In this document: positions 1 through 64,000 of the stretch, one piece after another
How positions within the stretch are numbered: position 1 is the stretch's first letter
Layout of the letters: each line of letters begins with the position of its first letter
Sequence record: MK562504.1
Origin: Enterobacteria phage CHB7
Length of the DNA: 64,000 nucleotides
Reading direction: 5' to 3' (one strand)
Made by a program: the position numbers and the translations under genes
Notes under the pieces: generated by a model
What the model was told of the DNA's origin: nothing
Seen by the model: only the letters and a program-made list of their open reading frames with translations
The model's database searches: none

Positions 1-2367
1 TTAATCGAAAGCCTGAGTTCCTTCAGGGATGCACTTAACATCAAATCCTAAGAACTGACCAACTTCAACAGGACTTACTTTATTCCAGTCTAAGTTAGAA
101 AGCAAGAAGTTTTCTGCTTTACGTGCTGTGAAGTACACACTCAGTTTCTGCTTAATACGTTCTCTGGCATTGTAGATTGCAGAGTGTACCTTACTCTTAG
201 CTCTTGTCAAGCGTTGTAAGTCATGCAGAACACTTGTAACGTCCTTATAAGCAATCGGTGAAGCAACATAAGCCAGCTTACCAAACATTGCTTCTACAGC
301 CTCTTCATTCCCTTCCAAGAAGATACGTTTGCTGTAATCAGCACTGTAGACATAACCTCTTGAGCACTTCTTATCACCAAACTGGAACGTTCTGGCAATA
401 ACACCTTTATCAGTGATATCACAGTTTGAACTACACCATTCACGAGTTACAAAACGGTTAAACTCAATCCAGTGAATATCAGTGATAGAGTCTTTGAAGA
501 CTTGCTGATTCACTTCTAACCAGTCTTCAGGAATCTTCTTCCAGTTTGCTTTACGGAACACATAAACCGACTGTCCAGTTAAGCGTGCCATTACCTTTGC
601 AGCAGACTCTGGAGTGCAACTAAAAATTCCACCAAGGACTTCATCACTCTGTGCTTTGATATAGTACTGAGGTTCTTCAATATCATCAAAGTTCTCTTTT
701 ACTTCTGTATAAGATACACCGTGTTCATGTACAGAAGCTTTGTAGAGTTTTACAACACCACGAGTAACAGTACGCTTCACATAGTGATGCTCTTTGTCAG
801 ACATTTTAACAATCGTCAACATACTCTTATCAATCATGTGGAGATTAATAAACTGGTCTAACTCTTGCTCATCAGAGAACACATAAACAATACCGTTGTA
901 GCGACGGAAGTTCGGTTCTTCATTTTCACGGTCACGACAAGCGCCACGGATAATCTGATTGCGTCCTACAGTCTTTTCAGTACCATTTTTGTTTCGACGG
1001 TCATTGATAAGGAACAAATAGTTAGACATTTTGTTCTTACTCATTGCACCGAAGATACTGAAGTTCGCACCTTCCTGAGTGTACATCGCTGAAGTTGCAC
1101 GAATCTTATTTTCCAGTTGACTATACTTGAAGTAAGCAACAGGCTCATACAGATTCCCAATAACAGGAATGTGATTACCGCTCTTATCAACAAGCAAAGT
1201 TCCATTGTCATCAGTGGCAAACTTTGGAGTGCCATCTGCGTTACTCAACTGTCCTTGACGAATCTTTAAAAGTTTCTGCTCAAGGTCTGCTAAGCTCTGA
1301 CCATTCCACTCAAGACGGGTAAACACATGCTGGAAGATTTCACGAGAGTTAGCTCGTAAGTCTGCATAAGCCTGTGCAGCGTCTGCCAAGGTTGGTTCGT
1401 TGTCAATACGTTTTACTACATCTTCGACAATCGTCGCAGTAATCTTTTTAACTGCATCTGTAATTGCTTTCTTAGTGGTCTCATTCATCTGCAATGCTTC
1501 ACGAGACGCAGCGATAGCCACTGAACCAATCGGCATGTAGATGTTAACAAGGTCTACAGCATTACGGAAGAATGTAGGAAGAACACTGGTGAACTCTGCA
1601 CCAAGTAAATCTCCTAAGTCAACCGGATAAGCAATATTACCCATAACAACGTTGAAATTTGTCTGGTTATTACTTGAACGCCAGTTCTCTTTATACTTCA
1701 TCGCATCGTAAACACCATCTTCACGAACAATGGTAGTCATCTCGCTAAGGATATCACGGTATTCTACGTTGCATTCTGGTTTCAGTTTGAAGTAAGAGAA
1801 GACATTACTTGCTTCTTCATGAAACTTCTGGATACGATGGTCAGCTACTGCAACACGAACTGCTAAACCATTTGGTTCGGTAGTCGGGTTTGTCGTCAGT
1901 TTAGTAACTTGAGGAATACCATTCTCAAGGTATACAGAGTACTTGTTAACTACGCCGTCTACGTAGCTGGACACGGTGAATGACTGTGCAATTGCAAAAG
2001 GTGACTTTGAACCGATACCCATAGCACCGATGTAGTCGTTTGAGTCATTCTTAGTAGAAGCTCCATAGTTCAGGTACAGAGACATAACCTTCTCATGGGT
2101 CAGGCCAGTACCGAAGTCACGAACTTCAAAGTATGGGTCGAAACGAGTTGGCAGGTGTACACGGAATGGTACATCCTCTTTTCCAGCTTCTTTGTGAGTA
2201 TCTACAGCGTTACAAGACAACTCACGAATTACAGCACGTTCTTTAAAAGTGTAAACACCTGAACTTAACAGGCTGAACATTTCAGGAGTCATCGTAATAG
2301 ATGCCTGAGAAGTTTCTAATGAAGATGAACTCTTAATCACCTCTGCGTGGTCATTTACCATGCGCAT
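1..2367 (-). CDS. rIIA: rIIA-like GHKL (Bergerat-fold) ATPase, 788 aa
   Basis: Translation carries an N-box (ERAVIRELSCNAVD), G1 box (VRDFGTGLT) and G2 box (GAMGIGSKS) typical of HATPase_c domains; TAA stop at 1-3. Assignment to rIIA is by analogy with T4-like rIIA, from memory. Confidence 0.5.
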   Translation of the reverse strand: MRMVNDHAEVIKSSSSLETSQASITMTPEMFSLLSSGVYTFKERAVIRELSCNAVDTHKEAGKEDVPFRVHLPTRFDPYFEVRDFGTGLTHEKVMSLYLNYGASTKNDSNDYIGAMGIGSKSPFAIAQSFTVSSYVDGVVNKYSVYLENGIPQVTKLTTNPTTEPNGLAVRVAVADHRIQKFHEEASNVFSYFKLKPECNVEYRDILSEMTTIVREDGVYDAMKYKENWRSSNNQTNFNVVMGNIAYPVDLGDLLGAEFTSVLPTFFRNAVDLVNIYMPIGSVAIAASREALQMNETTKKAITDAVKKITATIVEDVVKRIDNEPTLADAAQAYADLRANSREIFQHVFTRLEWNGQSLADLEQKLLKIRQGQLSNADGTPKFATDDNGTLLVDKSGNHIPVIGNLYEPVAYFKYSQLENKIRATSAMYTQEGANFSIFGAMSKNKMSNYLFLINDRRNKNGTEKTVGRNQIIRGACRDRENEEPNFRRYNGIVYVFSDEQELDQFINLHMIDKSMLTIVKMSDKEHHYVKRTVTRGVVKLYKASVHEHGVSYTEVKENFDDIEEPQYYIKAQSDEVLGGIFSCTPESAAKVMARLTGQSVYVFRKANWKKIPEDWLEVNQQVFKDSITDIHWIEFNRFVTREWCSSNCDITDKGVIARTFQFGDKKCSRGYVYSADYSKRIFLEGNEEAVEAMFGKLAYVASPIAYKDVTSVLHDLQRLTRAKSKVHSAIYNARERIKQKLSVYFTARKAENFLLSNLDWNKVSPVEVGQFLGFDVKCIPEGTQAFD

Positions 2368-2430
2368 AATAACTTTCCTCTTGGGTTGTTTGATGCATAG
2401 ACTTTAAAGAACTCTGCACTGATTGTCAAA

Positions 2431-2607
2431 TTATTTCTTAAATCTTTTACCAGAACCTTCACAGAAAGGGCAACAGCCACTTCTGGTAAACCCATGACCA
2501 TCACAGTGTTCACAGCGTTCTGTTTCTACAAAGTATCTGACAATGACAAGAACAAATATTGCTATAATCCCCGTCGATAGGAGTAACTCTACCCAATAAC
2601 CTTGCAT
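2431..2607 (-). CDS. small membrane protein with DnaJ-type zinc finger (58 aa, not in ORF track)
   Basis: Hand translation gives MQGYWVELLLSTGIIAIFVLVIVRYFVETERCEHCDGHGFTRSGCCPFCEGSGKRFKK: one hydrophobic helix then two CxxCxGxG motifs. Overlaps the next ORF by 19 nt. Confidence 0.3.
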   Translation of the reverse strand: MQGYWVELLLSTGIIAIFVLVIVRYFVETERCEHCDGHGFTRSGCCPFCEGSGKRFKK

Positions 2608-2924
2608 AACTTCTCTCCAACATGTTTGTACAGTATGAAACTACGGTCATGAACAATACTTGAGGCAACTGCAAAGTTCTCTTCCAGTATTGCTTTGTTC
2701 GGATTATAGAATCCGTCTAAGAATTGGTCAAGTGCTAATTGGTGATTTTGTGGAAGACCTTTAACATAAATCTTCATAGAAAGCGTGGCAACCACTTCAC
2801 CTTGAAGTTCATCTCGTGCTGCTACCAAGATTTGGTTAATGAACTTGTGACCATCTTCAGGACGTTTAATGTCATCCCAATTCTCTTCCAAGACCATATT
2901 GATATTCATCTGTTTGATTTTCAT
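2589..2924 (-). CDS. hypothetical protein (111 aa)
   Basis: Intact ORF co-oriented with neighbours and tightly packed. Confidence 0.4.
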   Translation of the reverse strand: MKIKQMNINMVLEENWDDIKRPEDGHKFINQILVAARDELQGEVVATLSMKIYVKGLPQNHQLALDQFLDGFYNPNKAILEENFAVASSIVHDRSFILYKHVGEKLCKVIG

Positions 2925-3136
2925 AGAACCTCCACAATAAATTTTTTAAACTTTTTACGCAGCTTTCTGATTTGCTTTTTTGTAGGTTTTACACAAAATT
3001 GATAACTCTCAATAATAGCTTGTCTATCATCAGGCATGTCGGATTCTGTGAACCAAAGCACCCAATAAGATTCTTGATACCCTCCGAAACAACTTTGACT
3101 ACCAGCAGTGAAGTATAAATCTGTGTTGAACTCCAT
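2921..3136 (-). CDS. hypothetical protein (71 aa)
   Basis: ORF with 4-nt overlap to the downstream gene; sits just after a terminator hairpin. Confidence 0.35.
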   Translation of the reverse strand: MEFNTDLYFTAGSQSCFGGYQESYWVLWFTESDMPDDRQAIIESYQFCVKPTKKQIRKLRKKFKKFIVEVL

Positions 3137-3150
3137 AGTCTTCTCCAGAA

Positions 3151-3176
3151 ATTAAAAAGGCTCCCGTAGGAGCCTC
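3151..3176 (-). terminator. intrinsic terminator
   Basis: Hairpin AGGCTCC-CGTA-GGAGCCT followed by a T-run on the minus strand, directly downstream of the NadV-like gene. Confidence 0.5.
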
Positions 3177-3189
3177 TTATAATAATTAT

Positions 3190-5016
3190 TTAAAGCTGTC
3201 TGTCAATAACATTTCGTACATCACGAAGGTTAACGTAGCCATATGGCTGAGAGTCGCAGAATACCAGCTTCAGAGCACACTGAGGGTTATCCAGTACACT
3301 TTCAAACTCTGCAAAACCAAAGCCATCTACAGCTTCCAGCTTATCACCATCCCACATAGGGACTACACCACCAAAAGCCGACTTCTTAAGACCACTGTCA
3401 GTTTTAGGGTCTTTTGCCAGCATGATTTCTTCACCATCCATCTGTGCAAGAGTTGCTTTAACAGCAAATGCAAAGGTATCACGAGTCATGTACTGGTAAG
3501 TATATGAACCAACACCAAAGACAACGTTAGAACTTGCAAAGCCCTTTTCAGCAAGACGGCTAAGAATCTCTTCAGCACGTTCCAAAGTGATAGAATCACC
3601 GTAGATTAAACCAATGTGTTCATCAAGAACTTTGTAGCCTTTAGAGTTTACAGCGCCACCAAAGATGTTGTACAGAGTCTTGATAGCACCATCAATTTCT
3701 GCTGTCAGCATTGGTTTAACAACAACTTGACCAGTCTTGTAAGTATCTTTCAGGTTAACTGTGTCAGCAACGTTAAAGTCTTCTGCATCAACAACCAACT
3801 CATAACCTTCAGAGATTAGCCAAGCAGAGAAGCCATAGCCCATATCTGACATGTTACAATTAAGGATTGCATCAAGCAGATAAGTATTGTTAGGAGAAAT
3901 GGTTGACATGTGTTTGTAATACATACTCTTAGCATTTTCCCATTCAATTGCACGATAGCCAGTAACAATGTGTACAGGGTCACCGGAATCTGGACGGATT
4001 ACCAGTTTACCATCACGTTTCAGGATTACTTCACGGAGTTCTGGAAGAATCTCTGTAACTGTACGCCAGAAGTTGTAAGTATCGGACACAACACTTGTAA
4101 TACCAGTTGGGTAAACATCTACCAGCAGGTGTTCAAATGTTTTAACCTCACCACGCCAGCGTTTAGCATCCAGCAAACTATCAGACTGCATGATGTACTG
4201 TGAGTGGATATCATCTTCTGTCAGGTCTTTCATATTCCATGAAATGTTTGCACACATAACGGAATGTTCAGTTGCTGGAACAGAGTTACCAATATCACTT
4301 ACAGTCATAAACTGACCATATGCACGTTTAGCAGTATACACAGCAGGGAAGCTATCAGTTCCTTTAAAGCTGGTCAAGTGGCCTACAGTATTGAAAGCAT
4401 CATCGGTAAAGCCAGACATACCACGCATTGCAAAGTCATGACACTGCCAAGGAAGATGGAAGTCATTGTCACAGGTCTTGTCAGCCCAAGATTTACAGAT
4501 ACGTTTGTAGTGCAGTGCAATAGTTGCAATGGTACAAGCTTTCCAGATTTCAGCAGAGAAAGCATCTTCCAGATAACCAGCTACCCAATGGAAACCTTCA
4601 ACGGTATTTTTGAAGATAATCATTGGAACACGCATAGGAACAACTGTACCTTCTTCAACAGAGTACACTGCAACTGGCAGATAGCCTAAGTCGTGAAGTT
4701 CTTCCCAATGATGACGCTTGATAGCATCTGCACCAAGAACACCATTCATGATTTCTAAGATTTCATCAACAGCTTCTTTCTTATCACGTTCGAAGAAAGT
4801 TGCGTTCCAATGGTCTACTAAGTAATCTTTAACGAAACGTTGGATACCAAAAGCCACTACACCGTCAATTGCTAAAGGGCTGTTAAACCATTTATCACTA
4901 CGTGGTGTCAGGTTGAACATCAAGTATTCTGTTGCACTAGGATACTGGTAAACATGACCAGATTTGTAAGCATCTGCATTTAAACCTGCTGGTACTGCAT
5001 AAAGTGATTTAGTCAT
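3190..5016 (-). CDS. nadV: nicotinamide phosphoribosyltransferase family protein (NadV/Namat-like), 608 aa with C-terminal extension
   Basis: N-terminus (NADAYKSGHVYQYP) and overall layout match the NAMPT family; it is about 110 aa longer than a typical NadV. Confidence 0.8.
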   Translation of the reverse strand: MTKSLYAVPAGLNADAYKSGHVYQYPSATEYLMFNLTPRSDKWFNSPLAIDGVVAFGIQRFVKDYLVDHWNATFFERDKKEAVDEILEIMNGVLGADAIKRHHWEELHDLGYLPVAVYSVEEGTVVPMRVPMIIFKNTVEGFHWVAGYLEDAFSAEIWKACTIATIALHYKRICKSWADKTCDNDFHLPWQCHDFAMRGMSGFTDDAFNTVGHLTSFKGTDSFPAVYTAKRAYGQFMTVSDIGNSVPATEHSVMCANISWNMKDLTEDDIHSQYIMQSDSLLDAKRWRGEVKTFEHLLVDVYPTGITSVVSDTYNFWRTVTEILPELREVILKRDGKLVIRPDSGDPVHIVTGYRAIEWENAKSMYYKHMSTISPNNTYLLDAILNCNMSDMGYGFSAWLISEGYELVVDAEDFNVADTVNLKDTYKTGQVVVKPMLTAEIDGAIKTLYNIFGGAVNSKGYKVLDEHIGLIYGDSITLERAEEILSRLAEKGFASSNVVFGVGSYTYQYMTRDTFAFAVKATLAQMDGEEIMLAKDPKTDSGLKKSAFGGVVPMWDGDKLEAVDGFGFAEFESVLDNPQCALKLVFCDSQPYGYVNLRDVRNVIDRQL

Positions 5017-5020
5017 CTTT

Positions 5021-5042
5021 TAATCTCTCTCAAAATGGGGCT
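5021..5042 (-). terminator. intrinsic terminator
   Basis: Hairpin GGGGCTT-TT-AAGCCCC with T-rich tail on the minus strand, downstream of the Prs-like gene. Confidence 0.45.
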
Positions 5043-5061
5043 TTTAAGCCCCTATAAAGTT

Positions 5062-5943
5062 TCAATCAAGGTTTGCTACAGTAACTTGACCATAATGTGT
5101 TAAGCCACGGTCTTTAGCTTCCCCTAAAGAGTTTGTAGTGTAGATGTGGTCAATGCCATTGTCAAGAAGGTTTTCAACACCTTTAGAGAAGATACCATGT
5201 GTTACATAAAGCTCAACACGTTTTGCACCTGCTTCACGTAGGTGTTTAGCTGCCTCTACGAAGGTTCGACCACCATCACAGATATCATCAAGAATCATGA
5301 CGGTTTTATCGGTCAAATCAACATCGTCAAGGATTCGCATACCAGTGATTTCTCCAGTCTTAAGATTTCGCACCTTAGACATTGTGATATATGGTTTATC
5401 CACCTCTTTAGCAGTCTCTGCAATCTTCTTAGAAGCACCTGCATCTGGGGCTACTAAGTAATCAATTAGAGGGTCATTTGCATAGTGGACTGCAATCTCC
5501 TTTTGAGGAATACTCTGGAAGCAGTTAAACAGGTTATCTGGTACATAGCTGTGAGGGTCAACTGCACAGACTGCGCCAAACCCCATTGCATTAATCTGTT
5601 TAGCAAAAACCTTTAAAGCTGCTGCGTCACCTTTAAACATGTGACGGTCATATCGTGCATTTGGTAAGTAGTAAAATATGACAGTCTTTAAAGCATAATC
5701 ATGAGGAACTAAATCGTCAATTGCTTCTTTAGCCAGTGCCACAGCAAACAGTGTGTCTTTGTCATAACCCTTTACAATCATAACCACATTGTTAATAGAT
5801 GATGCTGCATAAGCAGTAAAATCAACAAGCTCTTGTGAAAAGTGGCCACCAATCTCACCAGAAGGGAATTGGATGATGTTAAACTCTTCTTCATGAGTTC
5901 CTTTAGTCGGTGAATGAATTGTGACACGGATAGATGTTTTCAT
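5062..5943 (-). CDS. ribose-phosphate pyrophosphokinase family protein (Prs/Adps-like)
   Basis: Phosphoribosyltransferase PRPP-binding motif (VMILDDICDGGRTF) and Prs-like architecture. Start is probably the internal ATG at 5943 (MKTSIRV); the track ORF runs to 5958. Confidence 0.75.
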   Translation of the reverse strand: MKTSIRVTIHSPTKGTHEEEFNIIQFPSGEIGGHFSQELVDFTAYAASSINNVVMIVKGYDKDTLFAVALAKEAIDDLVPHDYALKTVIFYYLPNARYDRHMFKGDAAALKVFAKQINAMGFGAVCAVDPHSYVPDNLFNCFQSIPQKEIAVHYANDPLIDYLVAPDAGASKKIAETAKEVDKPYITMSKVRNLKTGEITGMRILDDVDLTDKTVMILDDICDGGRTFVEAAKHLREAGAKRVELYVTHGIFSKGVENLLDNGIDHIYTTNSLGEAKDRGLTHYGQVTVANLD

Positions 5944-5954
5944 AGTTTTCTCTC

Positions 5955-6233
5955 TCAATCAAAAGTTACGTTTGTTACTGCCATTGCAGATTTGCATTTT
6001 ACAGGGTCTACAACGTGGTAAAGTACACTACAGTTACCTGTGCTGTCTGGTACAGGCTTTACCCATTGCTGCTTTATAGTTGGCTCTCCTAAGTCTTTGT
6101 AAGAACCATCTGTAAAGTTGTTTACCATCTCAAGTGCAATTGGTTCTGGAACATGACCACGTATCATGTACATCTCACAACCATTACCTCCTTCACTGAC
6201 TAATGGTAAAATCTCCCACTTTTCTTTAGCCAT
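5955..6233 (-). CDS. hypothetical protein (about 92 aa)
   Basis: ORF whose ATG (MAKEKW) overlaps the upstream stop by 8 nt, suggesting translational coupling. Confidence 0.4.
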   Translation of the reverse strand: MAKEKWEILPLVSEGGNGCEMYMIRGHVPEPIALEMVNNFTDGSYKDLGEPTIKQQWVKPVPDSTGNCSVLYHVVDPVKCKSAMAVTNVTFD

Positions 6234-6741
6234 TATAAGTTGCCTCATAAACAGTCTTGAACTTCGACAAGAGAGATATTGCCAGAACTGCATATTCCCT
6301 GTCAAGCATTGGTGGCATATTATTTCTTAGATACTCTTTTTGTTCTTCATAAGTCATCTTTGGGGTATCTAAAACCCTCTCACCTTGCTTCTGATTATCA
6401 ATCTTAGTCTGGATAAACCAGTTTGCACAGTGATGCTCACCACCTTTTGTGACTGGCTTGTGATGACCTAGTGTAAAGGCTTGCTTTCCAGAATAACGAC
6501 AAAGCTTGTTAAGGATTGCAATAGTGTTCTTGACAACACAGTACTCATAGAGGTTGTCAATTGTATAGTGAGGGTAGTATGCAAAGAGGGAACTGTCACG
6601 GAACTTCCCACGGTTCCAGAGAACCATGTGATTAGAGTTGGAAGTGTCATACTGATGGGAATCAATGAACTCTTGACGTTCATCAAAGTCAAGTCTTAGA
6701 ACAGACATTGCAGCAGCACGTTTTAAGTTAGATAAGTACAT
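6226..6741 (-). CDS. hypothetical protein with His-rich motif (171 aa)
   Basis: Intact ORF with GHHKPVTKGGEHHC motif; co-directional with and immediately upstream of the NAD module. Confidence 0.45.
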   Translation of the reverse strand: MYLSNLKRAAAMSVLRLDFDERQEFIDSHQYDTSNSNHMVLWNRGKFRDSSLFAYYPHYTIDNLYEYCVVKNTIAILNKLCRYSGKQAFTLGHHKPVTKGGEHHCANWFIQTKIDNQKQGERVLDTPKMTYEEQKEYLRNNMPPMLDREYAVLAISLLSKFKTVYEATYNG

Positions 6742-6760
6742 TTTCTCTCCAAAATAAAAA

Positions 6761-6780
6761 GGGAACCTTTTACAGTTCCC
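6761..6780 (-). terminator. intrinsic terminator
   Basis: Hairpin GGGAAC-CTTTTACA-GTTCCC with an adjacent A-run (T-run on the minus strand). Confidence 0.45.
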
Positions 6781-6793
6781 TAATCATAACTTA

Positions 6794-7105
6794 TTACTGA
6801 AGCTCTTTCAAGACTCTTACAAACTCTTCTTGGGTTACGTCCATCTTGAGTGATTCAGATGGCTTTACAAGGTTGTTTGTGCATACAATCTTCTTGTGCT
6901 TTTTGTCATAAGTCAGCTTCAGTTGATGCAGTTCTTTATCAGACTCATCCTGAGTGTTGTACATCTCAACAGCCTTTTTAAATGGTGTATACTCACCACC
7001 AAAAGATTGGAAGCCTGTACCACAATAATGCGCACCATGTTTGTCATACATGAACTGGCAAAGCATTAAAATCTGAAGCTTACGAGTGTTATAAATCTTG
7101 CTCAT
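6794..7105 (-). CDS. hypothetical protein (103 aa)
   Basis: Intact ORF in the gene-dense minus-strand block. Confidence 0.4.
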   Translation of the reverse strand: MSKIYNTRKLQILMLCQFMYDKHGAHYCGTGFQSFGGEYTPFKKAVEMYNTQDESDKELHQLKLTYDKKHKKIVCTNNLVKPSESLKMDVTQEEFVRVLKELQ

Positions 7106-7116
7106 GACAATTTTCC

Positions 7117-7374
7117 TTATTTGTTACGTTTACGGTTACGTGCTTTCTTAGCTGCACGTTTAATAGCTGCTGCACCAGTCTGGCGGTGGGCTTGTTTCTT
7201 ACCACCTTTGCCACGACCTACATAGATGTATGGTTGTGCAAGAGTCTGTGCATTGATGCTGTCAGTGACAGTTTTGATATCAATTCCTACATCTTTACCA
7301 GTTGTTGCAATCACTGCTGCAACCTTTGCCAGAGCCGCTAACATACGGCTTTTCATTCCACTAAAAATTCCCAT
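7117..7374 (-). CDS. small basic protein (85 aa)
   Basis: Lys/Arg-rich C-terminus (KRAAKKARNRKRNK). Confidence 0.4.
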   Translation of the reverse strand: MGIFSGMKSRMLAALAKVAAVIATTGKDVGIDIKTVTDSINAQTLAQPYIYVGRGKGGKKQAHRQTGAAAIKRAAKKARNRKRNK

Positions 7375-7391
7375 TTTAATCTCTCTCTCTT

Positions 7392-7709
7392 TTAAAGTTT
7401 GATGCAGAACTCATTAAGTTCTTCTTCTGTAATTCCAACAACAGAACCACCTACAACAAGGTTTGTGATGTAGAAATTGGAGTTGTGACCTTTGAATTTT
7501 ACTTTAAAGGTTCCGGCTTTTTCAATCTCTGCCAGGGCACTCAGACCTGCACTGCCAAACAGGGACTGAGTATAATCTTTCCAGTCTGCTAATTTTTCTT
7601 GATTAACTTTATATTGACCAAGAACAGACATGTTGCAACCAATTACTGGAATCTCTCCTTTTTGGAAGCCTTTACTCAGCTCTCCACTGACAGTCACCTT
7701 GCCACCCAT
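7392..7709 (-). CDS. hypothetical protein
   Basis: Track ORF extends to 7790 and overlaps nrdG; an internal Met (MGGKV) at 7709 is the more likely start. Confidence 0.35.
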   Translation of the reverse strand: MGGKVTVSGELSKGFQKGEIPVIGCNMSVLGQYKVNQEKLADWKDYTQSLFGSAGLSALAEIEKAGTFKVKFKGHNSNFYITNLVVGGSVVGITEEELNEFCIKL

Positions 7710-8157
7710 ATTCTTTTCTCCAAAGGTTTTGGTTATCAGAACCACGATACGGTTTGTTCGTTGGTTTAGAAGCATCATACTTACCATCAATCACCACGTC
7801 AACATATTTCATCACTTCATGGTGAATTTTTTGGTGAAGCTGGAAACCTGTCCAAAGCCAGATAGATTTCTCTGGATAATGCTCTTTAACAGTCTTGCAG
7901 ATATACGCTACAGTGTCAATGTTTCGTTCTTCTAAAGGTTCTCCACCTAACACTGAGAATCCTTCTATACCTTCATCTTTCAACATAGCTAAGATATCAG
8001 CCATATCAAAATCAGTAAACTCTTTACCTGCATTGAATTTCCAAGATTCTTTGTTGAAACAACCTTCACAGTGATGTTTGCAACCAGCTACAAAGATACT
8101 TACACGAGCACCTTCACCATTAGCTGTATCAAATCCTCGAATTTCCATAAAATTCAT
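7672..8157 (-). CDS. nrdG: anaerobic ribonucleotide reductase activating protein (radical SAM)
   Basis: CxxxCxxC radical-SAM cluster motif (CKHHCEGC) near the N-terminus; about 160 aa; next to nrdD. Confidence 0.8.
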   Translation of the reverse strand: MNFMEIRGFDTANGEGARVSIFVAGCKHHCEGCFNKESWKFNAGKEFTDFDMADILAMLKDEGIEGFSVLGGEPLEERNIDTVAYICKTVKEHYPEKSIWLWTGFQLHQKIHHEVMKYVDVVIDGKYDASKPTNKPYRGSDNQNLWRKEYGWQGDCQWRAE

Positions 8158-8552
8158 TCTACTACCTCCACTTCAATCTTCTCATAAGACATAACATATT
8201 CTGGACAGTGTTTGTAAATGAAGTCTTGCAAGATTTTACTATCTTGTGCATCAGTCATCAAGGCTACATACTTAGGATTCATCTTCTGAATGTAGCTGTA
8301 GAATGAGATATCACCAATCTCAGTTCCCCAATCATCGTCCCAAGTACCTGTTATGATAATGATTTTATCAAGTAACCAATCAGGAACTACTAAGTTTTCA
8401 TCCTCCTTGATTGAGTCAATGAGTTCTTGAGTTATGGTAAGTTCACTGGTTAGGTAAAAACTGGAACCACGACGATGCTCTTTCTCACACTTTCCATCAT
8501 CTAACGTGCATTCCTTCAACACTTCCATTAACGCTTTGGAGATTTTAAACAT
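8154..8552 (-). CDS. hypothetical protein (132 aa)
   Basis: Intact ORF with 4-nt overlap to nrdG. Confidence 0.4.
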   Translation of the reverse strand: MFKISKALMEVLKECTLDDGKCEKEHRRGSSFYLTSELTITQELIDSIKEDENLVVPDWLLDKIIIITGTWDDDWGTEIGDISFYSYIQKMNPKYVALMTDAQDSKILQDFIYKHCPEYVMSYEKIEVEVVE

Positions 8553-8706
8553 TTTAACTTTCCTCTTAAGTCACAATAAAGGAGTCCTAGAAAGAACCCT
8601 AGTGAGATAGAACCGATGAATAAACCAATTATGTTCTCTGCCATATCTAACATCCAATAAAAAGGTGATGCAAGCCTATCAAGACCTACACCACCTTGTC
8701 AACTAC

Positions 8707-9162
8707 TTACTTAAACCTACAACAATCTTTGTGGAGTTCCTTTCTCAGTTTCTTCATAAAATCAACAGCTTCCTCAAACTTTTCAAATCTTCTTGAAACC
8801 GTTTTCTTGTTATATGTTACTGAAGCTCTCCATCTTCTTCTTGTAGAGTCCCAAGATACACCTTTAAATCCAGTTTTGTTATCCTCTCGCAATTTAGCAT
8901 TGCAAGCATTGTCAACTTTGTTAGAGGCTCTTAGGTTTATCCACCTGTTATCATCCTTGATACCATTTATGTGGTCTACTAATTCAGGAGCATCTTCACC
9001 CATCAAAGTGAAAGCTAATCTATGAGCATACTGTTTTGAACCATCTGGTAGTTCAATTAGTATGTATCCACTAGTTATCCTGCTTCCAGCCACATCTCCA
9101 CTATCTTTCCATCTTATCTCCCCATTATCCGGGTTATAGTCAAGAAAATTAGCTACATACAT
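8707..9162 (-). CDS. HNH homing endonuclease with AP2-type DNA-binding domain
   Basis: HNH core (AHRLAF...VDHINGIKDDNRWINLR) followed by an AP2-like segment (GFKGVSWDSTRRRWRA). Confidence 0.7.
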   Translation of the reverse strand: MYVANFLDYNPDNGEIRWKDSGDVAGSRITSGYILIELPDGSKQYAHRLAFTLMGEDAPELVDHINGIKDDNRWINLRASNKVDNACNAKLREDNKTGFKGVSWDSTRRRWRASVTYNKKTVSRRFEKFEEAVDFMKKLRKELHKDCCRFK

Positions 9163-11294
9163 ACTCTGTCCTTAATTTCTGCAATTTTTGCATCATTCAT
9201 TCTTGAAGTACCTTTTATTTTAGTCCACCCAAGATAACCACAAACACGATTGATAACTGAAATGTCATGTGAATGGCACTTAGGGCACTCATCAACATCT
9301 TCGTTAGGTCTATGTCCACAATTTTCACAGATTGCTAAGTCAAAGTTAACACCTTGATAGAAACCTTTACCCATACCTCGTGAGACACAAGCACTAATAG
9401 CTTTTTTGTTCTCTGGGTTTGCCATTCTAGAGTAAATGATGTGACCACCATTACAGCTATGGAATAAAGGTTCTTCCAAGTCTTGCTTCTGATATGGAGT
9501 AATATCTGCTGCAACGTTCATATGGAAGCTGTTAGTGAAATACTCTTTATCGGAAACATCTTTCACAACACCGAACATGTTACGGAACTGCTTCAATTGC
9601 GTCCCACAAAGGCTCTCAGCAGGTGTACCGTAAAGGGCATACAAGAAGCCATCTTGCTCTTTAAAGTGCGCCAGACGGTCATTCAGGTAGTCCAGAACTT
9701 GCTGTGCAATCACTTTCTGAGATTCATGTAGTCTACCTTCCCCAGCTAGTACAGAGAGTTCATCAAGTGCAGTTACACCGAAAGAAGCTGTGAAGGATTT
9801 CACAGTATCCCAACCAATTTTATCAGTTGGTTTCTTACCCCCTTTGTACAGGCCACCTTGTGTAAATGCCAGAGGGTTTGAACTTGCTGGCATGTTAGCA
9901 ATCATCTCATAGCGTTTCTTATGGAAGCTGCGAATCATTTCAAGGTATTTGTCAAGCTCTTTCCAGAAGTCTAAGCCGTTCTCTTTAGCATACTGGTAAA
10001 TCATTGGCAAGTTCAAAGATACTGCACCAATATTTGCACGACCAACGTAGAACTCTTCCCCGTTTTCGTCATAGTATGGAGACAGGAAAGCTCGACAACC
10101 CATCGGTGAAATCACCTTACCAGAACGTTCAAAAGCTTCTGCAACAGCACCATGACCAGATACACTCAAGAAGTCTGGGTACATCGCTTTAGAGCAACAC
10201 TCAATAGCTTTATTGTACAGTTGGCCTTGACAGATATCTTCACTGTGTCTTGTATGGTCATGAATGTAAACCAATTTAGGGAACACAACAGGTTTCTTGT
10301 TCTTACCTTGACCATTCATACGAACATCAAGAATAGTGTTTGCAATCATGTACTGAAGACGGTTATCTTCATCAGCCATATCTGAACCAAGTAAACCAAA
10401 TGTTAAAGTTGTGAATGCAAAGTCACCACGGCTGCAAGGTACAGTGTTCAGCTTCATCTCCAGTGACTGGAAACCTTGAGTTAGTTCAATCTGTAACTGT
10501 TCCATTACATAGTTGTAGTAATGTTCTTTGGGAATCCCATAAGAAGTTGCTTTCTCAGCATGGTAACGTAGAGACTTCTTAGCGTATGGCACAAGAATCT
10601 TGTCAATCTCTGGGATTGTAAAACCACCAAATTGCTGTGCAGTTGCTGACAATACAACATCACCGATAACCTGTAAAGCTGACAGAACAGACTTCGGTTC
10701 ACAGTACTCAATACCAGACATTTCAAAGCCACCTTTCAGGACTTTACCAATGTCAAATAGGCAACAGTTAATCCCACCAAATACCAAATCTCTCAGGTCG
10801 TGAATGTAGATGAAACCTGCCTCAATAGCTTCAAGTTCTTCTGGTGTCAAGTGATATTGCTTAAAGATTTCTTTAGTCAGGTATCCACGAATGATAGAAC
10901 CTTTTGTAGAGATTAAGCTACTGTCAAAGTTAGCATTCTCACGGTCACCTAAGAAGAGGGTGTCTTTAGTCTTCTGATAGAGTTCATCCCAATTCTGTGC
11001 AACTTCTTTACGGTAGTTACGGTAGGTTGAGTAAGATTCGTAAATCTCGTGATTAACTTCTGCTAAAGCCCCTTCAACAATACTGTGAATGTCATCTACA
11101 GAAATCAGTAAAGCATTCTGGTTAGAAGCCTTTACAAGAATCCGCATAAAAGCTGACTCAAGAGCATGAACAACTTCTAACGGGAGTTCTTTATAGCCAA
11201 CTCGGTTAGCTGATTTTGTAACTGCTGCTAGGACTTTCTTAATATCTGGTTCTTCAAGTGAGCCATTCTTTTTAATAATTTGTACTTTGACCAT
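9153..11294 (-). CDS. nrdD: anaerobic ribonucleoside-triphosphate reductase (class III)
   Basis: ATP-cone N-terminus, C-terminal glycyl-radical motif (RVCGY) and zinc-ribbon cysteines. Start reassigned to ATG at 11294 (MVKVQII), preceded by an AAGGAG ribosome-binding site. Confidence 0.85.
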   Translation of the reverse strand: MVKVQIIKKNGSLEEPDIKKVLAAVTKSANRVGYKELPLEVVHALESAFMRILVKASNQNALLISVDDIHSIVEGALAEVNHEIYESYSTYRNYRKEVAQNWDELYQKTKDTLFLGDRENANFDSSLISTKGSIIRGYLTKEIFKQYHLTPEELEAIEAGFIYIHDLRDLVFGGINCCLFDIGKVLKGGFEMSGIEYCEPKSVLSALQVIGDVVLSATAQQFGGFTIPEIDKILVPYAKKSLRYHAEKATSYGIPKEHYYNYVMEQLQIELTQGFQSLEMKLNTVPCSRGDFAFTTLTFGLLGSDMADEDNRLQYMIANTILDVRMNGQGKNKKPVVFPKLVYIHDHTRHSEDICQGQLYNKAIECCSKAMYPDFLSVSGHGAVAEAFERSGKVISPMGCRAFLSPYYDENGEEFYVGRANIGAVSLNLPMIYQYAKENGLDFWKELDKYLEMIRSFHKKRYEMIANMPASSNPLAFTQGGLYKGGKKPTDKIGWDTVKSFTASFGVTALDELSVLAGEGRLHESQKVIAQQVLDYLNDRLAHFKEQDGFLYALYGTPAESLCGTQLKQFRNMFGVVKDVSDKEYFTNSFHMNVAADITPYQKQDLEEPLFHSCNGGHIIYSRMANPENKKAISACVSRGMGKGFYQGVNFDLAICENCGHRPNEDVDECPKCHSHDISVINRVCGYLGWTKIKGTSRMNDAKIAEIKDRVCM

Positions 11295-11310
11295 TTGTGC
11301 TCCTTTGTAT

Positions 11311-11334
11311 ACGAAAAAGGTCTCCGAAGAGACC
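11311..11334 (-). terminator. intrinsic terminator
   Basis: Hairpin GGTCTC-CGAAGA-GACC with adjacent A-run; a near-identical hairpin recurs at 15425. Confidence 0.5.
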
Positions 11335-11340
11335 CTTATA

Positions 11341-11547
11341 TTAATTCTTTTTGAAAATCTTCTCAACAAACTTTTTGAGTTTGCCGCTAATGTCAAGATG
11401 GATTTCTAGAATCTCAAAGATTACCCATACTAGCATAGCACCAAACAAAGCACCTTGTTTGATATCAATAAATAGGTTCACAAAGAAGAAACCGAGTACA
11501 ATCATCGGTGCATCAACTGTGAAACCTTCCCACAAACGCTTAAGCAT
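11341..11547 (-). CDS. small hydrophobic membrane protein (68 aa)
   Basis: Translation is dominated by hydrophobic stretches (VLGFFFVNLFIDI, FGAMLVWVIF). Confidence 0.35.
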   Translation of the reverse strand: MLKRLWEGFTVDAPMIVLGFFFVNLFIDIKQGALFGAMLVWVIFEILEIHLDISGKLKKFVEKIFKKN

Positions 11548-11782
11548 TGTTCACCTCTTCCATAAAGTCTTGTAGTGTACCAACCGGAGTCAGGACAGTA
11601 TCTTCGGTCTTCATAATGAACGGCATCTGACGAACTGGCATCTTTGCAATATCAATCAGGTCTGACAGTTCATAATCCTGTCCTAACATTCTTACAATGT
11701 GGTCAATACCACGAGCCTTCGCAAAGTTCTTTGCAGTTTCACACTGAGGGCAACCAGTTTTGGAGTAAATTACGTAAGTCAT
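11540..11782 (-). CDS. glutaredoxin/NrdH-like redoxin
   Basis: CPQC active-site motif at the N-terminus of an 80-aa protein within the nrd cluster. Confidence 0.7.
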   Translation of the reverse strand: MTYVIYSKTGCPQCETAKNFAKARGIDHIVRMLGQDYELSDLIDIAKMPVRQMPFIMKTEDTVLTPVGTLQDFMEEVNNA

Positions 11783-12855
11783 TAAGGAACCTCTAAATAT
11801 CCTGAGTTTAAATCATCTACAACGGTATTCAACAAGTACGCACCGTTTTGCTGTTCTTGGTTAGCATTCTGCTCTTTATCAATTTCCATCTTCTTAATCA
11901 TATATTTCAAAGGTGGTTCTTTAGGAGCTACGAAGTCTCTTGGAATACCAAACATATCATACAATGGTGCAGCATTATAGTAAACCCACTCATGTAGAAG
12001 TTTTGTATTCAAACCAACTACGGCACGACCCTCAGAGAAAATATAATAAGACCATTTCTCTTCACTTTCAACTACTTCATCAAGAATTACTTTGATTTCT
12101 GGAAGAACCTGACGGAAAGCTTCTTGCCATTCTTCATCTTTCAAAGTCTCTTTCAGTGCTTCAATGTCAATCTTCGTGTGAAGGATTTCATCAAGCATAA
12201 TTTTCTGTACTGCCTGAGCAATACCTTGGAACTTATCTTGTGCATCAAGTGCAAAGGTACATGCAAAGGATGCCATAAAGGATACACCTTCCAAGGCAGT
12301 TACTGCAAAGAGACCTTTCAAAATTACTTTGTGAAAGTGTAAAGGGTCTTTCTCAAGCAGTGAATCACGAACATAACTTAGACGATAGTTGATACCTTCG
12401 TCAAGTAATTCTTCCAGTGCTCTGTTCACAGTCTTCAGACGGTCTTGTACAGCAGCATTCTGGTTAATCTCATCAAGGATTGTTTCAGGATTCTTAATAC
12501 ACTGACGAACAATCTCTGAATAAGTTAAGGCATGAAGGTTCTCAATTTCAGATTGCTTCATAATTGCCGTTGCGTAGATATCATCAGAGATGAATGGTGC
12601 AAAAGCAAATGCCAAACTCTTAGCAACCTGTGTATCAGCTTCCCACTGCCACTTAAGAATCTCAAGCATTACACCAGACATTGATTCTGGAACACTTTCA
12701 AAGTCTAACCGTGACTGCTCAAACGGGAACTCATCTTCAGACCAGTCTTGTGCTTTCTGCTGTTTGTACAGTTCAAAGATTTTTGGATAGTGTTTGTTGA
12801 GTGAGTCAAAAGTTTTTCGCTCACCACCTAAAAAGATTGGATGTTGGTTAATCAT
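11782..12855 (-). CDS. nrdB: ribonucleotide reductase small subunit (class Ia beta)
   Basis: Length of 357 aa and position between nrdA and the redoxin; helical, ferritin-like composition. Confidence 0.8.
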   Translation of the reverse strand: MINQHPIFLGGERKTFDSLNKHYPKIFELYKQQKAQDWSEDEFPFEQSRLDFESVPESMSGVMLEILKWQWEADTQVAKSLAFAFAPFISDDIYATAIMKQSEIENLHALTYSEIVRQCIKNPETILDEINQNAAVQDRLKTVNRALEELLDEGINYRLSYVRDSLLEKDPLHFHKVILKGLFAVTALEGVSFMASFACTFALDAQDKFQGIAQAVQKIMLDEILHTKIDIEALKETLKDEEWQEAFRQVLPEIKVILDEVVESEEKWSYYIFSEGRAVVGLNTKLLHEWVYYNAAPLYDMFGIPRDFVAPKEPPLKYMIKKMEIDKEQNANQEQQNGAYLLNTVVDDLNSGYLEVP

Positions 12856-13127
12856 AATGGTAGGTTTCCTGTTTCATAAAATTCTCTGGCTTCTGACGCT
12901 GTTAAAACTTGCCAACGGTCAACTTTAAACATGTCAAGAGACCTTGCATAAGTGTTGCTTGGGTTGAAGCAGTCAATATAACGAAGATGCTCTTTCCAAG
13001 AACCATCTGGCATTTTAACTTTCAGGTGATAGTCTGCAATATAATATAGAGACTCCCTTGGAATATAATACAGATACAAAGCACAGTTTGGTTCTCTGTT
13101 CCTTGCATCTTGAATGAGTTCTAACAT
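12852..13127 (-). CDS. hypothetical protein (91 aa)
   Basis: ORF between nrdA and nrdB with 4-nt overlap to nrdB. Confidence 0.4.
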   Translation of the reverse strand: MLELIQDARNREPNCALYLYYIPRESLYYIADYHLKVKMPDGSWKEHLRYIDCFNPSNTYARSLDMFKVDRWQVLTASEAREFYETGNLPL

Positions 13128-13133
13128 GGTTTC

Positions 13134-13155
13134 TCCAAAAGGGGCTTTACAGCCC
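13134..13155 (-). terminator. intrinsic terminator-like hairpin
   Basis: GGGGCT-TTAC-AGCCCC with flanking A/T runs, between nrdA and the 91-aa ORF. Confidence 0.35.
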
Positions 13156-13164
13156 CCTATTTAG

Positions 13165-15399
13165 TTAAACTCCGCAACCTTCACAGTAAGCGTCTTGGAG
13201 TGCTGACTTACCAACACCAATACGACTGTTAAGGTAGTACATAGTTTTCATCCCAACTGAGTTAGCATAAATCATGTACTTCAAAGCTTGCTCTAATGAT
13301 ACTTTTTTCGATTTTGAATAGTCAACATAGAAATCTGAAGAGATAGCTTGACCAGTGAATTTTTGAACAATTGCATAGCAATCAATCATATCAAATGTGT
13401 CAATATCCCAAGCAATTTCATAGACATACTTCAACTCTTCGTAATCTGGAACGATAAACAGGACGTTACCAGTAGCTGACTTCTTGGTTAAAATGAAGTC
13501 ACGAATTGGGTACAAACCATTTGTCGTATTAGTTGCCAGTGAAGAACTCTCATTAGGCATGTAAGCCTCAAGTACAGAGTTTCTGATACCACCATTTGCT
13601 TTAATACGGTCTGCTAAGTCATCCCAATCATAACGAAGTTTTGCATCGTGTTTCGTATCAATCTTCCTGTTAGCTGTCTTCGGAGGAACCCAACCTTCAG
13701 GATACTTGGTGAACTTCATATATTCAGGTACACCACGCTCTTTTGCAAGTCTTAGTGAAGCCTCATGCAGATAGTAAGAGTGCATCTCTGCAAGTTCATG
13801 TAGCTTCGTTTTACCTGCTCTTGAAGAATAGTTCACGTAGTTCTTCGCAAGGTAGTGAGCCACATTCGTAAGGCCAATCCCAACAGAACGACGTTTCTGA
13901 ACGTGGTTACGCATTGACGGATACGGATAGTCCATAAGGTCAATAACGGAGTCAACCATTGCAAGAGCATAATAAGCAACGTCAGCGTATTCATCTTCTG
14001 TGATTCTCCCTGCTACCAGACTAGCCAAGAAGCAAAGAGCAACTTCACCATCTTCTTTAGGTGATGTGTAACTGTAAAGGTCACGTTCATCTTCAAACCC
14101 GTGAACTGGCAGTATAATTTCCATGCACAAGTTAGACATTTTCAAAGCTTCTTTAAACGGTGTGTGTGTGTTCGCATTGTTCGTAAAGAACGGATACACA
14201 CGACCTGTGGCATAACGTTGCTGGATGAACAGCTTGGCAACTTCACGAGCCTTAACACGTTTATGCTTAACACCTGAATGAACTGCGTGACCAACTGCCA
14301 TAGCAAACTCATCAGCAGATGCTGTGTAGAACATATCATAAAGCTTTGGAGCGTCCTTGTAAGAGAACAGCAACCAATCTGTGTCATACTGTACACACTG
14401 CCAGAAATAGTCATTTGCACCAAATGAATAGTCCATCTCATTAATACGCTTAGAAGGAACCGTTGTAGGGTGCTTCAAACGTAGTAAATCTTCAATCTGC
14501 GGGTCTAGGGCAGTGTAGAAGTTGTTAGCTGAACCACCACGACTCTTCTGTTTATTGGCCTCTACAGCAGCACGTACAAGTTTGTAGTAAGGAAGCTTAC
14601 CCATGTGTTCAATGGTGTTTTGACGAATACCATCACCAATTGTACGGGTCTCCATCAGCATACCAATACCAGCTTGCTTCGTGGTCATATCATAAGCTAC
14701 CTTAGTAGCAATGCCAAGAGACTCAGCAGTGTCATTAGCCTTGATTAAGCAGCATGACGCATAACCTGACTTAGTAGCACGTAAACCATTCAGATAAGGC
14801 GTAGGAGCGTTAATCTTCAGGTCAGACAGGTAAGTGTACAGCTTGATAACATCTTCCAGTCTACGGTGCTTGGGTTGTCTCTCAAAGGCTTTCATAGCCA
14901 TACCCATAAACATAAACTGTGGAGACTCAAACAGACGACCTGACTTGATATCTCGGATACCATATTTGTCACGGAACTGCTTCAGTACTGCGTAACCGTA
15001 AGAGATATCTTTTGAGTGAACAATGTGACCTTGTAAATAGTCAATTTCTTGTTCGGTGTAATCCATGTGCTCCCACAAACCCATTTGCTCCATCTTCATA
15101 ACGAAGTTGAACAGTTGAGGAACTTTTGTGAAACCACCAAAGGCTTCTTTGTAGATGATACCAAGGAGTAATCGACCAGCCATATCAGAGTACTCTTGAG
15201 TCTGCTTATCAATACAAACGTCAATCATAGCTTGGTGCATCTCTTTGGTAGAGCAACCTTCATAAACACGCTTCATGGCTTCCATAGTTACTTCTGACCA
15301 AATGATTCCTCGTTTGTCAGCCCATGAAGCCCATTTGTTTAAACGTTCTGGTTCGAATGGCACGATTGTACCGTCAGATTTGCGAATGGTCTTAATCAT
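13165..15399 (-). CDS. nrdA: ribonucleotide reductase large subunit (class Ia alpha)
   Basis: 744 aa with N-terminal ATP-cone (IKTIRKSDGTIVPFEPERL) and a C-terminal cysteine pair (CEGCGV). Confidence 0.85.
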   Translation of the reverse strand: MIKTIRKSDGTIVPFEPERLNKWASWADKRGIIWSEVTMEAMKRVYEGCSTKEMHQAMIDVCIDKQTQEYSDMAGRLLLGIIYKEAFGGFTKVPQLFNFVMKMEQMGLWEHMDYTEQEIDYLQGHIVHSKDISYGYAVLKQFRDKYGIRDIKSGRLFESPQFMFMGMAMKAFERQPKHRRLEDVIKLYTYLSDLKINAPTPYLNGLRATKSGYASCCLIKANDTAESLGIATKVAYDMTTKQAGIGMLMETRTIGDGIRQNTIEHMGKLPYYKLVRAAVEANKQKSRGGSANNFYTALDPQIEDLLRLKHPTTVPSKRINEMDYSFGANDYFWQCVQYDTDWLLFSYKDAPKLYDMFYTASADEFAMAVGHAVHSGVKHKRVKAREVAKLFIQQRYATGRVYPFFTNNANTHTPFKEALKMSNLCMEIILPVHGFEDERDLYSYTSPKEDGEVALCFLASLVAGRITEDEYADVAYYALAMVDSVIDLMDYPYPSMRNHVQKRRSVGIGLTNVAHYLAKNYVNYSSRAGKTKLHELAEMHSYYLHEASLRLAKERGVPEYMKFTKYPEGWVPPKTANRKIDTKHDAKLRYDWDDLADRIKANGGIRNSVLEAYMPNESSSLATNTTNGLYPIRDFILTKKSATGNVLFIVPDYEELKYVYEIAWDIDTFDMIDCYAIVQKFTGQAISSDFYVDYSKSKKVSLEQALKYMIYANSVGMKTMYYLNSRIGVGKSALQDAYCEGCGV

Positions 15400-15418
15400 T
15401 ATTTTAGAGTCCTACAGG

Positions 15419-15442
15419 TGAAAAAGGGTCTCCGAAGAGACC
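15419..15442 (-). terminator. intrinsic terminator
   Basis: Hairpin GGGTCTC-CGAA-GAGACCC with adjacent A-run. Confidence 0.5.
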
Positions 15443-15451
15443 CATTAGAGA

Positions 15452-15787
15452 TTAAATGCTAAAGATTTGTTTACTTTGCCAAAGTTCATAGAACTTGTGA
15501 GAAACCTTAGTCAGTGAAGCTTTTGACATTGCGTTGCAGTACCACCAACGTTTAGTTTCATCAAACAGTTTTTCAAGGTCTTCGTGCAGGTTGTCTTCCA
15601 TTCGTGAAATAACAAAGTTACCACGCTTCTTACCAGTAACACGACCAAACTTGATATCACTTCGCCCTTTACAATCCTCTGTGTACATCACTATGTCACC
15701 GAACCGTAAAGGTTTGTCAAACTTATCTACTCCAAGTTCAACGCCAGCTTTTACATCTTCAATTGTAAGCTTATTTGTTTTAGACAT
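15452..15787 (-). CDS. hypothetical protein (111 aa)
   Basis: Intact ORF. Confidence 0.4.
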   Translation of the reverse strand: MSKTNKLTIEDVKAGVELGVDKFDKPLRFGDIVMYTEDCKGRSDIKFGRVTGKKRGNFVISRMEDNLHEDLEKLFDETKRWWYCNAMSKASLTKVSHKFYELWQSKQIFSI

Positions 15788-16112
15788 GATATTTATCCAA
15801 GCTTCGTTTCAGGTAAAGCCACCCATCATCAGTGCGCTCAACACCCATGAACAGTGGAGCCGTTACAACCTTTCCAAACGTATTGCGATGTTGACAAATC
15901 TCATAAGAGTATGTCTTCTCAATGTTCAGGCCATATTTAAAAAGCACTGCTTTCAAGACCTGTTCATTATCCAGTAAAGTTTCTGGTGTCTCTCCATATT
16001 TTACTAACAGTGAATCATTCATAAACACTGTCATAGAGAGATTATAGTTTGAGAAATGGCTCTTTGGAGCCACCTCTTCAGTATTAATGTTCTGTGAATC
16101 CATTATAACCAA
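15780..16112 (-). CDS. hypothetical protein (110 aa)
   Basis: Intact ORF overlapping neighbours by a few nt. Confidence 0.4.
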   Translation of the reverse strand: MVIMDSQNINTEEVAPKSHFSNYNLSMTVFMNDSLLVKYGETPETLLDNEQVLKAVLFKYGLNIEKTYSYEICQHRNTFGKVVTAPLFMGVERTDDGWLYLKRSLDKYHV

Positions 16113-16839
16113 CCCCTTTTAACCAATTCTTCAGGTTATTTGCATCATAGTTCAGTTTCGGGTATGAGGTCACATGGAACTTCTCACCGTCATAGTAAAC
16201 AATATCTGCAAGCCATAATCCGTTTTCTCGGCAGAAGTCTTTGTCTGCTTTCGAACTGATTGGTCGAACTTCTGTGAAGTCACTCAATCCAAGGTCTTTC
16301 AAACTTCCTAAAAGACCTTTACAGATAACGCATGTGTCAGATGTTACCACGAACAATTCTTTGCTTTCAAGTTCCGCGATGAACTCTGCAAGCTGTACTT
16401 TAGGAAGATTAGACTGCTTCATAATCTTCTTATCAGATTCACGTACAATGGCGTACCATTCTTTTCCGTCAATCATTGAAGCACGTACACGACATTCATC
16501 TCCAGTACGCTTCTCGATATCTGCAAGACGCTTCAAAGCTTCCTCATAGTTATCGGTATATTTCAGGTTGTTATTCTCACAGACTGCCCTCATAGCCCCA
16601 TCATGGTCATGCTGTGAAAGGTAAATCAGTCCATCAAGAACATACTGTAAATCTGCCTGAGCATCAAGAGCCTCAATAGGGTCTTTTTCATCAACAGCTT
16701 TCAAAAGCTCTTTGGCTTCTTCTAACATGCAAAGTGCTTGACTACGCATTGAAGACCAGTACTCAGTTGTGTAAGGAGTCAACGGGGTATTCCCACAACG
16801 CTGATTCCAAGTTAAAACGGATTCTCTGGAATTAAACAT
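16084..16839 (-). CDS. hypothetical two-domain protein; possible thioredoxin-like C-terminal half
   Basis: 251 aa; helical N-terminal half and a CxxC motif (CVIC) in the C-terminal half. Fold not established. Confidence 0.3.
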   Translation of the reverse strand: MFNSRESVLTWNQRCGNTPLTPYTTEYWSSMRSQALCMLEEAKELLKAVDEKDPIEALDAQADLQYVLDGLIYLSQHDHDGAMRAVCENNNLKYTDNYEEALKRLADIEKRTGDECRVRASMIDGKEWYAIVRESDKKIMKQSNLPKVQLAEFIAELESKELFVVTSDTCVICKGLLGSLKDLGLSDFTEVRPISSKADKDFCRENGLWLADIVYYDGEKFHVTSYPKLNYDANNLKNWLKGVGYNGFTEH

Positions 16840-17066
16840 TAAACCTCCTGAAACAGTTTCTGCTGAGACTCAATATAATCCAGTCGGCCTTTCAGTTCAA
16901 CACGTTTGTTAATCAGGTGCTGAATCTGGGACTCAAGAGCCTCCATTTCGGACTCCGTAGCTTCTTTAGCTTTGATGATTGCATCTTTAAGTGCTGCAAT
17001 GTGGCTGTCAATCTTAGCTACGTGGTCATTCTTCAGTTTGTTAAACATAATCTTATTCTCTCTCAT
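16839..17066 (-). CDS. hypothetical coiled-coil protein (75 aa)
   Basis: Heptad-like charged/hydrophobic pattern. Confidence 0.35.
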   Translation of the reverse strand: MRENKIMFNKLKNDHVAKIDSHIAALKDAIIKAKEATESEMEALESQIQHLINKRVELKGRLDYIESQQKLFQEV

Positions 17067-17553
17067 TAAGTTTCATGATTTTATGGATTCTCTTCTCAGC
17101 ATCTTCATAAGTCTCTTTAGTCAGAAACTTGATTGCTGCAATGTTTGCATTGTAGAAGAGTCGAAGCTTGGAGTCAATCCTTTTTGTCATGACGTCAAAC
17201 TTATGTTGGAGGTTAGCTTCTCCGTAGACCAACCCACCTCGCGTATAATAAGTTTGCACAATATAGAAGTCAAACTCTTTTTCACCGAAAGTTTCAATAT
17301 CTTTCTTAATGTATTCAGAAGAGGTCTGGTAAACCATCCAGTCACTCTCTTTTGTCACAATCTTTCGTCTGGTCTTTCCAGCTACTTTCTTCTTGGTGAC
17401 ATTGTTAAACTGCTTCTTACCGATGTAATACTGTCCAGTCTTTTTGCAGTACACTAAGTAAACGAAACCAAAATACTTAGCGGGGTCAATCTCCCCGCAC
17501 AGTGAAATCCAATGTCCATATTCAGGGCAATTGCCAAAACCTTTAATCTTCAT
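17053..17553 (-). CDS. GIY-YIG-like endonuclease (putative)
   Basis: FVYLVYCKKTGQYYIGKK resembles a GIY...YIG core; placement about 30 aa from the N-terminus is atypical. Confidence 0.4.
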   Translation of the reverse strand: MKIKGFGNCPEYGHWISLCGEIDPAKYFGFVYLVYCKKTGQYYIGKKQFNNVTKKKVAGKTRRKIVTKESDWMVYQTSSEYIKKDIETFGEKEFDFYIVQTYYTRGGLVYGEANLQHKFDVMTKRIDSKLRLFYNANIAAIKFLTKETYEDAEKRIHKIMKLNERE

Positions 17554-18074
17554 TCATAAGCTTCTCCGTGATTTACAAACTCTCTATGGAGTTCTTCTCT
17601 TCTCTTTATGATGGCTTCTTTAGCCTCATCAATGGTCTCAAATGCACCGATGAAATGTGTTACACCATGTACCATGATTCTTGCTCTCCACTTCTTGGAG
17701 GCTTTGTTAAATGATACACCTTTCACACCGGATGTGTTATTTGAGTGGGTTTTTCTATTCCAGCTATTCTCAGCTTGGGTACACACTCTTAAGTTTTCAC
17801 GGCGATTGTCATCTGTTAACCCGTTACGGTGGTCTACACGTTCCGGTAAGAAACCATCAGTGTAAAGGATTGCTAAATCATGAGCCATATAAGCTTTCCT
17901 TTTGATGGTGATTCTGATGTAGCCTCTGTCATGAGGTGAACCAGCTACTGAACCAACAATAGTCCTGTTAGCAGATTTCTTAAGCCAAGTAAAGACCCCT
18001 GTATCGGGGTCATAATGCAGGTATTCTTTAAGAGTCTTCTGCGTTAACATTTGGAGTCCACCCATACTTTTCAA
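17550..18074 (-). CDS. HNH homing endonuclease with AP2-type domain
   Basis: YDPDTGVFTW N-terminal signature, HNH core (VDHRNGLTDDNRRENLR), AP2-like GVKGVSFNKASKKWRA. Confidence 0.7.
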   Translation of the reverse strand: MKSMGGLQMLTQKTLKEYLHYDPDTGVFTWLKKSANRTIVGSVAGSPHDRGYIRITIKRKAYMAHDLAILYTDGFLPERVDHRNGLTDDNRRENLRVCTQAENSWNRKTHSNNTSGVKGVSFNKASKKWRARIMVHGVTHFIGAFETIDEAKEAIIKRREELHREFVNHGEAYE

Positions 18075-19086
18075 ACGTAAAGTCGTCTTTAGGGTTACGC
18101 TCTTGATATGCTAAGAAGAAGTGCTGGTGCATCAGTTCAAGAGGTGTTCTTGTAATCACCTGACCATCCCACGATTCATAAGTATATGAATCTTTCTTAG
18201 CGTAGAGTTCATAGATAGCATCAAGGCATTCTTTATAGGTCTCTTTACCTTCCAGAGCGTTCATTACAGCAACTTTCCCTGCACCCTTAAGACCAAAGTA
18301 GTTATCTGCGTTATCTCCTGCTACAGCTTGATAGCAGAGGAATTTGAAGCCTACACCAACAGTCTTTTTAGCTTTCGGCTTAGACTTGATAGGGCAATCC
18401 CAAATATTACCTACGTTACCGTCTGCAATGAAAATCAGAGGGGCTTTCTCGTAAGTCATATCAATACAGTAAGTTCCTTCCGCTTGGCGAAGGTCTTTAT
18501 CAATACTCATAAGAGCAGCCTTCTTACCCATCTTCTCAGCTTTTGCAATAACAATGGAGTCAGCTTCAAAGCCACCTTTGAGAAGCTTAAACTCAGGTCG
18601 TGACAGAAGATACTCACGACAAGCAACTAAATGCGTAGGGGTTACTGATTCTTTACGGTTACCTTGATACTGGTGTTCAAGACCTTTAATGTCTTTGTGT
18701 TTATGTACACCTTTCTCAGTGAGGTATCCCATCCAAGTTCGCTCTTTACCAACAACTTTCAACCATTCCTGAAGAACTTGTTGAGTTGCCATAATAGCTT
18801 CTTTTTCACTCTTAGCTTCTTTCCAAGATTGTCTTTCCCATTCATCTTCATCGAATGCAAGACCAAGTTCCTCTGTTAGAACTCTCTGGTCAGATAGCCA
18901 TTGATTAGCATCTTTAGCACTTTCAAAGGCATCAGACTCTTCAGCAGTGAGTTTATTCACATACTTGTACTTTGCTTTCTCAACGACACAGGCTCCCTTG
19001 TAAGCAATACTGTCAGAGTCAATAAAGACATGTGTCACAGTATCTGGGAGTTTTGTTAACGTGTACTTTTCCATTTGTATCTCCAA
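18028..19086 (-). CDS. rnh: RNase H / 5'-3' exonuclease (FEN family)
   Basis: N-terminal acidic motif (VFIDSDSIA) and a second acidic cluster (EADSIVIA...LMSIDKDLRQ) match the flap-endonuclease pattern of T4 RNase H. Confidence 0.6.
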   Translation of the reverse strand: MEIQMEKYTLTKLPDTVTHVFIDSDSIAYKGACVVEKAKYKYVNKLTAEESDAFESAKDANQWLSDQRVLTEELGLAFDEDEWERQSWKEAKSEKEAIMATQQVLQEWLKVVGKERTWMGYLTEKGVHKHKDIKGLEHQYQGNRKESVTPTHLVACREYLLSRPEFKLLKGGFEADSIVIAKAEKMGKKAALMSIDKDLRQAEGTYCIDMTYEKAPLIFIADGNVGNIWDCPIKSKPKAKKTVGVGFKFLCYQAVAGDNADNYFGLKGAGKVAVMNALEGKETYKECLDAIYELYAKKDSYTYESWDGQVITRTPLELMHQHFFLAYQERNPKDDFTFEKYGWTPNVNAEDS

Positions 19087-19090
19087 TACG

Positions 19091-19119
19091 AAAAAGCCCC
19101 ATACTAAGTACAGGGCTTT
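19091..19119 (-). terminator. intrinsic terminator-like hairpin
   Basis: AAGCCC-loop-GGGCTT hairpin with adjacent A-run. Confidence 0.35.
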
Positions 19120-19136
19120 GTAGTAACTACTGAGAA

Positions 19137-19988
19137 TTAATCTTCAGTATCGAAATCTTCTTCGTCGTCGTCATCTGGGTCTGGCATATCATCGTCGTCA
19201 TCGTCAGAGTTAGTATCTTCAGAATCCTTCGCATCTTCTTCGGTGATTTCACCGTTATCTTCAACGCCATCCAGACCAAGCAGAGCCAGTTCATCTTCAT
19301 CCAGTTCAGGCTCACCGTTACCACCTGTACCACCAGTGTACGGAACCAGAGTATCAATGATAAACTGTTCCTGAATCGGCTTCGTCAGAACGTTGCTTTC
19401 AAAAGTGTAGAAGTGAGTTGCAAGAATCACACTACCAAATGAACCGTTGCCGACTGCGATATCTGGGTGAATAACATCATAAGTTTTGTCGTCATCGTGT
19501 TTGTCAGAATGTTGAGCCTTGATTTTCTTCATCGGCTGTTTAACTGCAACACGCTTACCGTTAACTTCTTCAATCAGCATAACAGGGAATGACTGTTTCG
19601 CTGTCCAGACTGCACCATCTTTATAAGCAGCAGCACGACTTACTTTCAGAATGTGATAAGTGTCTGCTTCAAATGGTGGTTTGCAACCGAACTTCTCTTC
19701 AAAGTCATCTGCATCAACAGCTTCAGTTGTAACCTTATCCCAACCATCAGGATTCTTTTTAGACTTGGTGAACTCTTTGAAGAGTTTGTTACCATCTTTT
19801 GCCAGAATTGAAACGCTGTAGTTACAATCTTTGCCTGGGAATTTCTTATCAACTGATTTACCTTTTCCCGGACGTGGAATAGTATTCAGGTAGTAGAACC
19901 AAACATCTTTTAGCAAGTAACGCAGAGTCTGACGTTCAGTACCGTTGTATTTTTCTACCGGAGATTTCATTTTAACAACTTTAGACAT
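19137..19988 (-). CDS. acidic-tailed protein, possible ssDNA-binding protein
   Basis: Strongly acidic C-terminus (DDDDDDMPDPDDDDEEDFDTED) as in phage SSBs. Start moved to ATG at 19988 (MSKVVKM), which has an AAGAGGA ribosome-binding site. Confidence 0.35.
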   Translation of the reverse strand: MSKVVKMKSPVEKYNGTERQTLRYLLKDVWFYYLNTIPRPGKGKSVDKKFPGKDCNYSVSILAKDGNKLFKEFTKSKKNPDGWDKVTTEAVDADDFEEKFGCKPPFEADTYHILKVSRAAAYKDGAVWTAKQSFPVMLIEEVNGKRVAVKQPMKKIKAQHSDKHDDDKTYDVIHPDIAVGNGSFGSVILATHFYTFESNVLTKPIQEQFIIDTLVPYTGGTGGNGEPELDEDELALLGLDGVEDNGEITEEDAKDSEDTNSDDDDDDMPDPDDDDEEDFDTED

Positions 19989-20074
19989 TCTTAAATCCTC
20001 TTTCTCAAAATTATTTCTTTCAAACTTGAAGGAGTACAATCTTACAGACTTCATACTCCCTTGTCAAACACTTT

Positions 20075-20211
20075 TAAGCAGATTTTTTAGCTGCTTTACG
20101 TTCCGTCTTACCAGTGCGAACACGTTTTGCTTCATAGTATGCCGCAGATTTACCAGCAGTTGCTTTCAGTGAATCGCCAAATACTTTTTCAAACGCTTTA
20201 GAATGTTTCAT
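20075..20211 (-). CDS. small basic protein (44 aa, not in ORF track)
   Basis: Hand translation MKHSKAFEKVFGDSLKATAGKSAAYYEAKRVRTGKTERKAAKKSA; its ATG overlaps the upstream stop (ATGA). Confidence 0.25.
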
Positions 20212-20486
20212 ACAACTCTCCGATAAATTTCATATTCAAATGTTTTGTCAGTCAACTTAAACATGTATCCAGTATCATTGTCAACAGCAACTAAGACTCC
20301 ATCAAGACCGGTCTCAATCTCTCTGTATTCTAACTCAACTGTATGTCCTTCGTTGATGAGTACTTTACAGAAATCGTCTATACGAGTCAAGCACTCTTTT
20401 TTAAATTTTACTGAATTTGTTTCTTCATAGAAGGGCGTAAAGCCCTCCTTAAGATACCTATCAGTCAGTTTCAAACGGGCAGTCAT
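20208..20486 (-). CDS. hypothetical protein (92 aa)
   Basis: Intact ORF directly downstream of the primase-helicase. Confidence 0.4.
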   Translation of the reverse strand: MTARLKLTDRYLKEGFTPFYEETNSVKFKKECLTRIDDFCKVLINEGHTVELEYREIETGLDGVLVAVDNDTGYMFKLTDKTFEYEIYRRVV

Positions 20487-22458
20487 CGTCTTCTCCGTCT
20501 TCGTTTAATACTGGTGGAATAGTAGAACTCTGACGTTGCTCTTGAGTATAAATCTCTCCAGTCTCACGGTCAAAGACTTCATCATCATAATGCGGCATAG
20601 AATCATCATAGTGGTCATCGGCTTCACCAATACCAAACTGCTGACGAATGTTCTCTGCTGCACCATCAATATCAACACCACTACCAGCAGCCTTGATAAG
20701 ACGGCCTGTATCTGGATTATACCAAGTGTGACCAGCAATACCAGTTGACTTACCATGACGACGACATTTAGTTAACTTGATTTTGGTCAAGTTTTTCTTA
20801 ACAGGGTCTGGGTCAACCTTGTTACGCATTAACAGAATGTTGTTCATGGAAATCTGGAAGTATGCACCAGAACCCTTGATATCCTCTTCAGAAATATCAC
20901 CACCTTCGGAGTTAGCTTTCTGACCACCTGCACTCTTACGAACGTGACAGACATTTACCTGTGCATATTGGTAACGCTTGCAACGACGCAATAGTTCAGA
21001 CAAGACCTCTTCTTCATCCGTATCAGAACGTGACAGAGCCAGTGTGATAGGGTCAAGAATAATAATCTTACAGTCTAAGCTGTTAACCAGATAGTCAACA
21101 AACTCCAACAGGTTATCTTGGTCGATTGCCCCTTGGTGGTCAACGATATGGATACGACGACCAGCAGACAACTCAGCATGTGCAACCTTGATTTCATCCC
21201 AATTACGTTCATCGTAAGGAATCTCTGAAATCTGCTTGCTAAGGTGAATTGCACAGAGCATCTCCATTAACTCTTCGTAAGTATCTTCTACAGGAATCAC
21301 ACCGATATTATAATCAGTTTCCTTCCAAGCAGTATAAATCATTTCACGAGTGTAAGCTGATTTACCTACTGAAGATGGTGCTGCAAGAGTTGTAATCTCA
21401 CCTAAACCATAACCGCCATAAGTCAGCCTGTTCAAATCTCCGAAAGATTCTGGGAATGGAATCAGTGGAATCTGACCACGATTCTTCATTGCCTCAAAAC
21501 CGTCTGCAAAGTTCTTGATACCAGCAGGGCAGTAACGAGGTGCATTATAGATACGCTGTTTAAATCCTTCCAGTACTGTATCTTTCTCTTTATAAAACTT
21601 AGTCCACCATTCGTTAAGGTCTTTAACACCTTCTGGATACTGGAACAAACGAACCTTCTCAATCGGAAGGATGCCAGCAGCCTCTTTAGTGGCTTTTGCA
21701 CCTGCTTCGTCGTTATCAAAGCACAGGTAAATCTCATCAAACGATGTGATGTACTGATAGTTATCTTTGATAGACTTAATGTTTGCACCTGATGGAACAG
21801 ATACGTGACAGTAATTCTTACGACGAGACTTATCTTTAATTGCCAGAGAAGTCATGTAGATTGCTGTAGCACATTCCATCTCACCTTCCCAGATGAATAG
21901 ACGGTTACCACCTTCTGGAGCAATCCATGAACCGAACATTGCCAGTTCACCTTTGATATCGCCTACACCACCGGAGAAGTCTTTCAACTTACCACGAAGA
22001 TACTCTTTCGGATGGTCTTCTGGGTAACGGTGACGAACACGGTAACCTACATGCTCAAGCTTTCCATTTTCATCTTTCTTGTAAGTCGGGTAAAAGTGTG
22101 CATCAATCTCACCTTCACCATCTACATCAACCTTGATACCAAGACGGTCAAGAACCTTTGCAGGAATCTTACGGTCTTTCAAATCCATTGCTTCAAGGTT
22201 GTCTTTTACATCATCTAAATCCATACCACGGAAGGTACGATTTTTGTTATCTGAACCTGTAGAATAAGTACTCACAATTTGCCCTTTATCAAAATCCCAC
22301 TCTGGAAAACCTTTGTTGCAACTAAAGCAAGTCATCGAATAAGAATCATCGTCGTGATGATAAATTGAACCAGCATCTGATGAACCACACTTAGGGCAAG
22401 CACAATGACCAACAAACTGACCAGCTTCCTTCAATTTACGACCTTTAGACATTAGCAC
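20461..22458 (-). CDS. DNA primase-helicase (T7 gp4-like)
   Basis: N-terminal zinc-binding cysteines (CACPKCGS...CFSCNKG) and a C-terminal DnaB-family Walker A (LAAPSSVGKSAYT). Confidence 0.8.
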   Translation of the reverse strand: MLMSKGRKLKEAGQFVGHCACPKCGSSDAGSIYHHDDDSYSMTCFSCNKGFPEWDFDKGQIVSTYSTGSDNKNRTFRGMDLDDVKDNLEAMDLKDRKIPAKVLDRLGIKVDVDGEGEIDAHFYPTYKKDENGKLEHVGYRVRHRYPEDHPKEYLRGKLKDFSGGVGDIKGELAMFGSWIAPEGGNRLFIWEGEMECATAIYMTSLAIKDKSRRKNYCHVSVPSGANIKSIKDNYQYITSFDEIYLCFDNDEAGAKATKEAAGILPIEKVRLFQYPEGVKDLNEWWTKFYKEKDTVLEGFKQRIYNAPRYCPAGIKNFADGFEAMKNRGQIPLIPFPESFGDLNRLTYGGYGLGEITTLAAPSSVGKSAYTREMIYTAWKETDYNIGVIPVEDTYEELMEMLCAIHLSKQISEIPYDERNWDEIKVAHAELSAGRRIHIVDHQGAIDQDNLLEFVDYLVNSLDCKIIILDPITLALSRSDTDEEEVLSELLRRCKRYQYAQVNVCHVRKSAGGQKANSEGGDISEEDIKGSGAYFQISMNNILLMRNKVDPDPVKKNLTKIKLTKCRRHGKSTGIAGHTWYNPDTGRLIKAAGSGVDIDGAAENIRQQFGIGEADDHYDDSMPHYDDEVFDRETGEIYTQEQRQSSTIPPVLNEDGEDDDCPFETD

Positions 22459-22642
22459 CTCTGCGTTGTAGTTCTGCTTTCAAACCATTTTCAATCTTGT
22501 CTAGCTCGTGAATCTCTTCTGCAATCTCTTTCCGTCTTGAAGCAACCCTTTCAAGTCGCTCCATCATAACTTCTTTGGAAAGAGATGAGAGTTCCACCGA
22601 ACGATGGTCAACAACTTCTAAATTATTTACTCTCATCTTCAT
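22445..22642 (-). CDS. hypothetical protein (65 aa)
   Basis: Small ORF, charged and helical. Confidence 0.3.
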   Translation of the reverse strand: MKMRVNNLEVVDHRSVELSSLSKEVMMERLERVASRRKEIAEEIHELDKIENGLKAELQRRGANV

Positions 22643-22647
22643 CTCTC

Positions 22648-23391
22648 TTATTTAATGATAATAGCTTTCAACTTATTTTCGAGGTCTTCAAGACTACCAT
22701 TGTTTTGAATAATGTCACGTTCAAATTTGGTAGAAATTCCATTTTCTGATTTATGTGATGAAACCTTAACCAGATTGTCTCTTTTTACCTCAATAATTTG
22801 ACTATCAAAAGACTTTAAGAACTCTGCTTCGTGGTCAAACCGTAGGTCACTAATCAGTGCAATGCCATACTGGTTAGCTTTTGAGCATGATTCAAAGAAC
22901 CTTTCCATCCTTTCTGCAAGGTCACGAATCCAGAACTTCTCACCAAGAACCTTCCTGACAACTTCAGTTCCCCAGATTTGTTGAATCTGACGTGAAGAGA
23001 ACTTATAAGTTTTGCTAAGTCCCATTCTGGTTAGCAGAGTTGGTTTAGCAACCTTCTTCAGTTCCATGATTAATCGTCCAGTTAACTCACCACATAGCTT
23101 AACGTCAAGGTGTAAGTTTTTATGTGGGAATACCTGTTCGAGTGACCATTGAACTGCAAAGTACAGGTCAGAGAATCTTAAGTTGAACTTTTGAGGTGTC
23201 TCTTTAGTTTCACCATACAAATCATTCCAGTCAAGGCCAAAGATGTATGCAGCAGATTCTTTTAAACTATCTGCAAAAGCAAAGATGTGAACGTTGTAAC
23301 CTTCTTCATCTTGAAGGAAGTTCTTTGTCAACATACAGGAAGTGTCCTTACCGGAACGAGCCTTTCCAGTGAATGCAATAATACTTTTCAT
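22648..23391 (-). CDS. deoxynucleoside monophosphate kinase
   Basis: N-terminal P-loop (IAFTGKARSGKDT) resembles T4 gp1 dNMP kinase. Confidence 0.65.
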   Translation of the reverse strand: MKSIIAFTGKARSGKDTSCMLTKNFLQDEEGYNVHIFAFADSLKESAAYIFGLDWNDLYGETKETPQKFNLRFSDLYFAVQWSLEQVFPHKNLHLDVKLCGELTGRLIMELKKVAKPTLLTRMGLSKTYKFSSRQIQQIWGTEVVRKVLGEKFWIRDLAERMERFFESCSKANQYGIALISDLRFDHEAEFLKSFDSQIIEVKRDNLVKVSSHKSENGISTKFERDIIQNNGSLEDLENKLKAIIIK

Positions 23392-23451
23392 ATACCATTA
23401 TCTCCATACGAAAAAGCCCCCAATTAAGGAGGCTTTGGGAAAACAATTCTA

Positions 23452-24255
23452 TTAGTGAATCTGCGTAGAATCAATTTTTTCTTTATCAGACAGAGCCTGA
23501 ATAGTTTCTACAAACTCATCACCGAAGTGGATAGCAATCTTGTCTTGAAGAACTGCTGCACCAGTTTGCATAATTACTTCACGCAGTGCTTCACCACTCA
23601 CGTTACCAGCAATCTGCTCTACAAACTCAATAGGTGCATCAATCAAACCTGCAACTTCGAACAGAGCGTGAATGCTCATCACCGTGATGATTGAAGGAAC
23701 CAGAGCAGTCAGTTTAACCTGAATCTCATCAAGGCCACGTTCAGCTTCATTATCAACAACCTCTTGAAGTTGCTCTTTAGTCAGCTTCACCATTTCCTGT
23801 GAGCGTTCAAAGATATCTGCAAAACCCCAATCCAGTTTTTCATAGCGTGGGAGTTTTTCTGTAACACGCTTCTCAAGTACAGCCATCACGCTTGCGATGG
23901 AGTTGATAATCAGGTTGAATGTATCCTCTTCATTGAAATCAAGCAGTGCTTCTTTCTCTTCTTCAGAGAGAACTTTGTAGTCACCAGTTTGCATCTTGTC
24001 AAAGACATAACCAACAAAGGCATCTACACCAACAGCTACTGAAGCCAGAGCCAGTTGACGGTTATTCAGAAGCAGTTCAACCTGTGAGCGAAATGCTGAC
24101 TCATCAGAAATCTCTGCATTAACCTGATAAGATTCAGGAGTTACTTGTGAACTGAATGTATTGCTACGCATAACTATAGCAAGGCTTTCAACAGTGTTCA
24201 GCATAAAGTTGCTATCAATACCTTTAGAGGCCAGCATTTCATTTACAGTAGTCAT
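23452..24255 (-). CDS. hypothetical protein (267 aa)
   Basis: First gene downstream of the divergent promoter region. Confidence 0.45.
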   Translation of the reverse strand: MTTVNEMLASKGIDSNFMLNTVESLAIVMRSNTFSSQVTPESYQVNAEISDESAFRSQVELLLNNRQLALASVAVGVDAFVGYVFDKMQTGDYKVLSEEEKEALLDFNEEDTFNLIINSIASVMAVLEKRVTEKLPRYEKLDWGFADIFERSQEMVKLTKEQLQEVVDNEAERGLDEIQVKLTALVPSIITVMSIHALFEVAGLIDAPIEFVEQIAGNVSGEALREVIMQTGAAVLQDKIAIHFGDEFVETIQALSDKEKIDSTQIH

Positions 24256-24256
24256 A

Positions 24257-24679
24257 TTAATTCTCTCTCATTTTGTTAAGTGTTTGTCGTGATAACTTTA
24301 AGCTTTCTGTAGATGAAAAGTCAAGAACTTTTTCAGACCTTGGGAAGTAATGCCTATCCCATGAACTCTCTACATCGCTAATCAGTGTTGCTAGGTTATC
24401 TAAGTCTGTTCCGTTTTGCAACTTCTTTTTTAAAGAATCTATCAAGAAGAGTGTATCTTTTGCTTTACGCCTCTCAGCCGATATCTCCTTCATATGCTCA
24501 AATACTGAACATTTCATTCTCTCATCGTAACCCTCGGAGAGTTCAATCTCATGTTGAACATCAACCATTCGACGATGATGGTAAGCGTATTCCTTTTGAG
24601 CAGCAATGTCAAGTCCTTCCAACTTTTTTAAAGCTCTCATGAAGTCAGCTATGTCTGGGTGAACAAACATTCTCTGCAT
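24257..24679 (-). CDS. hypothetical protein (140 aa)
   Basis: Intact ORF starting at the edge of the divergent intergenic region. Confidence 0.45.
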   Translation of the reverse strand: MQRMFVHPDIADFMRALKKLEGLDIAAQKEYAYHHRRMVDVQHEIELSEGYDERMKCSVFEHMKEISAERRKAKDTLFLIDSLKKKLQNGTDLDNLATLISDVESSWDRHYFPRSEKVLDFSSTESLKLSRQTLNKMREN

Positions 24680-24937
24680 AATGCCCTCTTTTAAGTATCT
24701 ATTAAACTTAATCTGTTTTCTTTACGTATTCTATACGTATAACTTTAAAGCTTCTTAAAAGCTATTAAAAATCTTTTAAGGGGTTTTAAAGAAACTGTAT
24801 AGTTAATCTGTAAAGGGAGTCTTTTAAGTTAAAACCCACTTCGCAAAGATTAACACCTTGTCAAGTGAATTGTCAACTTGCTTTTTGAAACTTTTTGCAG
24901 TAATGTATTGAGTCAATGATTTTGAGAGGGAGTAAAA
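24680..24937. promoter_or_regulatory. divergent promoter/operator region
   Basis: 258-bp AT-rich gap between divergently oriented genes; duplicated TTGTCAA elements, inverted CTTAAAAG/CTTTTAAG motifs, duplicated ACGTAT, and GAGGGAG ribosome-binding site before the polymerase ATG. Confidence 0.5.
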
Positions 24938-27637
24938 ATGGAAAACGTAGATTTTGAAAACTTGCACTTGGTAGGTGATACCGAAACTGATGGGTTACTC
25001 CTTGAGTTCACAAAAGCACACGTAATGGCATTTGCAGATTACAAAGATGACAGTGACGAACCTGCTGTGTGGGTCTTCACCGATGAACCTATTCTTGGTC
25101 ACAAGTGTACCAAATACATCAAAGGTGGTCTTCGTGAAGGTGTAGAGTTTGCTCTTAAGGCAAAGCGTCTCTGCATTCATAACGGTCTGGGTTATGACTG
25201 GTGGGTGTTCAATCACATTGCGCCGGACTTATGGAACTTTGACAATCCGAAGTGCAAACCTTGGGGAGACTTCTTTCAGGATTCTCTTATCCAGTCTCGT
25301 GTTCAGTGGATGGATAGACCTACACCGAAAGGTTACAAAGGTGCTCATGGTTTGGCTGCATGGGGTGCTCGTGTTGGTGTTCGTAAACCAGAGATTGAAG
25401 AGTGGGGCGTTTGGAATGCTGACATTCTGAACCGTGTTGTTGAGGATATTCGAATCAACGCCAAAACTAAACGTGCTCTTGATAACGAATACCTGAAGTT
25501 GAAGAAGTGTGGTGTAGACACTTACGAAACATACATGCGAGCTAAAGAAACATCTTTTTGGATGAGTCAGCAAGCTATCAACGGTTGGAAAGCTGATATT
25601 GAACTTATGCAGTTCCATGTCAAAGAACTTGACAGAATGACTGATGAATTAGCTGCTGAAGTTGAGCCTCATCTACCACCGACTATTAAGACGAAAGGCA
25701 AAGTCACTGGCGAAGAGTTTGCAAAAGCTTGGAACGAGTATGTGGAGACATTTGGTGAAGCAGATGGTTTGAAGCGTATCACTAAGTATCCAAAAACCAA
25801 GTTCCGTCAGCAGGTTCGTAATGGTGAGATGCAGACTTACGCTATCAAACCTTTTGGTAAACCGACTACCAAGATTTTCAACATTGAGAAGCGTAACTGC
25901 TACACTCCAACTAACACGGTTACGGGAGAAGAGTACAAAGAAGGTTTTGTGGCAATGAAAGATGCTCGTGCAGTTTGTAACGAGTTGAATGCTGTGATTG
26001 ATAAGAAGTGTAAAGACTGGAAACCAGTTAAAACTGTGAAGACTGTGAAGTACTACAACAATCACGTAGTAAATCACTTTGAACTTGAGTCAAGCCGTTA
26101 CACAGGTTTGATTGATGCGCCTTATACACCAATTGAGTTTGAAGTTTCACGCATGACTCAGGTTGCGGTTGTGAAGGATTATCTGAAAACTCTTGGCTGG
26201 ATTCCTGATGACTGGAACTACAAGAAAGATTCTGATGGTCGTCCGGTGAAGGTTTGTCGCTTCAAAGACAACAAGAAGATGATTCGTAAACATCCGAAAT
26301 GGCAAGAGATGGTAGACCGTTGTGGGTTGAACTATGTTGAACATGAAGGTGTACAGTACATCGAACACAACTGGTCTGTGAAGAAGTACACAGATTTGCT
26401 TGAGCCTTGCTTGATTCGTACTTCACCGAAACTGACTGAATCATCTTACGATACGATTGAAGGGGAACTTGGACAGAAGATTGCGAAGTACTATACTTTG
26501 ATGCACCGACGCAGAACTATCGAAAACTCAAAGGATGACGAAAAGGGTTGGTTAAACCAGATTCGTCCAGATGGTCGTTTGAGTGCTGGTGCAATGGTGT
26601 TTGGTACTTCAACTGGACGTATGACACAATATGGAATTGTGAACGTACCTTCTGGAGCTGCTGTTTACGGTGAACCGATGAGGGCAGTCTGGATTTGTGA
26701 AGAAGGAACAAACGTAGTTTCCGTTGATATGAACTCTGCACAGCTTGTTCTACTGTGTAACTTTATGGGTGATAAGGAGTTCACCAAAGCGGTAACTCAG
26801 GGTAAAGAAGAGATTGAGTTTATCCGTCAGGAAGACGGTAGATACTACTGTAAACACTTTGACGAATACCTGAATCCAGAAGTTGATAAGTATCTGCGTT
26901 ACGACTCTGAAAATGACTTGTACGTAGTCTACTCAGGTACTGATGCTCATACACTGAACAGTATCTACTTCAGCTTGAACGAAGAACAAGATATCTTGAC
27001 TTGTCGTATGACTCAGGATGAAAATCTTCTTCACGAAATCAGTAAGGGTCGTAAGAAAGCTAAGAATGGTATCTATGCGTTACTGTTCGGTGCTGGTGAT
27101 GAGAAGTTTGCTAAGACGATTAAAGCTGCGACTACTCAGGAAGGTGCATTAACTAAACAGACTTACTTTGTGCGTTTGCCGAAGATTAAGAAACTGTTAG
27201 ATGACTTGGAAGCTGACTTTAAAGCAACTAAGAAAGCACTCGAAGAAGTATTTGGTAAGACTGCTGCAATTGCTAAAGGTGGTTTTGTCAAGGTTGCTGG
27301 AGCATGGTTGTGGTGTAAGTCTCCACACAAACTGTTGAACTACTTGCTGATGGGTTCAGAGGCACAAGTTCAGAATGAAGCAATCAACCTTGCATGTCGT
27401 CGTATGATTGATGAAGGTTTGATGAAGTTGAACGGTCGTAAGCCAGCTATCGGTGCTCGTTTACTCTGTGCATATCACGATGAAACAAGTTGGGAATGTC
27501 CAGAGAGCATGACAGCAGAAGTTAAGGCTGTGACTGACTGGTACTACGGTCAAGCTTCTAAGAACTTAGGGCTTCGTAAAGAAACTCTGGTAACAGGGAC
27601 TGGTAAAGTTGGTAAGTCTTGGTATGAGGTGCATTGA
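24938..27637 (+). CDS. DNA polymerase, family A
   Basis: 899 aa; N-terminal exonuclease motif (DTETDG), motif B-like RKKAKNGIYALLFG and motif C-like YHDE. Confidence 0.85.
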   Translation: MENVDFENLHLVGDTETDGLLLEFTKAHVMAFADYKDDSDEPAVWVFTDEPILGHKCTKYIKGGLREGVEFALKAKRLCIHNGLGYDWWVFNHIAPDLWNFDNPKCKPWGDFFQDSLIQSRVQWMDRPTPKGYKGAHGLAAWGARVGVRKPEIEEWGVWNADILNRVVEDIRINAKTKRALDNEYLKLKKCGVDTYETYMRAKETSFWMSQQAINGWKADIELMQFHVKELDRMTDELAAEVEPHLPPTIKTKGKVTGEEFAKAWNEYVETFGEADGLKRITKYPKTKFRQQVRNGEMQTYAIKPFGKPTTKIFNIEKRNCYTPTNTVTGEEYKEGFVAMKDARAVCNELNAVIDKKCKDWKPVKTVKTVKYYNNHVVNHFELESSRYTGLIDAPYTPIEFEVSRMTQVAVVKDYLKTLGWIPDDWNYKKDSDGRPVKVCRFKDNKKMIRKHPKWQEMVDRCGLNYVEHEGVQYIEHNWSVKKYTDLLEPCLIRTSPKLTESSYDTIEGELGQKIAKYYTLMHRRRTIENSKDDEKGWLNQIRPDGRLSAGAMVFGTSTGRMTQYGIVNVPSGAAVYGEPMRAVWICEEGTNVVSVDMNSAQLVLLCNFMGDKEFTKAVTQGKEEIEFIRQEDGRYYCKHFDEYLNPEVDKYLRYDSENDLYVVYSGTDAHTLNSIYFSLNEEQDILTCRMTQDENLLHEISKGRKKAKNGIYALLFGAGDEKFAKTIKAATTQEGALTKQTYFVRLPKIKKLLDDLEADFKATKKALEEVFGKTAAIAKGGFVKVAGAWLWCKSPHKLLNYLLMGSEAQVQNEAINLACRRMIDEGLMKLNGRKPAIGARLLCAYHDETSWECPESMTAEVKAVTDWYYGQASKNLGLRKETLVTGTGKVGKSWYEVH

Positions 27638-28149
27638 TGCAAGATTGTGGTTTTACTCATGAGCAATTAAAATCATGGATTCACTACGACCCCTTAACAG
27701 GGGTCTTAACTTGGATTGGTAGACCTCCTAACAGTGGTCGGGTGGTTATAGGCAGTCAAGCTGGGTCAATCAAAAGGACAAAATCTGGTGTGTATCTTCA
27801 TACACAGATACTAGGTTACAGGACAGGGAATCACCGTATTGCTTGGTTCTGGATGACTGGAAAATGGCCTGATAAACATATTGACCATAAGGATGGAGAT
27901 GGTCTAAACAATGCTTGGGAGAATCTTAGAGAAGCCACGAAAGAGCAGAACATGGCTAACAGGAGACAACCTAGAACATCAAAGAGTTTAAAAGGCACAA
28001 GTAGAAGCAAATCTGGAAAGTGGATTGCACAGATTAACCATAATGGAAAGACTAACCATATTGGCACATACATGACCGAGCAAGAAGCCCACGAAGCTTA
28101 CTGTGAAGCTGCTATAAAACTCCACGGAGATTTTGCAAAACTTAGTTGA
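27634..28149 (+). CDS. HNH homing endonuclease with AP2-type domain
   Basis: YDPLTGVLTW signature, HNH core (IDHKDGDGLNNAWENLR), AP2-like segment; overlaps the polymerase stop by 4 nt. Confidence 0.7.
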   Translation: MMQDCGFTHEQLKSWIHYDPLTGVLTWIGRPPNSGRVVIGSQAGSIKRTKSGVYLHTQILGYRTGNHRIAWFWMTGKWPDKHIDHKDGDGLNNAWENLREATKEQNMANRRQPRTSKSLKGTSRSKSGKWIAQINHNGKTNHIGTYMTEQEAHEAYCEAAIKLHGDFAKLS

Positions 28150-28201
28150 CAAGGTGCTCATGGAAGAGTACCTTATACTATATATTGTATAGGAGACTTG
28201 T

Positions 28202-28402
28202 ATGACTATTTCAGAAATTGAAGTTCAACTGCAATGTGCTGGATATTCTCAAAGTGAGATTGAGGCTATGTGCATCATCATTTGCAGTAGCCATAAGCAC
28301 CTCAAGCTTTCTAATGAAAATCTTTTCAAGGTTGATATTTTTATCGCTGGGGGCAAGATTATCAAGGATAAGACAGGCTACCTTAAAGGTGAACGTCTAT
28401 GA
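28202..28402 (+). CDS. hypothetical protein (66 aa)
   Basis: Small ORF at the head of a chain of overlapping plus-strand genes. Confidence 0.3.
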   Translation: MTISEIEVQLQCAGYSQSEIEAMCIIICSSHKHLKLSNENLFKVDIFIAGGKIIKDKTGYLKGERL

Positions 28403-28608
28403 GCCATCGTGGAAGAACTCATCTTGCCATGATGCAAGGGGCTTCAAAAGAGACTATCAAGAATCGGAAGAAAACTCTTTTTGACAGAATGAATAGACTC
28501 ATTGATAATGCAAGTCTACCTAACTCTGAAAAGGTTTTCTTGAAAGGGAATCTGAAGAGTATTGCACAGGAACTTATTGATATTGAACTTTGGAGACACC
28601 AAAAATGA
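28399..28608 (+). CDS. hypothetical protein (69 aa)
   Basis: Small basic ORF overlapping its neighbours. Confidence 0.35.
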   Translation: MSHRGRTHLAMMQGASKETIKNRKKTLFDRMNRLIDNASLPNSEKVFLKGNLKSIAQELIDIELWRHQK

Positions 28609-28856
28609 GCAATAAAGAGCAAGAAGCTTTAGCAATCTTCAAGAGCGAAGACAAATCAATAGCTTTTGTCTCAGAGGCTTGGTGCAGAGATTTGGGGTAT
28701 GATTGGTATCTCTTCTTATGCGCTAAGAAAGATGTTAAGCCAGTTGATGAAACCCGATTCAAAGAACTGTATAATGTCTGCCAAGAGGGTTATGAAGAAC
28801 ATTACAAAGGTTCTTTGAATCCTGTAAATTCAAAAGCTTCAGATTTATTTTATTGA
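28605..28856 (+). CDS. hypothetical protein
   Basis: ATG at 28605 overlaps the upstream stop (ATGA); the track shows a TTG-initiated extension from 28590. Confidence 0.4.
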   Translation: MSNKEQEALAIFKSEDKSIAFVSEAWCRDLGYDWYLFLCAKKDVKPVDETRFKELYNVCQEGYEEHYKGSLNPVNSKASDLFY

Positions 28857-28866
28857 GAGGTTTAAA

Positions 28867-29112
28867 ATGTTAAAATTATTGATACCAGCTTTAGCAGTCC
28901 TACTGGTTGGGTGTAACCCTTCTTATGAGAATAAGGATGCTTCTTACAGACTTCCTCCAGAAATGCAAGACTGCAAGATTTATAAGCTTAATGGTGATGC
29001 CATTAGCAGGGATGTTATTGTAGTTCGCTGCCCAAATTCTCAGACGACAACTTCTTACAAGTATGGGAAGAATAGTCAGTCACACGCCACAGTTTTTGAT
29101 GAGGGATATTGA
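28867..29112 (+). CDS. lipoprotein
   Basis: Signal peptide with lipobox (MLKLLIPALAVLLVG-C) followed by an 80-aa mature region with several cysteines. Confidence 0.55.
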   Translation: MLKLLIPALAVLLVGCNPSYENKDASYRLPPEMQDCKIYKLNGDAISRDVIVVRCPNSQTTTSYKYGKNSQSHATVFDEGY

Positions 29113-29113
29113 T

Positions 29114-29320
29114 ATGCAGGTTCTGGTAAACTTTATCTATAAGTATGAAAACATCTTCAGCACTATGACTGTAGCTCAACGCAATCCAGTTATTCCCCGA
29201 GAAGGGGAGACTGTTGAGATTAATGATTGGAACTACAGAGTTGAAGAGGTCAAGCATAAACTTAAAGATGGTTATGACCACCAAGTTGTAAATGTGTATT
29301 TAAAAGGTAAGTGGCAATGA
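29114..29320 (+). CDS. hypothetical protein
   Basis: ATG at 29114 directly after the lipoprotein stop; the track shows a longer upstream extension. Confidence 0.35.
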   Translation: MQVLVNFIYKYENIFSTMTVAQRNPVIPREGETVEINDWNYRVEEVKHKLKDGYDHQVVNVYLKGKWQ

Positions 29321-29559
29321 GTAGAGAAGACCAGTTAATTGATATGCAAAATGACAAAAATGAGGCAATATCCATAATCCCAATATTGTGGGGGCATGAC
29401 TGCACATATGGTAACTATCTGTGTGTTTGTGAAGACCGAAACATTGAACCCGTAAGCCGTGATGAGTATCAAAAACACTTAAAGGCTCTTGACAATTACT
29501 TCACAGATAATAAATGCTCTCAGATTTCAAGTGAGGTCTTGCATGAAGATTTTTATTAA
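29317..29559 (+). CDS. hypothetical protein
   Basis: ATG at 29317 overlaps the upstream stop (ATGA); the track ORF begins with GTG at 29311. Confidence 0.35.
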   Translation: MSREDQLIDMQNDKNEAISIIPILWGHDCTYGNYLCVCEDRNIEPVSRDEYQKHLKALDNYFTDNKCSQISSEVLHEDFY

Positions 29560-29640
29560 AGTTATTGATGAAGATTTTGGAGGGTGCTCTTGGCACTCAT
29601 TTTTCACAAAAGGTTGTCTAGCTTGTGAGGCACGTAATAA

Positions 29641-30744
29641 ATGACAATTCTGTACAAACAAAATAAAGATGGTTCTTTCAACGTCTGGTCATGCGTTGCT
29701 GTAGGTGACAAAGTGGTTACCACGTATGGCAAAGAAAATGGCAAGATGATGTTTGAAGAGTACACAGTAGAACCAAAAAACATCGGCAAAAAGAATGAGC
29801 GTAACGCTGAACAGCAAGCTCTCTTTGAAGTTGCTGCTAAATACAAGAAGCAGGTTGACCGTAAAGGCTATGCTTATTCAAAATCTGCTGCACAGGAAGT
29901 TGAGAAGGTTGGTGTACAGCTTGCACATGATGCTGCCAAGGTTAGTCATGCAAAGTATCTGAAGTTCCCTGCTGATGCTCAACCGAAACTTGATGGTGTT
30001 CGTTGCAGAATTTCTCGTCATCAGAGTATTGGTGGGACATTTACAGCTTATTCTCGTGAGAATACTGTTTACAATGTCCCTGAAGAGTTGATTCCAGATT
30101 TACTCATGATGCTCAAACTCCATAAAGATGTTGATGAGTTTGACGGTGAGATTTATGCTCATGGTTGGGACTTGGAAGATATTGTATCAATGATTAAGAA
30201 TGTTGACAATCCAGACCGTCACCTACTTAAATTCTACTGGTATGATATCTGTGATAATTCTAAAACTTGGCCTGAGCGTCGTGAAATAATTGATAACTCA
30301 CCAATTGTTGAGCTAGGTGATGCTTGCAGGGTTGTACCTGTTCAAACTATCCGTGTTAACTCTTGGGAAGAGTTTGATAAAGCTCATGATAATTGGGTTA
30401 AGCTGAAGTTTGAAGGGGCAATGTACCGCTCCATTTCAGCAGACTCTTTCTATGAGTGTGGTCACCGTTCATACTTCCTAATTAAGCATAAGAAGATGCA
30501 CACGGAAGAATTTAAAGTAACTGGTGTGAAGACTGATAAACGTGGTCATGGTAAGTTTGTTGTAGAGACACTTCCTAACGTCTTTGTTGATGTTTCATGG
30601 AAAACTACCCATGAGAAGAAACAGTATCTTGCTGAACATCCTGAAGAATTTATCGGGAAACCTTTGACCGTTCAGTTCCAGAAGATGACTCGTAAGGGTT
30701 CTTTGCAGTTCCCTGTTGGTCTCGTTATACGAGATTATGAATAA
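29641..30744 (+). CDS. ATP-dependent DNA ligase
   Basis: Adenylation motif KxDG (PKLDGVR) at the expected position; 367 aa, similar in size to T7 ligase. Confidence 0.7.
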   Translation: MTILYKQNKDGSFNVWSCVAVGDKVVTTYGKENGKMMFEEYTVEPKNIGKKNERNAEQQALFEVAAKYKKQVDRKGYAYSKSAAQEVEKVGVQLAHDAAKVSHAKYLKFPADAQPKLDGVRCRISRHQSIGGTFTAYSRENTVYNVPEELIPDLLMMLKLHKDVDEFDGEIYAHGWDLEDIVSMIKNVDNPDRHLLKFYWYDICDNSKTWPERREIIDNSPIVELGDACRVVPVQTIRVNSWEEFDKAHDNWVKLKFEGAMYRSISADSFYECGHRSYFLIKHKKMHTEEFKVTGVKTDKRGHGKFVVETLPNVFVDVSWKTTHEKKQYLAEHPEEFIGKPLTVQFQKMTRKGSLQFPVGLVIRDYE

Positions 30745-30828
30745 AATTTGTTGACATACCCTCTCCGGTAGTTATACTAGCAATATAAAATTTGATATAG
30801 GAACTACCGGATGAGTTAGGAGAAGAAA

Positions 30829-31209
30829 ATGAAAAAGATTATGATAGGTGTCATTCTGGCAACTCTGAGTTTTGGTGCATCAGCTATGAAGATGCCTGAA
30901 GCAGACTTTAGCAAGGTCTCTATGGAGGCTTGTCAGATTGTTCGTAAAGTCGTAACAGATGCTGGAGAGTTGACTAAACCGTTATCTTCTCCAACCGTCA
31001 TGGAAATGTCTGACCGTATCACTGATTACAATTATCGTGTGATGGCAGACTACTACGAAGCTGTTTCTGATGCTATGGTCACTCAGGATGTTGACTTGCT
31101 TGATGACAAAGACATTGAGAAGGTTGAAGATACTAAACGTGATATGATGGATGAAACGTTTAAAGGTGTTCATTACTTTGTTGAAAAGCGCACTTGTGTA
31201 GGTCTATGA
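30829..31209 (+). CDS. secreted/periplasmic protein (126 aa)
   Basis: Cleavable signal peptide (MKKIMIGVILATLSFGASA), acidic mature region with two cysteines; AGGAGA ribosome-binding site. Confidence 0.5.
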   Translation: MKKIMIGVILATLSFGASAMKMPEADFSKVSMEACQIVRKVVTDAGELTKPLSSPTVMEMSDRITDYNYRVMADYYEAVSDAMVTQDVDLLDDKDIEKVEDTKRDMMDETFKGVHYFVEKRTCVGL

Positions 31210-31210
31210 T

Positions 31211-31414
31211 ATGAAGAAGAATCGTTGCAGGAAGAACTATGGAGAAGTGCTTGACGACGAAGGTCATGTCATCTTCCGAGTTTACTGTGCAGATGACTCT
31301 GAAGTAGATAAAGCACTTGATGACTATATTAATGGTACTCGTGAAAACGTCAGAGCAACAAACATAGATTCATTGATTGACACTTCCAGAAAACGGAGGA
31401 AGAAAGATGAATGA
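31211..31414 (+). CDS. hypothetical protein (67 aa)
   Basis: Small ORF whose stop overlaps the next start. Confidence 0.35.
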   Translation: MKKNRCRKNYGEVLDDEGHVIFRVYCADDSEVDKALDDYINGTRENVRATNIDSLIDTSRKRRKKDE

Positions 31415-31706
31415 AGTCTTTGACCCTTACGCCCCACAAGATAAGTGGGAAGCTGATAGAGAGTATGAGATGGAAAGTTATATCTGTCCGATGGATGTAG
31501 ACGAAATGAGAGAGTTCGTTGCATTCCGTTTTGAAAAAGAAATTGAGAAAAGAAAACTTTCTCAGGCACAAGTTGCAAAAATTTGTGATATCTCTCAAAG
31601 TCGTGTTTCCAACATTGTCAACGGTACTGGAAAGATTACCCTTGAATACATGTTGAAAGCTTGTGAAAAACTTGGTGTTAACTTCAACTTAAGGCTGTCG
31701 GATTAA
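31407..31706 (+). CDS. HTH (XRE-like) DNA-binding protein
   Basis: C-terminal helix-turn-helix signature (LSQAQVAKICDISQSRVSNIVNG); start set at ATG 31407 with a GGAGGAAG ribosome-binding site. Confidence 0.45.
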   Translation: MNEVFDPYAPQDKWEADREYEMESYICPMDVDEMREFVAFRFEKEIEKRKLSQAQVAKICDISQSRVSNIVNGTGKITLEYMLKACEKLGVNFNLRLSD

Positions 31707-31707
31707 T

Positions 31708-32067
31708 ATGAAACGTGAAAATGCAATCTTCAAAGGTAACTTTGCAATTGGCTTCTACGGAAAACCTACTGAAACTGAGAAGCAGTATGGTAAATACCTC
31801 CTTGATGACCTGATTGATTATGTCCAAGAAGGGCTAATTAAACACTCTGAGAAGAATCGTGTGAAAGGTTATATGGCTGTAGGTTCAGCAATCTCTAACA
31901 TTAAACTGGAGACGACATGTGCAAAAGAAGTTAGAGACCACTTTATCCGAGACCTTCACAGTAACCTTGATGGTGTTGATGTTATGTGTGCTTGGCTTGA
32001 TGTTGATGGTGCTAAGTATACAACTTTCGTATTTAAAAATGAGGATATCAAATGTCTCTTCCCGTAA
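31708..32067 (+). CDS. hypothetical protein (119 aa)
   Basis: Intact ORF. Confidence 0.4.
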   Translation: MKRENAIFKGNFAIGFYGKPTETEKQYGKYLLDDLIDYVQEGLIKHSEKNRVKGYMAVGSAISNIKLETTCAKEVRDHFIRDLHSNLDGVDVMCAWLDVDGAKYTTFVFKNEDIKCLFP

Positions 32068-32552
32068 AAATTGACTTGTTCTTTGGATACAATCTGATGA
32101 CAGGGTGTATGCTTAGTCTTCCAAAGTCTCCTTATCGTACTGAGAAGGGTGCTGTGAAACGTGCTGCACACTACAATAATGACTTAGGTCGTTTGCAGAC
32201 GATTTACAAGTGGCTTGAAGAAGATGGTCGAGTAAATGAGTACTTCCATCAGCTTCGTATGGCTAACGAAGAAAATAAGATGGGCTATGAACTGTTCCCA
32301 CGTCTTTACAAAGTGACTTCACCAACTTCTCAAACTTGGAATGAGAAATCTATTGAGGGTTACAAAAAGGTCACAATGTCTCCGTTTAGTAGTGGTGCAG
32401 AGTTTGAGAAGCTACGTGAGATAATTTATCAGACTGTTGCAAAGCGTGTTGCAAAGGGTCTTTCTTATAATGAAAAGATTGACTGGAACACTCAAAAAGT
32501 TATACAATTCTTTGCATACGATAATGACAAACAAACTTTTGTAGAGGTTTAA
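32052..32552 (+). CDS. hypothetical protein (166 aa)
   Basis: Intact ORF. Confidence 0.4.
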   Translation: MSLPVKIDLFFGYNLMTGCMLSLPKSPYRTEKGAVKRAAHYNNDLGRLQTIYKWLEEDGRVNEYFHQLRMANEENKMGYELFPRLYKVTSPTSQTWNEKSIEGYKKVTMSPFSSGAEFEKLREIIYQTVAKRVAKGLSYNEKIDWNTQKVIQFFAYDNDKQTFVEV

Positions 32553-32553
32553 C

Positions 32554-33072
32554 ATGAAGATTGGAAACAGCTTAACAGAGCCAGAAGCAATTCTGCTGAA
32601 GGGTGTTATCAAAGAGCACCTGAAAAATCGTAGACTCCAAGAAGGTACAATCCTGATTGAGACAAACTACGAAGCTGGAACGATTGAGTTTCTTGATGGA
32701 GATACTGGTGATGCACTTTGCCTTTTACCAACTCACCTCTTCACTACTGAGTTCCGAGATTCCAAATCAATCTCTGTGAAGCTGGTTCCAAGCATTGAGT
32801 TGTATGAAGGTACACAGTACCCACGTAGCTTCAAAGCCTTACTTAACATCTTCATAGATGATATTGTAGATTTGGTAAGGCCGGAAGCTGGTGAGTATGT
32901 AATCACTGCTGAATGTCAGAATAGTAGCTACATCACTCTTGCTGGCAATCTTTCGACGATGAACTTCTTAGATTTCATCCCAAAGCACTTTGAGGACTTC
33001 CTTTCATCGTGTGGCGATGACCTTGATTTCATTGTAAAACTGGAACAAGAGTATAAGGTGAACAAGAAATGA
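32554..33072 (+). CDS. hypothetical protein (172 aa)
   Basis: Intact ORF. Confidence 0.4.
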   Translation: MKIGNSLTEPEAILLKGVIKEHLKNRRLQEGTILIETNYEAGTIEFLDGDTGDALCLLPTHLFTTEFRDSKSISVKLVPSIELYEGTQYPRSFKALLNIFIDDIVDLVRPEAGEYVITAECQNSSYITLAGNLSTMNFLDFIPKHFEDFLSSCGDDLDFIVKLEQEYKVNKK

Positions 33073-33338
33073 AAATCTTTAAAGTTGAACATTGTTACAT
33101 GGAGAGTGGTGAGCCAATTCGTTGTCCTCATTGTGGTGGTACAGACTTCCAAGGTGAGGTTAAAGATATTGTCTCTGGTCATGTAGCAGAAGAGTATACT
33201 CGTTGCCGTGGCTGTATGAATATTGTTTCATTTTGGGCTTATGGGAGTTATGAGCCACATCCACATATTATTTACCATCCAGTTAAAGTAGTGAAGAACG
33301 TCATCAACTGGTTTATCATTAAAGGATTTTTCAAATGA
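33069..33338 (+). CDS. zinc-ribbon protein (89 aa)
   Basis: CPHCGG...CRGC four-cysteine motif. Confidence 0.4.
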   Translation: MKIFKVEHCYMESGEPIRCPHCGGTDFQGEVKDIVSGHVAEEYTRCRGCMNIVSFWAYGSYEPHPHIIYHPVKVVKNVINWFIIKGFFK

Positions 33339-33880
33339 TTCGTTTAGTATTTGCAAGTGGTCGTAAAGGTGAGTTTGGTACTCCTGATGGGATGCCTTGG
33401 GAACGCAACCGTGAAGACATGAAAGAGTTTAAAAAGCTGACTCAAAACCAGCTTGTAATCATGGGTAACGAGACTTTCAAGACTCTTGGACGTAAACCTT
33501 TACCAAATCGTGAGAACATGATTCTGTCAAACAACCTCCCGTATTACGGGATAGATTTTGATAATGATGGTTTTGTTATTGCAAAGGTTGACCCAGATTC
33601 TTTCGGTGCATTCTTGAAAAAGATTGACAGTCAGATTGATGAAAATGTCTGCGTGATTGGTGGTGCAAACATCTTGAAAGCAGCTTTACCGTTTGCTGAT
33701 GAAGTTTACCACACAGTTATCTATGAAATTACTAAAGAGCCAACTGTGTATCTTCCTGAAGAGGGATTCTTTGAGTATTTACACGAGCCTGAACTATTTG
33801 CTAGAATACAGGCTAAACCTCTGGATGATAAATCTGGGTTGGTCAATTTCTATGTTCCACAAGTAAGAGGACGTTTCTGA
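33335..33880 (+). CDS. frd: dihydrofolate reductase
   Basis: N-terminus MIRLVFASGRKGEFGTPDGMPW and VIGGANILKAALPFADE align with the T4 Frd/DHFR pattern. Confidence 0.75.
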   Translation: MIRLVFASGRKGEFGTPDGMPWERNREDMKEFKKLTQNQLVIMGNETFKTLGRKPLPNRENMILSNNLPYYGIDFDNDGFVIAKVDPDSFGAFLKKIDSQIDENVCVIGGANILKAALPFADEVYHTVIYEITKEPTVYLPEEGFFEYLHEPELFARIQAKPLDDKSGLVNFYVPQVRGRF

Positions 33881-33881
33881 T

Positions 33882-34778
33882 ATGTCACAAGCAGATGTAA
33901 GCTACAAAAATATTCTGAACCACGTTTTAACAGTTGGCGAGCAGCGTAAAACCCGAACTGGTTCTGTAATTTCAACGTTCTCACCCCCAGAGTTTCGTTT
34001 TGATATGCGTACTGGTTTTCCTTTACTAACCTCTAAACAGGTTCTGACCAGACAAGTTATCGGAGAAGCTTTATGGTTCTTGAATGGTGAGAATAAACTT
34101 GGTCATCTTCGCTATCGTACTTGGGGAGAAAATGATGGAGAACGTTGGACAATTTGGACAAATGACTTCGAGCGATGGCTTAAAACAACGTATGCAAGTG
34201 AGCAAGATTGGCTTGATGATGCAGGTGGACGAATCTACGGTGTACAGTGGAGAGCCTCAGAAGGTCATGGTGGCGTTACAGTTGACCAGCTAGATAATCT
34301 GATTACCAAGATGAAAAAGTCTCCTACAGACCGTTACATGCTGGTTAATGCTTGGAATGCTGCTGATATATCAGCTAATGCAATGGCTTTACCACCTTGT
34401 CATGTGCTTTTCCAGATTTACATCTCAAATACTGGTGAAGTTGATTTAAAATGGTATCAACGTTCTGTAGACAGCTTCTTAGGTTTACCATTTAACATTG
34501 CATCTTATGGTTTTATCTTGGAAGTGCTTTGTAAGATGACTGGATACACACCTCGTTATCTGATTGGTACTTTTGGTGATACTCAGATTTATCAAAACCA
34601 TATGAATCAGGTATTCCAGCTTTTAGGTAATGAAGAGTTTCCTGCACCAAAGTTTGAGATTATCCAAGATTTGAAATGTCTGGATGACCTCAAACATATG
34701 ACTGCAAGTGACTTTATCGGTGGTTTCAAAGACTATCGACATGCTGGGAAGATTGAAGCTCCTTTGTCAGTAGGTTGA
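33882..34778 (+). CDS. thyA: thymidylate synthase
   Basis: Conserved ThyA blocks: RTGTG-like RTGSV, GFPLLTSK, active-site LPPCH, and FLGLPFNIASY. Confidence 0.85.
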   Translation: MSQADVSYKNILNHVLTVGEQRKTRTGSVISTFSPPEFRFDMRTGFPLLTSKQVLTRQVIGEALWFLNGENKLGHLRYRTWGENDGERWTIWTNDFERWLKTTYASEQDWLDDAGGRIYGVQWRASEGHGGVTVDQLDNLITKMKKSPTDRYMLVNAWNAADISANAMALPPCHVLFQIYISNTGEVDLKWYQRSVDSFLGLPFNIASYGFILEVLCKMTGYTPRYLIGTFGDTQIYQNHMNQVFQLLGNEEFPAPKFEIIQDLKCLDDLKHMTASDFIGGFKDYRHAGKIEAPLSVG

Positions 34779-34780
34779 TA

Positions 34781-34812
34781 GATACAAAAAAGGCTCCTTT
34801 TTACGGGAGCCT
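34781..34812. terminator. bidirectional intrinsic terminator
   Basis: Hairpin AGGCTCC-TTTTTAC-GGGAGCCT flanked by A-run and T-run, between convergent thyA and the minus-strand block. Confidence 0.5.
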
Positions 34813-34817
34813 TAAAC

Positions 34818-35192
34818 TTATTTTTTCTTAGCGTTTTGAGTGTTCTGTTCAGTGATTGCTTGCAAAGCTGATACAGACTGTGCTAGGTTATTAACACTGT
34901 CAGAGAATTTATCAAGGGTTTTGGTCAACTTGGCGTTTTCACCCTTTACGTTCTCTAGCTGAACTTTCTGGTTCTCCATGCCTAATTGCAGGAGTTTCAT
35001 GTCAGACTGCAAATCACGAATAGCTGAATAGTTGCTTTTGTTGTAACTATCAAGCTGTTGTAACTTTGTCGAAACGGAAACTTCCTGCTTCCCACTAGAC
35101 ACCTGCATTGTAGTGTACATACCAATTACACTGAAGATACCCACAACAATTGCACCAATGTTATTTTTGAAAGCATCCTCTAACCACTTCAT
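34818..35192 (-). CDS. membrane-anchored coiled-coil protein (124 aa)
   Basis: N-terminal hydrophobic helix (IGAIVVGIFSVIGMY) followed by a Q/K/L-rich coiled coil. Confidence 0.4.
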   Translation of the reverse strand: MKWLEDAFKNNIGAIVVGIFSVIGMYTTMQVSSGKQEVSVSTKLQQLDSYNKSNYSAIRDLQSDMKLLQLGMENQKVQLENVKGENAKLTKTLDKFSDSVNNLAQSVSALQAITEQNTQNAKKK

Positions 35193-35386
35193 TCTTTCTC
35201 CCCTTTAAAGGCTTTTTCCAAGTTGTTAACAAATTCATCATCAATAGGCGTATCTGTCTTACTCGCAAGGTATCTTGCAAGTCTGAAGAAGGCTTTCTCA
35301 ATCATGTATTCACTCAGAAGGGAAAGTAGAAGTTTCCAGAGGAAGCTACCCAAGTTTTTTAAGAGGATTGCTAGGATAGTCGGCAT
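35189..35386 (-). CDS. hypothetical protein (65 aa)
   Basis: Small ORF overlapping the downstream gene by 4 nt. Confidence 0.3.
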   Translation of the reverse strand: MPTILAILLKNLGSFLWKLLLSLLSEYMIEKAFFRLARYLASKTDTPIDDEFVNNLEKAFKGEKE

Positions 35387-35465
35387 TATGTCACCTCATC
35401 AGCCAAGATGGTGAGAATACCTATGAAAATATTAACACCATCTTAACATTTAGTCAACAAATTGA

Positions 35466-37811
35466 TTATGCCGTTCTAACCCAAGCCATCAATCTGATAA
35501 ACATATTTACAACACTGAATGCAGAACCAGAACCAGTACCACCAGTGTTACCACTCAATGTGTGGCTGTGAGCACCAATACCAACTGTATGCGTGTGAGC
35601 ACCAGCGGAAGCAGCAGTACCACTAACTGAGTGGGTGTGAGCACCAGCGGAACCAGTGTTGATGTTCCCATAGTTGGTTTTAGAACCAGCACCAACATAA
35701 CCAGTATATTCACCATTCCACGTCTGGTGAGCAGCCATACCATGAACGTGAGCACCAGCGGAAGCAGCAGTACCTGAAACACCATGTGTGTGAGCACCAG
35801 TGCTGTTGGAGGTCTTAGTACCATAGTCGAAGCTTGATGTTGTCGCTGAGAAGCTATGGGTGTGTGAAGGGATGTTGCCTACAGCTAATGTCACAGTATC
35901 TGCACCACCAGTAGTTTTAACATCTGAACCGTTTGCTGCACCGATTCTGACAGTTCTACCAACACCTTCATTTAGATACGTCCAAGTTAATCCCGGAAGG
36001 GTAGTGTTAGGGTTCTGGTTAGTTGCAAACCATGTTACAATACCAACTGGATAAATCTTCTTAAGGTCTGTAGAGTTAGTGATAGCAGCAGAAATTTTAG
36101 CATCAGTTTCTGCCTTAGTGTATGCACCTACATCTCCAGCAGATGGTTTATCAGTTGAGGTGTAAATCTTAGACCAATCTACCTCGAACCCAAAAGCGTC
36201 TCTTGAAGACCTGTAGAAGATACCACCATTTTTGTAGTTGAAACGCAACTGTGCAGAAGGGCATGAACCCTGTGCTTGGTAGAGTTGCAGAATCATCTGT
36301 GAACCACCACCAACAAGGACATTATACAGCCCTGACTTAGCATTCCAAGGAACTGCGTTAAAATCTGTTGAAGTATATGCACCAGTTGCACCAGCTAACA
36401 TAAATCTTGAGTTAGCAGCAGACTGTGTAAAGTATCGTGCATCAAAGTTACCCCAATCAGAAGGTTGAACCTGTCCAGTAATTGCCAAAGTTTTGTTTGC
36501 AGTGATTGTTGAGCCAAGTGTTAGCGTTGAACCATCCACATAGTTTGACAAAACAAGGTTGTTATTGTTGGCACTTCCATTACCCACATACCATCTCATG
36601 GTTCCATCGGAATCAACACCTCTCAAGTAAAGAGCGGCCTGTTTTGTTGCATTTTTCAGCATCAAAGCTTCATTATCAGATGTGATATTTTGCTTTACGC
36701 TGAAGTTGTTTGTTGCGTTAACTCTTGCCAAACTCGATAGTGTTCCGGCAGGAATAAATCTTGAATCAATATTAGTCCAGTCACTAGGTTGAACCTGTCC
36801 AGTAATTGCAAGACTCTTGTTAACTCTTACCATATTGTCAAGTAATACGTAGGTATCGTTTGAGATATTTGTTAAGACAACTGAGTTGCTACCATCTGCA
36901 TAGTTACCTACAGCCCACTTCATAGAAGCATCTGTGTTCTGACCTTCAATATAAAGTGCTTTACCACTTGTCAAGTTCTTAAGAGTTAATCTTGCACCGT
37001 CACCAAGTAACGTTGTAGTCCCTCTGAAGGTGTTGTTTCCAGTAATCGTGTTAGCTGCTGCCAACTGAACAAATCTTTGGTCTGCTGCATCACGAGTATA
37101 GAATCTTGCATCGAAGTTTGCAAAGTCTGAAGGAACAACCTGTCCAGTAACTTGAAGCTGTTTGTTAATCCCTACAGAGCCAGTGCCAAGAACAATATTA
37201 GTGTTCTGTTTGGTGTTTGCAATAGTAACATCAGAACCAGAACTCAAGTTACCAATTGTGAATCTTACTGCATTTGCTGTATCACGACCTTCATAATACA
37301 ATGCAGCAGCCGCAGTGTTCTTTAAAGTTAAACCTGCATTGTCTGTCTGAAAAATCTGACTTGCTGTGAAGGTGTTTTGAGTTCCCTTGATAGCAAACCT
37401 TGCATCATTCTCATCATTAGTTCTCATCCCAAGTTCATTAGGGGATGGCTTATTCAGAGTATGGTAAACTGTTGCATTTCTTGAAGCATCTGCAATAGTC
37501 AGTTTAAGACCATTTGCATTAAGCTTGAAAGTTTTTGCAGTGTCACCGAAGACAATTTCAGAGTTACCTGTTGGGTCAAGTAAATCTTTTCCTCCATAGG
37601 TAAGCTTGACAATCCCTAAATTACCTGTCATGGTTCCACCAACTAATTGCAGAAATCTTTCCAGCTTGAAAGATGCAAGGAAATCTGCATAAGTCATTCT
37701 ACGGTCTTCATCACCTAACATCTCAGTTCTTTTCTTAACTCTGACATGTAATAGGTCATCAGAACGAATTTCGTTAATCGAGTTCAGTTCACTCAATTTA
37801 AATTCTGCCAT
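35466..37811 (-). CDS. tail fibre protein with His-X-His repeat tip
   Basis: 781 aa, Gly/Thr/Asn-rich; C-terminal iterated GAHTHSVSGTAASAGAHVH / HSHTLSG units. AAGAGGA ribosome-binding site and terminator hairpin immediately upstream. Confidence 0.6.
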   Translation of the reverse strand: MAEFKLSELNSINEIRSDDLLHVRVKKRTEMLGDEDRRMTYADFLASFKLERFLQLVGGTMTGNLGIVKLTYGGKDLLDPTGNSEIVFGDTAKTFKLNANGLKLTIADASRNATVYHTLNKPSPNELGMRTNDENDARFAIKGTQNTFTASQIFQTDNAGLTLKNTAAAALYYEGRDTANAVRFTIGNLSSGSDVTIANTKQNTNIVLGTGSVGINKQLQVTGQVVPSDFANFDARFYTRDAADQRFVQLAAANTITGNNTFRGTTTLLGDGARLTLKNLTSGKALYIEGQNTDASMKWAVGNYADGSNSVVLTNISNDTYVLLDNMVRVNKSLAITGQVQPSDWTNIDSRFIPAGTLSSLARVNATNNFSVKQNITSDNEALMLKNATKQAALYLRGVDSDGTMRWYVGNGSANNNNLVLSNYVDGSTLTLGSTITANKTLAITGQVQPSDWGNFDARYFTQSAANSRFMLAGATGAYTSTDFNAVPWNAKSGLYNVLVGGGSQMILQLYQAQGSCPSAQLRFNYKNGGIFYRSSRDAFGFEVDWSKIYTSTDKPSAGDVGAYTKAETDAKISAAITNSTDLKKIYPVGIVTWFATNQNPNTTLPGLTWTYLNEGVGRTVRIGAANGSDVKTTGGADTVTLAVGNIPSHTHSFSATTSSFDYGTKTSNSTGAHTHGVSGTAASAGAHVHGMAAHQTWNGEYTGYVGAGSKTNYGNINTGSAGAHTHSVSGTAASAGAHTHTVGIGAHSHTLSGNTGGTGSGSAFSVVNMFIRLMAWVRTA

Positions 37812-37823
37812 TATACAATCCTC

Positions 37824-37844
37824 TTAAAAGGGGCTAAAAAGCCC
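37824..37844 (-). terminator. intrinsic terminator
   Basis: Hairpin GGGGCT-AAAA-AGCCCC with flanking T-run on the minus strand, between the two tail-fibre genes. Confidence 0.5.
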
Positions 37845-37853
37845 CTGCAATAA

Positions 37854-39165
37854 TTAAGCAGTTCTTTGCCATACATACAGTACGAAAGATGGCTGTTCAA
37901 CGTTGAATGCCTGCCCAGAACCAGTTGACCCTGTTGTACCAGAGTGGGAATGTTCACCTGCTCCAGTGACAGATACAGACACATTGTGATTATGTGAACC
38001 AATAGCCACTGTGTGACTGTGAGAGCCGATTGCCACTGTATGTGTATGAGCACCAGCATTAGCCGCAGTACCACTCACTGAGTGAGTATGGTTACCAGCA
38101 GCCTGAGTATCAGACCAGTAAGCCACTTTTGGTGTGTAGTCATCACCAGATGTGTAGATACCCCCACCACCAGAGTTAACCTCACCTTCTGGAACCTTGT
38201 GAGTGTGGTTACCAGCAGTTGCCGCAGTACCACTAACCGAGTGTGTGTGAGCACCAGCATTGCTGGTCGTCTTTGTACCATAGTCAAAGGTAGTTGAAGA
38301 CTTAGTACCATAGTCAAATGCGCTGATAGACACACTAGTACCGTGTGAGTGACCACCGCCTGTAACATACACTGAGTGAGTGTGAGCAGGAATATTGTTT
38401 GCAGTCAAAGCCACAGTTTGGGAACCAAATGTGGAACCTGCTGGTCTAGCTGCACTGTCCACTAGTACCGTGTGAGTGACCACCGCCTGTAACATACACT
38501 GAGTGAGTGTGAGCAGGAATATTGTTTGCAGTCAAAGCCACAGTTTGGGAACCAAATGTGGAACCTGCTGGTCTAGCTGCACTGTCATAACCCACAAGTG
38601 CTCTACCTTTTGATACTAGCTCCCAAGTACCTCCACAAATCAAGTAAGTGGATGGGTTAGCAGCATTCATAGACAAGTGAATAGTCCCAACTGGATATGA
38701 AGCCTGAACAGCCCTGTATAGACTATTAACTGCTCTTGCTGTAGCATACTTATCAGCATCTTCATTATATGCGTTAGAAGCTAACCAGTTCTGCACATTA
38801 CCTAAACCGACTTGTGATTTAGTTGTGTTGTGAGGGTTATTCTTATCATTAATGTGAGCCTGAATAAGTTGGTTAACTTCATCAGAAGACATGATTTGCA
38901 AGTTTGCTCTTGCTTCAGCGACGTCAACGATATCTGATAGGTTGTTTGCAGCGACAAGCTGTAAAGCGTTTAATACGTTACCTAATTCAACCTGAACCTT
39001 TGTAACGCCGTGAGGGTTATTTCTCAATGATGCGTGTGGGTCAAGTAATTGTTCAAGTGTACACCTCTTATCCTCAATACCTTGTTTAAGGTGGAAGATA
39101 TCACTTAGCTCAATTGGTAACGATGCTTGAGGCAAGGCACTAATTTGAATTTCACCTACTGCCAT
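37854..39165 (-). pseudogene. second tail fibre gene, frameshifted by a 127-bp tandem duplication
   Basis: Track ORFs 38446..39165 and 37854..38495 both encode the same 42-aa segment DSAARPAGSTFGSQTVALTANNIPAHTHSVYVTGGGHSHGTS; removing one repeat copy restores a single ORF of about 394 aa. Confidence 0.55.
38333..38586. repeat. perfect 127-bp direct tandem duplication (2 copies)
   Basis: 38333..38459 and 38460..38586 are identical by eye (CACTAGTACCGTGTGAGTGACC...CTGGTCTAGCTGCACTGTC). Confidence 0.85.
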
Positions 39166-39167
39166 TA

Positions 39168-39482
39168 TTAGCCTCCAATAAATTCATAAGTGTACTGGTT
39201 AGTTGTACTTGTTGGAGCAGTCCCTGTCACGGTATTAATAAGGCTCCATCCAGCCGATACTAAATCAGGTTGCTCGGTAGCAAAGCTTCTAACTTCACCT
39301 ACAATAGCTGTTGTCCCATTTGCCCTTTCCAACAAATAGTTTAAAATATAATTATACCACTGACGACCCATTGGCTCACCACGTAGTAAACCTGTTGCCT
39401 GAATCTCAGGAGGTGGTAACACTTTTAACTGGTTACCATCAGCGTCTACATCATCTGTAGCCCATCTTACTGCATCTGCCAT
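39168..39482 (-). CDS. hypothetical tail/baseplate-associated protein (104 aa)
   Basis: Intact ORF between the baseplate genes and the tail fibre. Confidence 0.35.
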
Positions 39483-40339
39483 TATGAACTTCCTTCCTGT
39501 TGAGATTTATCTTTTCTGCCTTTGATGATTTGTGCAACTTCAGCCATTACACCATAACCACCACCTGCGACTGTTTCTTTACCGACGATAAAGTTGTCGT
39601 TACTGTTATTTGTCCTGCTCACATTCAAATAATCTTTTGAAGTGCTTCCAGCAGTTCTGTCAATCCTGAAATAGCCGTCTCTGATACCTGCGTCTGCCAA
39701 GCTACCTAATAAGTTAGCCTCAAGAGAACCACCTGTGTTATTAGTGACAAGACCTTTGTTGTTATCTGTTACAAACCAGTTATCTTTGTCATCAACAATA
39801 GCTAAGGCTGAGTCAGCAACCTCTACAGGTGTCCAAGCAGTACCATTCAAAGTTACATCTCGTAAGATGACTGCTGAACCAATTGTTGTTGCAGCAATCC
39901 TTGAAAGTGTGTATGCTGTATCTAGAACGTTATTTCTGGTATTAACACGAATAACAATACCACCAGTCATAGGTGTGATATGCTCAAACACCTGTGAAAA
40001 GGTAGCATTGTATAGTGTCATTACGGCATTTTGAAGAAACGCTGGAGTTGTGTCAGAACGTCTTAGGAAAATCTGGATATACAGCATTGCACGATATGTG
40101 TCATCATCAGCACCGAGTGGTCTTGGTACTTTAATCAAAGCTCCAATATTGTCTAATTGCTGACCAATAGCTGTACGGATATTACGTTCTGTATGCATCT
40201 GCCAAGTAATATCCTCTAATAATTGTAACTCATCTGTAATAGATTTCAATAGGCTAGTGTAAATAAACTTTTCTTTGAATTGAGTTACAGTTCTTTCATC
40301 CAATGTTTTGTAATAGACGTCTTCAATCTTTTCAAACAT
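39482..40339 (-). CDS. baseplate/tail-fibre attachment protein (putative)
   Basis: 285 aa; position after the J-like protein and before the fibres, as in P2/Mu-like baseplate modules. Confidence 0.3.
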
Positions 40340-40341
40340 TG

Positions 40342-41810
40342 TTACTCCTTAGTGATAGTGTACTGGCTGCTTTCCCATACCGTATACTGGTCACCGTCAA
40401 CTGTGATTCTTGCTGTGGTATACTGGTCATCTGATGGTGGTACTGCTTGGTTGTTTGAAAGGGCAACTTTGATTTCGTTGATTTCAATACCTTGAATAAC
40501 ATCATAGATATAACCATAGATTCTGTTAGGAATCACATCATTACCAACTTTTAGGGTTCTGCCATAGTCATTAATACCCTGCACAATATTTTCATGAATA
40601 TCTGCTTCAGGGATTGTCAAACTTTCTTCATCATAAAGTGAGTAAGACACTTTCACGAATACATACTTTGGTGTTGGTCTACTAAAGTAAACATTGTGAG
40701 CCAAGTTTCCAAGGTCATATGCAGTACCAAAGATGGAACCATAAGCCCTAATACCAGCAGGTTTCGTATCCCAGATAGCTTGAGCAACGTTATCGTTCTG
40801 ACCACCTACAACGACAATCTTGAAAGATTTCGGAGGAATACCATCAGGAGTTGTTGTCTCAGTATCGTTTTCAACACCTGAAGCATCTGACACACCCTGA
40901 ACTCTCTTGACAGCAGCAACGATAGCATCTAAAGTACCTACACCAGTAACGGTTAAAGATTCTAGGTAACGTTGACGAAGTTCTGTATCAGTTTCTTCAT
41001 CACGTCCTGTTGTTAGGTCGTATCTGTTAAATACACTATCAAGACCATCTACAGTTGTTTCAATCTCAATCAGAGTTCCTGCCAAAGCTGGCATAGCACC
41101 AACCTCTTCAGCGACTACATCATGAATTGTAGTAATCTTCGTAAAGCTTAAGAATGTCGTTGCAGTAACAACCATAGGGTTTGTTCTGGCAATGATATCT
41201 CCTTCATCTTTGTAGATTCTTAGAGATGACCCATCATCAATAACTTCAGCTTTTGCAACAATACCACCATTAATAGCATCTGCAAGCTCATTGAGTAAAG
41301 TTGTGATAGTATCTGAAGAAGTTGGTTGATAAGAGAAAACAACGTTATCAATAATAATAACATAGTTTGCATCAGTACGTAAAGAGTTAACTTCTAAGAC
41401 CGCTTCAACACAGTAAGATGGTGTCAAGGTGAACGTAGATACTGGATAGAAAATATTACCAGCAGTACTTCTTAATCTTGTTGTTGCAGGAATTGAAGCA
41501 CCAGTCGTACCAGTAAATTCAGCCTGACCTCTAGTAGCTTGAGCAACATATCTGTAGATTGCGTTTAAGGCTGTGATATCATCTAGGTTGAATCCTTCAG
41601 CTTTATCAATGGTGTTGCCATCATAAATCTCAGACAGAACTTCATGGGTATCTGCCAAAGCTCTTGCTACTGATGCTAAGAACAGACCTAACTGGCTGTC
41701 TTCAGATACGTCAAGGTTTGGGGAGATATCTCTTAAAAGTCTTGCTTTGATATTGTCAAAGATTTCTTGATATCTCAATGTTTGTAATCCTGTTGCGGTT
41801 AATCCAGCCA

Positions 41811-41811
<1 letters not shown>
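40342..41811 (-). CDS. baseplate J-like protein
   Basis: 489 aa; size and gene order (after W-like and V-like proteins) fit the baseplate J family. Confidence 0.45.
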
Positions 41812-44967
<3,156 letters not shown>

Positions 44968-44968
<1 letters not shown>

Positions 44969-47211
44969 TATTCTTCCTCTGGGTAACTTGAGTTAAGAAG
45001 GATATCTTCTTGGTTCTTGTCCATGATATCAACCGTCTTAGTAGCAATCTGCTTACCATCCAGATTAAATGAGACATTCAGGGTCTGTTTAGTTTGCATA
45101 GGGAAGCCAGAAGGTGTCATCATCATTGGGGTTTGGTTGAACTTATTGGCAAAGTTATTTAAAGACTCTGACAAGTTGTTCATGATAATATCCCAATTAG
45201 ACATTCCATTATCAACAAAGCTACGATTACCTTGAGCATCTACAGAGTATTGCGCAAACTGTAGCTGTCCATTCTGGTCAAAGAACATCGGACGTTTAGG
45301 GTTGGTAATGCTTGATACAGCGTCTTCAAAAGGTTTTGGAAGGTTGACTTCGTTAAATCTACCATTATTCTTACTGTCTGTAGAACCAGACAACATCAAT
45401 GATGACCCGACTGTACCAAGAGCCATTCGGGTTGCTGTGACTCCTGCAACACCTGTAGCTGTTTCTGCTGCTGTAGCTGCACCACCTAAACCAAACTTCT
45501 GCATAATTTTTGCAAAGATACCTTCTTCAAAGATACTCTTAACAAATGCTACAGTACCACCAAAGATTTTTGCAACCTTGTTAATAGCAGCAATTGCAGC
45601 ACCAATCATAGCAAAGGTTGAAACGAGTTCAGCAGAATCCTTGATAAGTTTCTGTTGACTTGCATCTAAATCCTTGTACCATGCCATTGCAGAGTAATAT
45701 AGTGAAGATGTTCTGTACATGATATCTGTTACGAAATCAAGTAAGTTACCAGCACCTTTTAACAGGTAACCAATCACAGTCCCAAGTGCTTCAGCAGTAC
45801 CCATAGAACCTTGTAAGAACATTGCAATGGATTGTGAAAGTTGTGAAATACCATCGCTAGAGTTGTTAAACAATGCAACTAACATGTTATCCCACATAGA
45901 CTTTGCTTGACCCATTGAGGTAGCTGTCTGCTTAGATACGGCATTCATGCCACCTGCTGCCTGTACCAACTCAGCCATCTTTTCAGATACCTTTGGCAGT
46001 ACATCTTCAGCAAGAAGTTTACCGTCCTTCATCATCTTATCAAGTTCTTGTGGTGTCTTCCCGATAGCGTCAGCAAATAGCTGTACAGCACCTGCCAAAC
46101 GGTCACCTAACTGACCACGAAGTTCTTCAGCCTGAATCTTACCCTTAGAAGCCATCTGTTGGAAAGCAACCATGATACCTTTCAGGTCTTCGTCTGTTGC
46201 ACCCCTGATACGGGAGAACATCGCAGCGTTCTTATAGAACTCCTGAGTTCCTTGGAATCCAAGAGCAGGTTGAGCACCAGCAGCAAAGTTTGAGTATTGC
46301 TTCATGGTGTCTGTGTAGTTCTGTCCAATCTGATGAGCGAATGATGCAGCGAACATTCTAGCTTGCTGTGTATCTGCTCCAAAGATAGCTGTTGAGGCTA
46401 ACTGTGCAGACTGTCTTTTTACACCTGCATCAATCGTCTTCTGAGCCAGTTCCAAGGCTGCATAAGCTGAAACAAAACCACCAATCATCTGACGTAGAGA
46501 TGAGTTAGCTCTTTCCTGAAGCCAAGCTGATTCTCTGACTGACTTGAGTCTAGCATTTTCTGCAATAACCCAACGCTTGGTAACGTCAATGAGCTTTTTG
46601 ACTTCCATCTCATATTCACCGACTTTACCAGTTCCCTTATATTTGTTATAAAGACCCTGCAAGTTCCCTCTGAAGGAAGCTGCCATTTGGTTACCTTGTC
46701 CACCAATAGTTTCAAGGCGACGTGTCAGACCAGAATAGAAGTTGTTGTTGAACATTCTTTCCATCTGTCTCTGAGCAATATCAGGTCTTGCAGGTCTTGG
46801 GTTACCACTTCCACCAGTAGGAGGGAAGCCAGTACCACCTTTTCTACCGCCACGAACAGTGACTTTTCCATCAACTTTCAAAGCGTCTCTTAAAGCCTTG
46901 TTAATTTCCTTGGCAGTTTTTCTACCTTGAGTTTCCAGTCTTTTAAGAGATTTAACACCTTGTGAATCAAGGTTAAGGGAGTTGTTGAGTGCTTTATTGA
47001 TTCTGCCCGAAGCAGTCTGAGCGTTTTTTACAATTCTGTTTAATGCTTCCTGTGAAGACTTATTAGGTTTCACATCAAAGGCTTTGTTGATATTACGTTC
47101 GATTCGTTGAGCAGACTGCATAGCCATCTTTTCAACTCTCTGCAAACCTTTAACAACCTTTTCACTGAAACCCAACTCCACAATAAAGCTGTCAACTGTA
47201 TATTGTGCCAT
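44968..47211 (-). CDS. tail tape measure protein
   Basis: 747 aa; helical, Ala/Gln/Gly-rich with hydrophobic segments; follows a pair of small chaperone-like ORFs. Confidence 0.55.
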
Positions 47212-47450
47212 TAAATTTTACCTGCCCTTCTAAGTTCGTTATAAGCAATTTCTTCTTTGTATGACCTCTGGATTTCTAAATATTGTCGCAGAGATAATAA
47301 ATCAGAGAAAGTCATTGAGAAGAGTTGGTCGAGTGTTTCTTTACACCCTTCCATACCGTAAATAGCAAGCACAAATTTCATCTCATCTGCTTCTTCATAA
47401 GTTGCTTCTACAGCCCCATCAGTCAATGGGGTCTGCATAGCACTACTCAT
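47211..47450 (-). CDS. tail assembly chaperone, second small ORF (putative)
   Basis: 79-aa ORF directly upstream of the tape measure. Confidence 0.35.
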   Translation of the reverse strand: MSSAMQTPLTDGAVEATYEEADEMKFVLAIYGMEGCKETLDQLFSMTFSDLLSLRQYLEIQRSYKEEIAYNELRRAGKI

Positions 47451-47452
47451 GC

Positions 47453-47863
47453 TTACTGAGAAGTTAGGCTTTTGAAAATGCTTGCTTCGAAAAAACTTCC
47501 GAAATTAGCCTCCAGAGCAAATGCCAAGAAGTCAATAAATTCACCGTAGTTTGCTTGGAAGTATTTATCTACGTTTAGAGGGAAGTCATCTACAGTTGCA
47601 CCTTGGAATAGCAGAGCAGCCATTGAGTCAATATCGAGTTCATCAATACGGTCAAAGCAAGCTTCAACTAATTCTTTGAAAGGTACTGCTGTCACACTTT
47701 CTTCACCTTCTTTCTGCTCTTTCCCAGATAAACTTGAAAACATCTGAGCAATTGTCGGTACAACAACTTTACCGAGTTTCATCGACATTTTAATACCATC
47801 TCTTGCACCCAGCAGGACAATATTCACTTTCTTACCATTAATAATTTTGCATTCTGTCTTCAT
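47453..47863 (-). CDS. tail assembly chaperone (putative)
   Basis: 136-aa acidic protein between tube and tape-measure genes. Confidence 0.35.
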   Translation of the reverse strand: MKTECKIINGKKVNIVLLGARDGIKMSMKLGKVVVPTIAQMFSSLSGKEQKEGEESVTAVPFKELVEACFDRIDELDIDSMAALLFQGATVDDFPLNVDKYFQANYGEFIDFLAFALEANFGSFFEASIFKSLTSQ

Positions 47864-47943
47864 TGTGATTCCTTAAATTTCTTAGGTTCTATAAACGAAA
47901 AAAAGGGAAGACCTTTTACAGTCTCCCCCTTATTAGGATGTTC

Positions 47944-48390
47944 TTAAACACTTGACGCAGGAATCGTAGAAGTGTAGTCTAGCTTCTCACAACCAAAAAT
48001 CCAAGTTTTAGAGTTCTGGTCACGACCAAGTTCAATCTGTGGAAGTTCCTGCAACCATGCGTTAATACCAGTTGCCAGAACAGAGCCAGATGGGTCGTAG
48101 ATTACGAAGTTAGAAGAGATATCTTCTTCAAGTTCCATGTCATCTTGTTTAGCTTGAATCGCAGAAAGCATCTGGTTAGAGAGTGAAGTCTGCATTAGCT
48201 CAATCTCAATAGTACCTGTCTTATCTGCGTTTCTTGTCAGAGCTACCTGACCACCTGCACCAACAACTGGTGTAACAAGTGGAGAAGTTCTCTGAAGACG
48301 TAAGAATGAATCTGGAGCAAAGCCTTCGATGGCAATACCATTCCAGCTACATACAACGTCTTTAGGGGAATATTGCTGATACATAGCCAT
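47944..48390 (-). CDS. tail tube protein (putative)
   Basis: 148 aa, immediately downstream of the 450-aa sheath candidate. Confidence 0.4.
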   Translation of the reverse strand: MAMYQQYSPKDVVCSWNGIAIEGFAPDSFLRLQRTSPLVTPVVGAGGQVALTRNADKTGTIEIELMQTSLSNQMLSAIQAKQDDMELEEDISSNFVIYDPSGSVLATGINAWLQELPQIELGRDQNSKTWIFGCEKLDYTSTIPASSV

Positions 48391-48405
48391 TCCAATTTAC
48401 CTCTA

Positions 48406-49758
48406 TTATTCGTAAGCCACTGTACCTTTCAAGTCAACATCCAAGATAGCACCTGCTAAGATACCTGCGAAGGTAACATCTTTCAGGATACGAGCTTTCT
48501 TGTCTGCCAAAGCAACTTGAGAGGCTTTAGGAACATTAACTGTGTAAGATGACAGGAAGTTTCTGTTAACTGCTCTTTGCAGAGAGGTTTCAATGACCTG
48601 ACGAATACGGGTAATACCTGTATCATCATAAGTAATCTTACCACCCTTCTGATTAATTAGCAAGTCTCTCAGAGAAGTTTTCAAGTCAGATTCTAGCCAG
48701 TCAACACCACGGATGATATCAATCCATTCACCACCAGAAGTGACACCTCTACGTACAACTGGAACACCACCATCAAGGTCGATGAAGTTGCAGTGACGTA
48801 CATCCAAAGCGGATTTCTGAATGCTTGTCAGAGGTCTCTGGTTAGCTGGCTGAAGAGACGCTTCAACACCAGTCAACTGAGCATTACCCCAAGCAATTGA
48901 ACCTGCATCATACGGAGCACCGTAAGCGATGTAAGCCATTTCTGGGTAATCATAGGTAGCAGTGTGATGCCACAAGCAGACTGTACGAGTGTACATGCTC
49001 TTGGCAAGCTGTGCAGGAACATCAGAAGCTGATTCTAGTTCGGTTCCTTGCAGGGCAGCTACATCTGCGTTTGCTGTGAAGAAAATCTTCTTACGAGCCT
49101 GAATTTCTGAAGCCATTGCCAAGATGAACTGAGAAGTTCTGTCTTCAGCAGAGATGAAGTACCAATCTGTAGAGTACGTCTCAATAGCAGCCAAAGCACT
49201 TGCAGCAGTGTCAGAAGTTGTAGCAGCGATTGATACAGAGCTTGTAGTTGAGGTAACTTTTACAAAGTCATTGTCACCAGCTTTTGTAACAATCATGGTT
49301 GCGGAGCTACCAGTACCAGTTACGTTGATAGTAACATCATCTTTGATTGTTGGGTCAGCTTCAATCTGGTCTTTAAACTGCGTCAGAACAATCAGAGCAG
49401 TGTCATCAGCTTGTGCAGTGTATTGGTATGGCTGAGAAACGCCACCACCTACAGCAATCGTCAGAGAGTAATCTGTACTTTCAGCTACTTCATCAGGGAT
49501 TGACACTGTGTACTGCATAGCACGTCTACCAATATATAGCTGAGTTACTTTTGGAGTTTGGCTCCATAACTGTCTTGCAGCTTTATAAGCAGCAGAGTTT
49601 TCATCGAAATCTTCAGCAACTTCAGTCAGAGAGGTATAGCCACGAACCCTTTCTTCAAAGTTGTCAGTTGACGCTAAGAATAATGGTAGACCAAAACCTT
49701 CTCTCGTAGTTCCTGCGGTGTTCAATGTAATATCTACATTAACAATTGGATTCCACAT
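48406..49758 (-). CDS. tail sheath (or major tail) protein
   Basis: 450 aa; largest tail-shaft ORF, followed by a small tube-like gene. Confidence 0.4.
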   Translation of the reverse strand: MWNPIVNVDITLNTAGTTREGFGLPLFLASTDNFEERVRGYTSLTEVAEDFDENSAAYKAARQLWSQTPKVTQLYIGRRAMQYTVSIPDEVAESTDYSLTIAVGGGVSQPYQYTAQADDTALIVLTQFKDQIEADPTIKDDVTINVTGTGSSATMIVTKAGDNDFVKVTSTTSSVSIAATTSDTAASALAAIETYSTDWYFISAEDRTSQFILAMASEIQARKKIFFTANADVAALQGTELESASDVPAQLAKSMYTRTVCLWHHTATYDYPEMAYIAYGAPYDAGSIAWGNAQLTGVEASLQPANQRPLTSIQKSALDVRHCNFIDLDGGVPVVRRGVTSGGEWIDIIRGVDWLESDLKTSLRDLLINQKGGKITYDDTGITRIRQVIETSLQRAVNRNFLSSYTVNVPKASQVALADKKARILKDVTFAGILAGAILDVDLKGTVAYE

Positions 49759-50358
49759 TTATTTTACCCCTTTGGAGTCTACATCTAGATGGATAGTATA
49801 TTCTGGTGGCTCCTGTCCTTCCTCATAAACCAACTCACCATCAACGATAACGCGCTCAATAATACCACCACGTTCATCTTTCAAGACTGAGTTCATTACA
49901 AGGGTTACAACAAGAGGTGCAGAATTTTCGAAATCTGTATTAAGATAAGTATAATCATTCGGGATAGCTCCAGTATCAAGCACCGTAGCACCTGTCTGTT
50001 CAAGCAATAAATCCCTTGTGGAACTCATCTCTAACCTTTGTTTTAGCTCCAGCATAATACTGTGAGCACCTTTACCATTTACAGTAATTAGTACGGGAAT
50101 CTGAAAAGCAATTCGATAGCAAACTACGTCATCTTCCACGAATTTATCAAGTAACCAACCATAAGGTGTTGTAGCATCTTGGCAGTATACTGTAATGAAT
50201 GGCTGGTCAGGTTTTAAACCTTTATCGTTAGAGTTGTCAGAGGGGTAAGCCCTAATAACGTTTGGTCTGTTATTCTTATCACGCGCTAATCGGTGACCAA
50301 TAACATCTACCAAAGTTCTAACAATCCCTTTCTCAAGTTCTGCTGTTTCTAACTGCAT
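49759..50358 (-). CDS. head-tail joining/tail completion protein (putative)
   Basis: 199 aa between capsid and tail genes. Confidence 0.3.
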   Translation of the reverse strand: MQLETAELEKGIVRTLVDVIGHRLARDKNNRPNVIRAYPSDNSNDKGLKPDQPFITVYCQDATTPYGWLLDKFVEDDVVCYRIAFQIPVLITVNGKGAHSIMLELKQRLEMSSTRDLLLEQTGATVLDTGAIPNDYTYLNTDFENSAPLVVTLVMNSVLKDERGGIIERVIVDGELVYEEGQEPPEYTIHLDVDSKGVK

Positions 50359-50734
50359 TCATTTTATCCCTTCTAATAATGATATATTCATAATGGGATG
50401 TGTAAGCTAATTGATTTGACCAGTCCATTGTCATAAATACTTCGTACTCGTGACCATCAATCATCACAATATCAGATTCAGTCCAATCAACATCATCAGA
50501 TGTTCTCAACTTAGCTACAGTATAAAGGATTCTGGTATCAGTCAGACGAATACCTTCAGGTAAAACAATCTGTGTACCGTTCTTTACAGAACCCTTAATA
50601 TATGGCTGGATATTACCTTTGCAGTTAATCTCAACAATATCTTCTGAAGCTACCCAATCACCATCGTTATTGTAATAACCATCTTCAGATACTTTACGCT
50701 TAACTACAAAGCGGTGTCTGTTTAAGAGTCTCAT
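50333..50734 (-). CDS. head-tail connector protein (putative)
   Basis: 133-aa ORF in the connector region. Confidence 0.3.
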   Translation of the reverse strand: MRLLNRHRFVVKRKVSEDGYYNNDGDWVASEDIVEINCKGNIQPYIKGSVKNGTQIVLPEGIRLTDTRILYTVAKLRTSDDVDWTESDIVMIDGHEYEVFMTMDWSNQLAYTSHYEYIIIRRDKMNAVRNSRT

Positions 50735-51213
50735 TTCTTAATACCCTTTTTAGTAGAAATTTCATAAGCAAGTTGGTCTCTTAAATCACCTGTCTCAACA
50801 AGAGGTGCGTTAAAACCTTTTTTCTTGACTGTGGAAGGTGCGTTAGGAGGAAGGATAGCAGTATTACCGAAACCTCTTTTAATTGACTTCTGAGCACTCT
50901 TTGCAAATGCTTCCAAAGTATTTGTAGGGTCTACGTTAAGACTGTTAAGTTGCTTATAGAGATTCTTCTTAGTCTGCTCTAACAAGGTCTGTCTGTTTAG
51001 CATCATAGTGATTTCAAACAACCTACGATATACTTTACCAGAAGCTGAGGGAACCCCAATAACTTCGTGTAAGTACATTAAAGCAGGATAAGAAAAACCA
51101 GAGCTATGTTGACCTTGTTCTTGAAAATACCCAACTTGAGCATTAGCCGTATGCAAGTTCTTCATAGCCCCGACTAATTTAGCTCTCGCGGGGTGAATAA
51201 CCCTTTTAACCAT
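50731..51213 (-). CDS. head completion/adaptor protein (putative)
   Basis: 160-aa ORF in the connector region. Confidence 0.3.
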   Translation of the reverse strand: MVKRVIHPARAKLVGAMKNLHTANAQVGYFQEQGQHSSGFSYPALMYLHEVIGVPSASGKVYRRLFEITMMLNRQTLLEQTKKNLYKQLNSLNVDPTNTLEAFAKSAQKSIKRGFGNTAILPPNAPSTVKKKGFNAPLVETGDLRDQLAYEISTKKGIKK

Positions 51214-51665
51214 TATTCATCTCGCTCGATAATAAATACGCCATTGACATTAGGGCAGAAGTCTCTACCATGATATCTAGCAGCATCGCCATATTCAGTA
51301 TATTTCTTGACAGAGCAAGGATTCTGTTGACGCCTGATATCAATATCACACTGGCTAATCCCACCCGCATAAGGTAGACCAGACACTGAACTCTTAATCA
51401 GGTCGTCGTAGACAGCTTTTAGAGACTTGAATCTGGAAGAGTTACGTAAGTAAACACCACCAACTTTCTCATCTCCCATCTTGGCTACTTGAAAGAGTAA
51501 ATATTTAAGAGCTTTGATGGCTGCTTTCTTTTCGTCTTTACCAGATTCCACATAGAACCACTCTAGCACCGACTGTTCAATAAGAAGTTCATCGTTATTG
51601 GTGTCGGTGCAGAGGATTCTTACTCTATCAAGAGGGTTATTGGCTGGGTCGCCTGTATAACACAT
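51213..51665 (-). CDS. head-associated protein (putative)
   Basis: 150-aa ORF immediately downstream of the capsid gene. Confidence 0.3.
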   Translation of the reverse strand: MCYTGDPANNPLDRVRILCTDTNNDELLIEQSVLEWFYVESGKDEKKAAIKALKYLLFQVAKMGDEKVGGVYLRNSSRFKSLKAVYDDLIKSSVSGLPYAGGISQCDIDIRRQQNPCSVKKYTEYGDAARYHGRDFCPNVNGVFIIERDE

Positions 51666-51686
51666 TTATAACCCTCCTTTCAAGTT

Positions 51687-61472: not shown

Positions 61473-61547
61473 TGGAGCATCCAGAGGGAATCGAACCCTC
61501 AACCTCAGTTTGGAAGACTGTAATTTTCCCGTTTAAACTATGGATGC
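61473..61547 (-). tRNA. tRNA-Gly (UCC)
   Basis: Anticodon loop CTTCCAA, T-loop TTCGATT, CCA. Confidence 0.6.
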
Positions 61548-61553
61548 ACTAAT

Positions 61554-61629
61554 TGGTGGAGAAGCAGGGAATTGAACCCTGTACTTAAGTTTGCAAAACT
61601 TATGTTTTAACCATGTAAACTACATCCCC
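61554..61629 (-). tRNA. tRNA-Ala (UGC)
   Basis: Anticodon loop TTTGCAA; G3-U70 wobble in the acceptor stem; T-loop TTCAATT; CCA. Confidence 0.65.
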
Positions 61630-61635
61630 AATGTT

Positions 61636-61711
61636 TGGTACAGGTGGAGGGAATTGAACCCATCGTCTTACTGATTAAGAGTCAGCCGCATAACCATTTT
61701 GCTACACCTGC
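61636..61711 (-). tRNA. tRNA-Lys (CUU)
   Basis: Anticodon loop CTCTTAA, T-loop TTCAATT, CCA. Confidence 0.6.
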
Positions 61712-61718
61712 ATTAATT

Positions 61719-61796
61719 TGGTAGGAGACAAGGGATTCGAACCCTCAAACACCAACTTCTAAGGATGGTAGGTTTACCAATTACCGTCAATCTCCC
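61719..61796 (-). tRNA. tRNA with anticodon UAG (Leu by anticodon), short variable region
   Basis: Anticodon loop CTTAGAA in an arm nearly identical to the Val(UAC) tRNA; T-loop TTCGAAT; CCA. Confidence 0.5.
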
Positions 61797-62024
61797 ATTA
61801 AATCTTTGTAGAGAACTGCTAAGACGCCAAAGCAACAATGGTATCAAATGCCTTAACAATTCTCTAAAAAGACCTAACTGGTCTTTGCATAGTCTTGTTT
61901 AATCCGGTGACTAGAACCTTTGGAGAGCTTGATATTATCTCTTCTCCGTGACACCTACTAGGTGCTTTGTTGTGCGTGTACGACAATACACGAGGGAAAC
62001 CGAACGCTGTACCAGAGCGTGGGC

Positions 62025-62366
62025 TTAAATCTTTAAGCTAAGTTCAGTCTTGGACTTGACATCTTTAGCTTTGTAGATGACGACTTTATCAAGTGGTTCA
62101 ATGTAAACAGCTAAGTAATCAACTTGAGAGTTATCAAAATTCATTATTCTATTTTCATTCTTGTTAGAACGAACTCTTTTCAGTTGCACTCTCCAAAGTT
62201 CACCTCTTTTGACTGATGTTGATTTTACCTCAACAGTCTCAATCAAACCATCTTTGTGAACTAGAAAGTCATACTTTGCATTATCTGTAGCTGGTGAATA
62301 CACTTCATAACCTCTTTTGAGGAAAGCTAATTGTGTAGCAATTTCACCTACTGAACCTTTCTTCAT
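62025..62366 (-). CDS. PD-(D/E)xK-type nuclease-like protein (113 aa) inside the tRNA array
   Basis: GSVGEIATQLAFLKRGYEV...DFLV...IETVEVKS has the spacing of a restriction-endonuclease-like core. Start set at ATG 62366 with an AAGGTGGTGA ribosome-binding site; the track extension runs into tRNAs. Confidence 0.45.
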   Translation of the reverse strand: MKKGSVGEIATQLAFLKRGYEVYSPATDNAKYDFLVHKDGLIETVEVKSTSVKRGELWRVQLKRVRSNKNENRIMNFDNSQVDYLAVYIEPLDKVVIYKAKDVKSKTELSLKI

Positions 62367-62388
62367 AATCACCACCTTAAAATTATTT

Positions 62389-62475
62389 TGGCAGAGAGTG
62401 CAGGAGTTGAACCCGTACCGTTTCCAGCAGCACCAGTTTTCAAGGCTGGTTGGTCTCCGTTGACCGCCACTCTCT
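62389..62475 (-). tRNA. tRNA-Ser (UGA), long variable arm
   Basis: Anticodon loop CTTGAAA, extended variable arm, T-loop TTCAACT, CCA. Confidence 0.55.
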
Positions 62476-62488
62476 CCGAAACAATCTT

Positions 62489-62571
62489 TGGCATGGGACG
62501 GAGGAATCGAACCCCTTTGAGTAAGTTTTGGAGGCTTACGCACATGCCTTAGTGTCTTAACATCGTCCCAT
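62489..62571 (-). tRNA. tRNA-Trp (CCA), atypical 83-nt form
   Basis: Anticodon stem GTAAG/CTTAC with loop CTCCAAA; T-loop TTCGATT; CCA; acceptor ATGGGAC/GTCCCAT. About 7 extra nt between acceptor and D-stem. Confidence 0.45.
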
Positions 62572-62713
62572 ATATTATTTCGAAGCTTACCGTATTATCA
62601 CAACACTGTAAAGCCCCTTCTCAGATTATTTACATGTTCTGGAAAACATGAGATACAGACCACCTCCCTACAGGAAGACCCGCTTAGGTCGTCTAAGTAA
62701 TCTGCTAACTATT

Positions 62714-62790
62714 TGGTAGCCAAGGTAGGAGTCGAACCTACTTACTCTCGAAGGTAGCTAACCTTCAGTAACTTTCCGACTTTCGTACAT
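62714..62790 (-). ncRNA. tRNA-like element / possible degenerate tRNA
   Basis: Perfect T-arm (GTAGG-TTCGACT-CCTAC) and 3' ...CTTGGCTACCA, plus a perfect GAAGG-TTAGCTA-CCTTC stem-loop, but I could not pair a 5' acceptor strand at a tRNA-compatible distance. Confidence 0.3.
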
Positions 62791-62840
62791 CTGTTAACAT
62801 GTATTCAGATGGCTTACTAGTGTTGTCTTGACCATTAAAC

Positions 62841-62917
62841 TGGCACACCCTACAGGACTCGAACCTGTAACTCAGTGCTTAGAAGGCACTTGCTCTATCC
62901 AATTGAACTAAGGGTGC
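62841..62917 (-). tRNA. tRNA-Arg (UCU)
   Basis: Perfect anticodon stem AGTGC/GCACT, loop CTTCTAA; T-loop TTCGAGT; CCA. Confidence 0.65.
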
Positions 62918-63167
62918 ATTCTTATCTTTAAAGGCTCTCTTAGAAAACCCTTAAAGATGCCCACATTATTAATCATACCGTGGGCGAGTACGCCAAATTC
63001 TTTGATGAGGGGTTGGAAGACCTCACTGGTGTTTAGCCTATTAAGCTACTGCCAGAAAAACATTATCGTTTGCATTTATTTTAGTTTGCAAAAATAGACG
63101 CTACGCTAACGAAAACTAAGGTTACTATAAAGTGGTCACATCTGAATGTCAACAACTTTATCGAATT

Positions 63168-63243
63168 TGGTAGTGGTAGCAGGAATCGAACCTGCGATGT
63201 TCGGTTATCAGCCGAGTGTTATGACCGTCTTAACTATACCACC
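63168..63243 (-). tRNA. tRNA-Ile (GAU)
   Basis: Anticodon loop CTGATAA, T-loop TTCGATT, CCA. Confidence 0.65.
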
Positions 63244-63245
63244 AT

Positions 63246-63322
63246 TGGAGGTTCAGATGGGATTCGAACCCACATTCATAGGGCTTATGAAACCCTTGCA
63301 TTACCTTATCTGCGACTGAACC
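63246..63322 (-). tRNA. tRNA-Met (CAU)
   Basis: Perfect acceptor GGTTCAG/CTGAACC, anticodon loop TTCATAA, T-loop TTCGAAT, CCA. Initiator, elongator or Ile2 identity not resolved. Confidence 0.65.
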
Positions 63323-63331
63323 ATAATAAGT

Positions 63332-63396
63332 TGCCCTTTGGAGAAGAACTATTGAGTGGGTGTTTCCAGCCGCGCAGGTGTTCTTCAGTTAAGGGC
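63332..63396. other. long imperfect inverted repeat
   Basis: GCCCTT...GAAGAAC...(GC-rich loop CCAGCCGCGCAGG)...GTTCTTC...AAGGGC forms a two-tier stem of about 65 nt between two tRNAs. Confidence 0.35.
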
Positions 63397-63401
63397 TAAT
63401 T

Positions 63402-63477
63402 TGGTAGGAGTGGAGGGATTCGAACCCTTCGCCTGTCAGATTAAAAGTCTGCCGCATCACCATTCTGCTACACTCCC
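63402..63477 (-). tRNA. tRNA-Lys (UUU)
   Basis: Anticodon loop CTTTTAA, T-loop TTCGAAT, CCA. Confidence 0.6.
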
Positions 63478-63659
63478 ATTGAATCATCTTTGCAGTAACC
63501 TACGCAAACCTTGCTAAAGGGTTTGTAGAGTCATTTCCTATTAAGCTAATCTAGAATCATGCTAAGGAAATTCATCGGCACTCATGGGACGACATTTAGC
63601 TCCATAAGTCACTGCAAAGAGGATTACCAGACCGTTGTTTATCTTAAGTGCTCCCATTA

Positions 63660-63745
63660 CACCAACACGCCGTAACGTGTGAAGGAATCGAACCTTCGCC
63701 TTTTCTTTACCAGAGAAATAGATTGTTTTATACTTGCTGTAAACG
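63660..63745 (-). ncRNA. tRNA remnant / pseudo-tRNA (putative)
   Basis: Good T-arm (GAAGG-TTCGATT-CCTTC) and a perfect anticodon-like arm (TTTCT-CTGGTAA-AGAAA), but no matching acceptor stem and no CCA. Confidence 0.25.
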
Positions 63746-63904
63746 GTCTTCTGTAAATTTGTTGAGCCAGACCAAGTTTTAAATTTTTCAAAATTAAATT
63801 GGCTTGAAATTTTTTAAGTTGGCTTGCTGAATTTGGTCTTCTGCTCCTTTAAAGAACACTCGTAAGAACTCTTTAAGGGAGGGGCTAAAAAGCCCTCTCA
63901 AATT

Positions 63905-63982
63905 TGGCGGTTACGAAGGGATTCGAACCCTCATCATCTCCCGTGACAGGGGAGTATTTTAACCAGATTAAACTACATAACC
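63905..63982 (-). tRNA. tRNA-Asp (GUC)
   Basis: Perfect anticodon stem CTCCC/GGGAG, loop CTGTCAC; T-loop TTCGAAT; CCA. Confidence 0.65.
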
Positions 63983-63987
63983 TTTAT

Positions 63988-64000
63988 TTGGTGCGCCGTG
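63988..64000 (-). tRNA. 3' end of a further tRNA truncated by the window edge
   Basis: TGGTGCGCCGTG is the reverse complement of an acceptor 3' strand plus CCA; the rest lies outside the window. Confidence 0.3.

Follow-up and report, generated by a model that had tools for sequence, protein, structure and literature searches.

A divergent allele of a small phage gene upstream of rIIA in Enterobacteria phage CHB7 encodes a predicted membrane-anchored zinc-knuckle protein

The DNA analysed here is a 64,000-nucleotide (64 kb) stretch of Enterobacteria phage CHB7 (MK562504.1), referred to as the window. On its minus strand, an ATG-to-TAA ORF at positions 2431-2607 encodes a protein of 58 amino acids, MQGYWVELLLSTGIIAIFVLVIVRYFVETERCEHCDGHGFTRSGCCPFCEGSGKRFKK. 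An earlier note on this DNA had described the ORF together with its cysteine motifs, CEHCDGHG and CPFCEGSG, and the sequence agrees with that description; the strand had been left unstated. From the N-terminus, the protein consists of an acidic tail devoid of Lys and Arg, a transmembrane helix, the paired motif CEHCDGHG-x6-CPFCEGSG, and a basic C-terminal tail, KRFKK (2434-2448, minus strand), whose K54 is nearly invariant among relatives. The sequence 5' of the start reads ...TGTTGGAGAGAAGTT-ATG and contains a Shine-Dalgarno-like GGAGAG (2613-2618, minus strand) located 5 nt upstream of the ATG. This site is also kept in the phages EP1, EcSzw-2, and Silverhawkium, and a ribosome-binding site is annotated at the equivalent place in the Mijalis record.

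Suspvirus phages (Ounavirinae, Felix O1-like) such as the Escherichia phages EP1, EcSzw-2, and mistaenkt share 91-93% identity with the surrounding region, and Mooglevirus phages about 74-80%. As the earlier note had placed it, the ORF lies between an rIIA-like gene and the NAD module. The rIIA-like gene (1-2367) is downstream, while the upstream side is occupied by a 111-amino-acid gene (2589-2924; PHROG 4262), a 71-amino-acid DUF7279 gene (2921-3136; PF23945, E 5e-13), NAMPT (3190-5016), and a PRPP-synthetase-like gene (5062-5958), all on the minus strand. The same synteny, in which the ORF is the last small gene before rIIA and downstream of the NAD-salvage genes, was found in EcSzw-2, Silverhawkium, Mijalis, SUSP1, SapYZU01, Felix O1, and phiEa21-4. 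Two further features of the neighbours were recorded. In its N-terminal 160 residues, the rIIA-like protein came just short of the threshold for the GHKL ATPase fold (PF13589, HATPase_c_3; E 8.6e-5, 23 vs 25 bits). The DUF7279 gene is present in the window, in EP1, in the Mooglevirus phages, and in a further Suspvirus-like genome (L009), and is cleanly deleted (about 210 bp) in the otherwise near-identical EcSzw-2, mistaenkt, and SUSP2.

The first 19 nt of the ORF (2589-2607, minus strand) are dual-coding, as they also form the end of the 111-amino-acid gene. An identical 19-nt overlap occurs in EcSzw-2, Silverhawkium, Mijalis, FO1a, SUSP1, and SapYZU01, and given this arrangement the 58-amino-acid ORF is predicted to be translationally coupled to the 111-amino-acid gene. 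At the other end, a sigma-70-like promoter match, TTGACA-17-TAAAGT (2401-2429, minus strand; 10 of 12 positions), begins 1 nt past the stop codon and upstream of rIIA; its TTGACA is conserved in EP1, EcSzw-2, and Silverhawkium. The position of this promoter-like site directly after the stop codon implies that the ORF is the last gene of its transcription unit. The probable start of that unit, comprising the 71-, 111-, and 58-amino-acid genes, is at 3155-3206, where a second promoter-like site at the end of NAMPT (3179-3206, minus strand; 11 of 12 positions) is directly followed by a terminator-like hairpin after NAMPT (3155-3178, minus strand; a 10 bp stem with a T-run after it). The Mijalis and phiEa21-4 records carry an annotated terminator at the corresponding location. 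This picture of the transcription unit is tentative, because the promoter and terminator scan as a whole showed no enrichment over shuffled sequences.

The protein is a member of PHROG 3931 (E 2.6e-26; residues 1-58 against profile positions 1-59 of 59) and an ortholog of Felix O1 ORF131 (NP_945023), which is labelled 'hypothetical membrane protein'. Other orthologs are EcSzw2_30, Silverhawkium gp2, FO1a gp126, and Mijalis 001 (CPT_Mijalis001), the last labelled 'putative cytoplasmic membrane protein'. The Felix O1, Silverhawkium, and Mijalis members share with the window protein its length, the rIIA-adjacent slot, the 19-nt overlap, and the invariant cysteines and glycines. The earlier note had called the ORF unannotated, which holds for the closest record, EP1, but not for the family, since in most relatives the gene is annotated, with its product given as hypothetical or as a membrane protein. 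The gene is thus already known and usually annotated, yet uncharacterised, and the window copy is a divergent new allele of it.

A tblastn search matched the small protein in 316 phage records. A further 41 loci were fetched from IMG/VR, encoding contigs, and annotated phage records; in these, the frame, the four candidate ligand cysteines, and the glycines were intact, with the single exception of the phiSUSP1 ortholog (L007, 1501-1680). There, the first repeat reads CDECEGSD, and the Gly-to-Asp change at its last position is the sole break of an otherwise invariant glycine among the loci read. The earlier note had staked its reading on conservation of the frame in related phages, and both frame and cysteines were kept in every Ounavirinae locus read. 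The slot before rIIA is held by the family in all four Ounavirinae genera checked. The Felixounavirus small protein is strongly conserved, with at least 90% identity in 215 of 257 records, and within allele groups dN/dS is 0-0.1 (EcSzw-2/EP1: dS 0.15, dN 0; FO1a/SapYZU01: dS 0.41, dN 0.02; Mijalis/SUSP1: dS 0.42, dN 0.04). We conclude that Felix O1-like phages carry the ORF as a true accessory gene, kept under purifying selection.

More distant members extend the family. The 54-amino-acid gp117 of Erwinia phage phiEa21-4, also the last gene before rIIA, is a diverged member (hhalign 97%, E 3e-11). In Krischvirus phages (RB49-like relatives of T4), a relative of 52-58 amino acids follows and overlaps nrdC (tblastn E about 1e-3). 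Both gp117 and the 52-amino-acid Krischvirus 'putative membrane protein' have the same architecture and motifs as the window protein; they differ in a shorter N-terminal tail and in their upstream neighbours (an unrelated 113-amino-acid gene in phiEa21-4 and NrdC in Krischvirus). In three Krischvirus or T4-like contigs (L006, 2236-2653; L011, 4742-5177; L012, 255-699), the knuckle gene and the 3' end of the gene upstream of it have 11 nt in common. That upstream gene is annotated as, or matches, the thioredoxin/glutaredoxin NrdC in L006 and L011, and the 91-amino-acid gene of L012 has no family match. The neighbourhood of the knuckle gene in these T4-like contigs is wholly unlike that in Ounavirinae.

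The first CxxCxGxG repeat, C32-E-H-C35-D-G-H-G, is encoded at 2491-2514, and the second, C46-P-F-C49-E-G-S-G, at 2449-2472 (both minus strand). In the family alignment, C32, C35, G37, and G39 of the first and C46, C49, G51, and G53 of the second are invariant. An extra cysteine, Cys45, precedes the second repeat and is replaced by Pro in three relatives (P0006, P0052, P0104). No other CxxCxGxG match occurs in any of the six reading frames of the window; in 200 shuffled versions, the mean was 0.26 matches per window and the maximum 2.

The DnaJ-type spacing proposed by the earlier note was borne out by alignment. Over its C-terminal 34 residues, the protein gives an ungapped alignment with anti-TRAP (TCPNCNGSGREEPEPCPKCLGKG) and with repeats 3-4 of DnaJ, and a 6-residue spacer between the repeats is common to all three. 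The family profile matched the solved Cys-rich domain of E. coli DnaJ (1exk) with an E-value of 7e-10 and that of human DNAJA3 (2ctt) with 8.5e-7; Bacillus anti-TRAP was matched more weakly. Paired repeats, conserved cysteines and glycines, and profile similarity place the protein, at the motif level, in the DnaJ-type CxxCxGxG zinc-knuckle superfamily. Searched as a single sequence against Pfam and NCBIfam, the window protein scored below the cutoffs. PF00684 reached 17.8 bits (cutoff 32.7) and covered profile positions 35-65 only. The match to DnaJ models was confined to residues 21-55 (18.6 bits, cutoff 377), and no J domain with an HPD motif was matched in the Pfam or NCBIfam search of the 58-amino-acid protein. 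The anti-TRAP model NF058604 gave 11.5 bits (E 0.25, cutoff 65), while PF15777 (anti-TRAP) was matched by 4 of 12 family members with a best E-value of 0.044. The lack of a J domain, the presence of two repeats, and the sub-cutoff scores together indicate that the protein belongs, by sequence, to neither the DnaJ nor the anti-TRAP family.

In the anti-TRAP structure, two repeats make one Zn(Cys)4 site. The simplest arrangement for the two repeats of the window protein would likewise be one putative Zn(Cys)4 site, with C32, C35, C46, and C49 as candidate ligands. The earlier note had spoken of two zinc fingers; the two CxxCxGxG repeats are present, but they can form only one such site, unlike the two-centre DnaJ domain.

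Variants of the repeat region were seen in other proteins. In four Felixounavirus-type proteins of 63 amino acids (P0010, P0014, P0015, P0016), a frameshift after the transmembrane helix or within the first repeat turns the knuckle part into an unrelated tail whose last residues are ...VKCLISNLTVN or ...VKCLISNLTAN. Such entries might represent pseudogenes or result from sequencing errors. Four CxxCxGxG repeats, placed after an N-terminal signal peptide or anchor, occur in five metagenomic proteins of 91-126 amino acids (P0051, P0062, P0116, P0125, P0041), which may be exported or membrane-bound versions of the motif.

The hydrophobic N-terminal, single-pass helix claimed by the earlier note was supported by two methods. 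Hydropathy reached a maximum (mean) Kyte-Doolittle value of 2.54 at residues 5-23, and AlphaFold2, run on a 12-sequence alignment (pLDDT 76), placed a helix at residues 4-28 followed by short hairpins. From both, we assigned the transmembrane helix to codons 5-27 (2527-2595, minus strand). The window protein contains no Lys or Arg before the helix and seven after it. The same asymmetry, none before and two to seven after, was found in 14 of 14 distinct phage members, and the N-terminal tail is acidic in most of them. Under the positive-inside rule, the absence of Lys and Arg on the N-terminal side and their presence after the helix predict an N-out/C-in orientation and, together with the AlphaFold2 helix, an inner-membrane protein of this topology. 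With the C-terminus inside, the knuckle would face the reducing environment of the cytoplasm, in which zinc-thiolate sites are stable. We also considered, and rejected, two other possibilities, a lipoprotein and a cleavable signal peptide, as the N-terminal region has neither positive charge nor a conserved lipobox.

We compared this architecture with known systems. DnaJ/Hsp40 (1exk, PF00684) shares the repeat motif and, in repeats 3-4, the spacer, but has four repeats, two interleaved zinc centres, a J domain, and substrate-binding domains, whereas the window protein has two repeats, a membrane anchor, and no J domain. Anti-TRAP (RtpA) of Bacillus (PDB 2bx9/3lcz) is soluble, carries a C-terminal helix for trimer and dodecamer assembly, and binds TRAP; the window protein, in contrast, has an N-terminal transmembrane helix and ends 5 residues past the second repeat. 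We know of no TRAP system in the enterobacterial hosts named in the related records. Closest in layout is Arabidopsis FIP (At5g02160), a thylakoid protein with a membrane anchor and two CXXCXGXG repeats that binds the membrane protease FtsH5 (PMC5915565). In FIP and plant DnaJ-like zinc-finger membrane proteins, the C-terminal two-repeat domain lies on the stromal side, equivalent to the cytoplasm, as predicted here. FIP differs in being eukaryotic, plastid-targeted, and longer, and the resemblance is one of architecture only.

What distinguishes the CHB7 gene is its allele. The non-overlapping body of the ORF (2431-2588, minus strand) is a variable cassette with 52-57% nucleotide identity to its closest relatives; taken as one piece, it matches them at 54-56% of positions. 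In 60-nt bins against EP1 and EcSzw-2, identity fell from 72% at the 3' edge to 52% inwards, while the flanks on both sides are 95-100% identical to these phages. The drop is bounded exactly by the end of the 19-nt overlap and by the stop codon; the overlap, which forms the 5' edge of the cassette, is itself 98-100% identical to relatives, and identity collapses just 3' of it. At the protein level, the window version is 43-57% identical to every known member, although the DNA on either side reaches identities of up to 100% with Suspvirus relatives. Against EcSzw-2, for example, the small protein is 43% identical, the 111-amino-acid protein 100%, and the 5' part of rIIA about 98%.

Four Suspvirus-like genomes (the window, EcSzw-2, L009, and L046) have flanks that are 90-100% identical and a different allele in each, with pairwise identities of 38-82% per 40-nt bin in all comparisons. 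The EcSzw-2 and L046 alleles share their first 48 nt and then diverge, a pattern that indicates an intragenic breakpoint. Among 561 locus pairs, upstream identity of at least 93% combined with ORF-body identity below 80% occurred only in pairs involving the window. Synonymous sites are saturated between alleles (dS 1.3-2), indels are present, and the GC content of the cassette equals that of its flanks. No template copy, template repeat, or paralog of the cassette was found in the 64 kb window. Targeted hypermutation of the diversity-generating retroelement (DGR) type was rejected on the grounds of the missing template or paralog in the 64 kb, the saturated dS, and the indels. The saturated dS, the lack of a template repeat, and the flank-like GC content argue that the window version is an old allele imported by recombination rather than a locally mutated copy. 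The window sequence alone gave no match in a collection of 5.8 billion proteins; the search required an alignment of relatives. Look-ups of the exact sequence and scans for its DNA pattern likewise did not find this allele in the protein collection, IMG/VR, or metagenome contigs. This previously unseen version is the gene's only unusual feature.

Our favoured reading is a membrane-anchored zinc-knuckle protein that binds a partner at the cytoplasmic face, a proposal by analogy that we regard as an even call. The short acidic N-terminal tail would be periplasmic, one helix would span the inner membrane, and the 31-residue C-terminal part would be cytoplasmic. There, Cys32, Cys35, Cys46, and Cys49 would together coordinate one metal ion, most probably zinc, to form a knuckle of the DnaJ/anti-TRAP type. 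Tethered to the membrane, this knuckle may work by binding another protein, much as anti-TRAP acts on TRAP and FIP on FtsH5; its target may be a host or phage protein whose activity it modulates on the cytoplasmic side of the inner membrane. Specificity would be determined by the variable residues that surround the invariant Cys/Gly scaffold. We favour a protein-binding role because the closest analogs with known action, anti-TRAP and FIP, bind another protein. Our literature search found no characterised phage CxxCxGxG membrane protein and no Ounavirinae expression data. A host chaperone link, which the earlier note had suggested, has no specific support, because the two repeats amount to one Zn(Cys)4 site and a J domain is lacking. 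The influence on envelope functions that it also proposed is conjectural.

A more specific form of this proposal is a host-interaction factor under arms-race pressure, in which the knuckle inhibits or redirects a host inner-membrane machine (e.g., FtsH) or a membrane-bound defence component, and the specificity surface is swapped between phages as a discrete cassette. Such cassette exchange would explain the four unrelated alleles in near-identical Suspvirus genomes. We consider this specific form unlikely as it stands.

An equally doubtful account makes the protein a membrane anchor or assembly factor that tethers the co-translated 111-amino-acid protein, or the rIIA/rIIB complex, to the inner membrane. 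The 19-nt overlap with the 111-amino-acid gene occurs in all enterobacterial Ounavirinae read, searches with the 111-amino-acid gene and with the Felix O1-type small protein both hit 257 phage records and agree exactly in their organism counts, and rIIA is always the next gene in the Ounavirinae loci read. However, the small protein does not co-vary with these neighbours, as the EcSzw-2 comparison above illustrates, and its phiEa21-4 and Krischvirus counterparts adjoin an unrelated gene and NrdC, respectively. The idea of the 111-amino-acid protein as an obligate partner is weakened by the missing co-variation and by the unrelated gene in phiEa21-4.

The only published statement on function that we found concerns the Felix O1 ortholog, gp131, one of the five small membrane proteins listed in 2010 as candidates that 'could be the holin' (PMC3185647). 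The protein might accordingly be a holin or lysis-timing membrane protein that acts with the adjacent rIIA/rIIB 'lysis inhibition' genes, a role that we judge improbable. Its small size, single transmembrane helix, and charged C-terminus (KRFKK) fit a holin, although these features are generic rather than diagnostic, and the gene is immediately upstream of rIIA in four Ounavirinae genera. The listing of gp131 was based on size and transmembrane prediction alone, and the gene belongs to a nucleotide-metabolism (NAD-salvage)/rII block that is not near the endolysin. A Cys4 zinc knuckle is, to our knowledge, not a known feature of holins. The Krischvirus homolog follows nrdC, far from the lysis genes. 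Moreover, the Moogle announcement reports a putative holin, yet the Moogle ortholog is labelled 'hypothetical protein', which suggests that the putative holin is another gene. Lysis genes of Felix O1-like phages are scattered around the genome, so position is not decisive (PMC4319497).

Similarly low is the probability that we assign to a redox-active or iron-binding Cys centre, that is, a membrane-bound thiol-disulfide protein, perhaps serviced by a phage thioredoxin. In principle, two CxxC pairs might undergo redox cycling or bind iron, plant DnaJ-like zinc-finger relatives are reported to have disulfide-isomerase activity, and the T4-like homologs overlap the 3' end of the NrdC glutaredoxin/thioredoxin gene. 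Ounavirinae, by contrast, have no thioredoxin-fold neighbour: the 111-amino-acid protein is not similar to NrdC (E 0.22) and, modelled at low confidence, looks like the C-terminal domain of IF3, not thioredoxin. The CxxCxGxG spacing is, in addition, the zinc type of DnaJ and anti-TRAP.

The opposite topology, N-in/C-out, would turn the C-terminal part into a disulfide-bonded periplasmic knob that acts in superinfection exclusion or envelope modification. The T4 small membrane proteins Imm, Sp, and RI act from the periplasmic side, and the bacterial four-repeat relatives have signal-peptide-like N-termini. The charge pattern nevertheless makes this orientation improbable as well: all 14 phage members are free of Lys and Arg on the N-terminal side and carry them directly after the helix, the n-region of a signal peptide is lacking, and the C-terminal tail is lysine-rich. 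Finally, a chance ORF without a protein product, which its shortness, its lack of annotation in EP1, and the absence of its exact sequence from the protein collection might suggest, is refuted as far as comparative evidence reaches, given two rare motifs in one frame 6 codons apart, a ribosome-binding site, purifying selection, and a frame that has survived 40-60% divergence in four Ounavirinae genera and in Krischvirus.

The gene occurs in hundreds of Felix O1-like phages, which are widely used in Salmonella typing and biocontrol, and has been labelled just 'hypothetical' or 'membrane protein'. This annotation can now be improved; on sequence grounds, the product would be better described as a zinc-knuckle protein of the DnaJ/anti-TRAP type, single-site and anchored in the membrane, with its C-terminus predicted to be cytoplasmic. 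The cassette-like exchange of alleles is the one feature that hints at a role in host interaction, and it makes the gene a candidate host-interaction determinant. If a host target is found, a minimal membrane-tethered zinc knuckle of ~58 amino acids would join the proteins by which phages take over their hosts.

Follow-up and report, generated by a model that had tools for sequence, protein, structure and literature searches.

The locus examined here raises the question of whether two adjacent phage genes, named ribose-phosphate pyrophosphokinase and nicotinamide phosphoribosyltransferase (Prs and NadV) in GenBank and other public records, serve ordinary nicotinamide salvage or rebuild NAD+ that a host defence has cleaved. 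An earlier note, made from the sequence alone, had favoured NARP1 (Adps + Namat) over a NadV + NMN adenylyltransferase (NMNAT) pair. In the window (the whole 64-kb stretch of DNA analysed, out of a roughly 87-kb genome), both ORFs are real and co-oriented on the minus strand; the Prs-like gene is directly upstream of the NAMPT-like gene, with 45 nt between the adps stop and the namat start (Table 1). Pfam and PHROG profile searches agree with the note in placing a 608-aa NAMPT-like protein next to a Prs-family protein.

Identity and setting of the gene pair

The window derives from an Ounavirinae phage, and its closest relative is the Suspvirus EcSzw-2. Gene order is common to the window and Bas63 (nrdD/nrdG, gp77, gp78, adps, namat, then rIIA), and nrdA/B, grx, nrdD, and nrdG directly precede the adps–namat pair. 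The pair is an unremarkable example of NARP1, carried by a phage related to the one in which the system was discovered. On the basis of orthology to Bas63 genes 79-80, conserved gene order, fold (match to Namat structures 9W5X/9W5W), catalytic residues, and an ADPR-PP selectivity-clamp signature, the two genes very probably constitute the NARP1 anti-defence operon of this Ounavirinae phage, as the earlier note had proposed. The genes of the closest relatives, EcSzw-2, SUSP2, and mistaenkt, are already given as Adps/Namat (“Adps-associated”) in the tables of the discovery paper. Because these relatives are catalogued as NARP1 and the system was discovered in the same subfamily, the identity of the pair was already known, and the call itself adds nothing new.

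Table 1. Features of the adps–namat locus (positions within the window)
Feature	Position	Strand	Basis
namat, nicotinamide ADP-ribose transferase (NAMPT-family), 608 aa	3190..5016	-	Bas63 gp80 orthologue; Namat structure match
Namat selectivity-clamp helix motif (SCH), GSYTYQYMTRD, residues 503-513	3478..3510	-	aligned to GSFTYQYNTRD of 9W5W
Namat selectivity-clamp loop (SCL), residues 38-51, PRSDKWFNSPLAID	4864..4905	-	identity to Bas63; K42-W43
Namat internal insertion 1, about residues 258-289, few residues past catalytic His251	4150..4245	-	unaligned to 9W5W/9W5X
Namat internal insertion 2, about residues 355-441, folded alpha/beta subdomain after the R341/D343 strand	3694..3954	-	
adps, ADP-ribose pyrophosphokinase (Prs-family), 293 aa	5062..5943	-	ATG start; orthology to Bas63 gp79
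92-aa ORF, Bas63 gp78 homologue	5955..6233	-	99% identity to Bas63 gp78
171-aa ORF with HNH-like motif, Bas63 gp77 homologue	6226..6741	-	79% identity to Bas63 gp77
Intrinsic terminator-like hairpin and T-run after namat	3155..3178	-	10-bp stem, 5 GC pairs
Short hairpin between adps and namat, GGGGCU-UAAA-AGCCCC then AUUUUG, 6 bp	5037..5052	-	-11.5 kcal/mol, z -2.3
Terminator-like hairpin upstream of the 171-aa ORF, 8-bp stem and T-run	6760..6781	-	-14.4 kcal/mol, z -3.5

The Prs-like protein

The true start of adps is the ATG at 5943, which is preceded by GAGAGAGAA and gives a length equal to that annotated in Bas63 and EcSzw-2; the TTG at 5958, chosen by the mechanical ORF call, was rejected on these grounds. 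Adps matches Pribosyltran (E 3.5e-11) and Pribosyl_synth (E 1.8e-9) in Pfam, and PHROG 619 (E 1e-97). It is 78% identical over its full length to Bas63 gp79 (the NARP1 Adps) and 35% identical to the biochemically characterised SPbetaL1 Adps (E 9e-29), compared with a best PDB E-value of 5.6e-18 for canonical Prs and about 1e-11 for the E. coli or human enzyme. The catalytic lysine is retained, with K190 aligned to K162 of SPbetaL1 Adps (K197 of B. subtilis Prs), and the DPH, PDxGA, and DDxxxGG motifs are conserved in alignment to Prs 4TWB. Among NCBIfam models, Adps clears only the cut-off of the broad TIGR01251 subfamily and lies below every Prs equivalog cut-off (e.g. 104.6 vs 296 bits). Judged by its sequence, Adps appears to fall with the phage Adps clade and not with canonical Prs; 97% of that clade has a Namat homologue in the immediate vicinity, as is the case here.

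The allele of adps belongs to the ULIM3/HY02 type, with 99% identity to ULIM3 and only 78% to Bas63. The module is recombinant, combining a Felixounavirus-type adps with a mostly Suspvirus-type namat in a Suspvirus backbone, and provides evidence for adps/namat allele exchange between Ounavirinae genera.

Namat and its selectivity clamp

Namat has Pfam matches to NAPRTase and NAMPT_N, a PHROG 448 match with an E-value of 1e-195, 77% identity to Bas63 gp80, and 97% identity to the EcSzw-2 Namat. In sequence comparison, SPbetaL1 Namat (9W5W/9W5X; E 4e-124) scores better than H. ducreyi NadV (E 1e-99) and human NAMPT (about 1e-38), and the AF2 model (pLDDT 91.1) has Namat 9W5X as its best fold match (TM-score 0.94, target-normalised). 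Conserved core residues are D15, Y17, F195, R198, D221, H251, R341, D343, and G473-D474; of these, F195, R198, D221, H251, R341, and D343 show no variation in an alignment of 35 homologues. The catalytic core of SPbetaL1 Namat comprises F189, R192, D215, the catalytic His, R306, and D308.

Both elements of the adenine clamp were located. In the SCH, Y505 and Y509 supply the aromatic positions, and phi1, phi2, and phi3 are Thr, Gln, and Met, respectively; phi3 is mainly Asn or Val in published Namats, and this departure, like the recombinant make-up of the module, is a point against the NARP1 reading. The SCL lies within residues 1-60, which are identical to those of Bas63 Namat, and its third residue is Lys (K42), followed by W43, within PRSDKWF. 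The Bas63 loop has been described as having Lys/Tyr and then a next residue that stacks, the fourth residue being reported to stack on adenine. With K42 and W43, the window Namat fits the published pattern of an Arg, Lys, or Tyr at the third position and a residue supplied for stacking.

Internal insertions of Namat

The C-terminal extension of about 110 aa that the earlier note described for the NAMPT-like protein does not exist. Alignment to SPbetaL1 Namat (9W5W/9W5X) runs in three blocks (residues 5-257, 290-354, and 442-601) and reaches the C-terminus, so the extra length consists of two internal insertions. Nor is it unusual, since both insertions are also found in Bas63 and many other phage Namats. 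In a multiple alignment, insertion 1 varies in length among phage homologues (it is 14 residues shorter in Bas63), and it is absent from 496-aa bacterial homologues. Both insertions arise from loops that come immediately after active-site strands.

Insertion 2 has a confident predicted fold for which no structural relative was found. It is conceivable, albeit rather unlikely, that this subdomain of about 87 residues (355-441) is a functional module that docks Adps for direct hand-over of labile ADPR-PP, or that gates or regulates the active-site entrance; the solved SPbetaL1 Namat is without the subdomain, and showed no binding to SPbetaL1 Adps. If the subdomain does function in this way, recombinant modules (Felixounavirus adps with Suspvirus namat) would show compatible partner combinations.

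Transcription unit and upstream ORFs

The earlier note had assigned a terminator hairpin to each gene of the pair, which is correct for the NAMPT-like gene: the hairpin after namat is strong (-17 kcal/mol, z -4.05; 0/200 shuffles fold as well) and is followed by a T-run. The 6-bp hairpin after the Prs-like gene is weak and under the threshold of the terminator scan; it is probably leaky, because the Bas63 pair has been described as one operon. The hairpin at 6760..6781 is likely to be the upstream boundary of the transcription unit.

The two small ORFs upstream of adps exist as the note had reported, although the accessory role suggested for them found no support in any association with NARP1 beyond the Ounavirinae gene order. 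The 171-aa ORF contains GHHKPVTKGGEHHC and has a weak PHROG match to HNH (E 4e-4), and the 92-aa ORF has no match in Pfam, NCBIfam, or PADLOC. Arrangement alone would suit a four-gene module in which these proteins serve NARP1 as accessories, as Adpp (a Macro-domain phosphatase) and RyDEP (a RyR-domain glycosidase) do in some operons: the four ORFs run in one direction and are closely spaced, their stops and starts overlapping or adjacent, they are bounded by the terminator-like sites at 6781-6760 and 3178-3155, their order is identical in Bas63 and the other Ounavirinae records inspected, and accessory genes within NARP1 operons have precedent. Such a module is nevertheless improbable, as neither small ORF has a Macro, RyR, or other ADPR-related domain; the 92-aa gene is confined to Ounavirinae (230 records), and different small ORFs occupy its place in Yersinia phage P778; and the homologue of the 171-aa gene in Justusliebigvirus Antha is about 73 kb away from adps–namat. 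Furthermore, the deletion that cost Bas63 its counter-defence covered genes 79-80 alone, and the published two-gene adps–namat operon suffices for function, in heterologous hosts too.

Proposed pathway and alternative roles

We infer the chemistry and anti-defence phenotype of the window pair from what has been published on SPbetaL1 and Bas63. NAD+ would first be split into ADP-ribose and nicotinamide by an NAD+-depleting defence of the host (SIR2-HerA, type I Thoeris, DSR1/2, SEFIR, or similar). With ATP as donor, Adps would then add pyrophosphate to the free ribose C1'' of ADP-ribose to give ADPR-PP, and Namat would replace the pyrophosphate with nicotinamide, generating NAD+ in a direct step that needs neither NMN nor an NMN adenylyltransferase. 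Bas63 without genes 79-80 was sensitised to SIR2-HerA, ADPR-PP was seen with wild-type Bas63 only and not with the deletion phage, and host pncC and nadR were not needed for counter-defence (Osterman et al., bioRxiv 10.1101/2024.02.11.579819).

The names in the public records, and the families assigned by Pfam and NCBIfam, would instead accord with classical salvage, whereby the Prs-like enzyme turns ribose-5-phosphate into PRPP, the NadV-like enzyme combines this PRPP with nicotinamide to form NMN, and the host NadR/PncC route completes NAD+. Namat enzymes do form NMN from PRPP in vitro, and SPbetaL1 Namat keeps about half of the NMN-forming activity of human NAMPT; the window Namat could thus have a side role in ordinary salvage. 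As the main function, however, this is highly improbable: Bas63 overcame SIR2-HerA even when pncC and nadR of the host were both mutated, SPbetaL1 Adps converted ADPR but yielded no product in the Prs test reaction, and Namat offered both donors preferred ADPR-PP over PRPP. The window proteins point the same way, in that Namat has the adenine clamp, which is required for the ADPR-PP reaction only, and Adps is under all Prs equivalog cut-offs. The location directly after nrdA/B, grx, nrdD, and nrdG could also suggest that the pair belongs to the adjacent ribonucleotide-reductase block and raises the supply of PRPP or NAD+ to phage DNA synthesis in general, unrelated to defence. This role has scarcely any likelihood, given that phages carrying NARP1 did not raise NAD+ in defence-free cells, that ADPR-PP appeared only under active defence, and that uninfected cells contain little of the substrate ADPR.

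The genes that would indicate a different or extended NAD+ pathway were also sought. A six-frame search of the 64-kb window for the H.GH (HxGH) motif, covering stop-to-stop segments of 60 aa or more, found none, as the earlier note had observed, and the window thus contains no sign of the NMN adenylyltransferase that would accompany NARP2 in the same phage. The complete genome of Bas63 has no annotated NMNAT, and NARP1 and NARP2 are not known to occur together in any phage. The ORFs at 2589-3136 and 5955-7105 have no match to Macro or RyR (PF02026) in Pfam, PHROGs, NCBIfam, or PADLOC, and a PHROGs scan of the 58-aa ORF at 2431-2607 was likewise negative; the operon therefore has neither the Macro ADPR-1P phosphatase of NARP1-AP nor the RyR glycosidase of NARP1 + RyDEP.

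With NARP1 as the preferred assignment, the phage is predicted to resist defences that cleave NAD+ to ADP-ribose and nicotinamide (SIR2-HerA, type I Thoeris, DSR, and SEFIR), and to be sensitive to aRES-type NAD+ cleavage, because there is no Adpp phosphatase (no Macro or RyR protein in or beside the operon). The practical value lies in better annotation, GenBank still having Prs + NadV, and in host-range predictions.

Comparison with known systems

The NARP1 of Bas63 (JohannRWettstein; genes 79-80), from the same subfamily, lies in a region whose gene order matches between the RNR genes and rIIA, and resembles the window pair in both gene lengths, architecture, both Namat insertions, an identical clamp loop, and the same clamp motif. 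In contrast, the window has a Suspvirus-like backbone, a Namat insertion 1 that is 14 residues longer, and a different small gene downstream of namat. The NARP1 of the Bacillus phage SPbetaL1 shares the inferred two-enzyme chemistry, fold, catalytic core, clamp motif, and Adps lysine, although its Namat has 491 aa, is without both insertions, and has Arg40 in the clamp loop where the window has K42-W43 (PMC12774641).

NARP2 of Vibrio phage KVP40 (Nampt and a bifunctional Nmnat/Nudix) likewise has an enzyme of the NAMPT family and restores NAD+ in the course of infection, but it is PRPP-using and Nmnat-dependent, whereas the window has neither HxGH nor an Adps-free context; identity between KVP40-type Nampts and the window Namat is only about 28%. 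The core adps–namat pair is the same in NARP1-AP of Vibrio phage Gary, which adds the Macro-domain phosphatase Adpp, and in NARP1 + RyDEP of mycobacteriophage DyoEdafos, from which the window operon differs in its lack of a Macro and a RyR (PF02026) protein, respectively. Outside phages, enterobacterial nrtR/prs-like/nadV-like loci (PMC2330246, PMC12774641) are chromosomal, are divergent from a gene for an NrtR-type Nudix regulator, and have no Namat insertions, unlike the window. The Klebsiella michiganensis pair has 48% (Prs-like) and about 45% (NAMPT-like) identity to the window proteins, and the Namat-type motif GSFTYQYNTRD is present in the close enterobacterial homologues of 496 aa included in the alignment (e.g. 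P0066).

Features of the NARP1 region of the window (nucleotide positions unless marked as residues; identities to Bas63 are between proteins)
Feature	Position	Strand	Remarks
rIIA	1-2367
71-aa DUF7279 ORF	2921-3136	-	directly downstream of namat
Sigma-70-like site	3206-3179		near-consensus TTGACA-16-TATTAT; overlaps namat end
namat (NAMPT-like), 608 aa	3190-5016	-	ORF list; 77% identity to Bas63 gp80
adps (Prs-like), 293 aa	ATG at 5943	-	start reassigned; 78% identity to Bas63 gp79
92-aa ORF	5955-6233	-	ORF list; homologue of Bas63 gp78, 99% identity
171-aa ORF	6226-6741	-	ORF list; homologue of Bas63 gp77, 79% identity
Terminator-like site	6781-6760		upstream of 171-aa ORF
151-aa ORF	8707-9162	-	between nrdD and nrdG regions
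nrdD	9153-11396
Segment, upstream ORFs	7450-6250		EcSzw-2-like, 87-100% per 100-nt step
Segment, 92-aa ORF and all of adps	6250-5050		Felixounavirus ULIM3 92-100%; EcSzw-2 only 66-83%
Segment, intergenic and first ~55 namat codons	5050-4850		Bas63 97%; EcSzw-2 78-85%
Segment, remaining namat and downstream	4850-2650		91-100% to EcSzw-2 over the aligned parts; 3150-2951 unmatched
Namat insertion 1	residues ~258-289		after catalytic-His segment; 14 residues shorter in Bas63 (multiple alignment)
Namat insertion 2	residues ~355-441		after RPDSG strand

Gene Content of the Locus

The ORF list of the window gives four co-directional ORFs in this region, all on the minus strand, within an Ounavirinae early/metabolic block in which rIIA is followed by nrdG, nrdD, grx, and nrdB. 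Every one of the 258 phage records matching the 4-kb region belongs to the Felix O1 group (Ounavirinae), with Suspvirus EcSzw-2 as the best nucleotide match (89% identity). The real start of adps is the ATG at 5943, not the TTG at 5958 that was listed mechanically; the ATG is preceded by GAGAGAGAA, and the resulting 293 aa equal the annotated length in relatives. The 151-aa ORF that adjoins nrdD resembles free-standing homing-endonuclease genes annotated at varying positions of the block in relatives, comparable genes being Bas63 gp68 (inside nrdD) and ORF098 and ORF103 of Yersinia phage P778. Near-identical Ounavirinae/Justusliebigvirus genes were also found in records labelled Campylobacter phages A132, A126, and A150 or Staphylococcus phage SA1; these host labels or records are probably contaminated or mis-assigned.

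Identification as NARP1

Profile searches, the check proposed in the earlier note, placed the two enzymes in the NAMPT family (Pfam NAPRTase and NAMPT_N; PHROG 448, E 1e-195) and the Prs family (Pfam Pribosyltran and Pribosyl_synth; PHROG 619, E 1e-97), and these assignments are unambiguous. NARP1, the Adps + Namat pathway, was first found as “operon 79-80” of Felixounavirus Bas63, also named JohannRWettstein (bioRxiv 10.1101/2024.02.11.579819). The Bas63 locus (MZ501086) runs gp77 (171 aa), gp78 (92 aa), gp79 Adps (293 aa), gp80 Namat (593 aa), small ORFs, and rIIA. Bas63 lacking genes 79-80 is ~20-fold more sensitive to SIR2-HerA, and NAD+ depletion is more severe with it than with the wild type; ADPR-PP (m/z 720.010) appears in defence-carrying cells only with wild-type Bas63, host pncC and nadR are not required for the effect, and the homologues from the Bacillus phage SPbetaL1 convert ADPR and ATP to ADPR-PP, and ADPR-PP and nicotinamide to NAD+ (bioRxiv 10.1101/2024.02.11.579819). 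By orthology, the window pair would have the same enzymatic activities and counter-defence phenotype.

Features that separate Namat from Nampt, and the Nampt-like core that Namat conserves, have been defined from SPbetaL1 Namat, solved with nicotinamide (9W5X) and with NAD+ (9W5W) (PMC12774641, 2026). This protein is the best PDB sequence match of the window Namat (E 4e-124), ahead of H. ducreyi NadV (1e-99), Xanthomonas Nampt (5e-50), and human NAMPT (~1e-38), and Namat is also the top fold match of the AlphaFold2 model (pLDDT 91.1; TM-score 0.94 target-normalised, 0.75 query-normalised). The aligned core residues D15, Y17, F195, R198, D221, H251, R341, D343, and G473-D474 are invariant in 35 homologues. 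The clamp motif, GSYTYQYMTRD (residues 503-513), departs from the consensus only at phi3, which is Met. Bas63 has the same clamp loop, PRSDKWF, in which the residue after Lys is the stacking one (PMC12774641).

The window Adps retains the Prs-type motifs DPH, PDxGA, and DDxxxGG, and its K190 aligns with K162, the catalytic lysine mutated in SPbetaL1 Adps. In NCBIfam it passed only the broad subfamily threshold of TIGR01251 (120 vs 113 bits) and failed all Prs equivalogs, as expected of a diverged subfamily. Neither NCBIfam nor PADLOC has a dedicated model for Adps or Namat, the matches being to generic Prs or NAPRTase families or weak PRTase-domain matches; the PDB search returned canonical Prs enzymes as its only matches and no solved Adps structure.

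As the earlier note had stated, the window contains no HxGH signature: six-frame translation of the 64 kb gave no H.GH motif in segments of 60 aa or longer. The complete Bas63 annotation likewise includes no NMNAT, and NARP1 and NARP2 have been reported together in no phage (bioRxiv 10.1101/2024.02.11.579819). An NMNAT is thus not apparent in the window. In the phi-Grn1 record, Nampt is mislabelled. Bas63 orthology, the Namat features, and the relatives tabulated in the discovery paper bear out the proposal that the Prs-like and NAMPT-like pair is NARP1; the finding is real and this interpretation is correct.

Internal Insertions in Namat

The extra length of Namat had been attributed to a C-terminal extension of ~110 aa. 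This is ruled out: alignments to 9W5W/9W5X (blocks 5-257, 290-354, and 442-601), PHROG 448, and Bas63 extend to the C-terminal end in every case, the latter two up to the last residues, and the surplus of ~115 residues forms two internal insertions. The longer phage homologues in the alignment (542-614 aa) have both insertions, at differing lengths, and neither is present in SPbetaL1 Namat or the 496-aa enterobacterial homologues; a length of 608 aa is therefore normal for the clade, including the founding Bas63 enzyme. Because each insertion exits the barrel a few residues past active-site residues (H251; R341/D343), both would lie on the catalytic face. SPbetaL1 Namat, which lacks them, does not stably bind its Adps (PMC12774641); that the insertion subdomain docks Adps or gates the active site is an unlikely, if conceivable, role.

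Mosaic Structure and Flanking Genes

Sliding-window comparison (100-nt steps) with EcSzw-2, ULIM3, and Bas63 shows that 4850-6250 is a recombinant Felixounavirus-type patch between EcSzw-2-like flanks, which makes the NARP1 module of the window a chimera between genera. This mosaic explains the 99.3% identity of the window Adps to ULIM3 Adps, and why the 92-aa ORF is 99% identical to Bas63 gp78 while its neighbours are 77-79% identical to theirs. Strong selection was rejected as the reason for the high conservation of the 92-aa ORF: its nucleotide identity is likewise 97-98%, and parentage switches across the whole 6250-4850 segment, which points to recombination. ULIM3 (OQ850289) carries an HNH endonuclease gene exactly between adps and namat (5391-5882 of the ULIM3 region), where the spacer of the window is just 45 nt long and contains a hairpin; an endonuclease of this type could plausibly drive co-conversion at the adps-namat junction. 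The slot directly downstream of namat varies among relatives: the DUF7279 ORF of the window is present in only 23 phage records, and blastn gave no counterpart to it in EcSzw-2, ULIM3, or Bas63, where different small genes fill the slot.

The two upstream ORFs had been put forward as possible accessory parts. Some NARP1 operons do include accessory genes: Adpp, a Macro-domain phosphatase, acts against aRES, and RyDEP, a RyR-domain glycosidase, against cADPR signals. However, no Macro or RyR domain, or other ADPR-related domain, was found in the ORFs flanking the operon; neither upstream ORF matched Pfam, NCBIfam, or PADLOC, and the 92-aa ORF matched no library. The 171-aa ORF has a weak PHROG HNH match (E 4e-4) and no PDB match (best E 0.9); its family shows an HH...GG...N motif, and some records label it HNH. 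The 92-aa gene is restricted to Ounavirinae (230 records) and is replaced by other small ORFs in P778, while in Justusliebigvirus the 171-aa family lies ~73 kb from adps-namat, beside RNR and helicase genes. Since linkage to adps-namat is confined to Ounavirinae, we treat both as neighbours outside NARP1.

That each enzyme gene is followed by its own terminator hairpin was borne out for namat, where the hairpin is strong (-17 kcal/mol, z -4.05). Behind adps there is just a short one (6 bp, then AUUUUG; z -2.3) that does not reach the scan threshold, consistent with a leaky terminator within the operon. Given the terminator-like site upstream of the 171-aa ORF, all four ORFs may share one transcription unit.

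Comparison With Known NARP1 Systems

A Klebsiella michiganensis chromosome (GCA_023685665.1; positions 2211-5491 of the extracted locus) encodes a 496-aa Namat homologue directly 3' of a Prs-like gene whose product is 48% identical to the window Adps. Aligned members of the 496-aa group (e.g., P0066) carry the Namat-type motif GSFTYQYNTRD. This pair, which looks like a chromosomal NARP1, is transcribed divergently with respect to an NrtR-type regulator gene (Nudix + WHD_NrtR). The NrtR family is reported to respond to ADP-ribose (PMC2330246); the literature searched did not mention NrtR and NARP1 together.

Among phages, the supplementary tables of the discovery paper list the Namats of EcSzw-2, SUSP2, and mistaenkt as “Adps-associated”, and the Adps of each with a Namat neighbour (bioRxiv 10.1101/2024.02.11.579819); the window Namat is 97% identical to that of EcSzw-2. 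The system is thus already known and its closest relatives already catalogued, and the loose ends are the Namat insertion subdomain and allele shuffling inside an operon whose gene order is identical to that of Bas63.

Follow-up and report, generated by a model that had tools for sequence, protein, structure and literature searches.

The window analyzed here is a stretch of 64,000 nucleotides from Enterobacteria phage CHB7 (MK562504.1) in which four small open reading frames (ORFs) with nuclease-like domains lie among genes for nucleotide metabolism and replication (Table 1). Three of them combine an HNH_3 domain with a C-terminal AP2 domain and are referred to as HNH_A, HNH_B, and HNH_C; the fourth carries a GIY-YIG-type domain (GIY gene). 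An earlier note made from the sequence alone had placed nuclease ORFs at 8707-9162(-), 17053-17553(-), 17550-18074(-), and 27634-28149(+), coordinates that proved exact, and the domains it named are present. The HNH_B ORF is open from 18074, with ATG 18050 as its likely start, and the likely start of HNH_C is ATG 27637. A further gene at 6794-7105 is labelled "HNH endonuclease" in relatives, yet Pfam gives DUF7390 alone, and it was left out of the count.

All close matches to the window are Ounavirinae of the Suspvirus group, the closest being mistaenkt, which matches 95% of the query at 96.9% identity, and the phage is a Suspvirus, a Felix O1-like myovirus. The T4-type framing of the earlier note does not hold, since the polymerase belongs to family A (DNA_pol_A) instead of family B and the taxonomy is not T4-like. 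HNH_A had been described as lying between nrdG and nrdD; it does adjoin nrdD, downstream of it, but not nrdG, because a hypothetical gene intervenes. Similarly, HNH_B has the neighbor assigned to it, but this neighbor is a 5′-3′ exonuclease gene and not an RNase H gene, as indicated by its assignment to phrog_107, weak NCBIfam matches to Pol I 5′-3′ exonucleases, and annotations in relatives. All four genes are intergenic and leave every coding sequence unbroken. An Rfam search of the window at the gathering threshold returned tRNAs alone, with no group I or group II intron, and nrdD, which is transcriptionally upstream of HNH_A, is intact and intron-free.

Table 1. Genes and sequence features around the four nuclease ORFs of the window
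Feature	Position	Strand	Remarks
nrdG	7672-8157		
Tract around HNH_A, read as co-converted	8153..9452	.	Perfect identity over 933 bp (8520-9452) and 217 bp (8153-8369)
Hypothetical gene, 132 aa	8154-8552		Between nrdG and HNH_A
Terminator-like hairpin	8662..8697	(-)	16 pairs, then TTTATT
HNH_A, putative HNH_3 + AP2 homing endonuclease gene, 151 aa	8707..9162	(-)	
nrdD, anaerobic ribonucleotide reductase, 713 aa	9153..11294	(-)	Pfam NRDD, E = 7.5e-114; ATG and ribosome-binding site at 11294
GIY-YIG-fold gene, SegE-type catalytic domain, 166 aa	17053..17553	(-)	Pfam SegE_GIY-YIG, E = 6e-27
HNH_B, putative HNH_3 + AP2 homing endonuclease gene, 166 aa	17550..18050	(-)	Pfam
5′-3′ exonuclease gene (FEN / T4 RNase H-like)	18028..19074	(-)	phrog_107; upstream of HNH_B
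Divergent haplotype, exonuclease 3′ end	18058..18300	.	79-97% to Suspvirus relatives vs 98-100% further upstream
Family A DNA polymerase (pol), 899 aa	24938..27637	(+)	Pfam DNA_pol_A; upstream of HNH_C
pol 3′-end haplotype	27300..27633	.	
HNH_C, putative HNH_3 + AP2 homing endonuclease gene, 170 aa	27637..28149	(+)	Pfam
Exact 12-mer GTTGACAAGGTG	28145..28156	(+)	Contains HNH_C stop codon; hairpin follows

In the predicted products of the three HNH genes, HNH_3 scored above gathering throughout (37.6, 33.8, and 54.9 bits; Pfam cutoff, 24.8), and each was assigned a C-terminal AP2 DNA-binding domain on Pfam scores that are below gathering (19.5, 25.4, and 30.3 bits; cutoff, 33.3). The proteins are paralogs with a pairwise identity of 31-39%, and their alignment contains a conserved His/Asn motif with D63, H64, N72, N76, L77, R78, and N85 invariant. 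NCBIfam holds no family for any of them or for the GIY protein. Each is encoded by a separate ORF, outside any intron or intein, whose own start overlaps the upstream stop in another frame. The ATG of HNH_A overlaps the final 10 nt of nrdD, an overlap that is the same 10 nt in the homologs of 64-99% identity, and its Shine-Dalgarno sequence (AAGGA) lies within nrdD. HNH_C overlaps the polymerase stop as the earlier note had it, the A of its ATG being the A of the pol TGA, with a Shine-Dalgarno sequence (GAGGTG) within pol. HNH_B sits between the exonuclease and GIY genes, its TGA stop sharing bases with the ATG of the GIY gene (ATGA).

Compared with empty sites, the three genes are clean insertions at the stop codons of essential genes, with conserved junctions: 446 bp for HNH_A, 491 bp for HNH_B (relative to seven relatives), and ∼502 bp for HNH_C (relative to EcSzw-2, pEC-M719, Silverhawkium, and S.Kent). 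Their presence at these defined sites is sporadic both within the genus and across the subfamily, according to summary counts and about 14 loci inspected among ∼300 Ounavirinae records. HNH_A occurs at the nrdD site in only one of 362 matching phage records, that of Silverhawkium, which belongs to another genus; site B is occupied in 84 of 301 records, and the HNH_C lineage (at least 80% amino acid identity) was found in 46 phage records of ∼300 Ounavirinae. Every site combination is different within Suspvirus. For instance, mistaenkt lacks HNH_A and HNH_B but carries HNH_C, EcSzw-2 has a different ORF at site A, a 52-53%-identical HNH gene at site B, and an empty site C, and SUSP1 has a NUMOD3-type homing endonuclease gene (HEG) at site A and a 44%-identical HNH-AP2 gene at site C. 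The combination of all three genes found in the window was absent from all relatives examined.

In each of the upstream genes (nrdD, exonuclease, and pol), the 3′ end forms a haplotype that tracks the HEG state, in the case of pol only partly. The clearest signature surrounds HNH_A, which is 100% identical to Silverhawkium gp14. The partner of the tract listed in Table 1 is Shigella phage Silverhawkium (Mooglevirus), whose genome is elsewhere ∼85% identical to the window; the 933-bp run is longer than any other exact match they share, the next being one of 123 bp, with a 95th percentile of 20 bp for exact runs. Over its last ∼300 bp, nrdD reaches no more than 78-88% identity with any Suspvirus relative. 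A Suspvirus-like metagenome contig shows the same division, with 92-98% identity to the window over most of the nrdD body versus 81-88% over the nrdD 3′ end and HEG. HNH_A lies between the nrdD stop and the terminator-like hairpin, which in HEG-less relatives is found directly 3′ of that stop. By sequence comparison, co-conversion of the flanks is thus clearly indicated for HNH_A, and it is suggested for HNH_B and HNH_C. Because of the presence/absence polymorphism at the junctions and the apparent co-conversion around HNH_A, the three HNH-AP2 genes can be taken as markers of horizontal flux, as the earlier note had proposed in calling them markers of recent flux.

At the pol stop, HNH_C is 99-100% identical to mistaenkt_63. 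The pol 3′ haplotype of the window is 98-100% identical in mistaenkt, which has the same HNH_C, and in EcSzw-2, which has an empty site, and 67-91% identical in relatives with other HEG lineages and in pEC-M719, also with an empty site. Haplotype and HEG are therefore imperfectly linked, given that the HEG-less EcSzw-2 has the pol 3′ haplotype of the window. Separately, positions 28600-29300 are 92-100% identical to Silverhawkium, a mosaicism without a link to a HEG.

For HNH_B, an 86%-identical copy occupies site B in S.Kent 1-2-1, and no copy above 86% amino acid identity was found in the phage collection. Beside it, the exonuclease C terminus ending in FAKYGWEPVMNED before the stop is rewritten as one ending in FEKYGWTPNVNAEDS. 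Comparison of HNH_B with the S.Kent ortholog gave a dN/dS of 0.06 at a dS of 1.27, the former indicating a functional protein. A recent arrival was considered and rejected, as the dS to this nearest copy in the phage collection is no lower than that of the flanks. Consequently, the arrival of HNH_B in the lineage of the window need not be recent, and vertical inheritance accompanied by repeated losses would account for the data just as well.

When presence and absence were compared at the junctions, as the earlier note had recommended, HNH_A, HNH_B, and HNH_C were polymorphic, whereas the GIY gene occupied the same position in essentially every Ounavirinae record. It is single copy at a threshold of at least 60% identity in 297 records, essentially all the Ounavirinae in the collection, and always adjoins the exonuclease gene, to which it is normally translationally coupled. 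Across these ∼297 records, no presence/absence variation was found. The protein is 93-100% identical in nine of nine relatives examined, with Y31, Y42, G44, E111, N113, and R130 invariant, and its dN/dS of 0.04-0.07, at a dS of ∼0.5-1.0, is comparable to that of pol and the primase-helicase gene. The earlier note had counted this gene among its markers of horizontal flux and had itself named conservation at an identical position as an observation that would speak against that view; with respect to position, this is what the GIY gene displays, and together with its constraint it leaves the claim unsupported for this gene. In its distribution and sequence, the GIY gene behaves as a non-mobile, vertically inherited, and strongly constrained core gene of the Ounavirinae.

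All four genes could instead be active selfish HEGs, the GIY gene having swept to fixation in the subfamily. This is what its SegE-type GIY-YIG catalytic domain, a best fold match to the catalytic domain of I-TevI, its place next to a HEG hotspot, and the label "GIY-YIG homing endonuclease" among the GenBank annotations of relatives would lead one to expect. However, a fixed HEG without empty targets is expected to decay, and the GIY gene is intact in all these records, without presence/absence variation and under the constraint described above. A Seg-like DNA-binding module is also not evident, because the protein has 166 residues and only about 28 of them extend past the catalytic domain; in the structural model, 121-130 is of low confidence and 149-164 forms a terminal helix, and no DNA-binding family was detected in the protein. 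Homologs in the two cyanomyoviruses examined (T4-like, both labelled T4-GC 213) are single copy and syntenic as well. We consider a selfish quartet unlikely, although the GIY gene may be a fixed HEG with homing still directed at phages further removed. It seems rather to be a fixed or domesticated nuclease that benefits the phage in DNA replication, recombination, or degradation. A more specific version, which we put forward tentatively and at not quite even weight, is that of a domesticated nuclease of the SegE type that lacks a DNA-binding domain, a non-selfish universal Ounavirinae core gene coupled to the exonuclease and acting in the processing of replication or recombination intermediates or in the degradation of host DNA. 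In databases, the gene is often mislabelled "NAD synthetase," which neither domain nor fold analysis supports; no literature joining this name with GIY-YIG in phage was found, and a PDB sequence search with the protein gave no significant match.

Taken jointly, we hold it highly probable that the three HNH-AP2 genes are free-standing HEGs and that the GIY gene is a non-mobile core nuclease, the mobility of the former being inferred from comparative genomics. The HNH-AP2 genes, of the HNH_3 (I-HmuI-like His-Me finger) plus AP2 class, each sit exactly where an essential gene (nrdD, the exonuclease gene, or pol) ends, and no promoter of its own was detected for any of them. They are probably co-transcribed and translationally coupled with the upstream essential gene, because their starts overlap the upstream stop and the Shine-Dalgarno sequence lies inside the upstream gene. 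A promoter scan of 8000-19500 was uninformative (25 sites versus 26.9 expected) and gave no evidence of HEG-specific promoters. By analogy with known systems, when a relative without the gene co-infects the cell, the enzyme would introduce a nick or cut close to the junction in the HEG-less allele, and recombinational repair off the HEG-bearing genome would copy in the endonuclease gene along with a few hundred base pairs of essential-gene flank. The evolutionary outcome visible in the sequences consists of clean indels, patchy spread, several HEG lineages and families at the same sites, and flanks that appear co-converted.

Alternatively, the HNH-AP2 genes might be passive cargo, moved by homologous or illegitimate recombination at conserved intergenic hairpin motifs in a PeSL-like modular shuffling. 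The 12-mer GTTGACAAGGTG has exactly two copies in the window, the second at 8692-8703(-) after HNH_A, so that, within the window, the motif and its hairpin mark the 3′ boundary of HNH_A and that of HNH_C and nothing else; they are also present at empty sites, and mosaic tracts unlinked to HEGs do exist. On the other hand, the 5′ boundaries lack a matching repeat and fall inside stop codons of coding genes, site B has no GTTGACAAGGTG-type motif, and the exchanged tracts reach ∼300 bp into coding sequence, the HNH_A tract being by far the longest exact match to Silverhawkium. In addition, the identifiable cargo at these junctions in relatives consists of nuclease genes of unrelated families (HNH_3-AP2, NUMOD3/colicin-like HNH, and Endonuclease_7), with one exception, an unassigned 112-aa ORF in EcSzw-2. 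Passive shuffling thus appears quite improbable. The 12-mer was likewise considered as a homing target and left as a minor rival; it is kept downstream of the inserted genes and is absent at site B. Domestication of the HNH-AP2 proteins as accessory factors (AP2-type regulators, exclusion or anti-competitor nucleases, or HK97 gp74-like terminase cofactors) would accord with the selection on the HNH_B protein, with HNH proteins of similar architecture that have non-homing roles, and with the additional function of I-TevI as a repressor (PMC10448857), but it is very unlikely in view of a distribution that is patchy even inside one genus, sites held interchangeably by 41-53%-identical lineages and unrelated nuclease families, the distance from the terminase gene, and the co-conversion signature.

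Free-standing homing as the preferred reading has close parallels. In T4, free-standing HEGs comprise MobA-E and SegA-G. MobE, located at nrdA/nrdB, and SegG, located at gene 32, are examples, and both co-conversion and marker exclusion are known for these genes. Their location between essential genes and the co-conversion of flanking markers are well established (Edgell et al. 2010, cited in PMC8300805). Like those of T4, the HEGs of the window stand free between essential nucleotide-metabolism and replication genes and appear to have co-converted flanking markers, and by analogy it is plausible that they mediate marker exclusion. Unlike T4, the lineage is Ounavirinae with a family A polymerase, nrdD has no introns, and the HNH genes carry AP2. 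The earlier proposal that free-standing genes replace intron-borne ones accordingly loses its T4 frame but finds an echo in the annotations of relatives, in which an HNH_3 ORF splits the nrdD gene of Si3 and an Endonuclease_7 ORF the pol gene of PC79-13. An Rfam search of these regions at the gathering threshold returned only tRNAs and no group I intron, and this result therefore gives no ground for assigning the split genes to group I introns. The GIY gene matches the catalytic domain of T4 SegE (Pfam PF19835) and has the GIY-YIG fold, but it has no recognizable C-terminal DNA-binding region and is universal, syntenic, and constrained rather than sporadic.

Closest to the window are the HNH HEGs of Felix O1 and other Ounavirinae (mistaenkt_63, Silverhawkium gp14, and EcSzw2_53), with which its genes have the subfamily, protein family, and genomic sites in common. 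In contrast, the IPA-HNH HEGs of ICP1 have divergent HNH domains, whereas those of the window are canonical HNH_3 detected directly by Pfam. I-HmuI (PDB 1U3E) is encoded in an intron of the SPO1 DNA polymerase gene and binds DNA through NUMOD and helix-turn-helix modules, while the window genes are free-standing and carry AP2. HNH-AP2 proteins are a recognized HEG family (PMC10448857), traced in that source to Magnani et al. 2004. Six HNH HEG copies were described in Felix O1 (Whichard et al. 2010, PMC3185647), and HEG infestation with gene conversion was reported in large coliphage genomes, Felixounavirus included (PMC8594841). The presence of several HNH homing endonucleases in phages of the Felix O1 type has been published and annotated before; the finding is real but ordinary and leaves the current understanding of homing endonucleases unchanged.

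The locus nonetheless offers a clean worked example of mosaicism driven by homing endonucleases in a phage group used in Salmonella and E. coli biocontrol. The core-gene behavior of the GIY gene shows that "homing endonuclease" annotations can mislead, and if the "NAD synthetase" counted among cyanophage auxiliary metabolic genes belongs to the same family, that count would depend on the unsupported name. In nrdD, the exonuclease gene, and pol alike, the 3′ end is a HEG-associated exchange cassette that should be left out of phylogenies and treated with caution as a marker.

A megablast search with the region 8000-28500 returned 297 phage records, all of them from Felix O1-like myoviruses. The top match, at 96.9% identity and 95% query coverage, was Escherichia phage mistaenkt (Ounavirinae, Suspvirus); EP1, SUSP2, EcSzw-2, and PC79-13 came next. 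According to Pfam, the polymerase encoded at 24938-27637 belongs to family A. CHB7 is therefore not a T4-type phage, and the T4 comparison drawn in an earlier note, based on the sequence alone, holds only as an analogy.

The same note had described four homing-type endonuclease genes, and both the ORF listing and Pfam agreed with their coordinates and domain types (see table). HNH_A, HNH_B, and HNH_C are paralogs with pairwise identities of 31-39%. All three proteins match phrog_99 ("HNH endonuclease"), and the catalytic motif DH...N...NLR...N is invariant in an alignment of 46 HNH sequences. HNH_A indeed lies between nrdG and nrdD, except that a hypothetical gene of 132 aa (8154-8552) separates it from nrdG (7672-8157), and the supposed RNase H gene beside HNH_B encodes a 5'-3' exonuclease. 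Another gene, at 6794-7105(-), is annotated as "HNH endonuclease" in several GenBank relatives (e.g., mistaenkt_37 and Silverhawkium gp9). It matches only DUF7390 in Pfam and only a family of unknown function in PHROGs, and this nuclease label looks unsupported.

Endonuclease-type genes of the window and intervening lengths at their junctions (sites A, B, and C, at the 3' ends of nrdD, the exonuclease gene, and pol), measured with flanks anchored in nine relatives
Gene	Coordinates	Strand	Pfam domains	Site	Occupied	Empty
HNH_A	8707-9162	-	HNH_3 above gathering score, AP2 below	A	464 bp	18 bp
HNH_B	17550-18074 (probable start ATG 18050)	-	HNH_3 above gathering score, AP2 below	B	504 bp	13 bp
HNH_C	27634-28149 (probable start ATG 27637)	+	HNH_3 above gathering score, AP2 below	C	519 bp	16-17 bp
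GIY gene	17053-17553	-	SegE_GIY-YIG (E = 6e-27)			

Within the region, the only window-specific blocks relative to mistaenkt are 8714-9153 and 17560-18057, corresponding to HNH_A and HNH_B. Elsewhere, the window also has 193 bp near the rIIA end (2926-3118) that mistaenkt lacks, and the two phages diverge strongly in the tail-fibre gene region (35648-38265). The insertion point of HNH_A falls within the nrdD stop codon, and its ATG, preceded by an AAGGA Shine-Dalgarno sequence, lies 10 nt inside nrdD. Downstream of HNH_A comes a hairpin of 16 pairs and then TTTATT (8697-8662); in empty genomes, this hairpin is placed directly after nrdD. At site B, the window has the exonuclease gene, HNH_B, and the GIY gene in this order, each stop overlapping the next start (as ATGA between HNH_B and the GIY gene), and the C-terminal residues of the exonuclease are rewritten beside HNH_B; where the site is empty, the exonuclease and GIY genes overlap by 11 nt. 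The HNH_C start uses the A of the pol TGA stop, after a GAGGTG Shine-Dalgarno sequence. No promoter signal above chance was found for HNH_A, HNH_B, or HNH_C, and the natural reading is that each would be cotranscribed and translationally coupled with the upstream essential gene. The HNH_C stop codon lies within the 12-mer GTTGACAAGGTG. In the window, exact copies of this 12-mer followed by a hairpin occur only at the 3' boundaries of HNH_A (8692-8703(-)) and HNH_C (28145-28156(+)), with a one-mismatch copy at 24854-24865(-). It is also found at the corresponding empty sites of relatives, and 19 matches with at most two mismatches were counted versus 7.3 expected. In these phages, the 12-mer probably serves as a conserved terminator or promoter element between genes.

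Occupancy varies among relatives at all three sites. At site A, HNH_A was found in only 1 of the 362 phage records matching 8300-9600, that of Shigella phage Silverhawkium (Mooglevirus); at this junction, SUSP1 and Si3 instead have an HNH gene of the NUMOD3 plus colicin-DNase-like type, and EcSzw-2 a 112-aa ORF without family assignment. In a large protein database, HNH_A homologs (64-99% identity) reside mostly on Felix O1-sized contigs of about 81-89 kb. In every homolog inspected, the overlap with the nrdD stop is again 10 nt, indicating a site-specific lineage. Site B is occupied in 84 of 301 records, with HNH_B copies at 80% amino acid identity or more in 6 records and at 60-80% in 21; the copies in S.Kent 1-2-1 and EcSzw-2 are 86% and 52-53% identical to HNH_B, respectively. 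The HNH_C lineage (at least 80% amino acid identity) is present in 46 records. At site C, SUSP1, SUSP2, EP1, and PC79-13 carry HNH-AP2 genes just 41-44% identical to HNH_C, and the site is empty in EcSzw-2, pEC-M719, Silverhawkium, and S.Kent. The window's combination at the three sites is not shared by any two examined genomes of one genus.

Identity between the window and Silverhawkium is about 85% across the region but rises to 100% at 8520-9452 (933 bp) and 8153-8369; exact runs elsewhere reach 123 bp at most, and the 95th percentile of run length is 20 bp. The final ~300 bp of nrdD, within the HNH_A tract, are just 78-88% identical to all Suspvirus relatives, with mostly 92-99% identity for the remaining nrdD and a second dip at ~10200-10600. 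The same pattern is seen in a Suspvirus-like metagenome contig whose HNH_A homolog is 83% identical: over most of the nrdD body, identity to the window is 92-98%, versus 81-88% for the nrdD 3' end and the homing endonuclease gene. The nrdD co-conversion tract is unusually clean. Similar but weaker signatures accompany HNH_B and HNH_C. Identity to Suspvirus relatives drops to 79-97% at the exonuclease 3' end (18058-18300), and at the pol 3' end (27300-27633), identity is 98-100% with mistaenkt versus 67-91% with genomes carrying other endonuclease lineages. EcSzw-2 is a counterexample at site C, being empty yet sharing the pol haplotype of the window. For HNH_B and its S.Kent ortholog, dN/dS was 0.06 at dS 1.27; the protein is under selection, but its residence in the window lineage is not demonstrably recent. 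The stretch 28600-29300, lying among small hypothetical genes downstream of HNH_C, is also unusually close to Silverhawkium (92-100% identity, including the 123-bp exact run at 28777-28899), with no obvious link to an endonuclease gene in either phage.

A fifth nuclease gene, from a different family, is found inside the tRNA cluster (62025-62366(-); PD-(D/E)XK, PDDEXK_5 of I-Ssp6803I type, E = 3e-17). It is absent from mistaenkt, and only 8 of the 777 phage records matching 61700-62900 cover at least 80% of that stretch; this gene, too, is probably a mobile endonuclease insertion. Conversely, an HNH (PF01844) gene located between tRNA genes of mistaenkt (33942-34394 of comparison locus L003) is missing from the window at ~61724-61785. 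In the annotations of two relatives, an Endonuclease_7-family ORF splits the PC79-13 pol (L009 19743-20225) and an HNH_3 ORF the Si3 nrdD (L005 3238-3702). Rfam detected no group I intron in either, and the interruptions may be introns, split genes, or annotation artefacts.

The GIY protein is 93-100% identical, at an unchanged position, in nine of nine relatives. By tblastn at 60% identity or more, its gene occurs once per record in 297 records, which matches the count of Ounavirinae records retrieved with the flanking genes, Erwinia and Pectobacterium phages included. Its dN/dS (0.04-0.07) resembles that of pol and the primase-helicase gene and is below that of nrdG or the MazG-like gene. 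Homologs of 31-36% identity were found in about 500 additional records, mainly from T4-like cyanomyoviruses; both cyanophages inspected (L018 2923-3372 and L019 2887-3381) have a single syntenic copy labelled "T4-GC 213 / NAD synthetase". The GIY-YIG catalytic residues are present, with just ~28 residues past the domain. We read the gene as a fixed or domesticated nuclease. The family (phrog_447/T4-GC 213) widely carries the "NAD synthetase" label, also in RefSeq, a name supported by neither Pfam nor fold. In a 2023 review, "NAD synthetase" appears among the auxiliary metabolic genes of cyanophages, with 24 of 153 genomes containing it (PMC10452541), a count that may rest on the same label.

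The earlier note took all four genes as markers of recent horizontal flux, to be abandoned if they proved conserved at identical positions in all relatives without presence/absence variation and the proteins lacked nuclease activity. Conservation of this kind was found for the GIY gene, which is therefore not a marker of this kind; for the three HNH-AP2 genes, presence/absence at the junctions and the nrdD tract bear the proposal out, recency of HNH_B aside. Felix O1 was reported in 2010 to be free of introns and to have six copies of free-standing HNH homing endonucleases (PMC3185647), homing endonuclease genes are listed as variable in Felixounavirus comparisons (PMC8300805), and the BASEL study explicitly left out regions "infested with homing endonucleases" because of gene conversion (PMC8594841). 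The HNH-AP2 proteins form an established family of homing endonucleases, and for ICP1, nuclease genes have been described at boundaries of exchange (PMC10448857). The proteins themselves are also already in GenBank, annotated as endonucleases. The finding is therefore right in substance for three of the four genes, though not new. HNH_A, HNH_B, and HNH_C appear to be ordinary, evolutionarily mobile homing endonuclease genes of the HNH-AP2 type, carried by a Felix O1-like phage, and the GIY gene is a conserved core GIY-YIG gene.

Follow-up and report, generated by a model that had tools for sequence, protein, structure and literature searches.

On sequence grounds, the intergenic gap that separates the DNA polymerase gene of this phage from a divergent primase/helicase operon is probably a conserved bidirectional promoter region of replication genes, an element of an ordinary kind. 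The reading that we favor, with a probability of roughly 0.6, is that it serves as a bidirectional promoter for host RNA polymerase (sigma-70) and as the leader region of the replication module. The source phage is a Suspvirus (Ounavirinae, Felix-O1-like) that matches phiSUSP1/mistaenkt at 96–99%, and the window analysed here is the whole stretch of 64,000 nucleotides. According to the open reading frame (ORF) map, the gap measures 258 bp and extends from the start codon of a leftward 140-aa ORF (24257–24679, minus strand, ATG at 24679) to the ATG, at 24938, of the rightward 899-aa DNA polymerase; the limits reported in the earlier note are thus exact. The homologous gap of the closest annotated relative (257 bp) is the longest in the 50 kb examined, the runner-up being 156 bp.

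24680–24937, no strand: whole divergent control region, an intergenic gap of 71% A+T, defined by the ORF map, the mistaenkt annotation and conservation
24924–24940, plus strand: ribosome-binding site GAGAGGGAG and ATG of the DNA polymerase gene, invariant

The gap is conserved in 258 matching Ounavirinae records, the nine closest at 95% identity or more and the 249 more distant ones at 82–87%, and across three genera its conservation equals that of the adjoining coding DNA. By sequence match, its homologue in Felix O1 is the gap between genes 96 and 97, which is flanked by the same genes (those of the DNA polymerase gp96 and of gp97), is about 87% identical and has every motif described below. 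For that gap, divergent early promoters were assumed but none was located (Whichard et al. 2010, PMC3185647), and the polymerase gene (ORF 96) was found to be transcribed within 5 min (PMC3185647). In the 2010 paper no promoter was recognised and the repeats went undescribed (PMC3185647), whereas the sequence now allows a putative leftward promoter to be placed, together with a rightward candidate, a family of boxes and a palindrome. Our search of the literature on Ounavirinae found no mapping of transcription starts or origins and no description of these motifs, and the BPROM table for UAB_Phi87 lists no site with the −10 of the leftward promoter placed below. The idea of a divergent control region, raised in the earlier note, is borne out: the gap accommodates a strong putative leftward promoter of the sigma-70 type as well as a weaker rightward one, and the bases critical to each have been retained in three genera. 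The 23-sequence alignment used for conservation includes IMG/VR members chosen by their TTGTCAA block, so that the invariance of TTGTCAA in it is partly by construction; eight BLAST-derived relatives are free of this selection bias.

The most prominent feature of the gap is a pair of TTGTCAA elements, at 24858–24864 and 24870–24876. The duplication had been noticed before and is real, although the starts of the copies are separated by 12 bp, with an interval of 5 nt, and not by 10 bp as had been stated. Read on the minus strand, the pair becomes two perfect TTGACA hexamers. We do not regard it as primarily an operator, as had been proposed; more simply, it would represent the −35 element of a leftward promoter, P_L, and a copy of it in the spacer. 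The putative promoter consists of the following elements.

24881–24886, minus strand: AAAAAG tract, UP-element-like, 4 nt upstream of the P_L −35, invariant
24871–24876, minus strand: P_L −35 TTGACA (6/6; the second TTGTCAA), from a position weight matrix (PWM) scan and invariant in the eight BLAST-derived relatives
24859–24864, minus strand: second TTGACA, in the P_L spacer (about −23 to −18), within the 9-bp palindrome CTTGACAAG
24847–24855, minus strand: P_L extended −10, TGt plus TAATCT (TAATCT being 24852–24847), from the PWM scan
24840, minus strand: predicted P_L start (±2 nt), placed from the −10 position

Several lines of evidence support this assignment. P_L (TTGACA-18-TAATCT with TG) is the best promoter-like site of the gap, its PWM score of 12.2 ranking 34 among 640,000 window positions, and PWM matches scoring at least 12 are 3.2-fold enriched in intergenic DNA. 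Its −10 region varies among relatives (TGtTAATCT, TGgTAGTCT, TGtTAGTCT), with TG, T1, A2 and T6 kept over three genera. The first hexamer (24871–24876) is taken as the −35 because, where tandem TTGACA occurs in unrelated viral contexts, TAnnnT follows the first hexamer at exactly 17 bp in 8 of 35 cases. The second TTGACA as an independent −35 was rejected, the hexamer 16–18 bp downstream of it (AAGTGG) not being −10-like. The arrangement AAAAAG-N3-4-TTGACA is also found at the other strong promoter-like sites of the phage and in T7 A1. P_L resembles such strong phage early promoters in AAAAAG-N4-TTGAC..., a consensus −35 and TAnnnT (AAAAAGagtaTTGACT-17-GATACT in T7 A1, AAAAAGcaagTTGACA-18-TAATCT in P_L). 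Unlike the T7 A1 class, it carries a second TTGACA within its spacer, its −10 is extended and has the unusual hexamer TAnnCT, and its −35 hexamer abuts that of the rightward candidate on the opposite strand, 1 bp apart. Promoters of the P_L class occur only two or three times in the genome. In the more distant phage phiEa21-4, whose sequence is otherwise not alignable, a distal leftward TTGACA-17-TACATT is nevertheless followed by boxes of the form CT-K-W3-AG; that phage has an additional gene-proximal promoter, and the lack of an obvious counterpart to it in this gap speaks against P_L.

Some observations count against P_L. Its −10 matches the consensus at only 3/6 bases, its spacer is 18 bp, and a leader of 161 nt is long for a phage early gene. 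A consensus promoter and terminator scan of 24000–25600 found nothing inside the gap; it demands 4/6 matches per hexamer and was for that reason replaced by the PWM scan. Finally, a simple promoter does not account for why the second TTGACA and ACCCACTTCG are invariant.

The rightward promoter, P_R, is a weaker candidate.

24878–24906, plus strand: P_R candidate, TTGCTT (24878–24883)-17-TAATGT (24901–24906), PWM 6.3, predicted start about 24911–24915

The PWM score of P_R ranks about 1100th, each of its hexamers matches at 3/6, and its TTGCTT shares bases with the A-tract conserved at P_L. Relatives keep TTG and TA..GT (TAATGT, TAGGGT, TAGTGT), with a 17-nt spacer that is fixed in length and variable in sequence. 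An alternative rightward site, TTTAAG-17-TATAGT (24775–24803), scores above P_R (PWM 8.3), but its conservation may be owed instead to box 5 of the family described below.

Combining sequence, conservation and paralogy, we envisage that host polymerase would engage P_L through the AAAAAG tract, TTGACA, an 18-bp spacer with the second TTGACA and TGt-TAATCT, and would start near 24840. The transcript would carry a 161-nt untranslated leader of 71% A+T, followed by the 140-aa gene, a dNMP kinase gene and the primase/helicase operon. P_R, for which the evidence is weaker than for P_L, would start near 24913, leaving a leader of about 25 nt before the DNA polymerase gene. The first leftward gene might be thought to encode an autoregulator, but as an identifiable DNA binder its 140-aa product was rejected: it belongs to no Pfam family, its PHROG has no assigned function, and its only 11 homologues are all from related phages. 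AlphaFold predicts a helical hairpin (pLDDT 74) for which the PDB offers no significant match, and no DNA-binding fold was matched either. Homology searches with the neighbouring 267-aa protein gave no informative match.

Between the two promoters and the leftward gene lies a series of short boxes. The motifs singled out in the earlier note are present, CTTAAAAG at 24754 and CTTTTAAG at 24688, 24773 and 24821, and they turn out to be members of a CT-W4-AG box family with seven copies in the gap.

24688–24695, no strand: box 1, CTTTTAAG, overlapping the ribosome-binding region of the leftward gene
24743–24750, no strand: box 2, CTTTAAAG, invariant
24754–24761, no strand: box 3, CTTAAAAG, frame in 3/23 sequences, only Suspvirus and one other sequence
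24773–24780, no strand: box 4, CTTTTAAG, invariant
24795–24802, no strand: box 5, CTGTATAG, invariant, holding TATAGT, the −10 of the alternative rightward site
24808–24815, no strand: box 6, CTGTAAAG, replaced by CTGTTAAG or CTATAAAG in relatives
24821–24828, no strand: box 7, CTTTTAAG, on the minus strand part of the 13-mer ACTTAAAAGACTC, common to a second divergent gap
24743–24791, no strand: imperfect 49-bp palindrome of boxes 2–4, with 24-nt arms that are 79% complementary
24723–24739, no strand: perfect 17-bp palindrome TACGTAT-TCT-ATACGTA (7-3-7), once in the window against 0.04 expected

The gap holds five strict or seven relaxed boxes against 0.38 and 0.49 expected from 5000 dinucleotide shuffles of the gap, none of which reached the count. 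The word TCTTTTAAG occurs five times in the window against 1.4 expected, three of the five in the gap. Genome-wide, 50 of 86 copies of CTWWWWAG are intergenic (8.6% of the genome), compared with 0–10 for composition-matched frames, and boxes cluster also in the terminal non-coding DNA. Adjacent boxes pair at 11–13 bp centre to centre, in either orientation. The box frame is kept in six of the seven boxes across all 23 aligned sequences; in box 1, CT....AG is found in 23/23 with varying inner bases (TTTT, ATTA, GTTA, ACTA), and the alignment gap column at box 4 is an artefact of an extra G in the window. As for the 17-bp palindrome, the ACGTAT(A/T) elements reported earlier do exist, but they form the two arms of a perfect palindrome, a more fitting description than a tandem. 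Among 13 sequences it shows two compensatory double substitutions (U-A/A-U 8:5 and C-G/U-A 10:3) and no broken pair. The boxes and the palindrome are under selection. It is hardly credible that the repeats arose by chance in an A+T-rich spacer that does no more than separate two genes: short A/T-rich words do recur easily and the consensus promoter scan is empty in the gap, but this explanation is contradicted by the shuffles (0/5000), by the conservation of the gap, by the compensatory changes in the palindrome and by the recurrence of the module at a second locus.

Boxes and palindrome would sit in the P_L leader and also upstream of P_R, and we infer that they most likely bind a phage or host DNA-binding factor that would modulate the promoters. 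Possible precedents are of limited help. The terminal arrays of T7 (CCTAAAG) are similar in that short C-T-(A/T)n-A-G words are repeated beside the genome end, upstream of early promoters; we saw such repeats at T7 positions 17–345 and 414–432, and comparable words in the terminal region of mistaenkt. However, the T7 arrays repeat a 7-mer in a single orientation, whereas the phage box has an 8-bp palindromic frame, and the boxes of this gap are internal, in a promoter leader. We know of no established function for the T7 arrays. Met-boxes of MetJ and the heptads of omega repressor are arrays in which small repressors bind short palindromic boxes cooperatively; the resemblance, 8-bp palindromic-frame units in adjacent pairs, is a formal one, and in contrast to those systems no ribbon-helix-helix or similar protein was identified for the phage boxes. 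The consensus sequences of the T4 MotA box, Pho box, sigma-28, sigma-54 and sigma-E, as well as those of CpxR, PmrA, TyrR, Fis and Lrp, were compared by eye and set aside for misfits in spacing or core bases.

A candidate regulator had been suggested in the helix-turn-helix (HTH) protein encoded at 31407–31706, a dimer of which could bind the palindrome and/or the TTGACAA repeats and thereby shut off or tune early transcription. The protein is genuinely Cro/CI/HigA-like (Pfam HTH_3, E = 6.5e-12; HigA2 in PDB), its gene belongs to the rightward unit, and the 17-bp palindrome has the 7-3-7 geometry of a classical HTH-dimer operator. Moreover, the protein is present in exactly the 258 records that keep the gap, and phiEa21-4 lacks an HTH homologue, the palindrome and the tandem TTGACA alike. 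This co-distribution, however, is confounded by common descent. The recognition helix ISQ[S/A]RVSNI shows next to no variation, yet the palindrome differs between clades in a symmetrical way, and the S/A difference in the helix does not track the three palindrome variants. The palindrome is a single copy, off both promoter cores; it lies at about +101 to +117 from the predicted P_L start, that is, some 100 bp downstream, and 175 bp upstream of P_R. The TTGACAA elements repeat in direct orientation, with only the 9-bp palindrome CTTGACAAG around the second one, and boxes occur also in phiEa21-4, where no homologue of the HTH protein was found. Such an operator is unlikely, and the sequences offer no specific support for a link between this protein and the gap.

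Alternatively, the conserved elements could act in the leftward mRNA, the hairpin at 24723–24739 together with CUUAAAAG/CUUUUAAG serving in processing or stability, in translational control, or in nut/put-like antitermination past the terminators of the 36-kb leftward unit. Passage through many terminators is an acknowledged open question (PMC3185647). The hairpin is kept by compensatory changes and retained by RNAalifold, in both paralogous modules the predicted start is followed at comparable distances by a palindrome and ACUUAAAAGACUC, and CTTAAAAG in intergenic DNA is in the sense orientation in 13/16 cases, although this bias may reflect the A-richness of the coding strand. On the other hand, the leader (172 nt) folds no better than its shuffles (z = −1.1). 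Besides the 7-bp hairpin with its two covarying pairs, the sole other change on both sides affects a single pair, which is broken in 2/13 sequences, and the 9-bp inverted repeat GGGTTTTAA/TTAAAACCC is not maintained in relatives. Searches in gathering and E-value modes found no Rfam family in the gap, where a mir-155 match (20 bits against a threshold of 56) is a chance one. Rfam matches in the window comprise only tRNAs, outside the gap. For the boxes, the palindromic frame, the occurrence in both orientations and the clustering in terminal non-coding DNA favor a role in DNA rather than in RNA. We consider an RNA leader element quite unlikely.

A replication origin would be compatible with the bidirectional promoter and would add a second function: a persistent RNA–DNA hybrid formed by the P_L transcript in the A+T-rich leader, a downstream unwinding element, would prime the leading strand, to be synthesised by the T7-like polymerase and primase-helicase whose genes flank the gap. 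Apart from the terminal non-coding region, no 100–150-bp duplex of the genome is less stable than the leader (about 24686–24835; z = 3.9), which lies between the polymerase and primase/helicase operons; the second divergent gap ranks fifth in duplex instability at the 100-bp window. Furthermore, an origin would account for why a strong promoter is followed by a long stretch that is conserved yet untranslated, and our literature search found no origin reported for these phages. The replisome is T7-like (PMC3185647). At the same time, A+T-rich gaps are unstable in general, and DnaA boxes (up to one mismatch) and the IHF consensus are absent from the gap. Among the neighbouring genes, no initiator for a DnaA- or iteron-type origin was recognised. 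Cumulative GC skew turns at this gap, but it does so also at the other divergent gap and follows the direction of transcription, which makes it uninformative. In T4 oriF(uvsY) and oriG and in the primary origin of T7, a promoter is coupled with an A+T-rich unwinding element; T4 relies for this on middle promoters that depend on MotA, and T7 on an RNA polymerase of its own. The likeness to these origins, a promoter followed by very easily melted DNA in a phage gap within the replication gene block, would be an analogy drawn from general knowledge and not homology. We regard origin function as a tentative and somewhat unlikely addition to the promoter reading.

The earlier note had proposed a motif search elsewhere in the genome. 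The boxes and the tandem TTGACA module recur, whereas the exact TTGTCAA pair occurs once in the window (10 matches against 1.9 expected at up to two mismatches) and the 17-bp palindrome is likewise unique; no copy of the latter was found at the other divergent gap or in the terminal region. The 35-bp module of P_L, TTGACAAnnnACTTGACAAGnTG(n)TAnnCT, also stands at the head of the leftward unit at the other divergent gap, followed by ACTTAAAAGACTC, a palindrome and CTTAAAAG..CTTTTAAGAAG; the module is conserved there too, and the arrangement TTGACAA-N3-ACTTGACAAG is common to both gaps. One might go further and suppose that tandem-TTGACA promoter, boxes and palindrome constitute a phage-specific regulatory and replication module at both gaps, with the boxes bound by a putative Ounavirinae factor and the leaders acting as R-loop origins, but we hold this extended scheme to be decidedly doubtful.

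Although no general principle is changed by the finding, Felix O1 and related phages find wide use in typing, biocontrol and therapy, and the 2010 study of Felix O1 left open both where early promoters lie in the gene 96–97 gap and the passage of polymerase past many terminators (PMC3185647). Our results give testable coordinates for the putative P_L with its predicted start, for the candidate P_R and for the conserved cis elements. The latter (tandem −35, seven boxes and covarying palindrome) are common to a second control region and, in the case of the boxes, to the genome ends. If the extended module were real, one motif family would connect the terminal repeat arrays of these phages with early transcription and the firing of origins.

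The window comes from a Felix-O1-like myovirus (Ounavirinae, Suspvirus relatives): over the 3 kb around the 24680-24937 gap its identity is 96-97% with the Suspvirus members phiSUSP1, SUSP2 and mistaenkt, all Escherichia phages, and about 84% with ~250 Felixounavirus and Mooglevirus genomes. The gap, which is the exact interval between a leftward 140-aa ORF and the polymerase ATG, is 257 bp in mistaenkt and there the longest among the gaps of the 50 kb examined. In the same genome, the leftward unit continues past the 140-aa gene with dNMP kinase, primase/helicase, exonuclease and ribonucleotide reductases, and the rightward unit comprises polymerase, ligase, a helix-turn-helix (HTH) protein, DHFR and thymidylate synthase. 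The gap is matched in all 258 Ounavirinae records found, in the 249 outside Suspvirus at 82-87% identity, about equal to that of the adjoining coding DNA, with block-wise conservation. At 24780-24783 a 1-bp insertion gives GGGG in the window vs GGG in mistaenkt and all other relatives; it falls between boxes 4 and 5 of the repeat family described below. Two neighbours deserve mention. The 267-aa protein at 23452-24255 (minus) is annotated as 'minor tail protein' in PHROGs and RefSeq but has no match in Pfam or PDB sequences, and that label looks doubtful for a protein encoded midway through the replication block. An HNH/AP2 homing endonuclease gene (27634-28149) adjoins the polymerase gene at its 3' end.

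The gap is homologous to the Felix O1 gene 96-97 gap, in which Whichard et al. assumed divergent early promoters and could not find any sigma-70-like sequences (PMC3185647). The same study detected ORF 96 transcription within 5 min by RT-PCR, and left open the timing of transcription and its passage through many terminators (PMC3185647). Our analysis supports reading the gap as a bidirectional early promoter region of the phage with cis-regulatory repeats. In the divergent control region proposed in the earlier note, a predicted leftward promoter (P_L) and a candidate rightward one (P_R) can be placed.

Features bordering and within the gap (promoter elements predicted by position-weight scan)
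24257-24679, minus strand: 140-aa ORF, start codon bordering the gap
24847-24852, minus strand (24852-24847): P_L -10 TAATCT, 18 bp from the -35, preceded by TGt (extended -10)
24871-24876, minus strand (24876-24871): P_L -35 TTGACA
24878-24883, plus strand: P_R candidate -35 TTGCTT
24901-24906, plus strand: P_R candidate -10 TAATGT, 17 bp from the -35
24938, rightward: ATG of the 899-aa family-A DNA polymerase, bordering the gap

The duplicated TTGTCAA of the earlier note is indeed present (24858 and 24870), spaced by 12 rather than 10 bp; read on the minus strand it becomes TTGACA...TTGACA. Our sigma-70 scan used the base frequencies of classical compilations. Its top site in the gap, P_L, points leftward and scores 12.2 (rank 34 of 640,000 window positions); across the full genome, intergenic DNA is 3.2-fold enriched in sites scoring at least 12. 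The Mooglevirus versions of the -10 region, TGgTAGTCT and TGtTAGTCT, retain TG, T1, A2 and T6 while the other positions drift. An invariant AAAAAG sits four bases upstream of the -35, and AAAAAG-N3-4-TTGACA is likewise found at this phage's other strong promoter-like sites and at T7 promoter A1. A stricter consensus scan did not detect P_L because its -10 fits only three of six consensus bases, and the published BPROM list for the relative UAB_Phi87 lacks an equivalent. The second TTGACA, in the spacer, is part of a 9-bp palindrome, CTTGACAAG, and has no -10-like hexamer 16-18 bp past it. When IMG/VR was scanned for the tandem motif TTGACAANNNACTTGACAAG, both divergent-gap sites of these phages turned up in many ~87-kb Ounavirinae contigs. 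The scan also returned 35 unrelated contexts, 8 of them with TAnnnT exactly 17 bp past the first TTGACA (~1 expected), which supports the first TTGACA as the working -35. Judging from these comparisons, the TTGTCAA pair is a predicted promoter read on the opposite strand. Transcription from P_L would start near 24840, giving a 161-nt leader.

The eight unrelated contigs with TTGACAAnnnACTTGACAAG followed by TAnnnT at exactly 17 bp, several of which share an AAGTAC or AAAGAC linker, may reflect a recurrent or transferred promoter design. Another strong promoter-like site, TTGACA-17-TACGCT (24584-24612, minus; score 13.0), preceded by ACTTGACA, lies inside the 140-aa gene, where it may drive the genes downstream or have arisen by coincidence in coding sequence. 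Within the nicotinamide phosphoribosyltransferase gene, TGGTCAA, TTGTCAA and TTTTCAA at 12-bp spacing (5147-5177) overlie a minus-strand promoter-like TTGACA-17-TACACT (score 14.6).

P_R is less certain than P_L. It scores only 6.3, and the invariance of its TTGCTT is ambiguous since this overlaps the conserved P_L A-tract. Across relatives TTG and TA..GT are kept (TAATGT, TAGGGT, TAGTGT) around a spacer of fixed length and variable sequence, as would be expected if the promoter were real but weak, and we retain it as a candidate that would start ~25 nt ahead of the polymerase ATG. An alternative rightward site, TTTAAG-17-TATAGT (24775-24803), scores 8.3, has its -10 within an invariant box and would converge on P_L.

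The full mistaenkt genome, assembled from three pieces, has only one other divergent gap (mistaenkt 78317-78564, outside the window), and it carries the same module as P_L on the same strand: aaaaaagttg-TTGACAAatgACTTGACAAGcTG-TAGCCT and, ~20 nt on, the identical 13-mer ACTTAAAAGACTC. Beyond these lie the palindrome AGATATC-N6-GATATCT and, immediately ahead of the ribosome-binding site, CTTAAAAGcCTTTTAAGAAG. Nearly invariant between Susp- and Felixounaviruses, this control module is paralogous to that of the 24680-24937 gap. A looser third copy at mistaenkt 2007 reads TTGACAAtaccccTTGACAttgaTAGATT, followed by boxes of the family described below. The second gap also has a good rightward promoter, TTGACT-17-TACCAT, and a 20-tRNA gene cluster (window 58939-63982, minus) lies downstream of its tandem-TTGACA promoter, transcribed in the direction of the structural genes. 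Between small genes of the mistaenkt left arm (2579-6430, outside the window), ~85-bp cassettes are repeated that resemble T4-type promoter-stem-loop cassettes. Each has TTTACA, a spacer-spanning GGGG...CCCC stem, a -10 of TAAGAT or TACCAT, and a ribosome-binding region with conserved CCTAAACTGGAGATTC.

The inverted motifs noted earlier, TCTTTTAAG and its reverse complement CTTAAAAG, are present in the gap, the former in three copies against only two in the other 63.7 kb of the window. The CTTTTAAG/CTTAAAAG motifs are members of one family of seven boxes, CT-(T/G)WWW-AG, within 24688-24828 (at 24688, 24743, 24754, 24773, 24795, 24808 and 24821). Dinucleotide shuffles of the gap gave a mean of 0.49 boxes and reached seven in none of 5000. 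Genome-wide, 50 of 86 CTWWWWAG are intergenic (8.6% of the genome; ~4 expected from composition), compared with 10, 2 and 1 for such composition-matched frames as AGWWWWCT, GAWWWWTC and TCWWWWGA. They cluster in the terminal non-coding region, both divergent gaps and the gap at 1845-2039, most densely among internal clusters in 24680-24937. Across all 23 distinct sequences the CT....AG frame is kept in six of the seven boxes, with varying inner bases (CTTTTAAG, CTATTAAG, CTGTTAAG, CTACTAAG); two apparent losses are alignment-gap artefacts and box 3 is Suspvirus-specific. Boxes often form pairs whose centres are 11-13 bp apart, in either orientation; this and their occurrence in the non-coding DNA of the termini favour recognition as DNA. 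That terminal DNA (~1.7 kb; mistaenkt 1-470 plus 85400-86664) is crowded with short repeats: CTTTATAG, CTTTTAAG, CTATATAG, eight CTTAACAG, many (T/C/G)TAACAAG and three TTACGTAACTTTATAG, which resembles ATACGTATAACTTTAAAG of the gap. The CCTAAAG array at the T7 left end (17-345) is analogous.

In phiEa21-4, whose polymerase is only 63% identical, an HNH gene (974-1450 of the compared record) is inserted between control region and polymerase, unlike the 3' position in the window. Its gap is not alignable, yet has a distal leftward TTGACA-17-TACATT followed by CTTAACAG, CTTTAAAG, CTTTACAG and CTTTAAAG.

The ACGTAT elements exist too, better described as the arms of a perfect palindrome, TACGTAT-TCT-ATACGTA (24723-24739), than as tandem repeats. 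It has three variants: TACGTAT/ATACGTA, (T)AACGTAT/ATACGTT(A) and TATGTAT/ATACATA. Pairing stays perfect through two double substitutions that arose independently, and is broken in no sequence. By a rough count, each event had a chance of ~1 in 39 that two substitutions would fall in one pair and be complementary; the symmetry is therefore selected, whether as an RNA/DNA hairpin or a two-fold protein site. Outside the palindrome the leader has no convincing RNA structure, and leader and gap have no Rfam match. The exact TTGTCAA pair and the palindrome are each unique in the window; boxes and the tandem TTGACA module recur elsewhere in the genome.

The suggestion that these repeats are operators, possibly for the HTH protein (31407-31706), is unsupported. 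The ORF does encode a genuine HTH_3 protein, nearest in PDB to HigA2 and found in the same 258 records that keep the gap. Clades with different palindrome variants share practically the same recognition helix in this protein, ISQ(S/A)RVSNI, and its S/A difference does not track the variants. The palindrome is single-copy and distant from both promoter cores, and no homologue of the protein was found in phiEa21-4, though boxes persist there. A link to the gap is thus possible but without specific support. The 140-aa product of the first leftward gene would be an obvious autoregulator candidate, but its structural model is a helical hairpin without any fold match, which led us to set it aside.

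Could the gap, while serving as a promoter region, also be a replication origin? T4 oriF/oriG and the T7 primary origin consist of a promoter followed by an unwinding-prone stretch, and the gap would resemble them. Outside the terminal region, no 100-150-bp duplex stretch in the genome is less stable than the leader (~24686-24835; z = 3.9), and the second divergent gap ranks fifth in duplex instability. The predicted strong promoter and this stretch lie between two operons of a T7-like replisome, one with the polymerase and one with the primase/helicase. GC skew is confounded by transcription direction, the gap has no DnaA or IHF sites, and we found no published origin for these phages. We consider this additional role, which is compatible with the promoter reading, rather unlikely.

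Overall, the 24680-24937 gap is best supported as a bidirectional early promoter region, a reading already implicit in the Felix O1 literature. What our analysis adds is the placement of a predicted leftward promoter, a candidate for the rightward one and the recognition that the repeats belong to motif families common to the second control region and the genome ends.

Follow-up and report, generated by a model that had tools for sequence, protein, structure and literature searches.

Positions 28202–33338 of the window, by which we mean the whole 64-kb stretch of DNA analyzed, are filled by 15 tightly packed genes (g1 to g15), all on the plus strand. The earlier note had described a chain of about 15 plus-strand genes, many joined by ATGA stop/start overlaps; the chain was confirmed, all coordinates given for it were correct, and such overlaps were found at six junctions (g1/g2, g2/g3, g5/g6, g7/g8, g14/g15, and g15 with the following dihydrofolate reductase gene). 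A 1-nt gap separates the genes at four further junctions, and this prevalence of overlapping or 1-nt-gap stop/start arrangements is compatible with translational coupling. The interval is the middle of a single plus-strand replication and nucleotide-metabolism module, extending from the polymerase to thymidylate synthase (24938–34778), in a Felix O1-like myovirus of the genus Suspvirus. Downstream, dihydrofolate reductase (DHFR; 33335–33880, plus strand) and thymidylate synthase (33882–34778, plus strand) complete the transcription unit, and a bidirectional intrinsic-terminator hairpin (34790–34813, assigned to neither strand) ends the module. Across the 64 kb, GC skew is positive only between 25 and 35 kb.

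Identity with Escherichia phage mistaenkt (Suspvirus, Ounavirinae) is 94.8% over the whole interval, mistaenkt genes 64–78 being the same region, with equivalents in phiSUSP1, Sf14, Moogle, and Bas63. The interval is matched by 259 records, nearly all from Escherichia, Salmonella, Shigella, or Citrobacter phages or themselves named Felixounavirus, and gene order is kept in every relative compared, from three genera (Suspvirus, Mooglevirus, and Felixounavirus). Sequenced Ounavirinae have gene order, gene content, and 73–98% DNA identity in common with the interval; their deposits name a function for the ligase, the transcriptional regulator, DHFR, and thymidylate synthase and enter all other products as "hypothetical protein". 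We consider the genes to be real rather than chance open reading frames (ORFs) because each of the 15 matches a PHROG family (E values from 1e-7 to 1e-93), because of the GC skew, and because dN/dS against relatives is 0.02–0.34 for g2, g4, g5, and g8–g15. Most gene models are under purifying selection; for g3, g6, and g7 the substitutions were too few for judgement, so that the coding status of g7 is the least certain.

The left part of the interval holds seven tiny genes. Besides the lipoprotein gene g4, discussed below, these are g1 (28202–28402; 66 aa, phrog_4230), g2 (28399–28608; 69 aa, basic with a pI of 10.4, phrog_5180; dN/dS 0.03–0.08), g3 (28605–28856; 83 aa, phrog_9065), g5 (29114–29320; 68 aa, phrog_4427; dN/dS 0.05–0.31), g6 (29317–29559; 80 aa), and g7 (29543–29644), a Cys-containing micro-ORF of 33 aa belonging to phrog_20095. 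The g6 product is a divergent paralogue of g3 (phrog_9065, E 2e-7), and both are assigned to VOG7861 in the mistaenkt record. Next comes g8 (29641–30744; 367 aa), the largest gene, for which the earlier note, recognizing no motif in any of the hypothetical ORFs, had overlooked an ATP-dependent DNA ligase with a KLDGVR motif I (PF01068, 34.1 bits against a cutoff of 26.2; phrog_114, E 1.5e-95), 89–93% identical in all relatives.

This left part is mosaic. Positions 28145–29321 share 98.0% DNA identity with Mooglevirus Sf14, for which identity elsewhere is 86.5% in the polymerase, 89.1% in the ligase, and 73% in the right-hand block; the g1 product is 98% identical to that of Sf14 and just 35–39% identical to those of phiSUSP1, HP1, and Bas63. 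phiSUSP1, although of the same genus, lacks g2, g3, g4, g6, and g7 and carries two additional ORFs 3' of the ligase, and g6 is missing from Sf14 and Bas63 as well. The source phage, like mistaenkt, combines a Mooglevirus-like g1–g5 block with a Suspvirus-type right-hand block. To the right of the ligase, all three sampled genera of Ounavirinae have g9–g12, g14, and g15; the only representative without g13 is Bas63 (Felixounavirus). The word "island", applied by the earlier note to the whole chain, suits g1–g7, which vary even within the genus, but not g9–g15, which form an operon conserved across the subfamily. We propose three parts: an accessory cassette (g1–g7), the core ligase (g8), and a unit comprising g9–g15, DHFR, and thymidylate synthase.

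A conserved promoter-like element, TTGACA...TATACT with a stem-loop embedded in it, stands at the head of each of the two blocks of small genes. The pattern TTGACA-N14-24-TATACT occurs at two sites only in the 64 kb, both in intergenic gaps of the interval, and both elements coincide with recombination junctions. Element 1 (28145–28198, plus strand), 5' of g1 and at the left edge of the mosaic block, consists of TTGACA (28146–28151) and TATACT (28174–28179) followed by a Shine-Dalgarno sequence, with a 9-bp stem-loop (AAGGTGCTC/GAGTACCTT) between the −35 box and the −10 box; this hairpin is also the centroid structure in the computed fold. Across relatives from Suspvirus, Mooglevirus, and Felixounavirus, about 50 nt of this element hardly vary, irrespective of the flanking genes. 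Its TTGACA/TATACT spacer of 22 nt is too long for a standard sigma-70 promoter, and it may use a weaker TACCTT as −10 box or need a factor. Behind it lies the hyperplastic cassette, which is swapped between genera.

Element 2 (30747–30811, plus strand), in which 16 nt separate TTGACA (30751–30756) from TATACT (30773–30778), is conserved exactly as a promoter in 5 of 5 relatives and, as a near-consensus host sigma-70 promoter, would drive the second unit; insertions occur 3' of it in relatives. It carries a 10-bp inverted repeat, the 5' arm (30764–30773) lying in the spacer and abutting the −10 box and the 3' arm spanning 30802–30811. The stem exists in four lineage versions, each perfectly complementary (TCCGGTAGTT, CTGACGGGT, TAGTGGGT, and TGGTGAGTA); stems of at least 8 bp arose in 1–2% of shuffles per lineage, and the RNA fold has a z-score of −3.1. 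The −10 box is within this predicted hairpin, which is maintained by compensatory changes.

The two elements resemble the promoter-early stem-loop (PeSL) cassettes of T4-type phages, which likewise occupy intergenic gaps beside small ORFan genes and lie at insertion, deletion, or replacement junctions (Arbiol et al. 2010, PMC2839356; Comeau et al. 2014, PMC4122927). They differ in several respects: PeSLs, described in T4-like phages only, exist as many dispersed copies that recombine with one another and have a spacer of 17 nt, whereas here there are two elements in 64 kb without a long common repeat, the spacer of element 1 is longer, and the loop of element 2 (24–31 nt) includes the −10 box together with the presumed start site. 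No transcriptome of any Ounavirinae phage was found in the literature, and early timing is inferred only from the position in a replication and nucleotide-metabolism module and from the near-consensus host-type promoter elements, which make early expression plausible.

The lipoprotein with a clear lipobox reported in the earlier note is encoded by g4 (28867–29112), an 81-aa prolipoprotein of phrog_902 and Pfam DUF4884, the latter label coming from the collection's precomputed matches and not being returned by our local Pfam copy. The lipobox, LVGC at residues 13–16, is shared by 93 of the 94 homologues in the alignment, Cys16 is the predicted site of lipidation, and C36 and C55 are conserved. 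Asn at position +2 predicts outer-membrane sorting; family members vary at this position, 28 of 94 having Asp, and localisation is therefore not uniform. We found 414 family members, and tblastn matches include Vibrio, Acinetobacter, Erwinia, and Klebsiella phages, with E. coli and Erwinia jumbo phages among them. No neighbouring gene of the family is conserved across these phages.

A small lipoprotein of outer-membrane type with conserved cysteines, encoded by the sole ORF with a strong lipobox in the window, could be an outer-membrane spanin acting in lysis. We regard this as highly improbable, and the reading is disfavoured: no gene adjacent to or overlapping g4 encodes an N-terminal transmembrane segment (the maximum hydropathy of g3 and g5 is below 0.8), the family has no travelling partner gene in other phages, and none of the proteins in the interval is similar to a spanin. 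Moreover, the genome papers of Moogle and Michonne report genes for both inner and outer spanins (PMC4319497, PMC4591319), while CPT_Moogle40, the Moogle homologue of g4, is entered as a hypothetical protein and the matching region carries no spanin annotation.

The signal-peptide protein with two cysteines is encoded by g9 (30829–31209; 126 aa, phrog_4332), and both its Sec signal and C35 and C123 proved invariant across genera. The signal consists of MKK, a hydrophobic core, and an ASA/MK site, with cleavage predicted after A19, and the mature part is acidic and helical. The gene is present in 258 of 258 matching phage records, essentially the same phage set as that matching the interval, and its family is restricted to Ounavirinae, forming three clusters at 50% identity in a collection of 1.84 billion representatives.

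The earlier note suggested superinfection exclusion or receptor masking for g4 and g9, which would make them proteins of the T5 Llp, Cor, or T4 Sp/Imm type, and host takeover or anti-defence for the other small ORFs. The predicted export of g4 as a lipoprotein and of g9 as a soluble protein fits the first part, since known exclusion proteins such as Llp, Cor, and Sp share such export properties. As a small phage lipoprotein, with about 60–65 residues when mature and cysteines placed suitably for a disulfide, the g4 product also resembles T5 Llp and lambdoid Cor. However, the mature sequences of g4 and Llp show no homology (hhalign probability 1.5%), and searches of Pfam and PHROGs returned no match to Cor, Imm, or Sp. 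A candidate g4–Llp match at 86% probability, obtained with the full sequence, was produced by the signal peptide and disappeared once this was removed. Structure prediction, a check proposed in the earlier note, gave no fold match for g4 (AF2, pLDDT 68) or g9 (AF2, three helices, pLDDT 55), both models being too weak to exclude distant fold relationships. Moreover, g4 does not adjoin a receptor-binding protein gene, and its family occurs in phages whose receptors and hosts are unrelated; the reported receptor of Ounavirinae is LPS and not a protein of the FhuA type. Because the DUF4884 lipoproteins stand alone in virulent phages with such unrelated receptors and hosts, g4 is more likely to bind a conserved envelope component than to mask a specific receptor, and a block of later phages' genome entry or a stabilisation of the envelope until lysis is a plausible outcome. 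Envelope targeting of g4 and g9 is likewise plausible from their signals.

As for anti-defence, the mosaic and variable g1–g7 are of a kind usual for accessory or counter-defence regions, and the zinc-ribbon protein g15 gave sub-threshold matches to Lar (NCBIfam E 0.009, Pfam E 0.058). This protein (33069–33338; 89 aa, phrog_2993) has the pattern CPHC...CRGC plus an FWAYG motif, and the zinc ribbon seen by the earlier note is borne out by C19, C22, C46, and C49, which are invariant, including in homologues of Klebsiella and Yersinia phages. Among PDB sequences, the profile of its family matches ribosomal protein L33 best (E 0.024). Lar and the ECs_2282 proteins, zinc-binding prophage proteins with CxxC motifs, resemble g15 as small phage proteins with two CxxC pairs, but all scores lie under the family cutoffs, those for Lar far under; pairwise BLASTP against Rac RalR/Lar aligned CPxCG only, and against YdaE nothing; and a conserved FWAYG motif and a C-terminal extension set g15 apart. 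PADLOC returned no matches. The anti-defence types at issue are anti-restriction, anti-CRISPR, and anti-abortive-infection proteins, and a relative carrying the core genes was reported to be highly sensitive to restriction systems. We therefore judge exclusion and anti-defence roles to be unsupported and, taken together, unlikely. What stands of the earlier interpretation is the identification of a lipoprotein, a secreted protein, an XRE helix-turn-helix (HTH) protein, and a zinc ribbon, each conserved in many homologues.

The XRE-like protein is g11 (31407–31706; 99 aa), with Pfam scores of 45.8 bits for HTH_3 (cutoff 23) and 32.3 bits for HTH_37 (cutoff 27). It matches 21 PHROG regulator families, its recognition helix, ISQ(S/A)RVSNI, is near-invariant, and it most likely binds DNA and regulates transcription of the phage or the host. 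An invariant acidic N-terminal segment of 22 residues, almost unchanged across genera in the manner of an interaction motif, the HTH_37 score, and the antitoxin HigA2 as best PDB sequence match (7ewc, E 0.0017) could instead point to an antitoxin mimic neutralizing a host RelE/HigB-type toxin that would abort infection. With HigA2 and other HTH_37 antitoxins, as with XRE phage regulators, g11 shares a C-terminal XRE HTH and a short N-terminal extension. Nevertheless, the HigA match is confined to the generic HTH (residues 36–93), the NCBIfam HigA score is 25.8 bits against a cutoff of 47.7, and XRE HTH proteins are ordinary phage regulators. Furthermore, g11 has no partner toxin gene, with no RelE, HigB, or ParE match for its neighbours g10 and g12, and it belongs to the replication module of a strictly virulent phage; mimicry of an antitoxin is thus improbable, and the regulator assignment is retained.

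The remaining genes of the second unit are g10 (31211–31414; 67 aa, phrog_4473), which overlaps g11 by 8 nt, g12 (31708–32067; 119 aa, phrog_4116), g13 (32052–32552; 166 aa, basic, phrog_9143), and g14 (32554–33072; 172 aa, acidic, phrog_4422), the last 36% identical to its Bas63 homologue. Together with g15, and perhaps g11, they could be accessory components of replication or nucleotide metabolism rather than host-directed factors. Their order between the ligase and DHFR/thymidylate synthase is fixed in 3 of the 3 genera sampled, overlaps such as that of g15 with DHFR join them, g10 and g12–g15 are under purifying selection, and genes of the g15 family lie beside an exonuclease gene in a Klebsiella phage and beside a DNA methyltransferase gene in T4-like phages. 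Examples of such components are subunits or regulators of a replisome or of a dNTP-synthesis complex. On the other hand, no similarity of these proteins to any family of replication or nucleotide metabolism was detected, Felixounavirus can dispense with g13, and co-location within a phage module is weak evidence for a common function, so this assignment is tentative.

In summary, we describe an ordinary phage region with modest leads, for which a three-part Suspvirus replication and nucleotide-metabolism module is, with moderate confidence, the best explanation as a whole. Soon after infection, host RNA polymerase in its unmodified form would transcribe both units. The g4 lipoprotein would acquire its lipid and be directed to the outer membrane, g9 would enter the periplasm and form a disulfide, and the two would jointly alter the envelope of the infected cell. 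In this reading, g10 and g12–g15 would be conserved accessory factors of the DNA-metabolism programme.

The segment at 28202-33338 aligns over its full length with Escherichia phage mistaenkt (Ounavirinae, Suspvirus) at 94.8% identity, and 259 phage records match it, nearly all of them from phages of Escherichia, Salmonella, Shigella or Citrobacter or from phages named Felixounavirus. We compared it with five Ounavirinae, namely the suspviruses mistaenkt and phiSUSP1, the moogleviruses Sf14 and HP1, and the felixounavirus Bas63. In all five relatives, the DNA polymerase gene is followed by an optional HNH homing endonuclease gene, small ORFs, a DNA ligase gene, further small ORFs, and the genes for dihydrofolate reductase (DHFR) and thymidylate synthase (TS), and then by convergent lysis and tail-fibre genes. 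This gene order, together with a GC skew that is positive only at ~25-35 kb and a bidirectional terminator hairpin at 34790-34813, places the interval inside one plus-strand module (24938-34778) with minus-strand genes on either side. A 124-aa protein encoded on the minus strand at 34818-35192 is annotated as a holin in relatives; it has a single N-terminal membrane segment, then a long C-terminal part rich in Gln, Leu and Lys.

Fifteen plus-strand genes (termed g1 to g15, from the polymerase side to the DHFR side) fill 28202-33338, and the coordinates previously proposed for the small genes are correct. The stop/start overlaps are also present, with ATGA at 6 junctions and a 1-nt gap at 4 more. 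All 15 ORFs match a PHROG family (E values of about 2e-7 to 4.5e-93) and dN/dS, computed with suitably divergent relatives, lies at 0.02-0.34 in g2, g4, g5 and g8-g15, the substitutions being too few in g3, g6 and the 33-codon g7; these two results indicate that we are dealing with real genes rather than chance ORFs. The largest gene, g8 (29641-30744), went unmentioned in the earlier note and encodes an ATP-dependent DNA ligase, with a PF01068 score of 34.1 bits (cutoff 26.2), a KLDGVR motif and a match to phrog_114 (E 1.5e-95). For the other ORFs, searches of PADLOC, NCBIfam and PDB sequences gave nothing above threshold, and neither did Rfam for the region. Two of the small genes, g3 (28605-28856) and g6 (29317-29559), are divergent paralogues that have PHROG 9065 in common, as well as a VOG in the mistaenkt record, and each encodes several cysteines.

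The interval had been described as an island, a term that suits a hyperplastic small-gene cassette within it and not the whole, since comparisons of protein identity and of DNA resolve three parts. The first is the block g1-g5 (28145-29321, 1.18 kb, lipoprotein gene included), which shows 98.0% DNA identity to Mooglevirus Sf14, compared with 86.5% for the polymerase gene, 89.1% for the ligase gene and only 73% for the block from g9 to TS. Given this excess over the flanks, g1-g5 is a hyperplastic cassette whose DNA identities indicate a recent exchange between genera. The borders of the exchange lie at the intergenic element (28145) and at the g5/g6 junction. The phage phiSUSP1, although of the same genus, lacks g2, g3, g4, g6 and g7. 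The second part, the ligase gene, is core, with 89-93% protein identity in every relative. The third, g9-g15, is syntenic in 3 of the 3 genera sampled (the exception is g13, missing in Felixounavirus) and diverges fast, with 34-79% protein identity between genera, as does the adjoining DHFR (59-64%). The gap between the ligase gene and g9 is an insertion hotspot in relatives (loci L010, 5174-7000, and L008, 6567-7000; IMG/VR L103, L124, L054, L072 and L092), where extra DNA lies between a conserved promoter and g9: phiSUSP1 has two additional ORFs there (196 and 146 aa), and Felixounavirus contigs from IMG/VR carry 0.24 to ~1.9 kb. Between the polymerase gene and the small-gene cassette there is also a free-standing HNH homing endonuclease gene (27634-28149), which appears to be independently mobile, as it is absent from Sf14 and HP1 and just 44-47% identical in phiSUSP1 and Bas63.

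The interval's two intergenic gaps hold the only two TTGACA-N14-24-TATACT sites of the 64-kb window. Element 1 (28145-28198), upstream of g1, spans ~50 nt that are nearly invariant in all three genera regardless of the flanking genes, and places a 9-bp stem-loop exactly between TTGACA and TATACT. As standard sigma-70 promoters do not have a spacer as long as its 22 nt, this element may instead rely on TACCTT, at a spacing of 17 nt, as the -10 box, or on an auxiliary factor. Element 2 (30747-30811), upstream of g9, contains a near-consensus sigma-70 promoter, TTGACA-16-TATACT (30751-30778), that is exactly conserved in 5 of 5 relatives. The last 8-10 nt of its spacer form the 5' arm of a stem whose 3' arm lies 24-31 nt downstream. 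This stem occurs in four lineage versions (TCCGGTAGTT, CTGACGGGT, TAGTGGGT and TGGTGAGTA), each perfectly complementary to its own partner; a stem of at least 8 bp arises in just 1-2% of shuffles per lineage, and the RNA fold has a z-score of -3.1. Because the -10 box and the presumed start are located in the loop, the whole hairpin would form only in read-through transcripts from the ligase gene.

We considered two other roles for the inverted repeat of element 2. It could be the operator of g11, the HTH protein encoded two genes downstream of g9; however, the arms are ~37 bp apart centre to centre and differ completely between genera, whereas the g11 recognition helix is essentially invariant. 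An operator is thus disfavoured, and base pairing is the likelier constraint on the stem. It could also sequester the Shine-Dalgarno sequence of g9, with which it pairs partially in the fold of the window, but inspection of the sequences showed that the other lineages do not keep this pairing. Elements 1 and 2 coincide with breakpoints of homology (28145, 30743 and 30829). In joining a sigma-70-like promoter to a stem-loop within an intergenic gap, both elements resemble the PeSL cassettes of T4-type phages, element 1 with the stem-loop between the promoter boxes. PeSLs, moreover, are many dispersed, similar copies that flank ORFans and recombine, whereas here there are two elements and neither extended motif is repeated. 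No U-tract follows the stem of element 1 or element 2. Elsewhere in the window, an array of 21 tRNA genes on the minus strand (58936-63982) encloses a second exact copy of the motif GTTGTTGACAT, with TATAGT as the -10 box (63124-63156, minus strand).

The lipoprotein signal previously noticed in g4 (28867-29112) is real. We looked for an N-terminal positive residue, a hydrophobic core and [LVI][ASTVI][GAS]C within the first ~35 residues, and the N-terminus of g4, MLKLLIPALAVLLVGC, is a textbook case (MLK-LLIPALAVL-LVGC, with the cysteine at residue 16). The lipobox is canonical in 93 of 94 aligned family members, the last one having LFGC, and close homologues vary in the hydrophobic core while keeping L-x-G-C. 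No other ORF of the 64-kb window has a strong lipobox. By these features, g4 is clearly predicted to be exported to the envelope as a lipoprotein. In E. coli, Asn at position +2 predicts sorting to the outer membrane under the Lol rule. The +2 residue of g4 is Asn, but it is Asp in 28 of the 94 family members, and localization may therefore differ within the family.

The mature domain of g4 reaches far outside Ounavirinae, as tblastn found it in 564 phage records, with matches in phages of Vibrio (290), Acinetobacter, Erwinia and Klebsiella, including E. coli and Erwinia jumbo phages. Five distant homologues all have the lipobox plus the same two additional cysteines. A profile search retrieved 414 proteins, and PF16225 (DUF4884) is precomputed for 120 of the 120 listed among them; it is also precomputed for the exact g4 protein, with no mark of a weak or faint match, and g4 matches phrog_902 (E 8e-17). 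PF16225 was absent from the results of a local Pfam-A scan of g4 and of five diverse members of the family, even at E values up to 10, although the precomputed table lists it as a confident match to all of these; the assignment to Pfam is therefore second-hand. In unrelated phages, g4 has no neighbouring gene that is conserved along with it. PHROG gives no function for it, and in the literature DUF4884 appears only as an annotation label.

Known phage lipoproteins offered several candidate identities for g4. In a full-length profile comparison, Llp of phage T5 (reference sequence checked at 100% identity to T5 records) reached a probability of 86%, all of it from the signal peptide; when the profile of the mature region was compared with mature Llp (hhalign), the probability was only 1.5%, and homology to Llp was rejected. 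The llp gene adjoins the gene for the receptor-binding protein, and its product blocks the phage's own protein receptor, whereas g4, located 1.2 kb downstream from the polymerase gene, has small ORFs around it, and the tail-fibre genes are on the opposite strand at a distance of over 6 kb. Neither g4 nor g9 gave a profile or fold match to the Cor, Imm or Sp exclusion families in Pfam, PHROGs or NCBIfam. Genome papers on Moogle and Michonne report spanin genes (PMC4319497, PMC4591319), and an o-spanin is another small lipoprotein to which g4 could correspond; this reading fails because neither neighbour, g3 or g5, has a hydrophobic or membrane segment. In the deposited Moogle annotation, moreover, the homologue of g4 is a hypothetical protein and the region that matches contains no spanin.

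The second exported product, g9 (30829-31209), had been described as a signal-peptide protein with two cysteines, which holds. Its N-terminus is a standard Sec signal (MKK, then IMIGVILATLSFG, then ASA, with cleavage before MK), having n-, h- and c-regions and a small-x-small cleavage motif that is kept in homologues as AAA and AVA (Mooglevirus) or VNA (Felixounavirus). This signal, C35 and C123 are invariant in homologues of just 34-60% identity, and g9 clearly has the sequence of a protein that would be exported in soluble form. It occurs in 258 of 258 matching phage records, essentially the same phages as those matched by the whole interval. Among 1.84 billion representatives scanned exhaustively with HMMER, g9 has just three clusters of homologues, all from Ounavirinae, making it an orphan specific to this subfamily. 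Two long repetitive proteins (P0130 and P0131) also matched in that scan, with repeat-inflated scores that we judged spurious. A structural model with three helices (pLDDT 55), built from only 8 near-identical sequences, is too weak to interpret and has no PDB match.

The XRE-type HTH of g11 (31407-31706) scores above cutoff for HTH_3 (PF01381, 45.8 bits; cutoff 23) and HTH_37 (32.3; cutoff 27). Among PDB sequences, its best match is a HigA2 antitoxin (E 0.0017), in an alignment confined to the HTH. Identity as a HigA antitoxin was nevertheless rejected, with a TIGR02607 score of 25.8 bits (cutoff 47.7) and no toxin-like neighbour, as was a toxin-antitoxin pair g10-g11 or g11-g12, g10 and g12 having no toxin-family matches. 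From genus to genus there is almost no variation in the recognition helix or in an acidic segment formed by the 22 N-terminal residues. This segment (31407-31472, MNEVFDPYAPQDxWEADREAEM) also contains aromatic residues and is better conserved than large parts of the HTH domain, a pattern suggestive of a motif for protein interactions. The zinc ribbon of g15 (33069-33338) likewise stands, as a motif-level assignment in which metal binding is predicted: we looked for two CxxC knuckles ~20-25 residues apart that are conserved in homologues, and C19, C22, C46 and C49 are invariant in 7 sequences, distant phages included. These cysteines, and a FWAYG motif, are features that g15 shares with its homologues in one phage of Klebsiella and one T4-like phage of Yersinia. 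Every named zinc-ribbon Pfam family scored below its cutoff, and the best PDB sequence match of the family profile is ribosomal protein L33 (E 0.024). As a candidate Lar protein, g15 scores far below cutoff (TIGR03655, 16.3 bits; cutoff 39.6; PF14354, 14.1; cutoff 28.6), and BLASTP aligns just CPxCG with RalR/Lar of the Rac prophage and nothing with YdaE; similarity to either was rejected.

The earlier note had interpreted these genes as early and as possible agents of superinfection exclusion, receptor masking, host takeover or anti-defence. Its structural part (an exported lipoprotein and a secreted protein, an HTH protein, a zinc ribbon) was borne out, whereas the functional part found no homology to exclusion or anti-defence proteins and no match in PADLOC. 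Early expression is a reasonable expectation, given the host-type promoters and the setting in the replication module, which a comparative paper labels early, by inference (PMC8300805). Our literature search found no transcriptome for Ounavirinae, nor a proteome-timing or functional study of g1-g15 or DUF4884. Exclusion and anti-defence roles are conjecture. Two observations argue against strong effects: Ounavirinae are reported to recognize LPS and not protein receptors, and a remarkable sensitivity to several restriction-modification systems and to Fun/Z has been described for Bas63, a phage with homologues of g9-g12, g14 and g15 (PMC8594841).

Overall, we regard as very probable an architecture of two promoter-headed units, shaped by purifying selection and modular exchange, with genes for an exported lipoprotein, an exported soluble protein, a DNA-binding regulator and a zinc-ribbon protein. 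Host RNA polymerase would transcribe both units soon after infection; g4 would have its anchor in the outer membrane, g9 would be set free in the periplasm, and together they might modify the envelope of the infected cell. Such an effector function is possible, though doubtful. If it exists, a conserved envelope target is favored over receptor masking, because the g4 family travels alone and occurs in virulent phages whose receptors are unrelated; the result could plausibly be that later genomes are kept from entering or that the envelope is stabilized before lysis. For the other conserved ORFs, an accessory role in DNA metabolism is equally possible.

The region is ordinary in kind and already present in hundreds of Felix O1-like genomes as hypothetical genes. 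The analysis narrows the search for function, with 2 of the 15 ORFs (g4 and g9) predicted to be exported to the envelope, and two leads merit experimental work: the family of DUF4884 lipoproteins and the hairpin embedded in the promoter of element 2, whose clean compensatory changes make it a tractable regulatory element for Ounavirinae. As a single-gene module, DUF4884 is carried by many virulent gammaproteobacterial phages that are unrelated to one another, so a single experiment could provide an annotation for hundreds of genes. Diagnostics and biocontrol of Salmonella and E. coli make wide use of Ounavirinae, and any exclusion or envelope change caused by g4 or g9 would be relevant to the design of phage cocktails. 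We consider it unlikely, on present evidence, that the DUF4884 lipoproteins form an unrecognized but widespread class of effectors through which virulent phages act on the envelope, and that elements 1 and 2 are the Ounavirinae counterpart of PeSLs. If this were true, DUF4884 lipoproteins, as stand-alone early genes of Ounavirinae and of Vibrio, Acinetobacter, Klebsiella, Erwinia and E. coli jumbo phages, would target some conserved machinery of the envelope and no particular receptor, providing receptor-independent superinfection exclusion or envelope stabilization, and the two elements would couple early transcription control to modular gene exchange.
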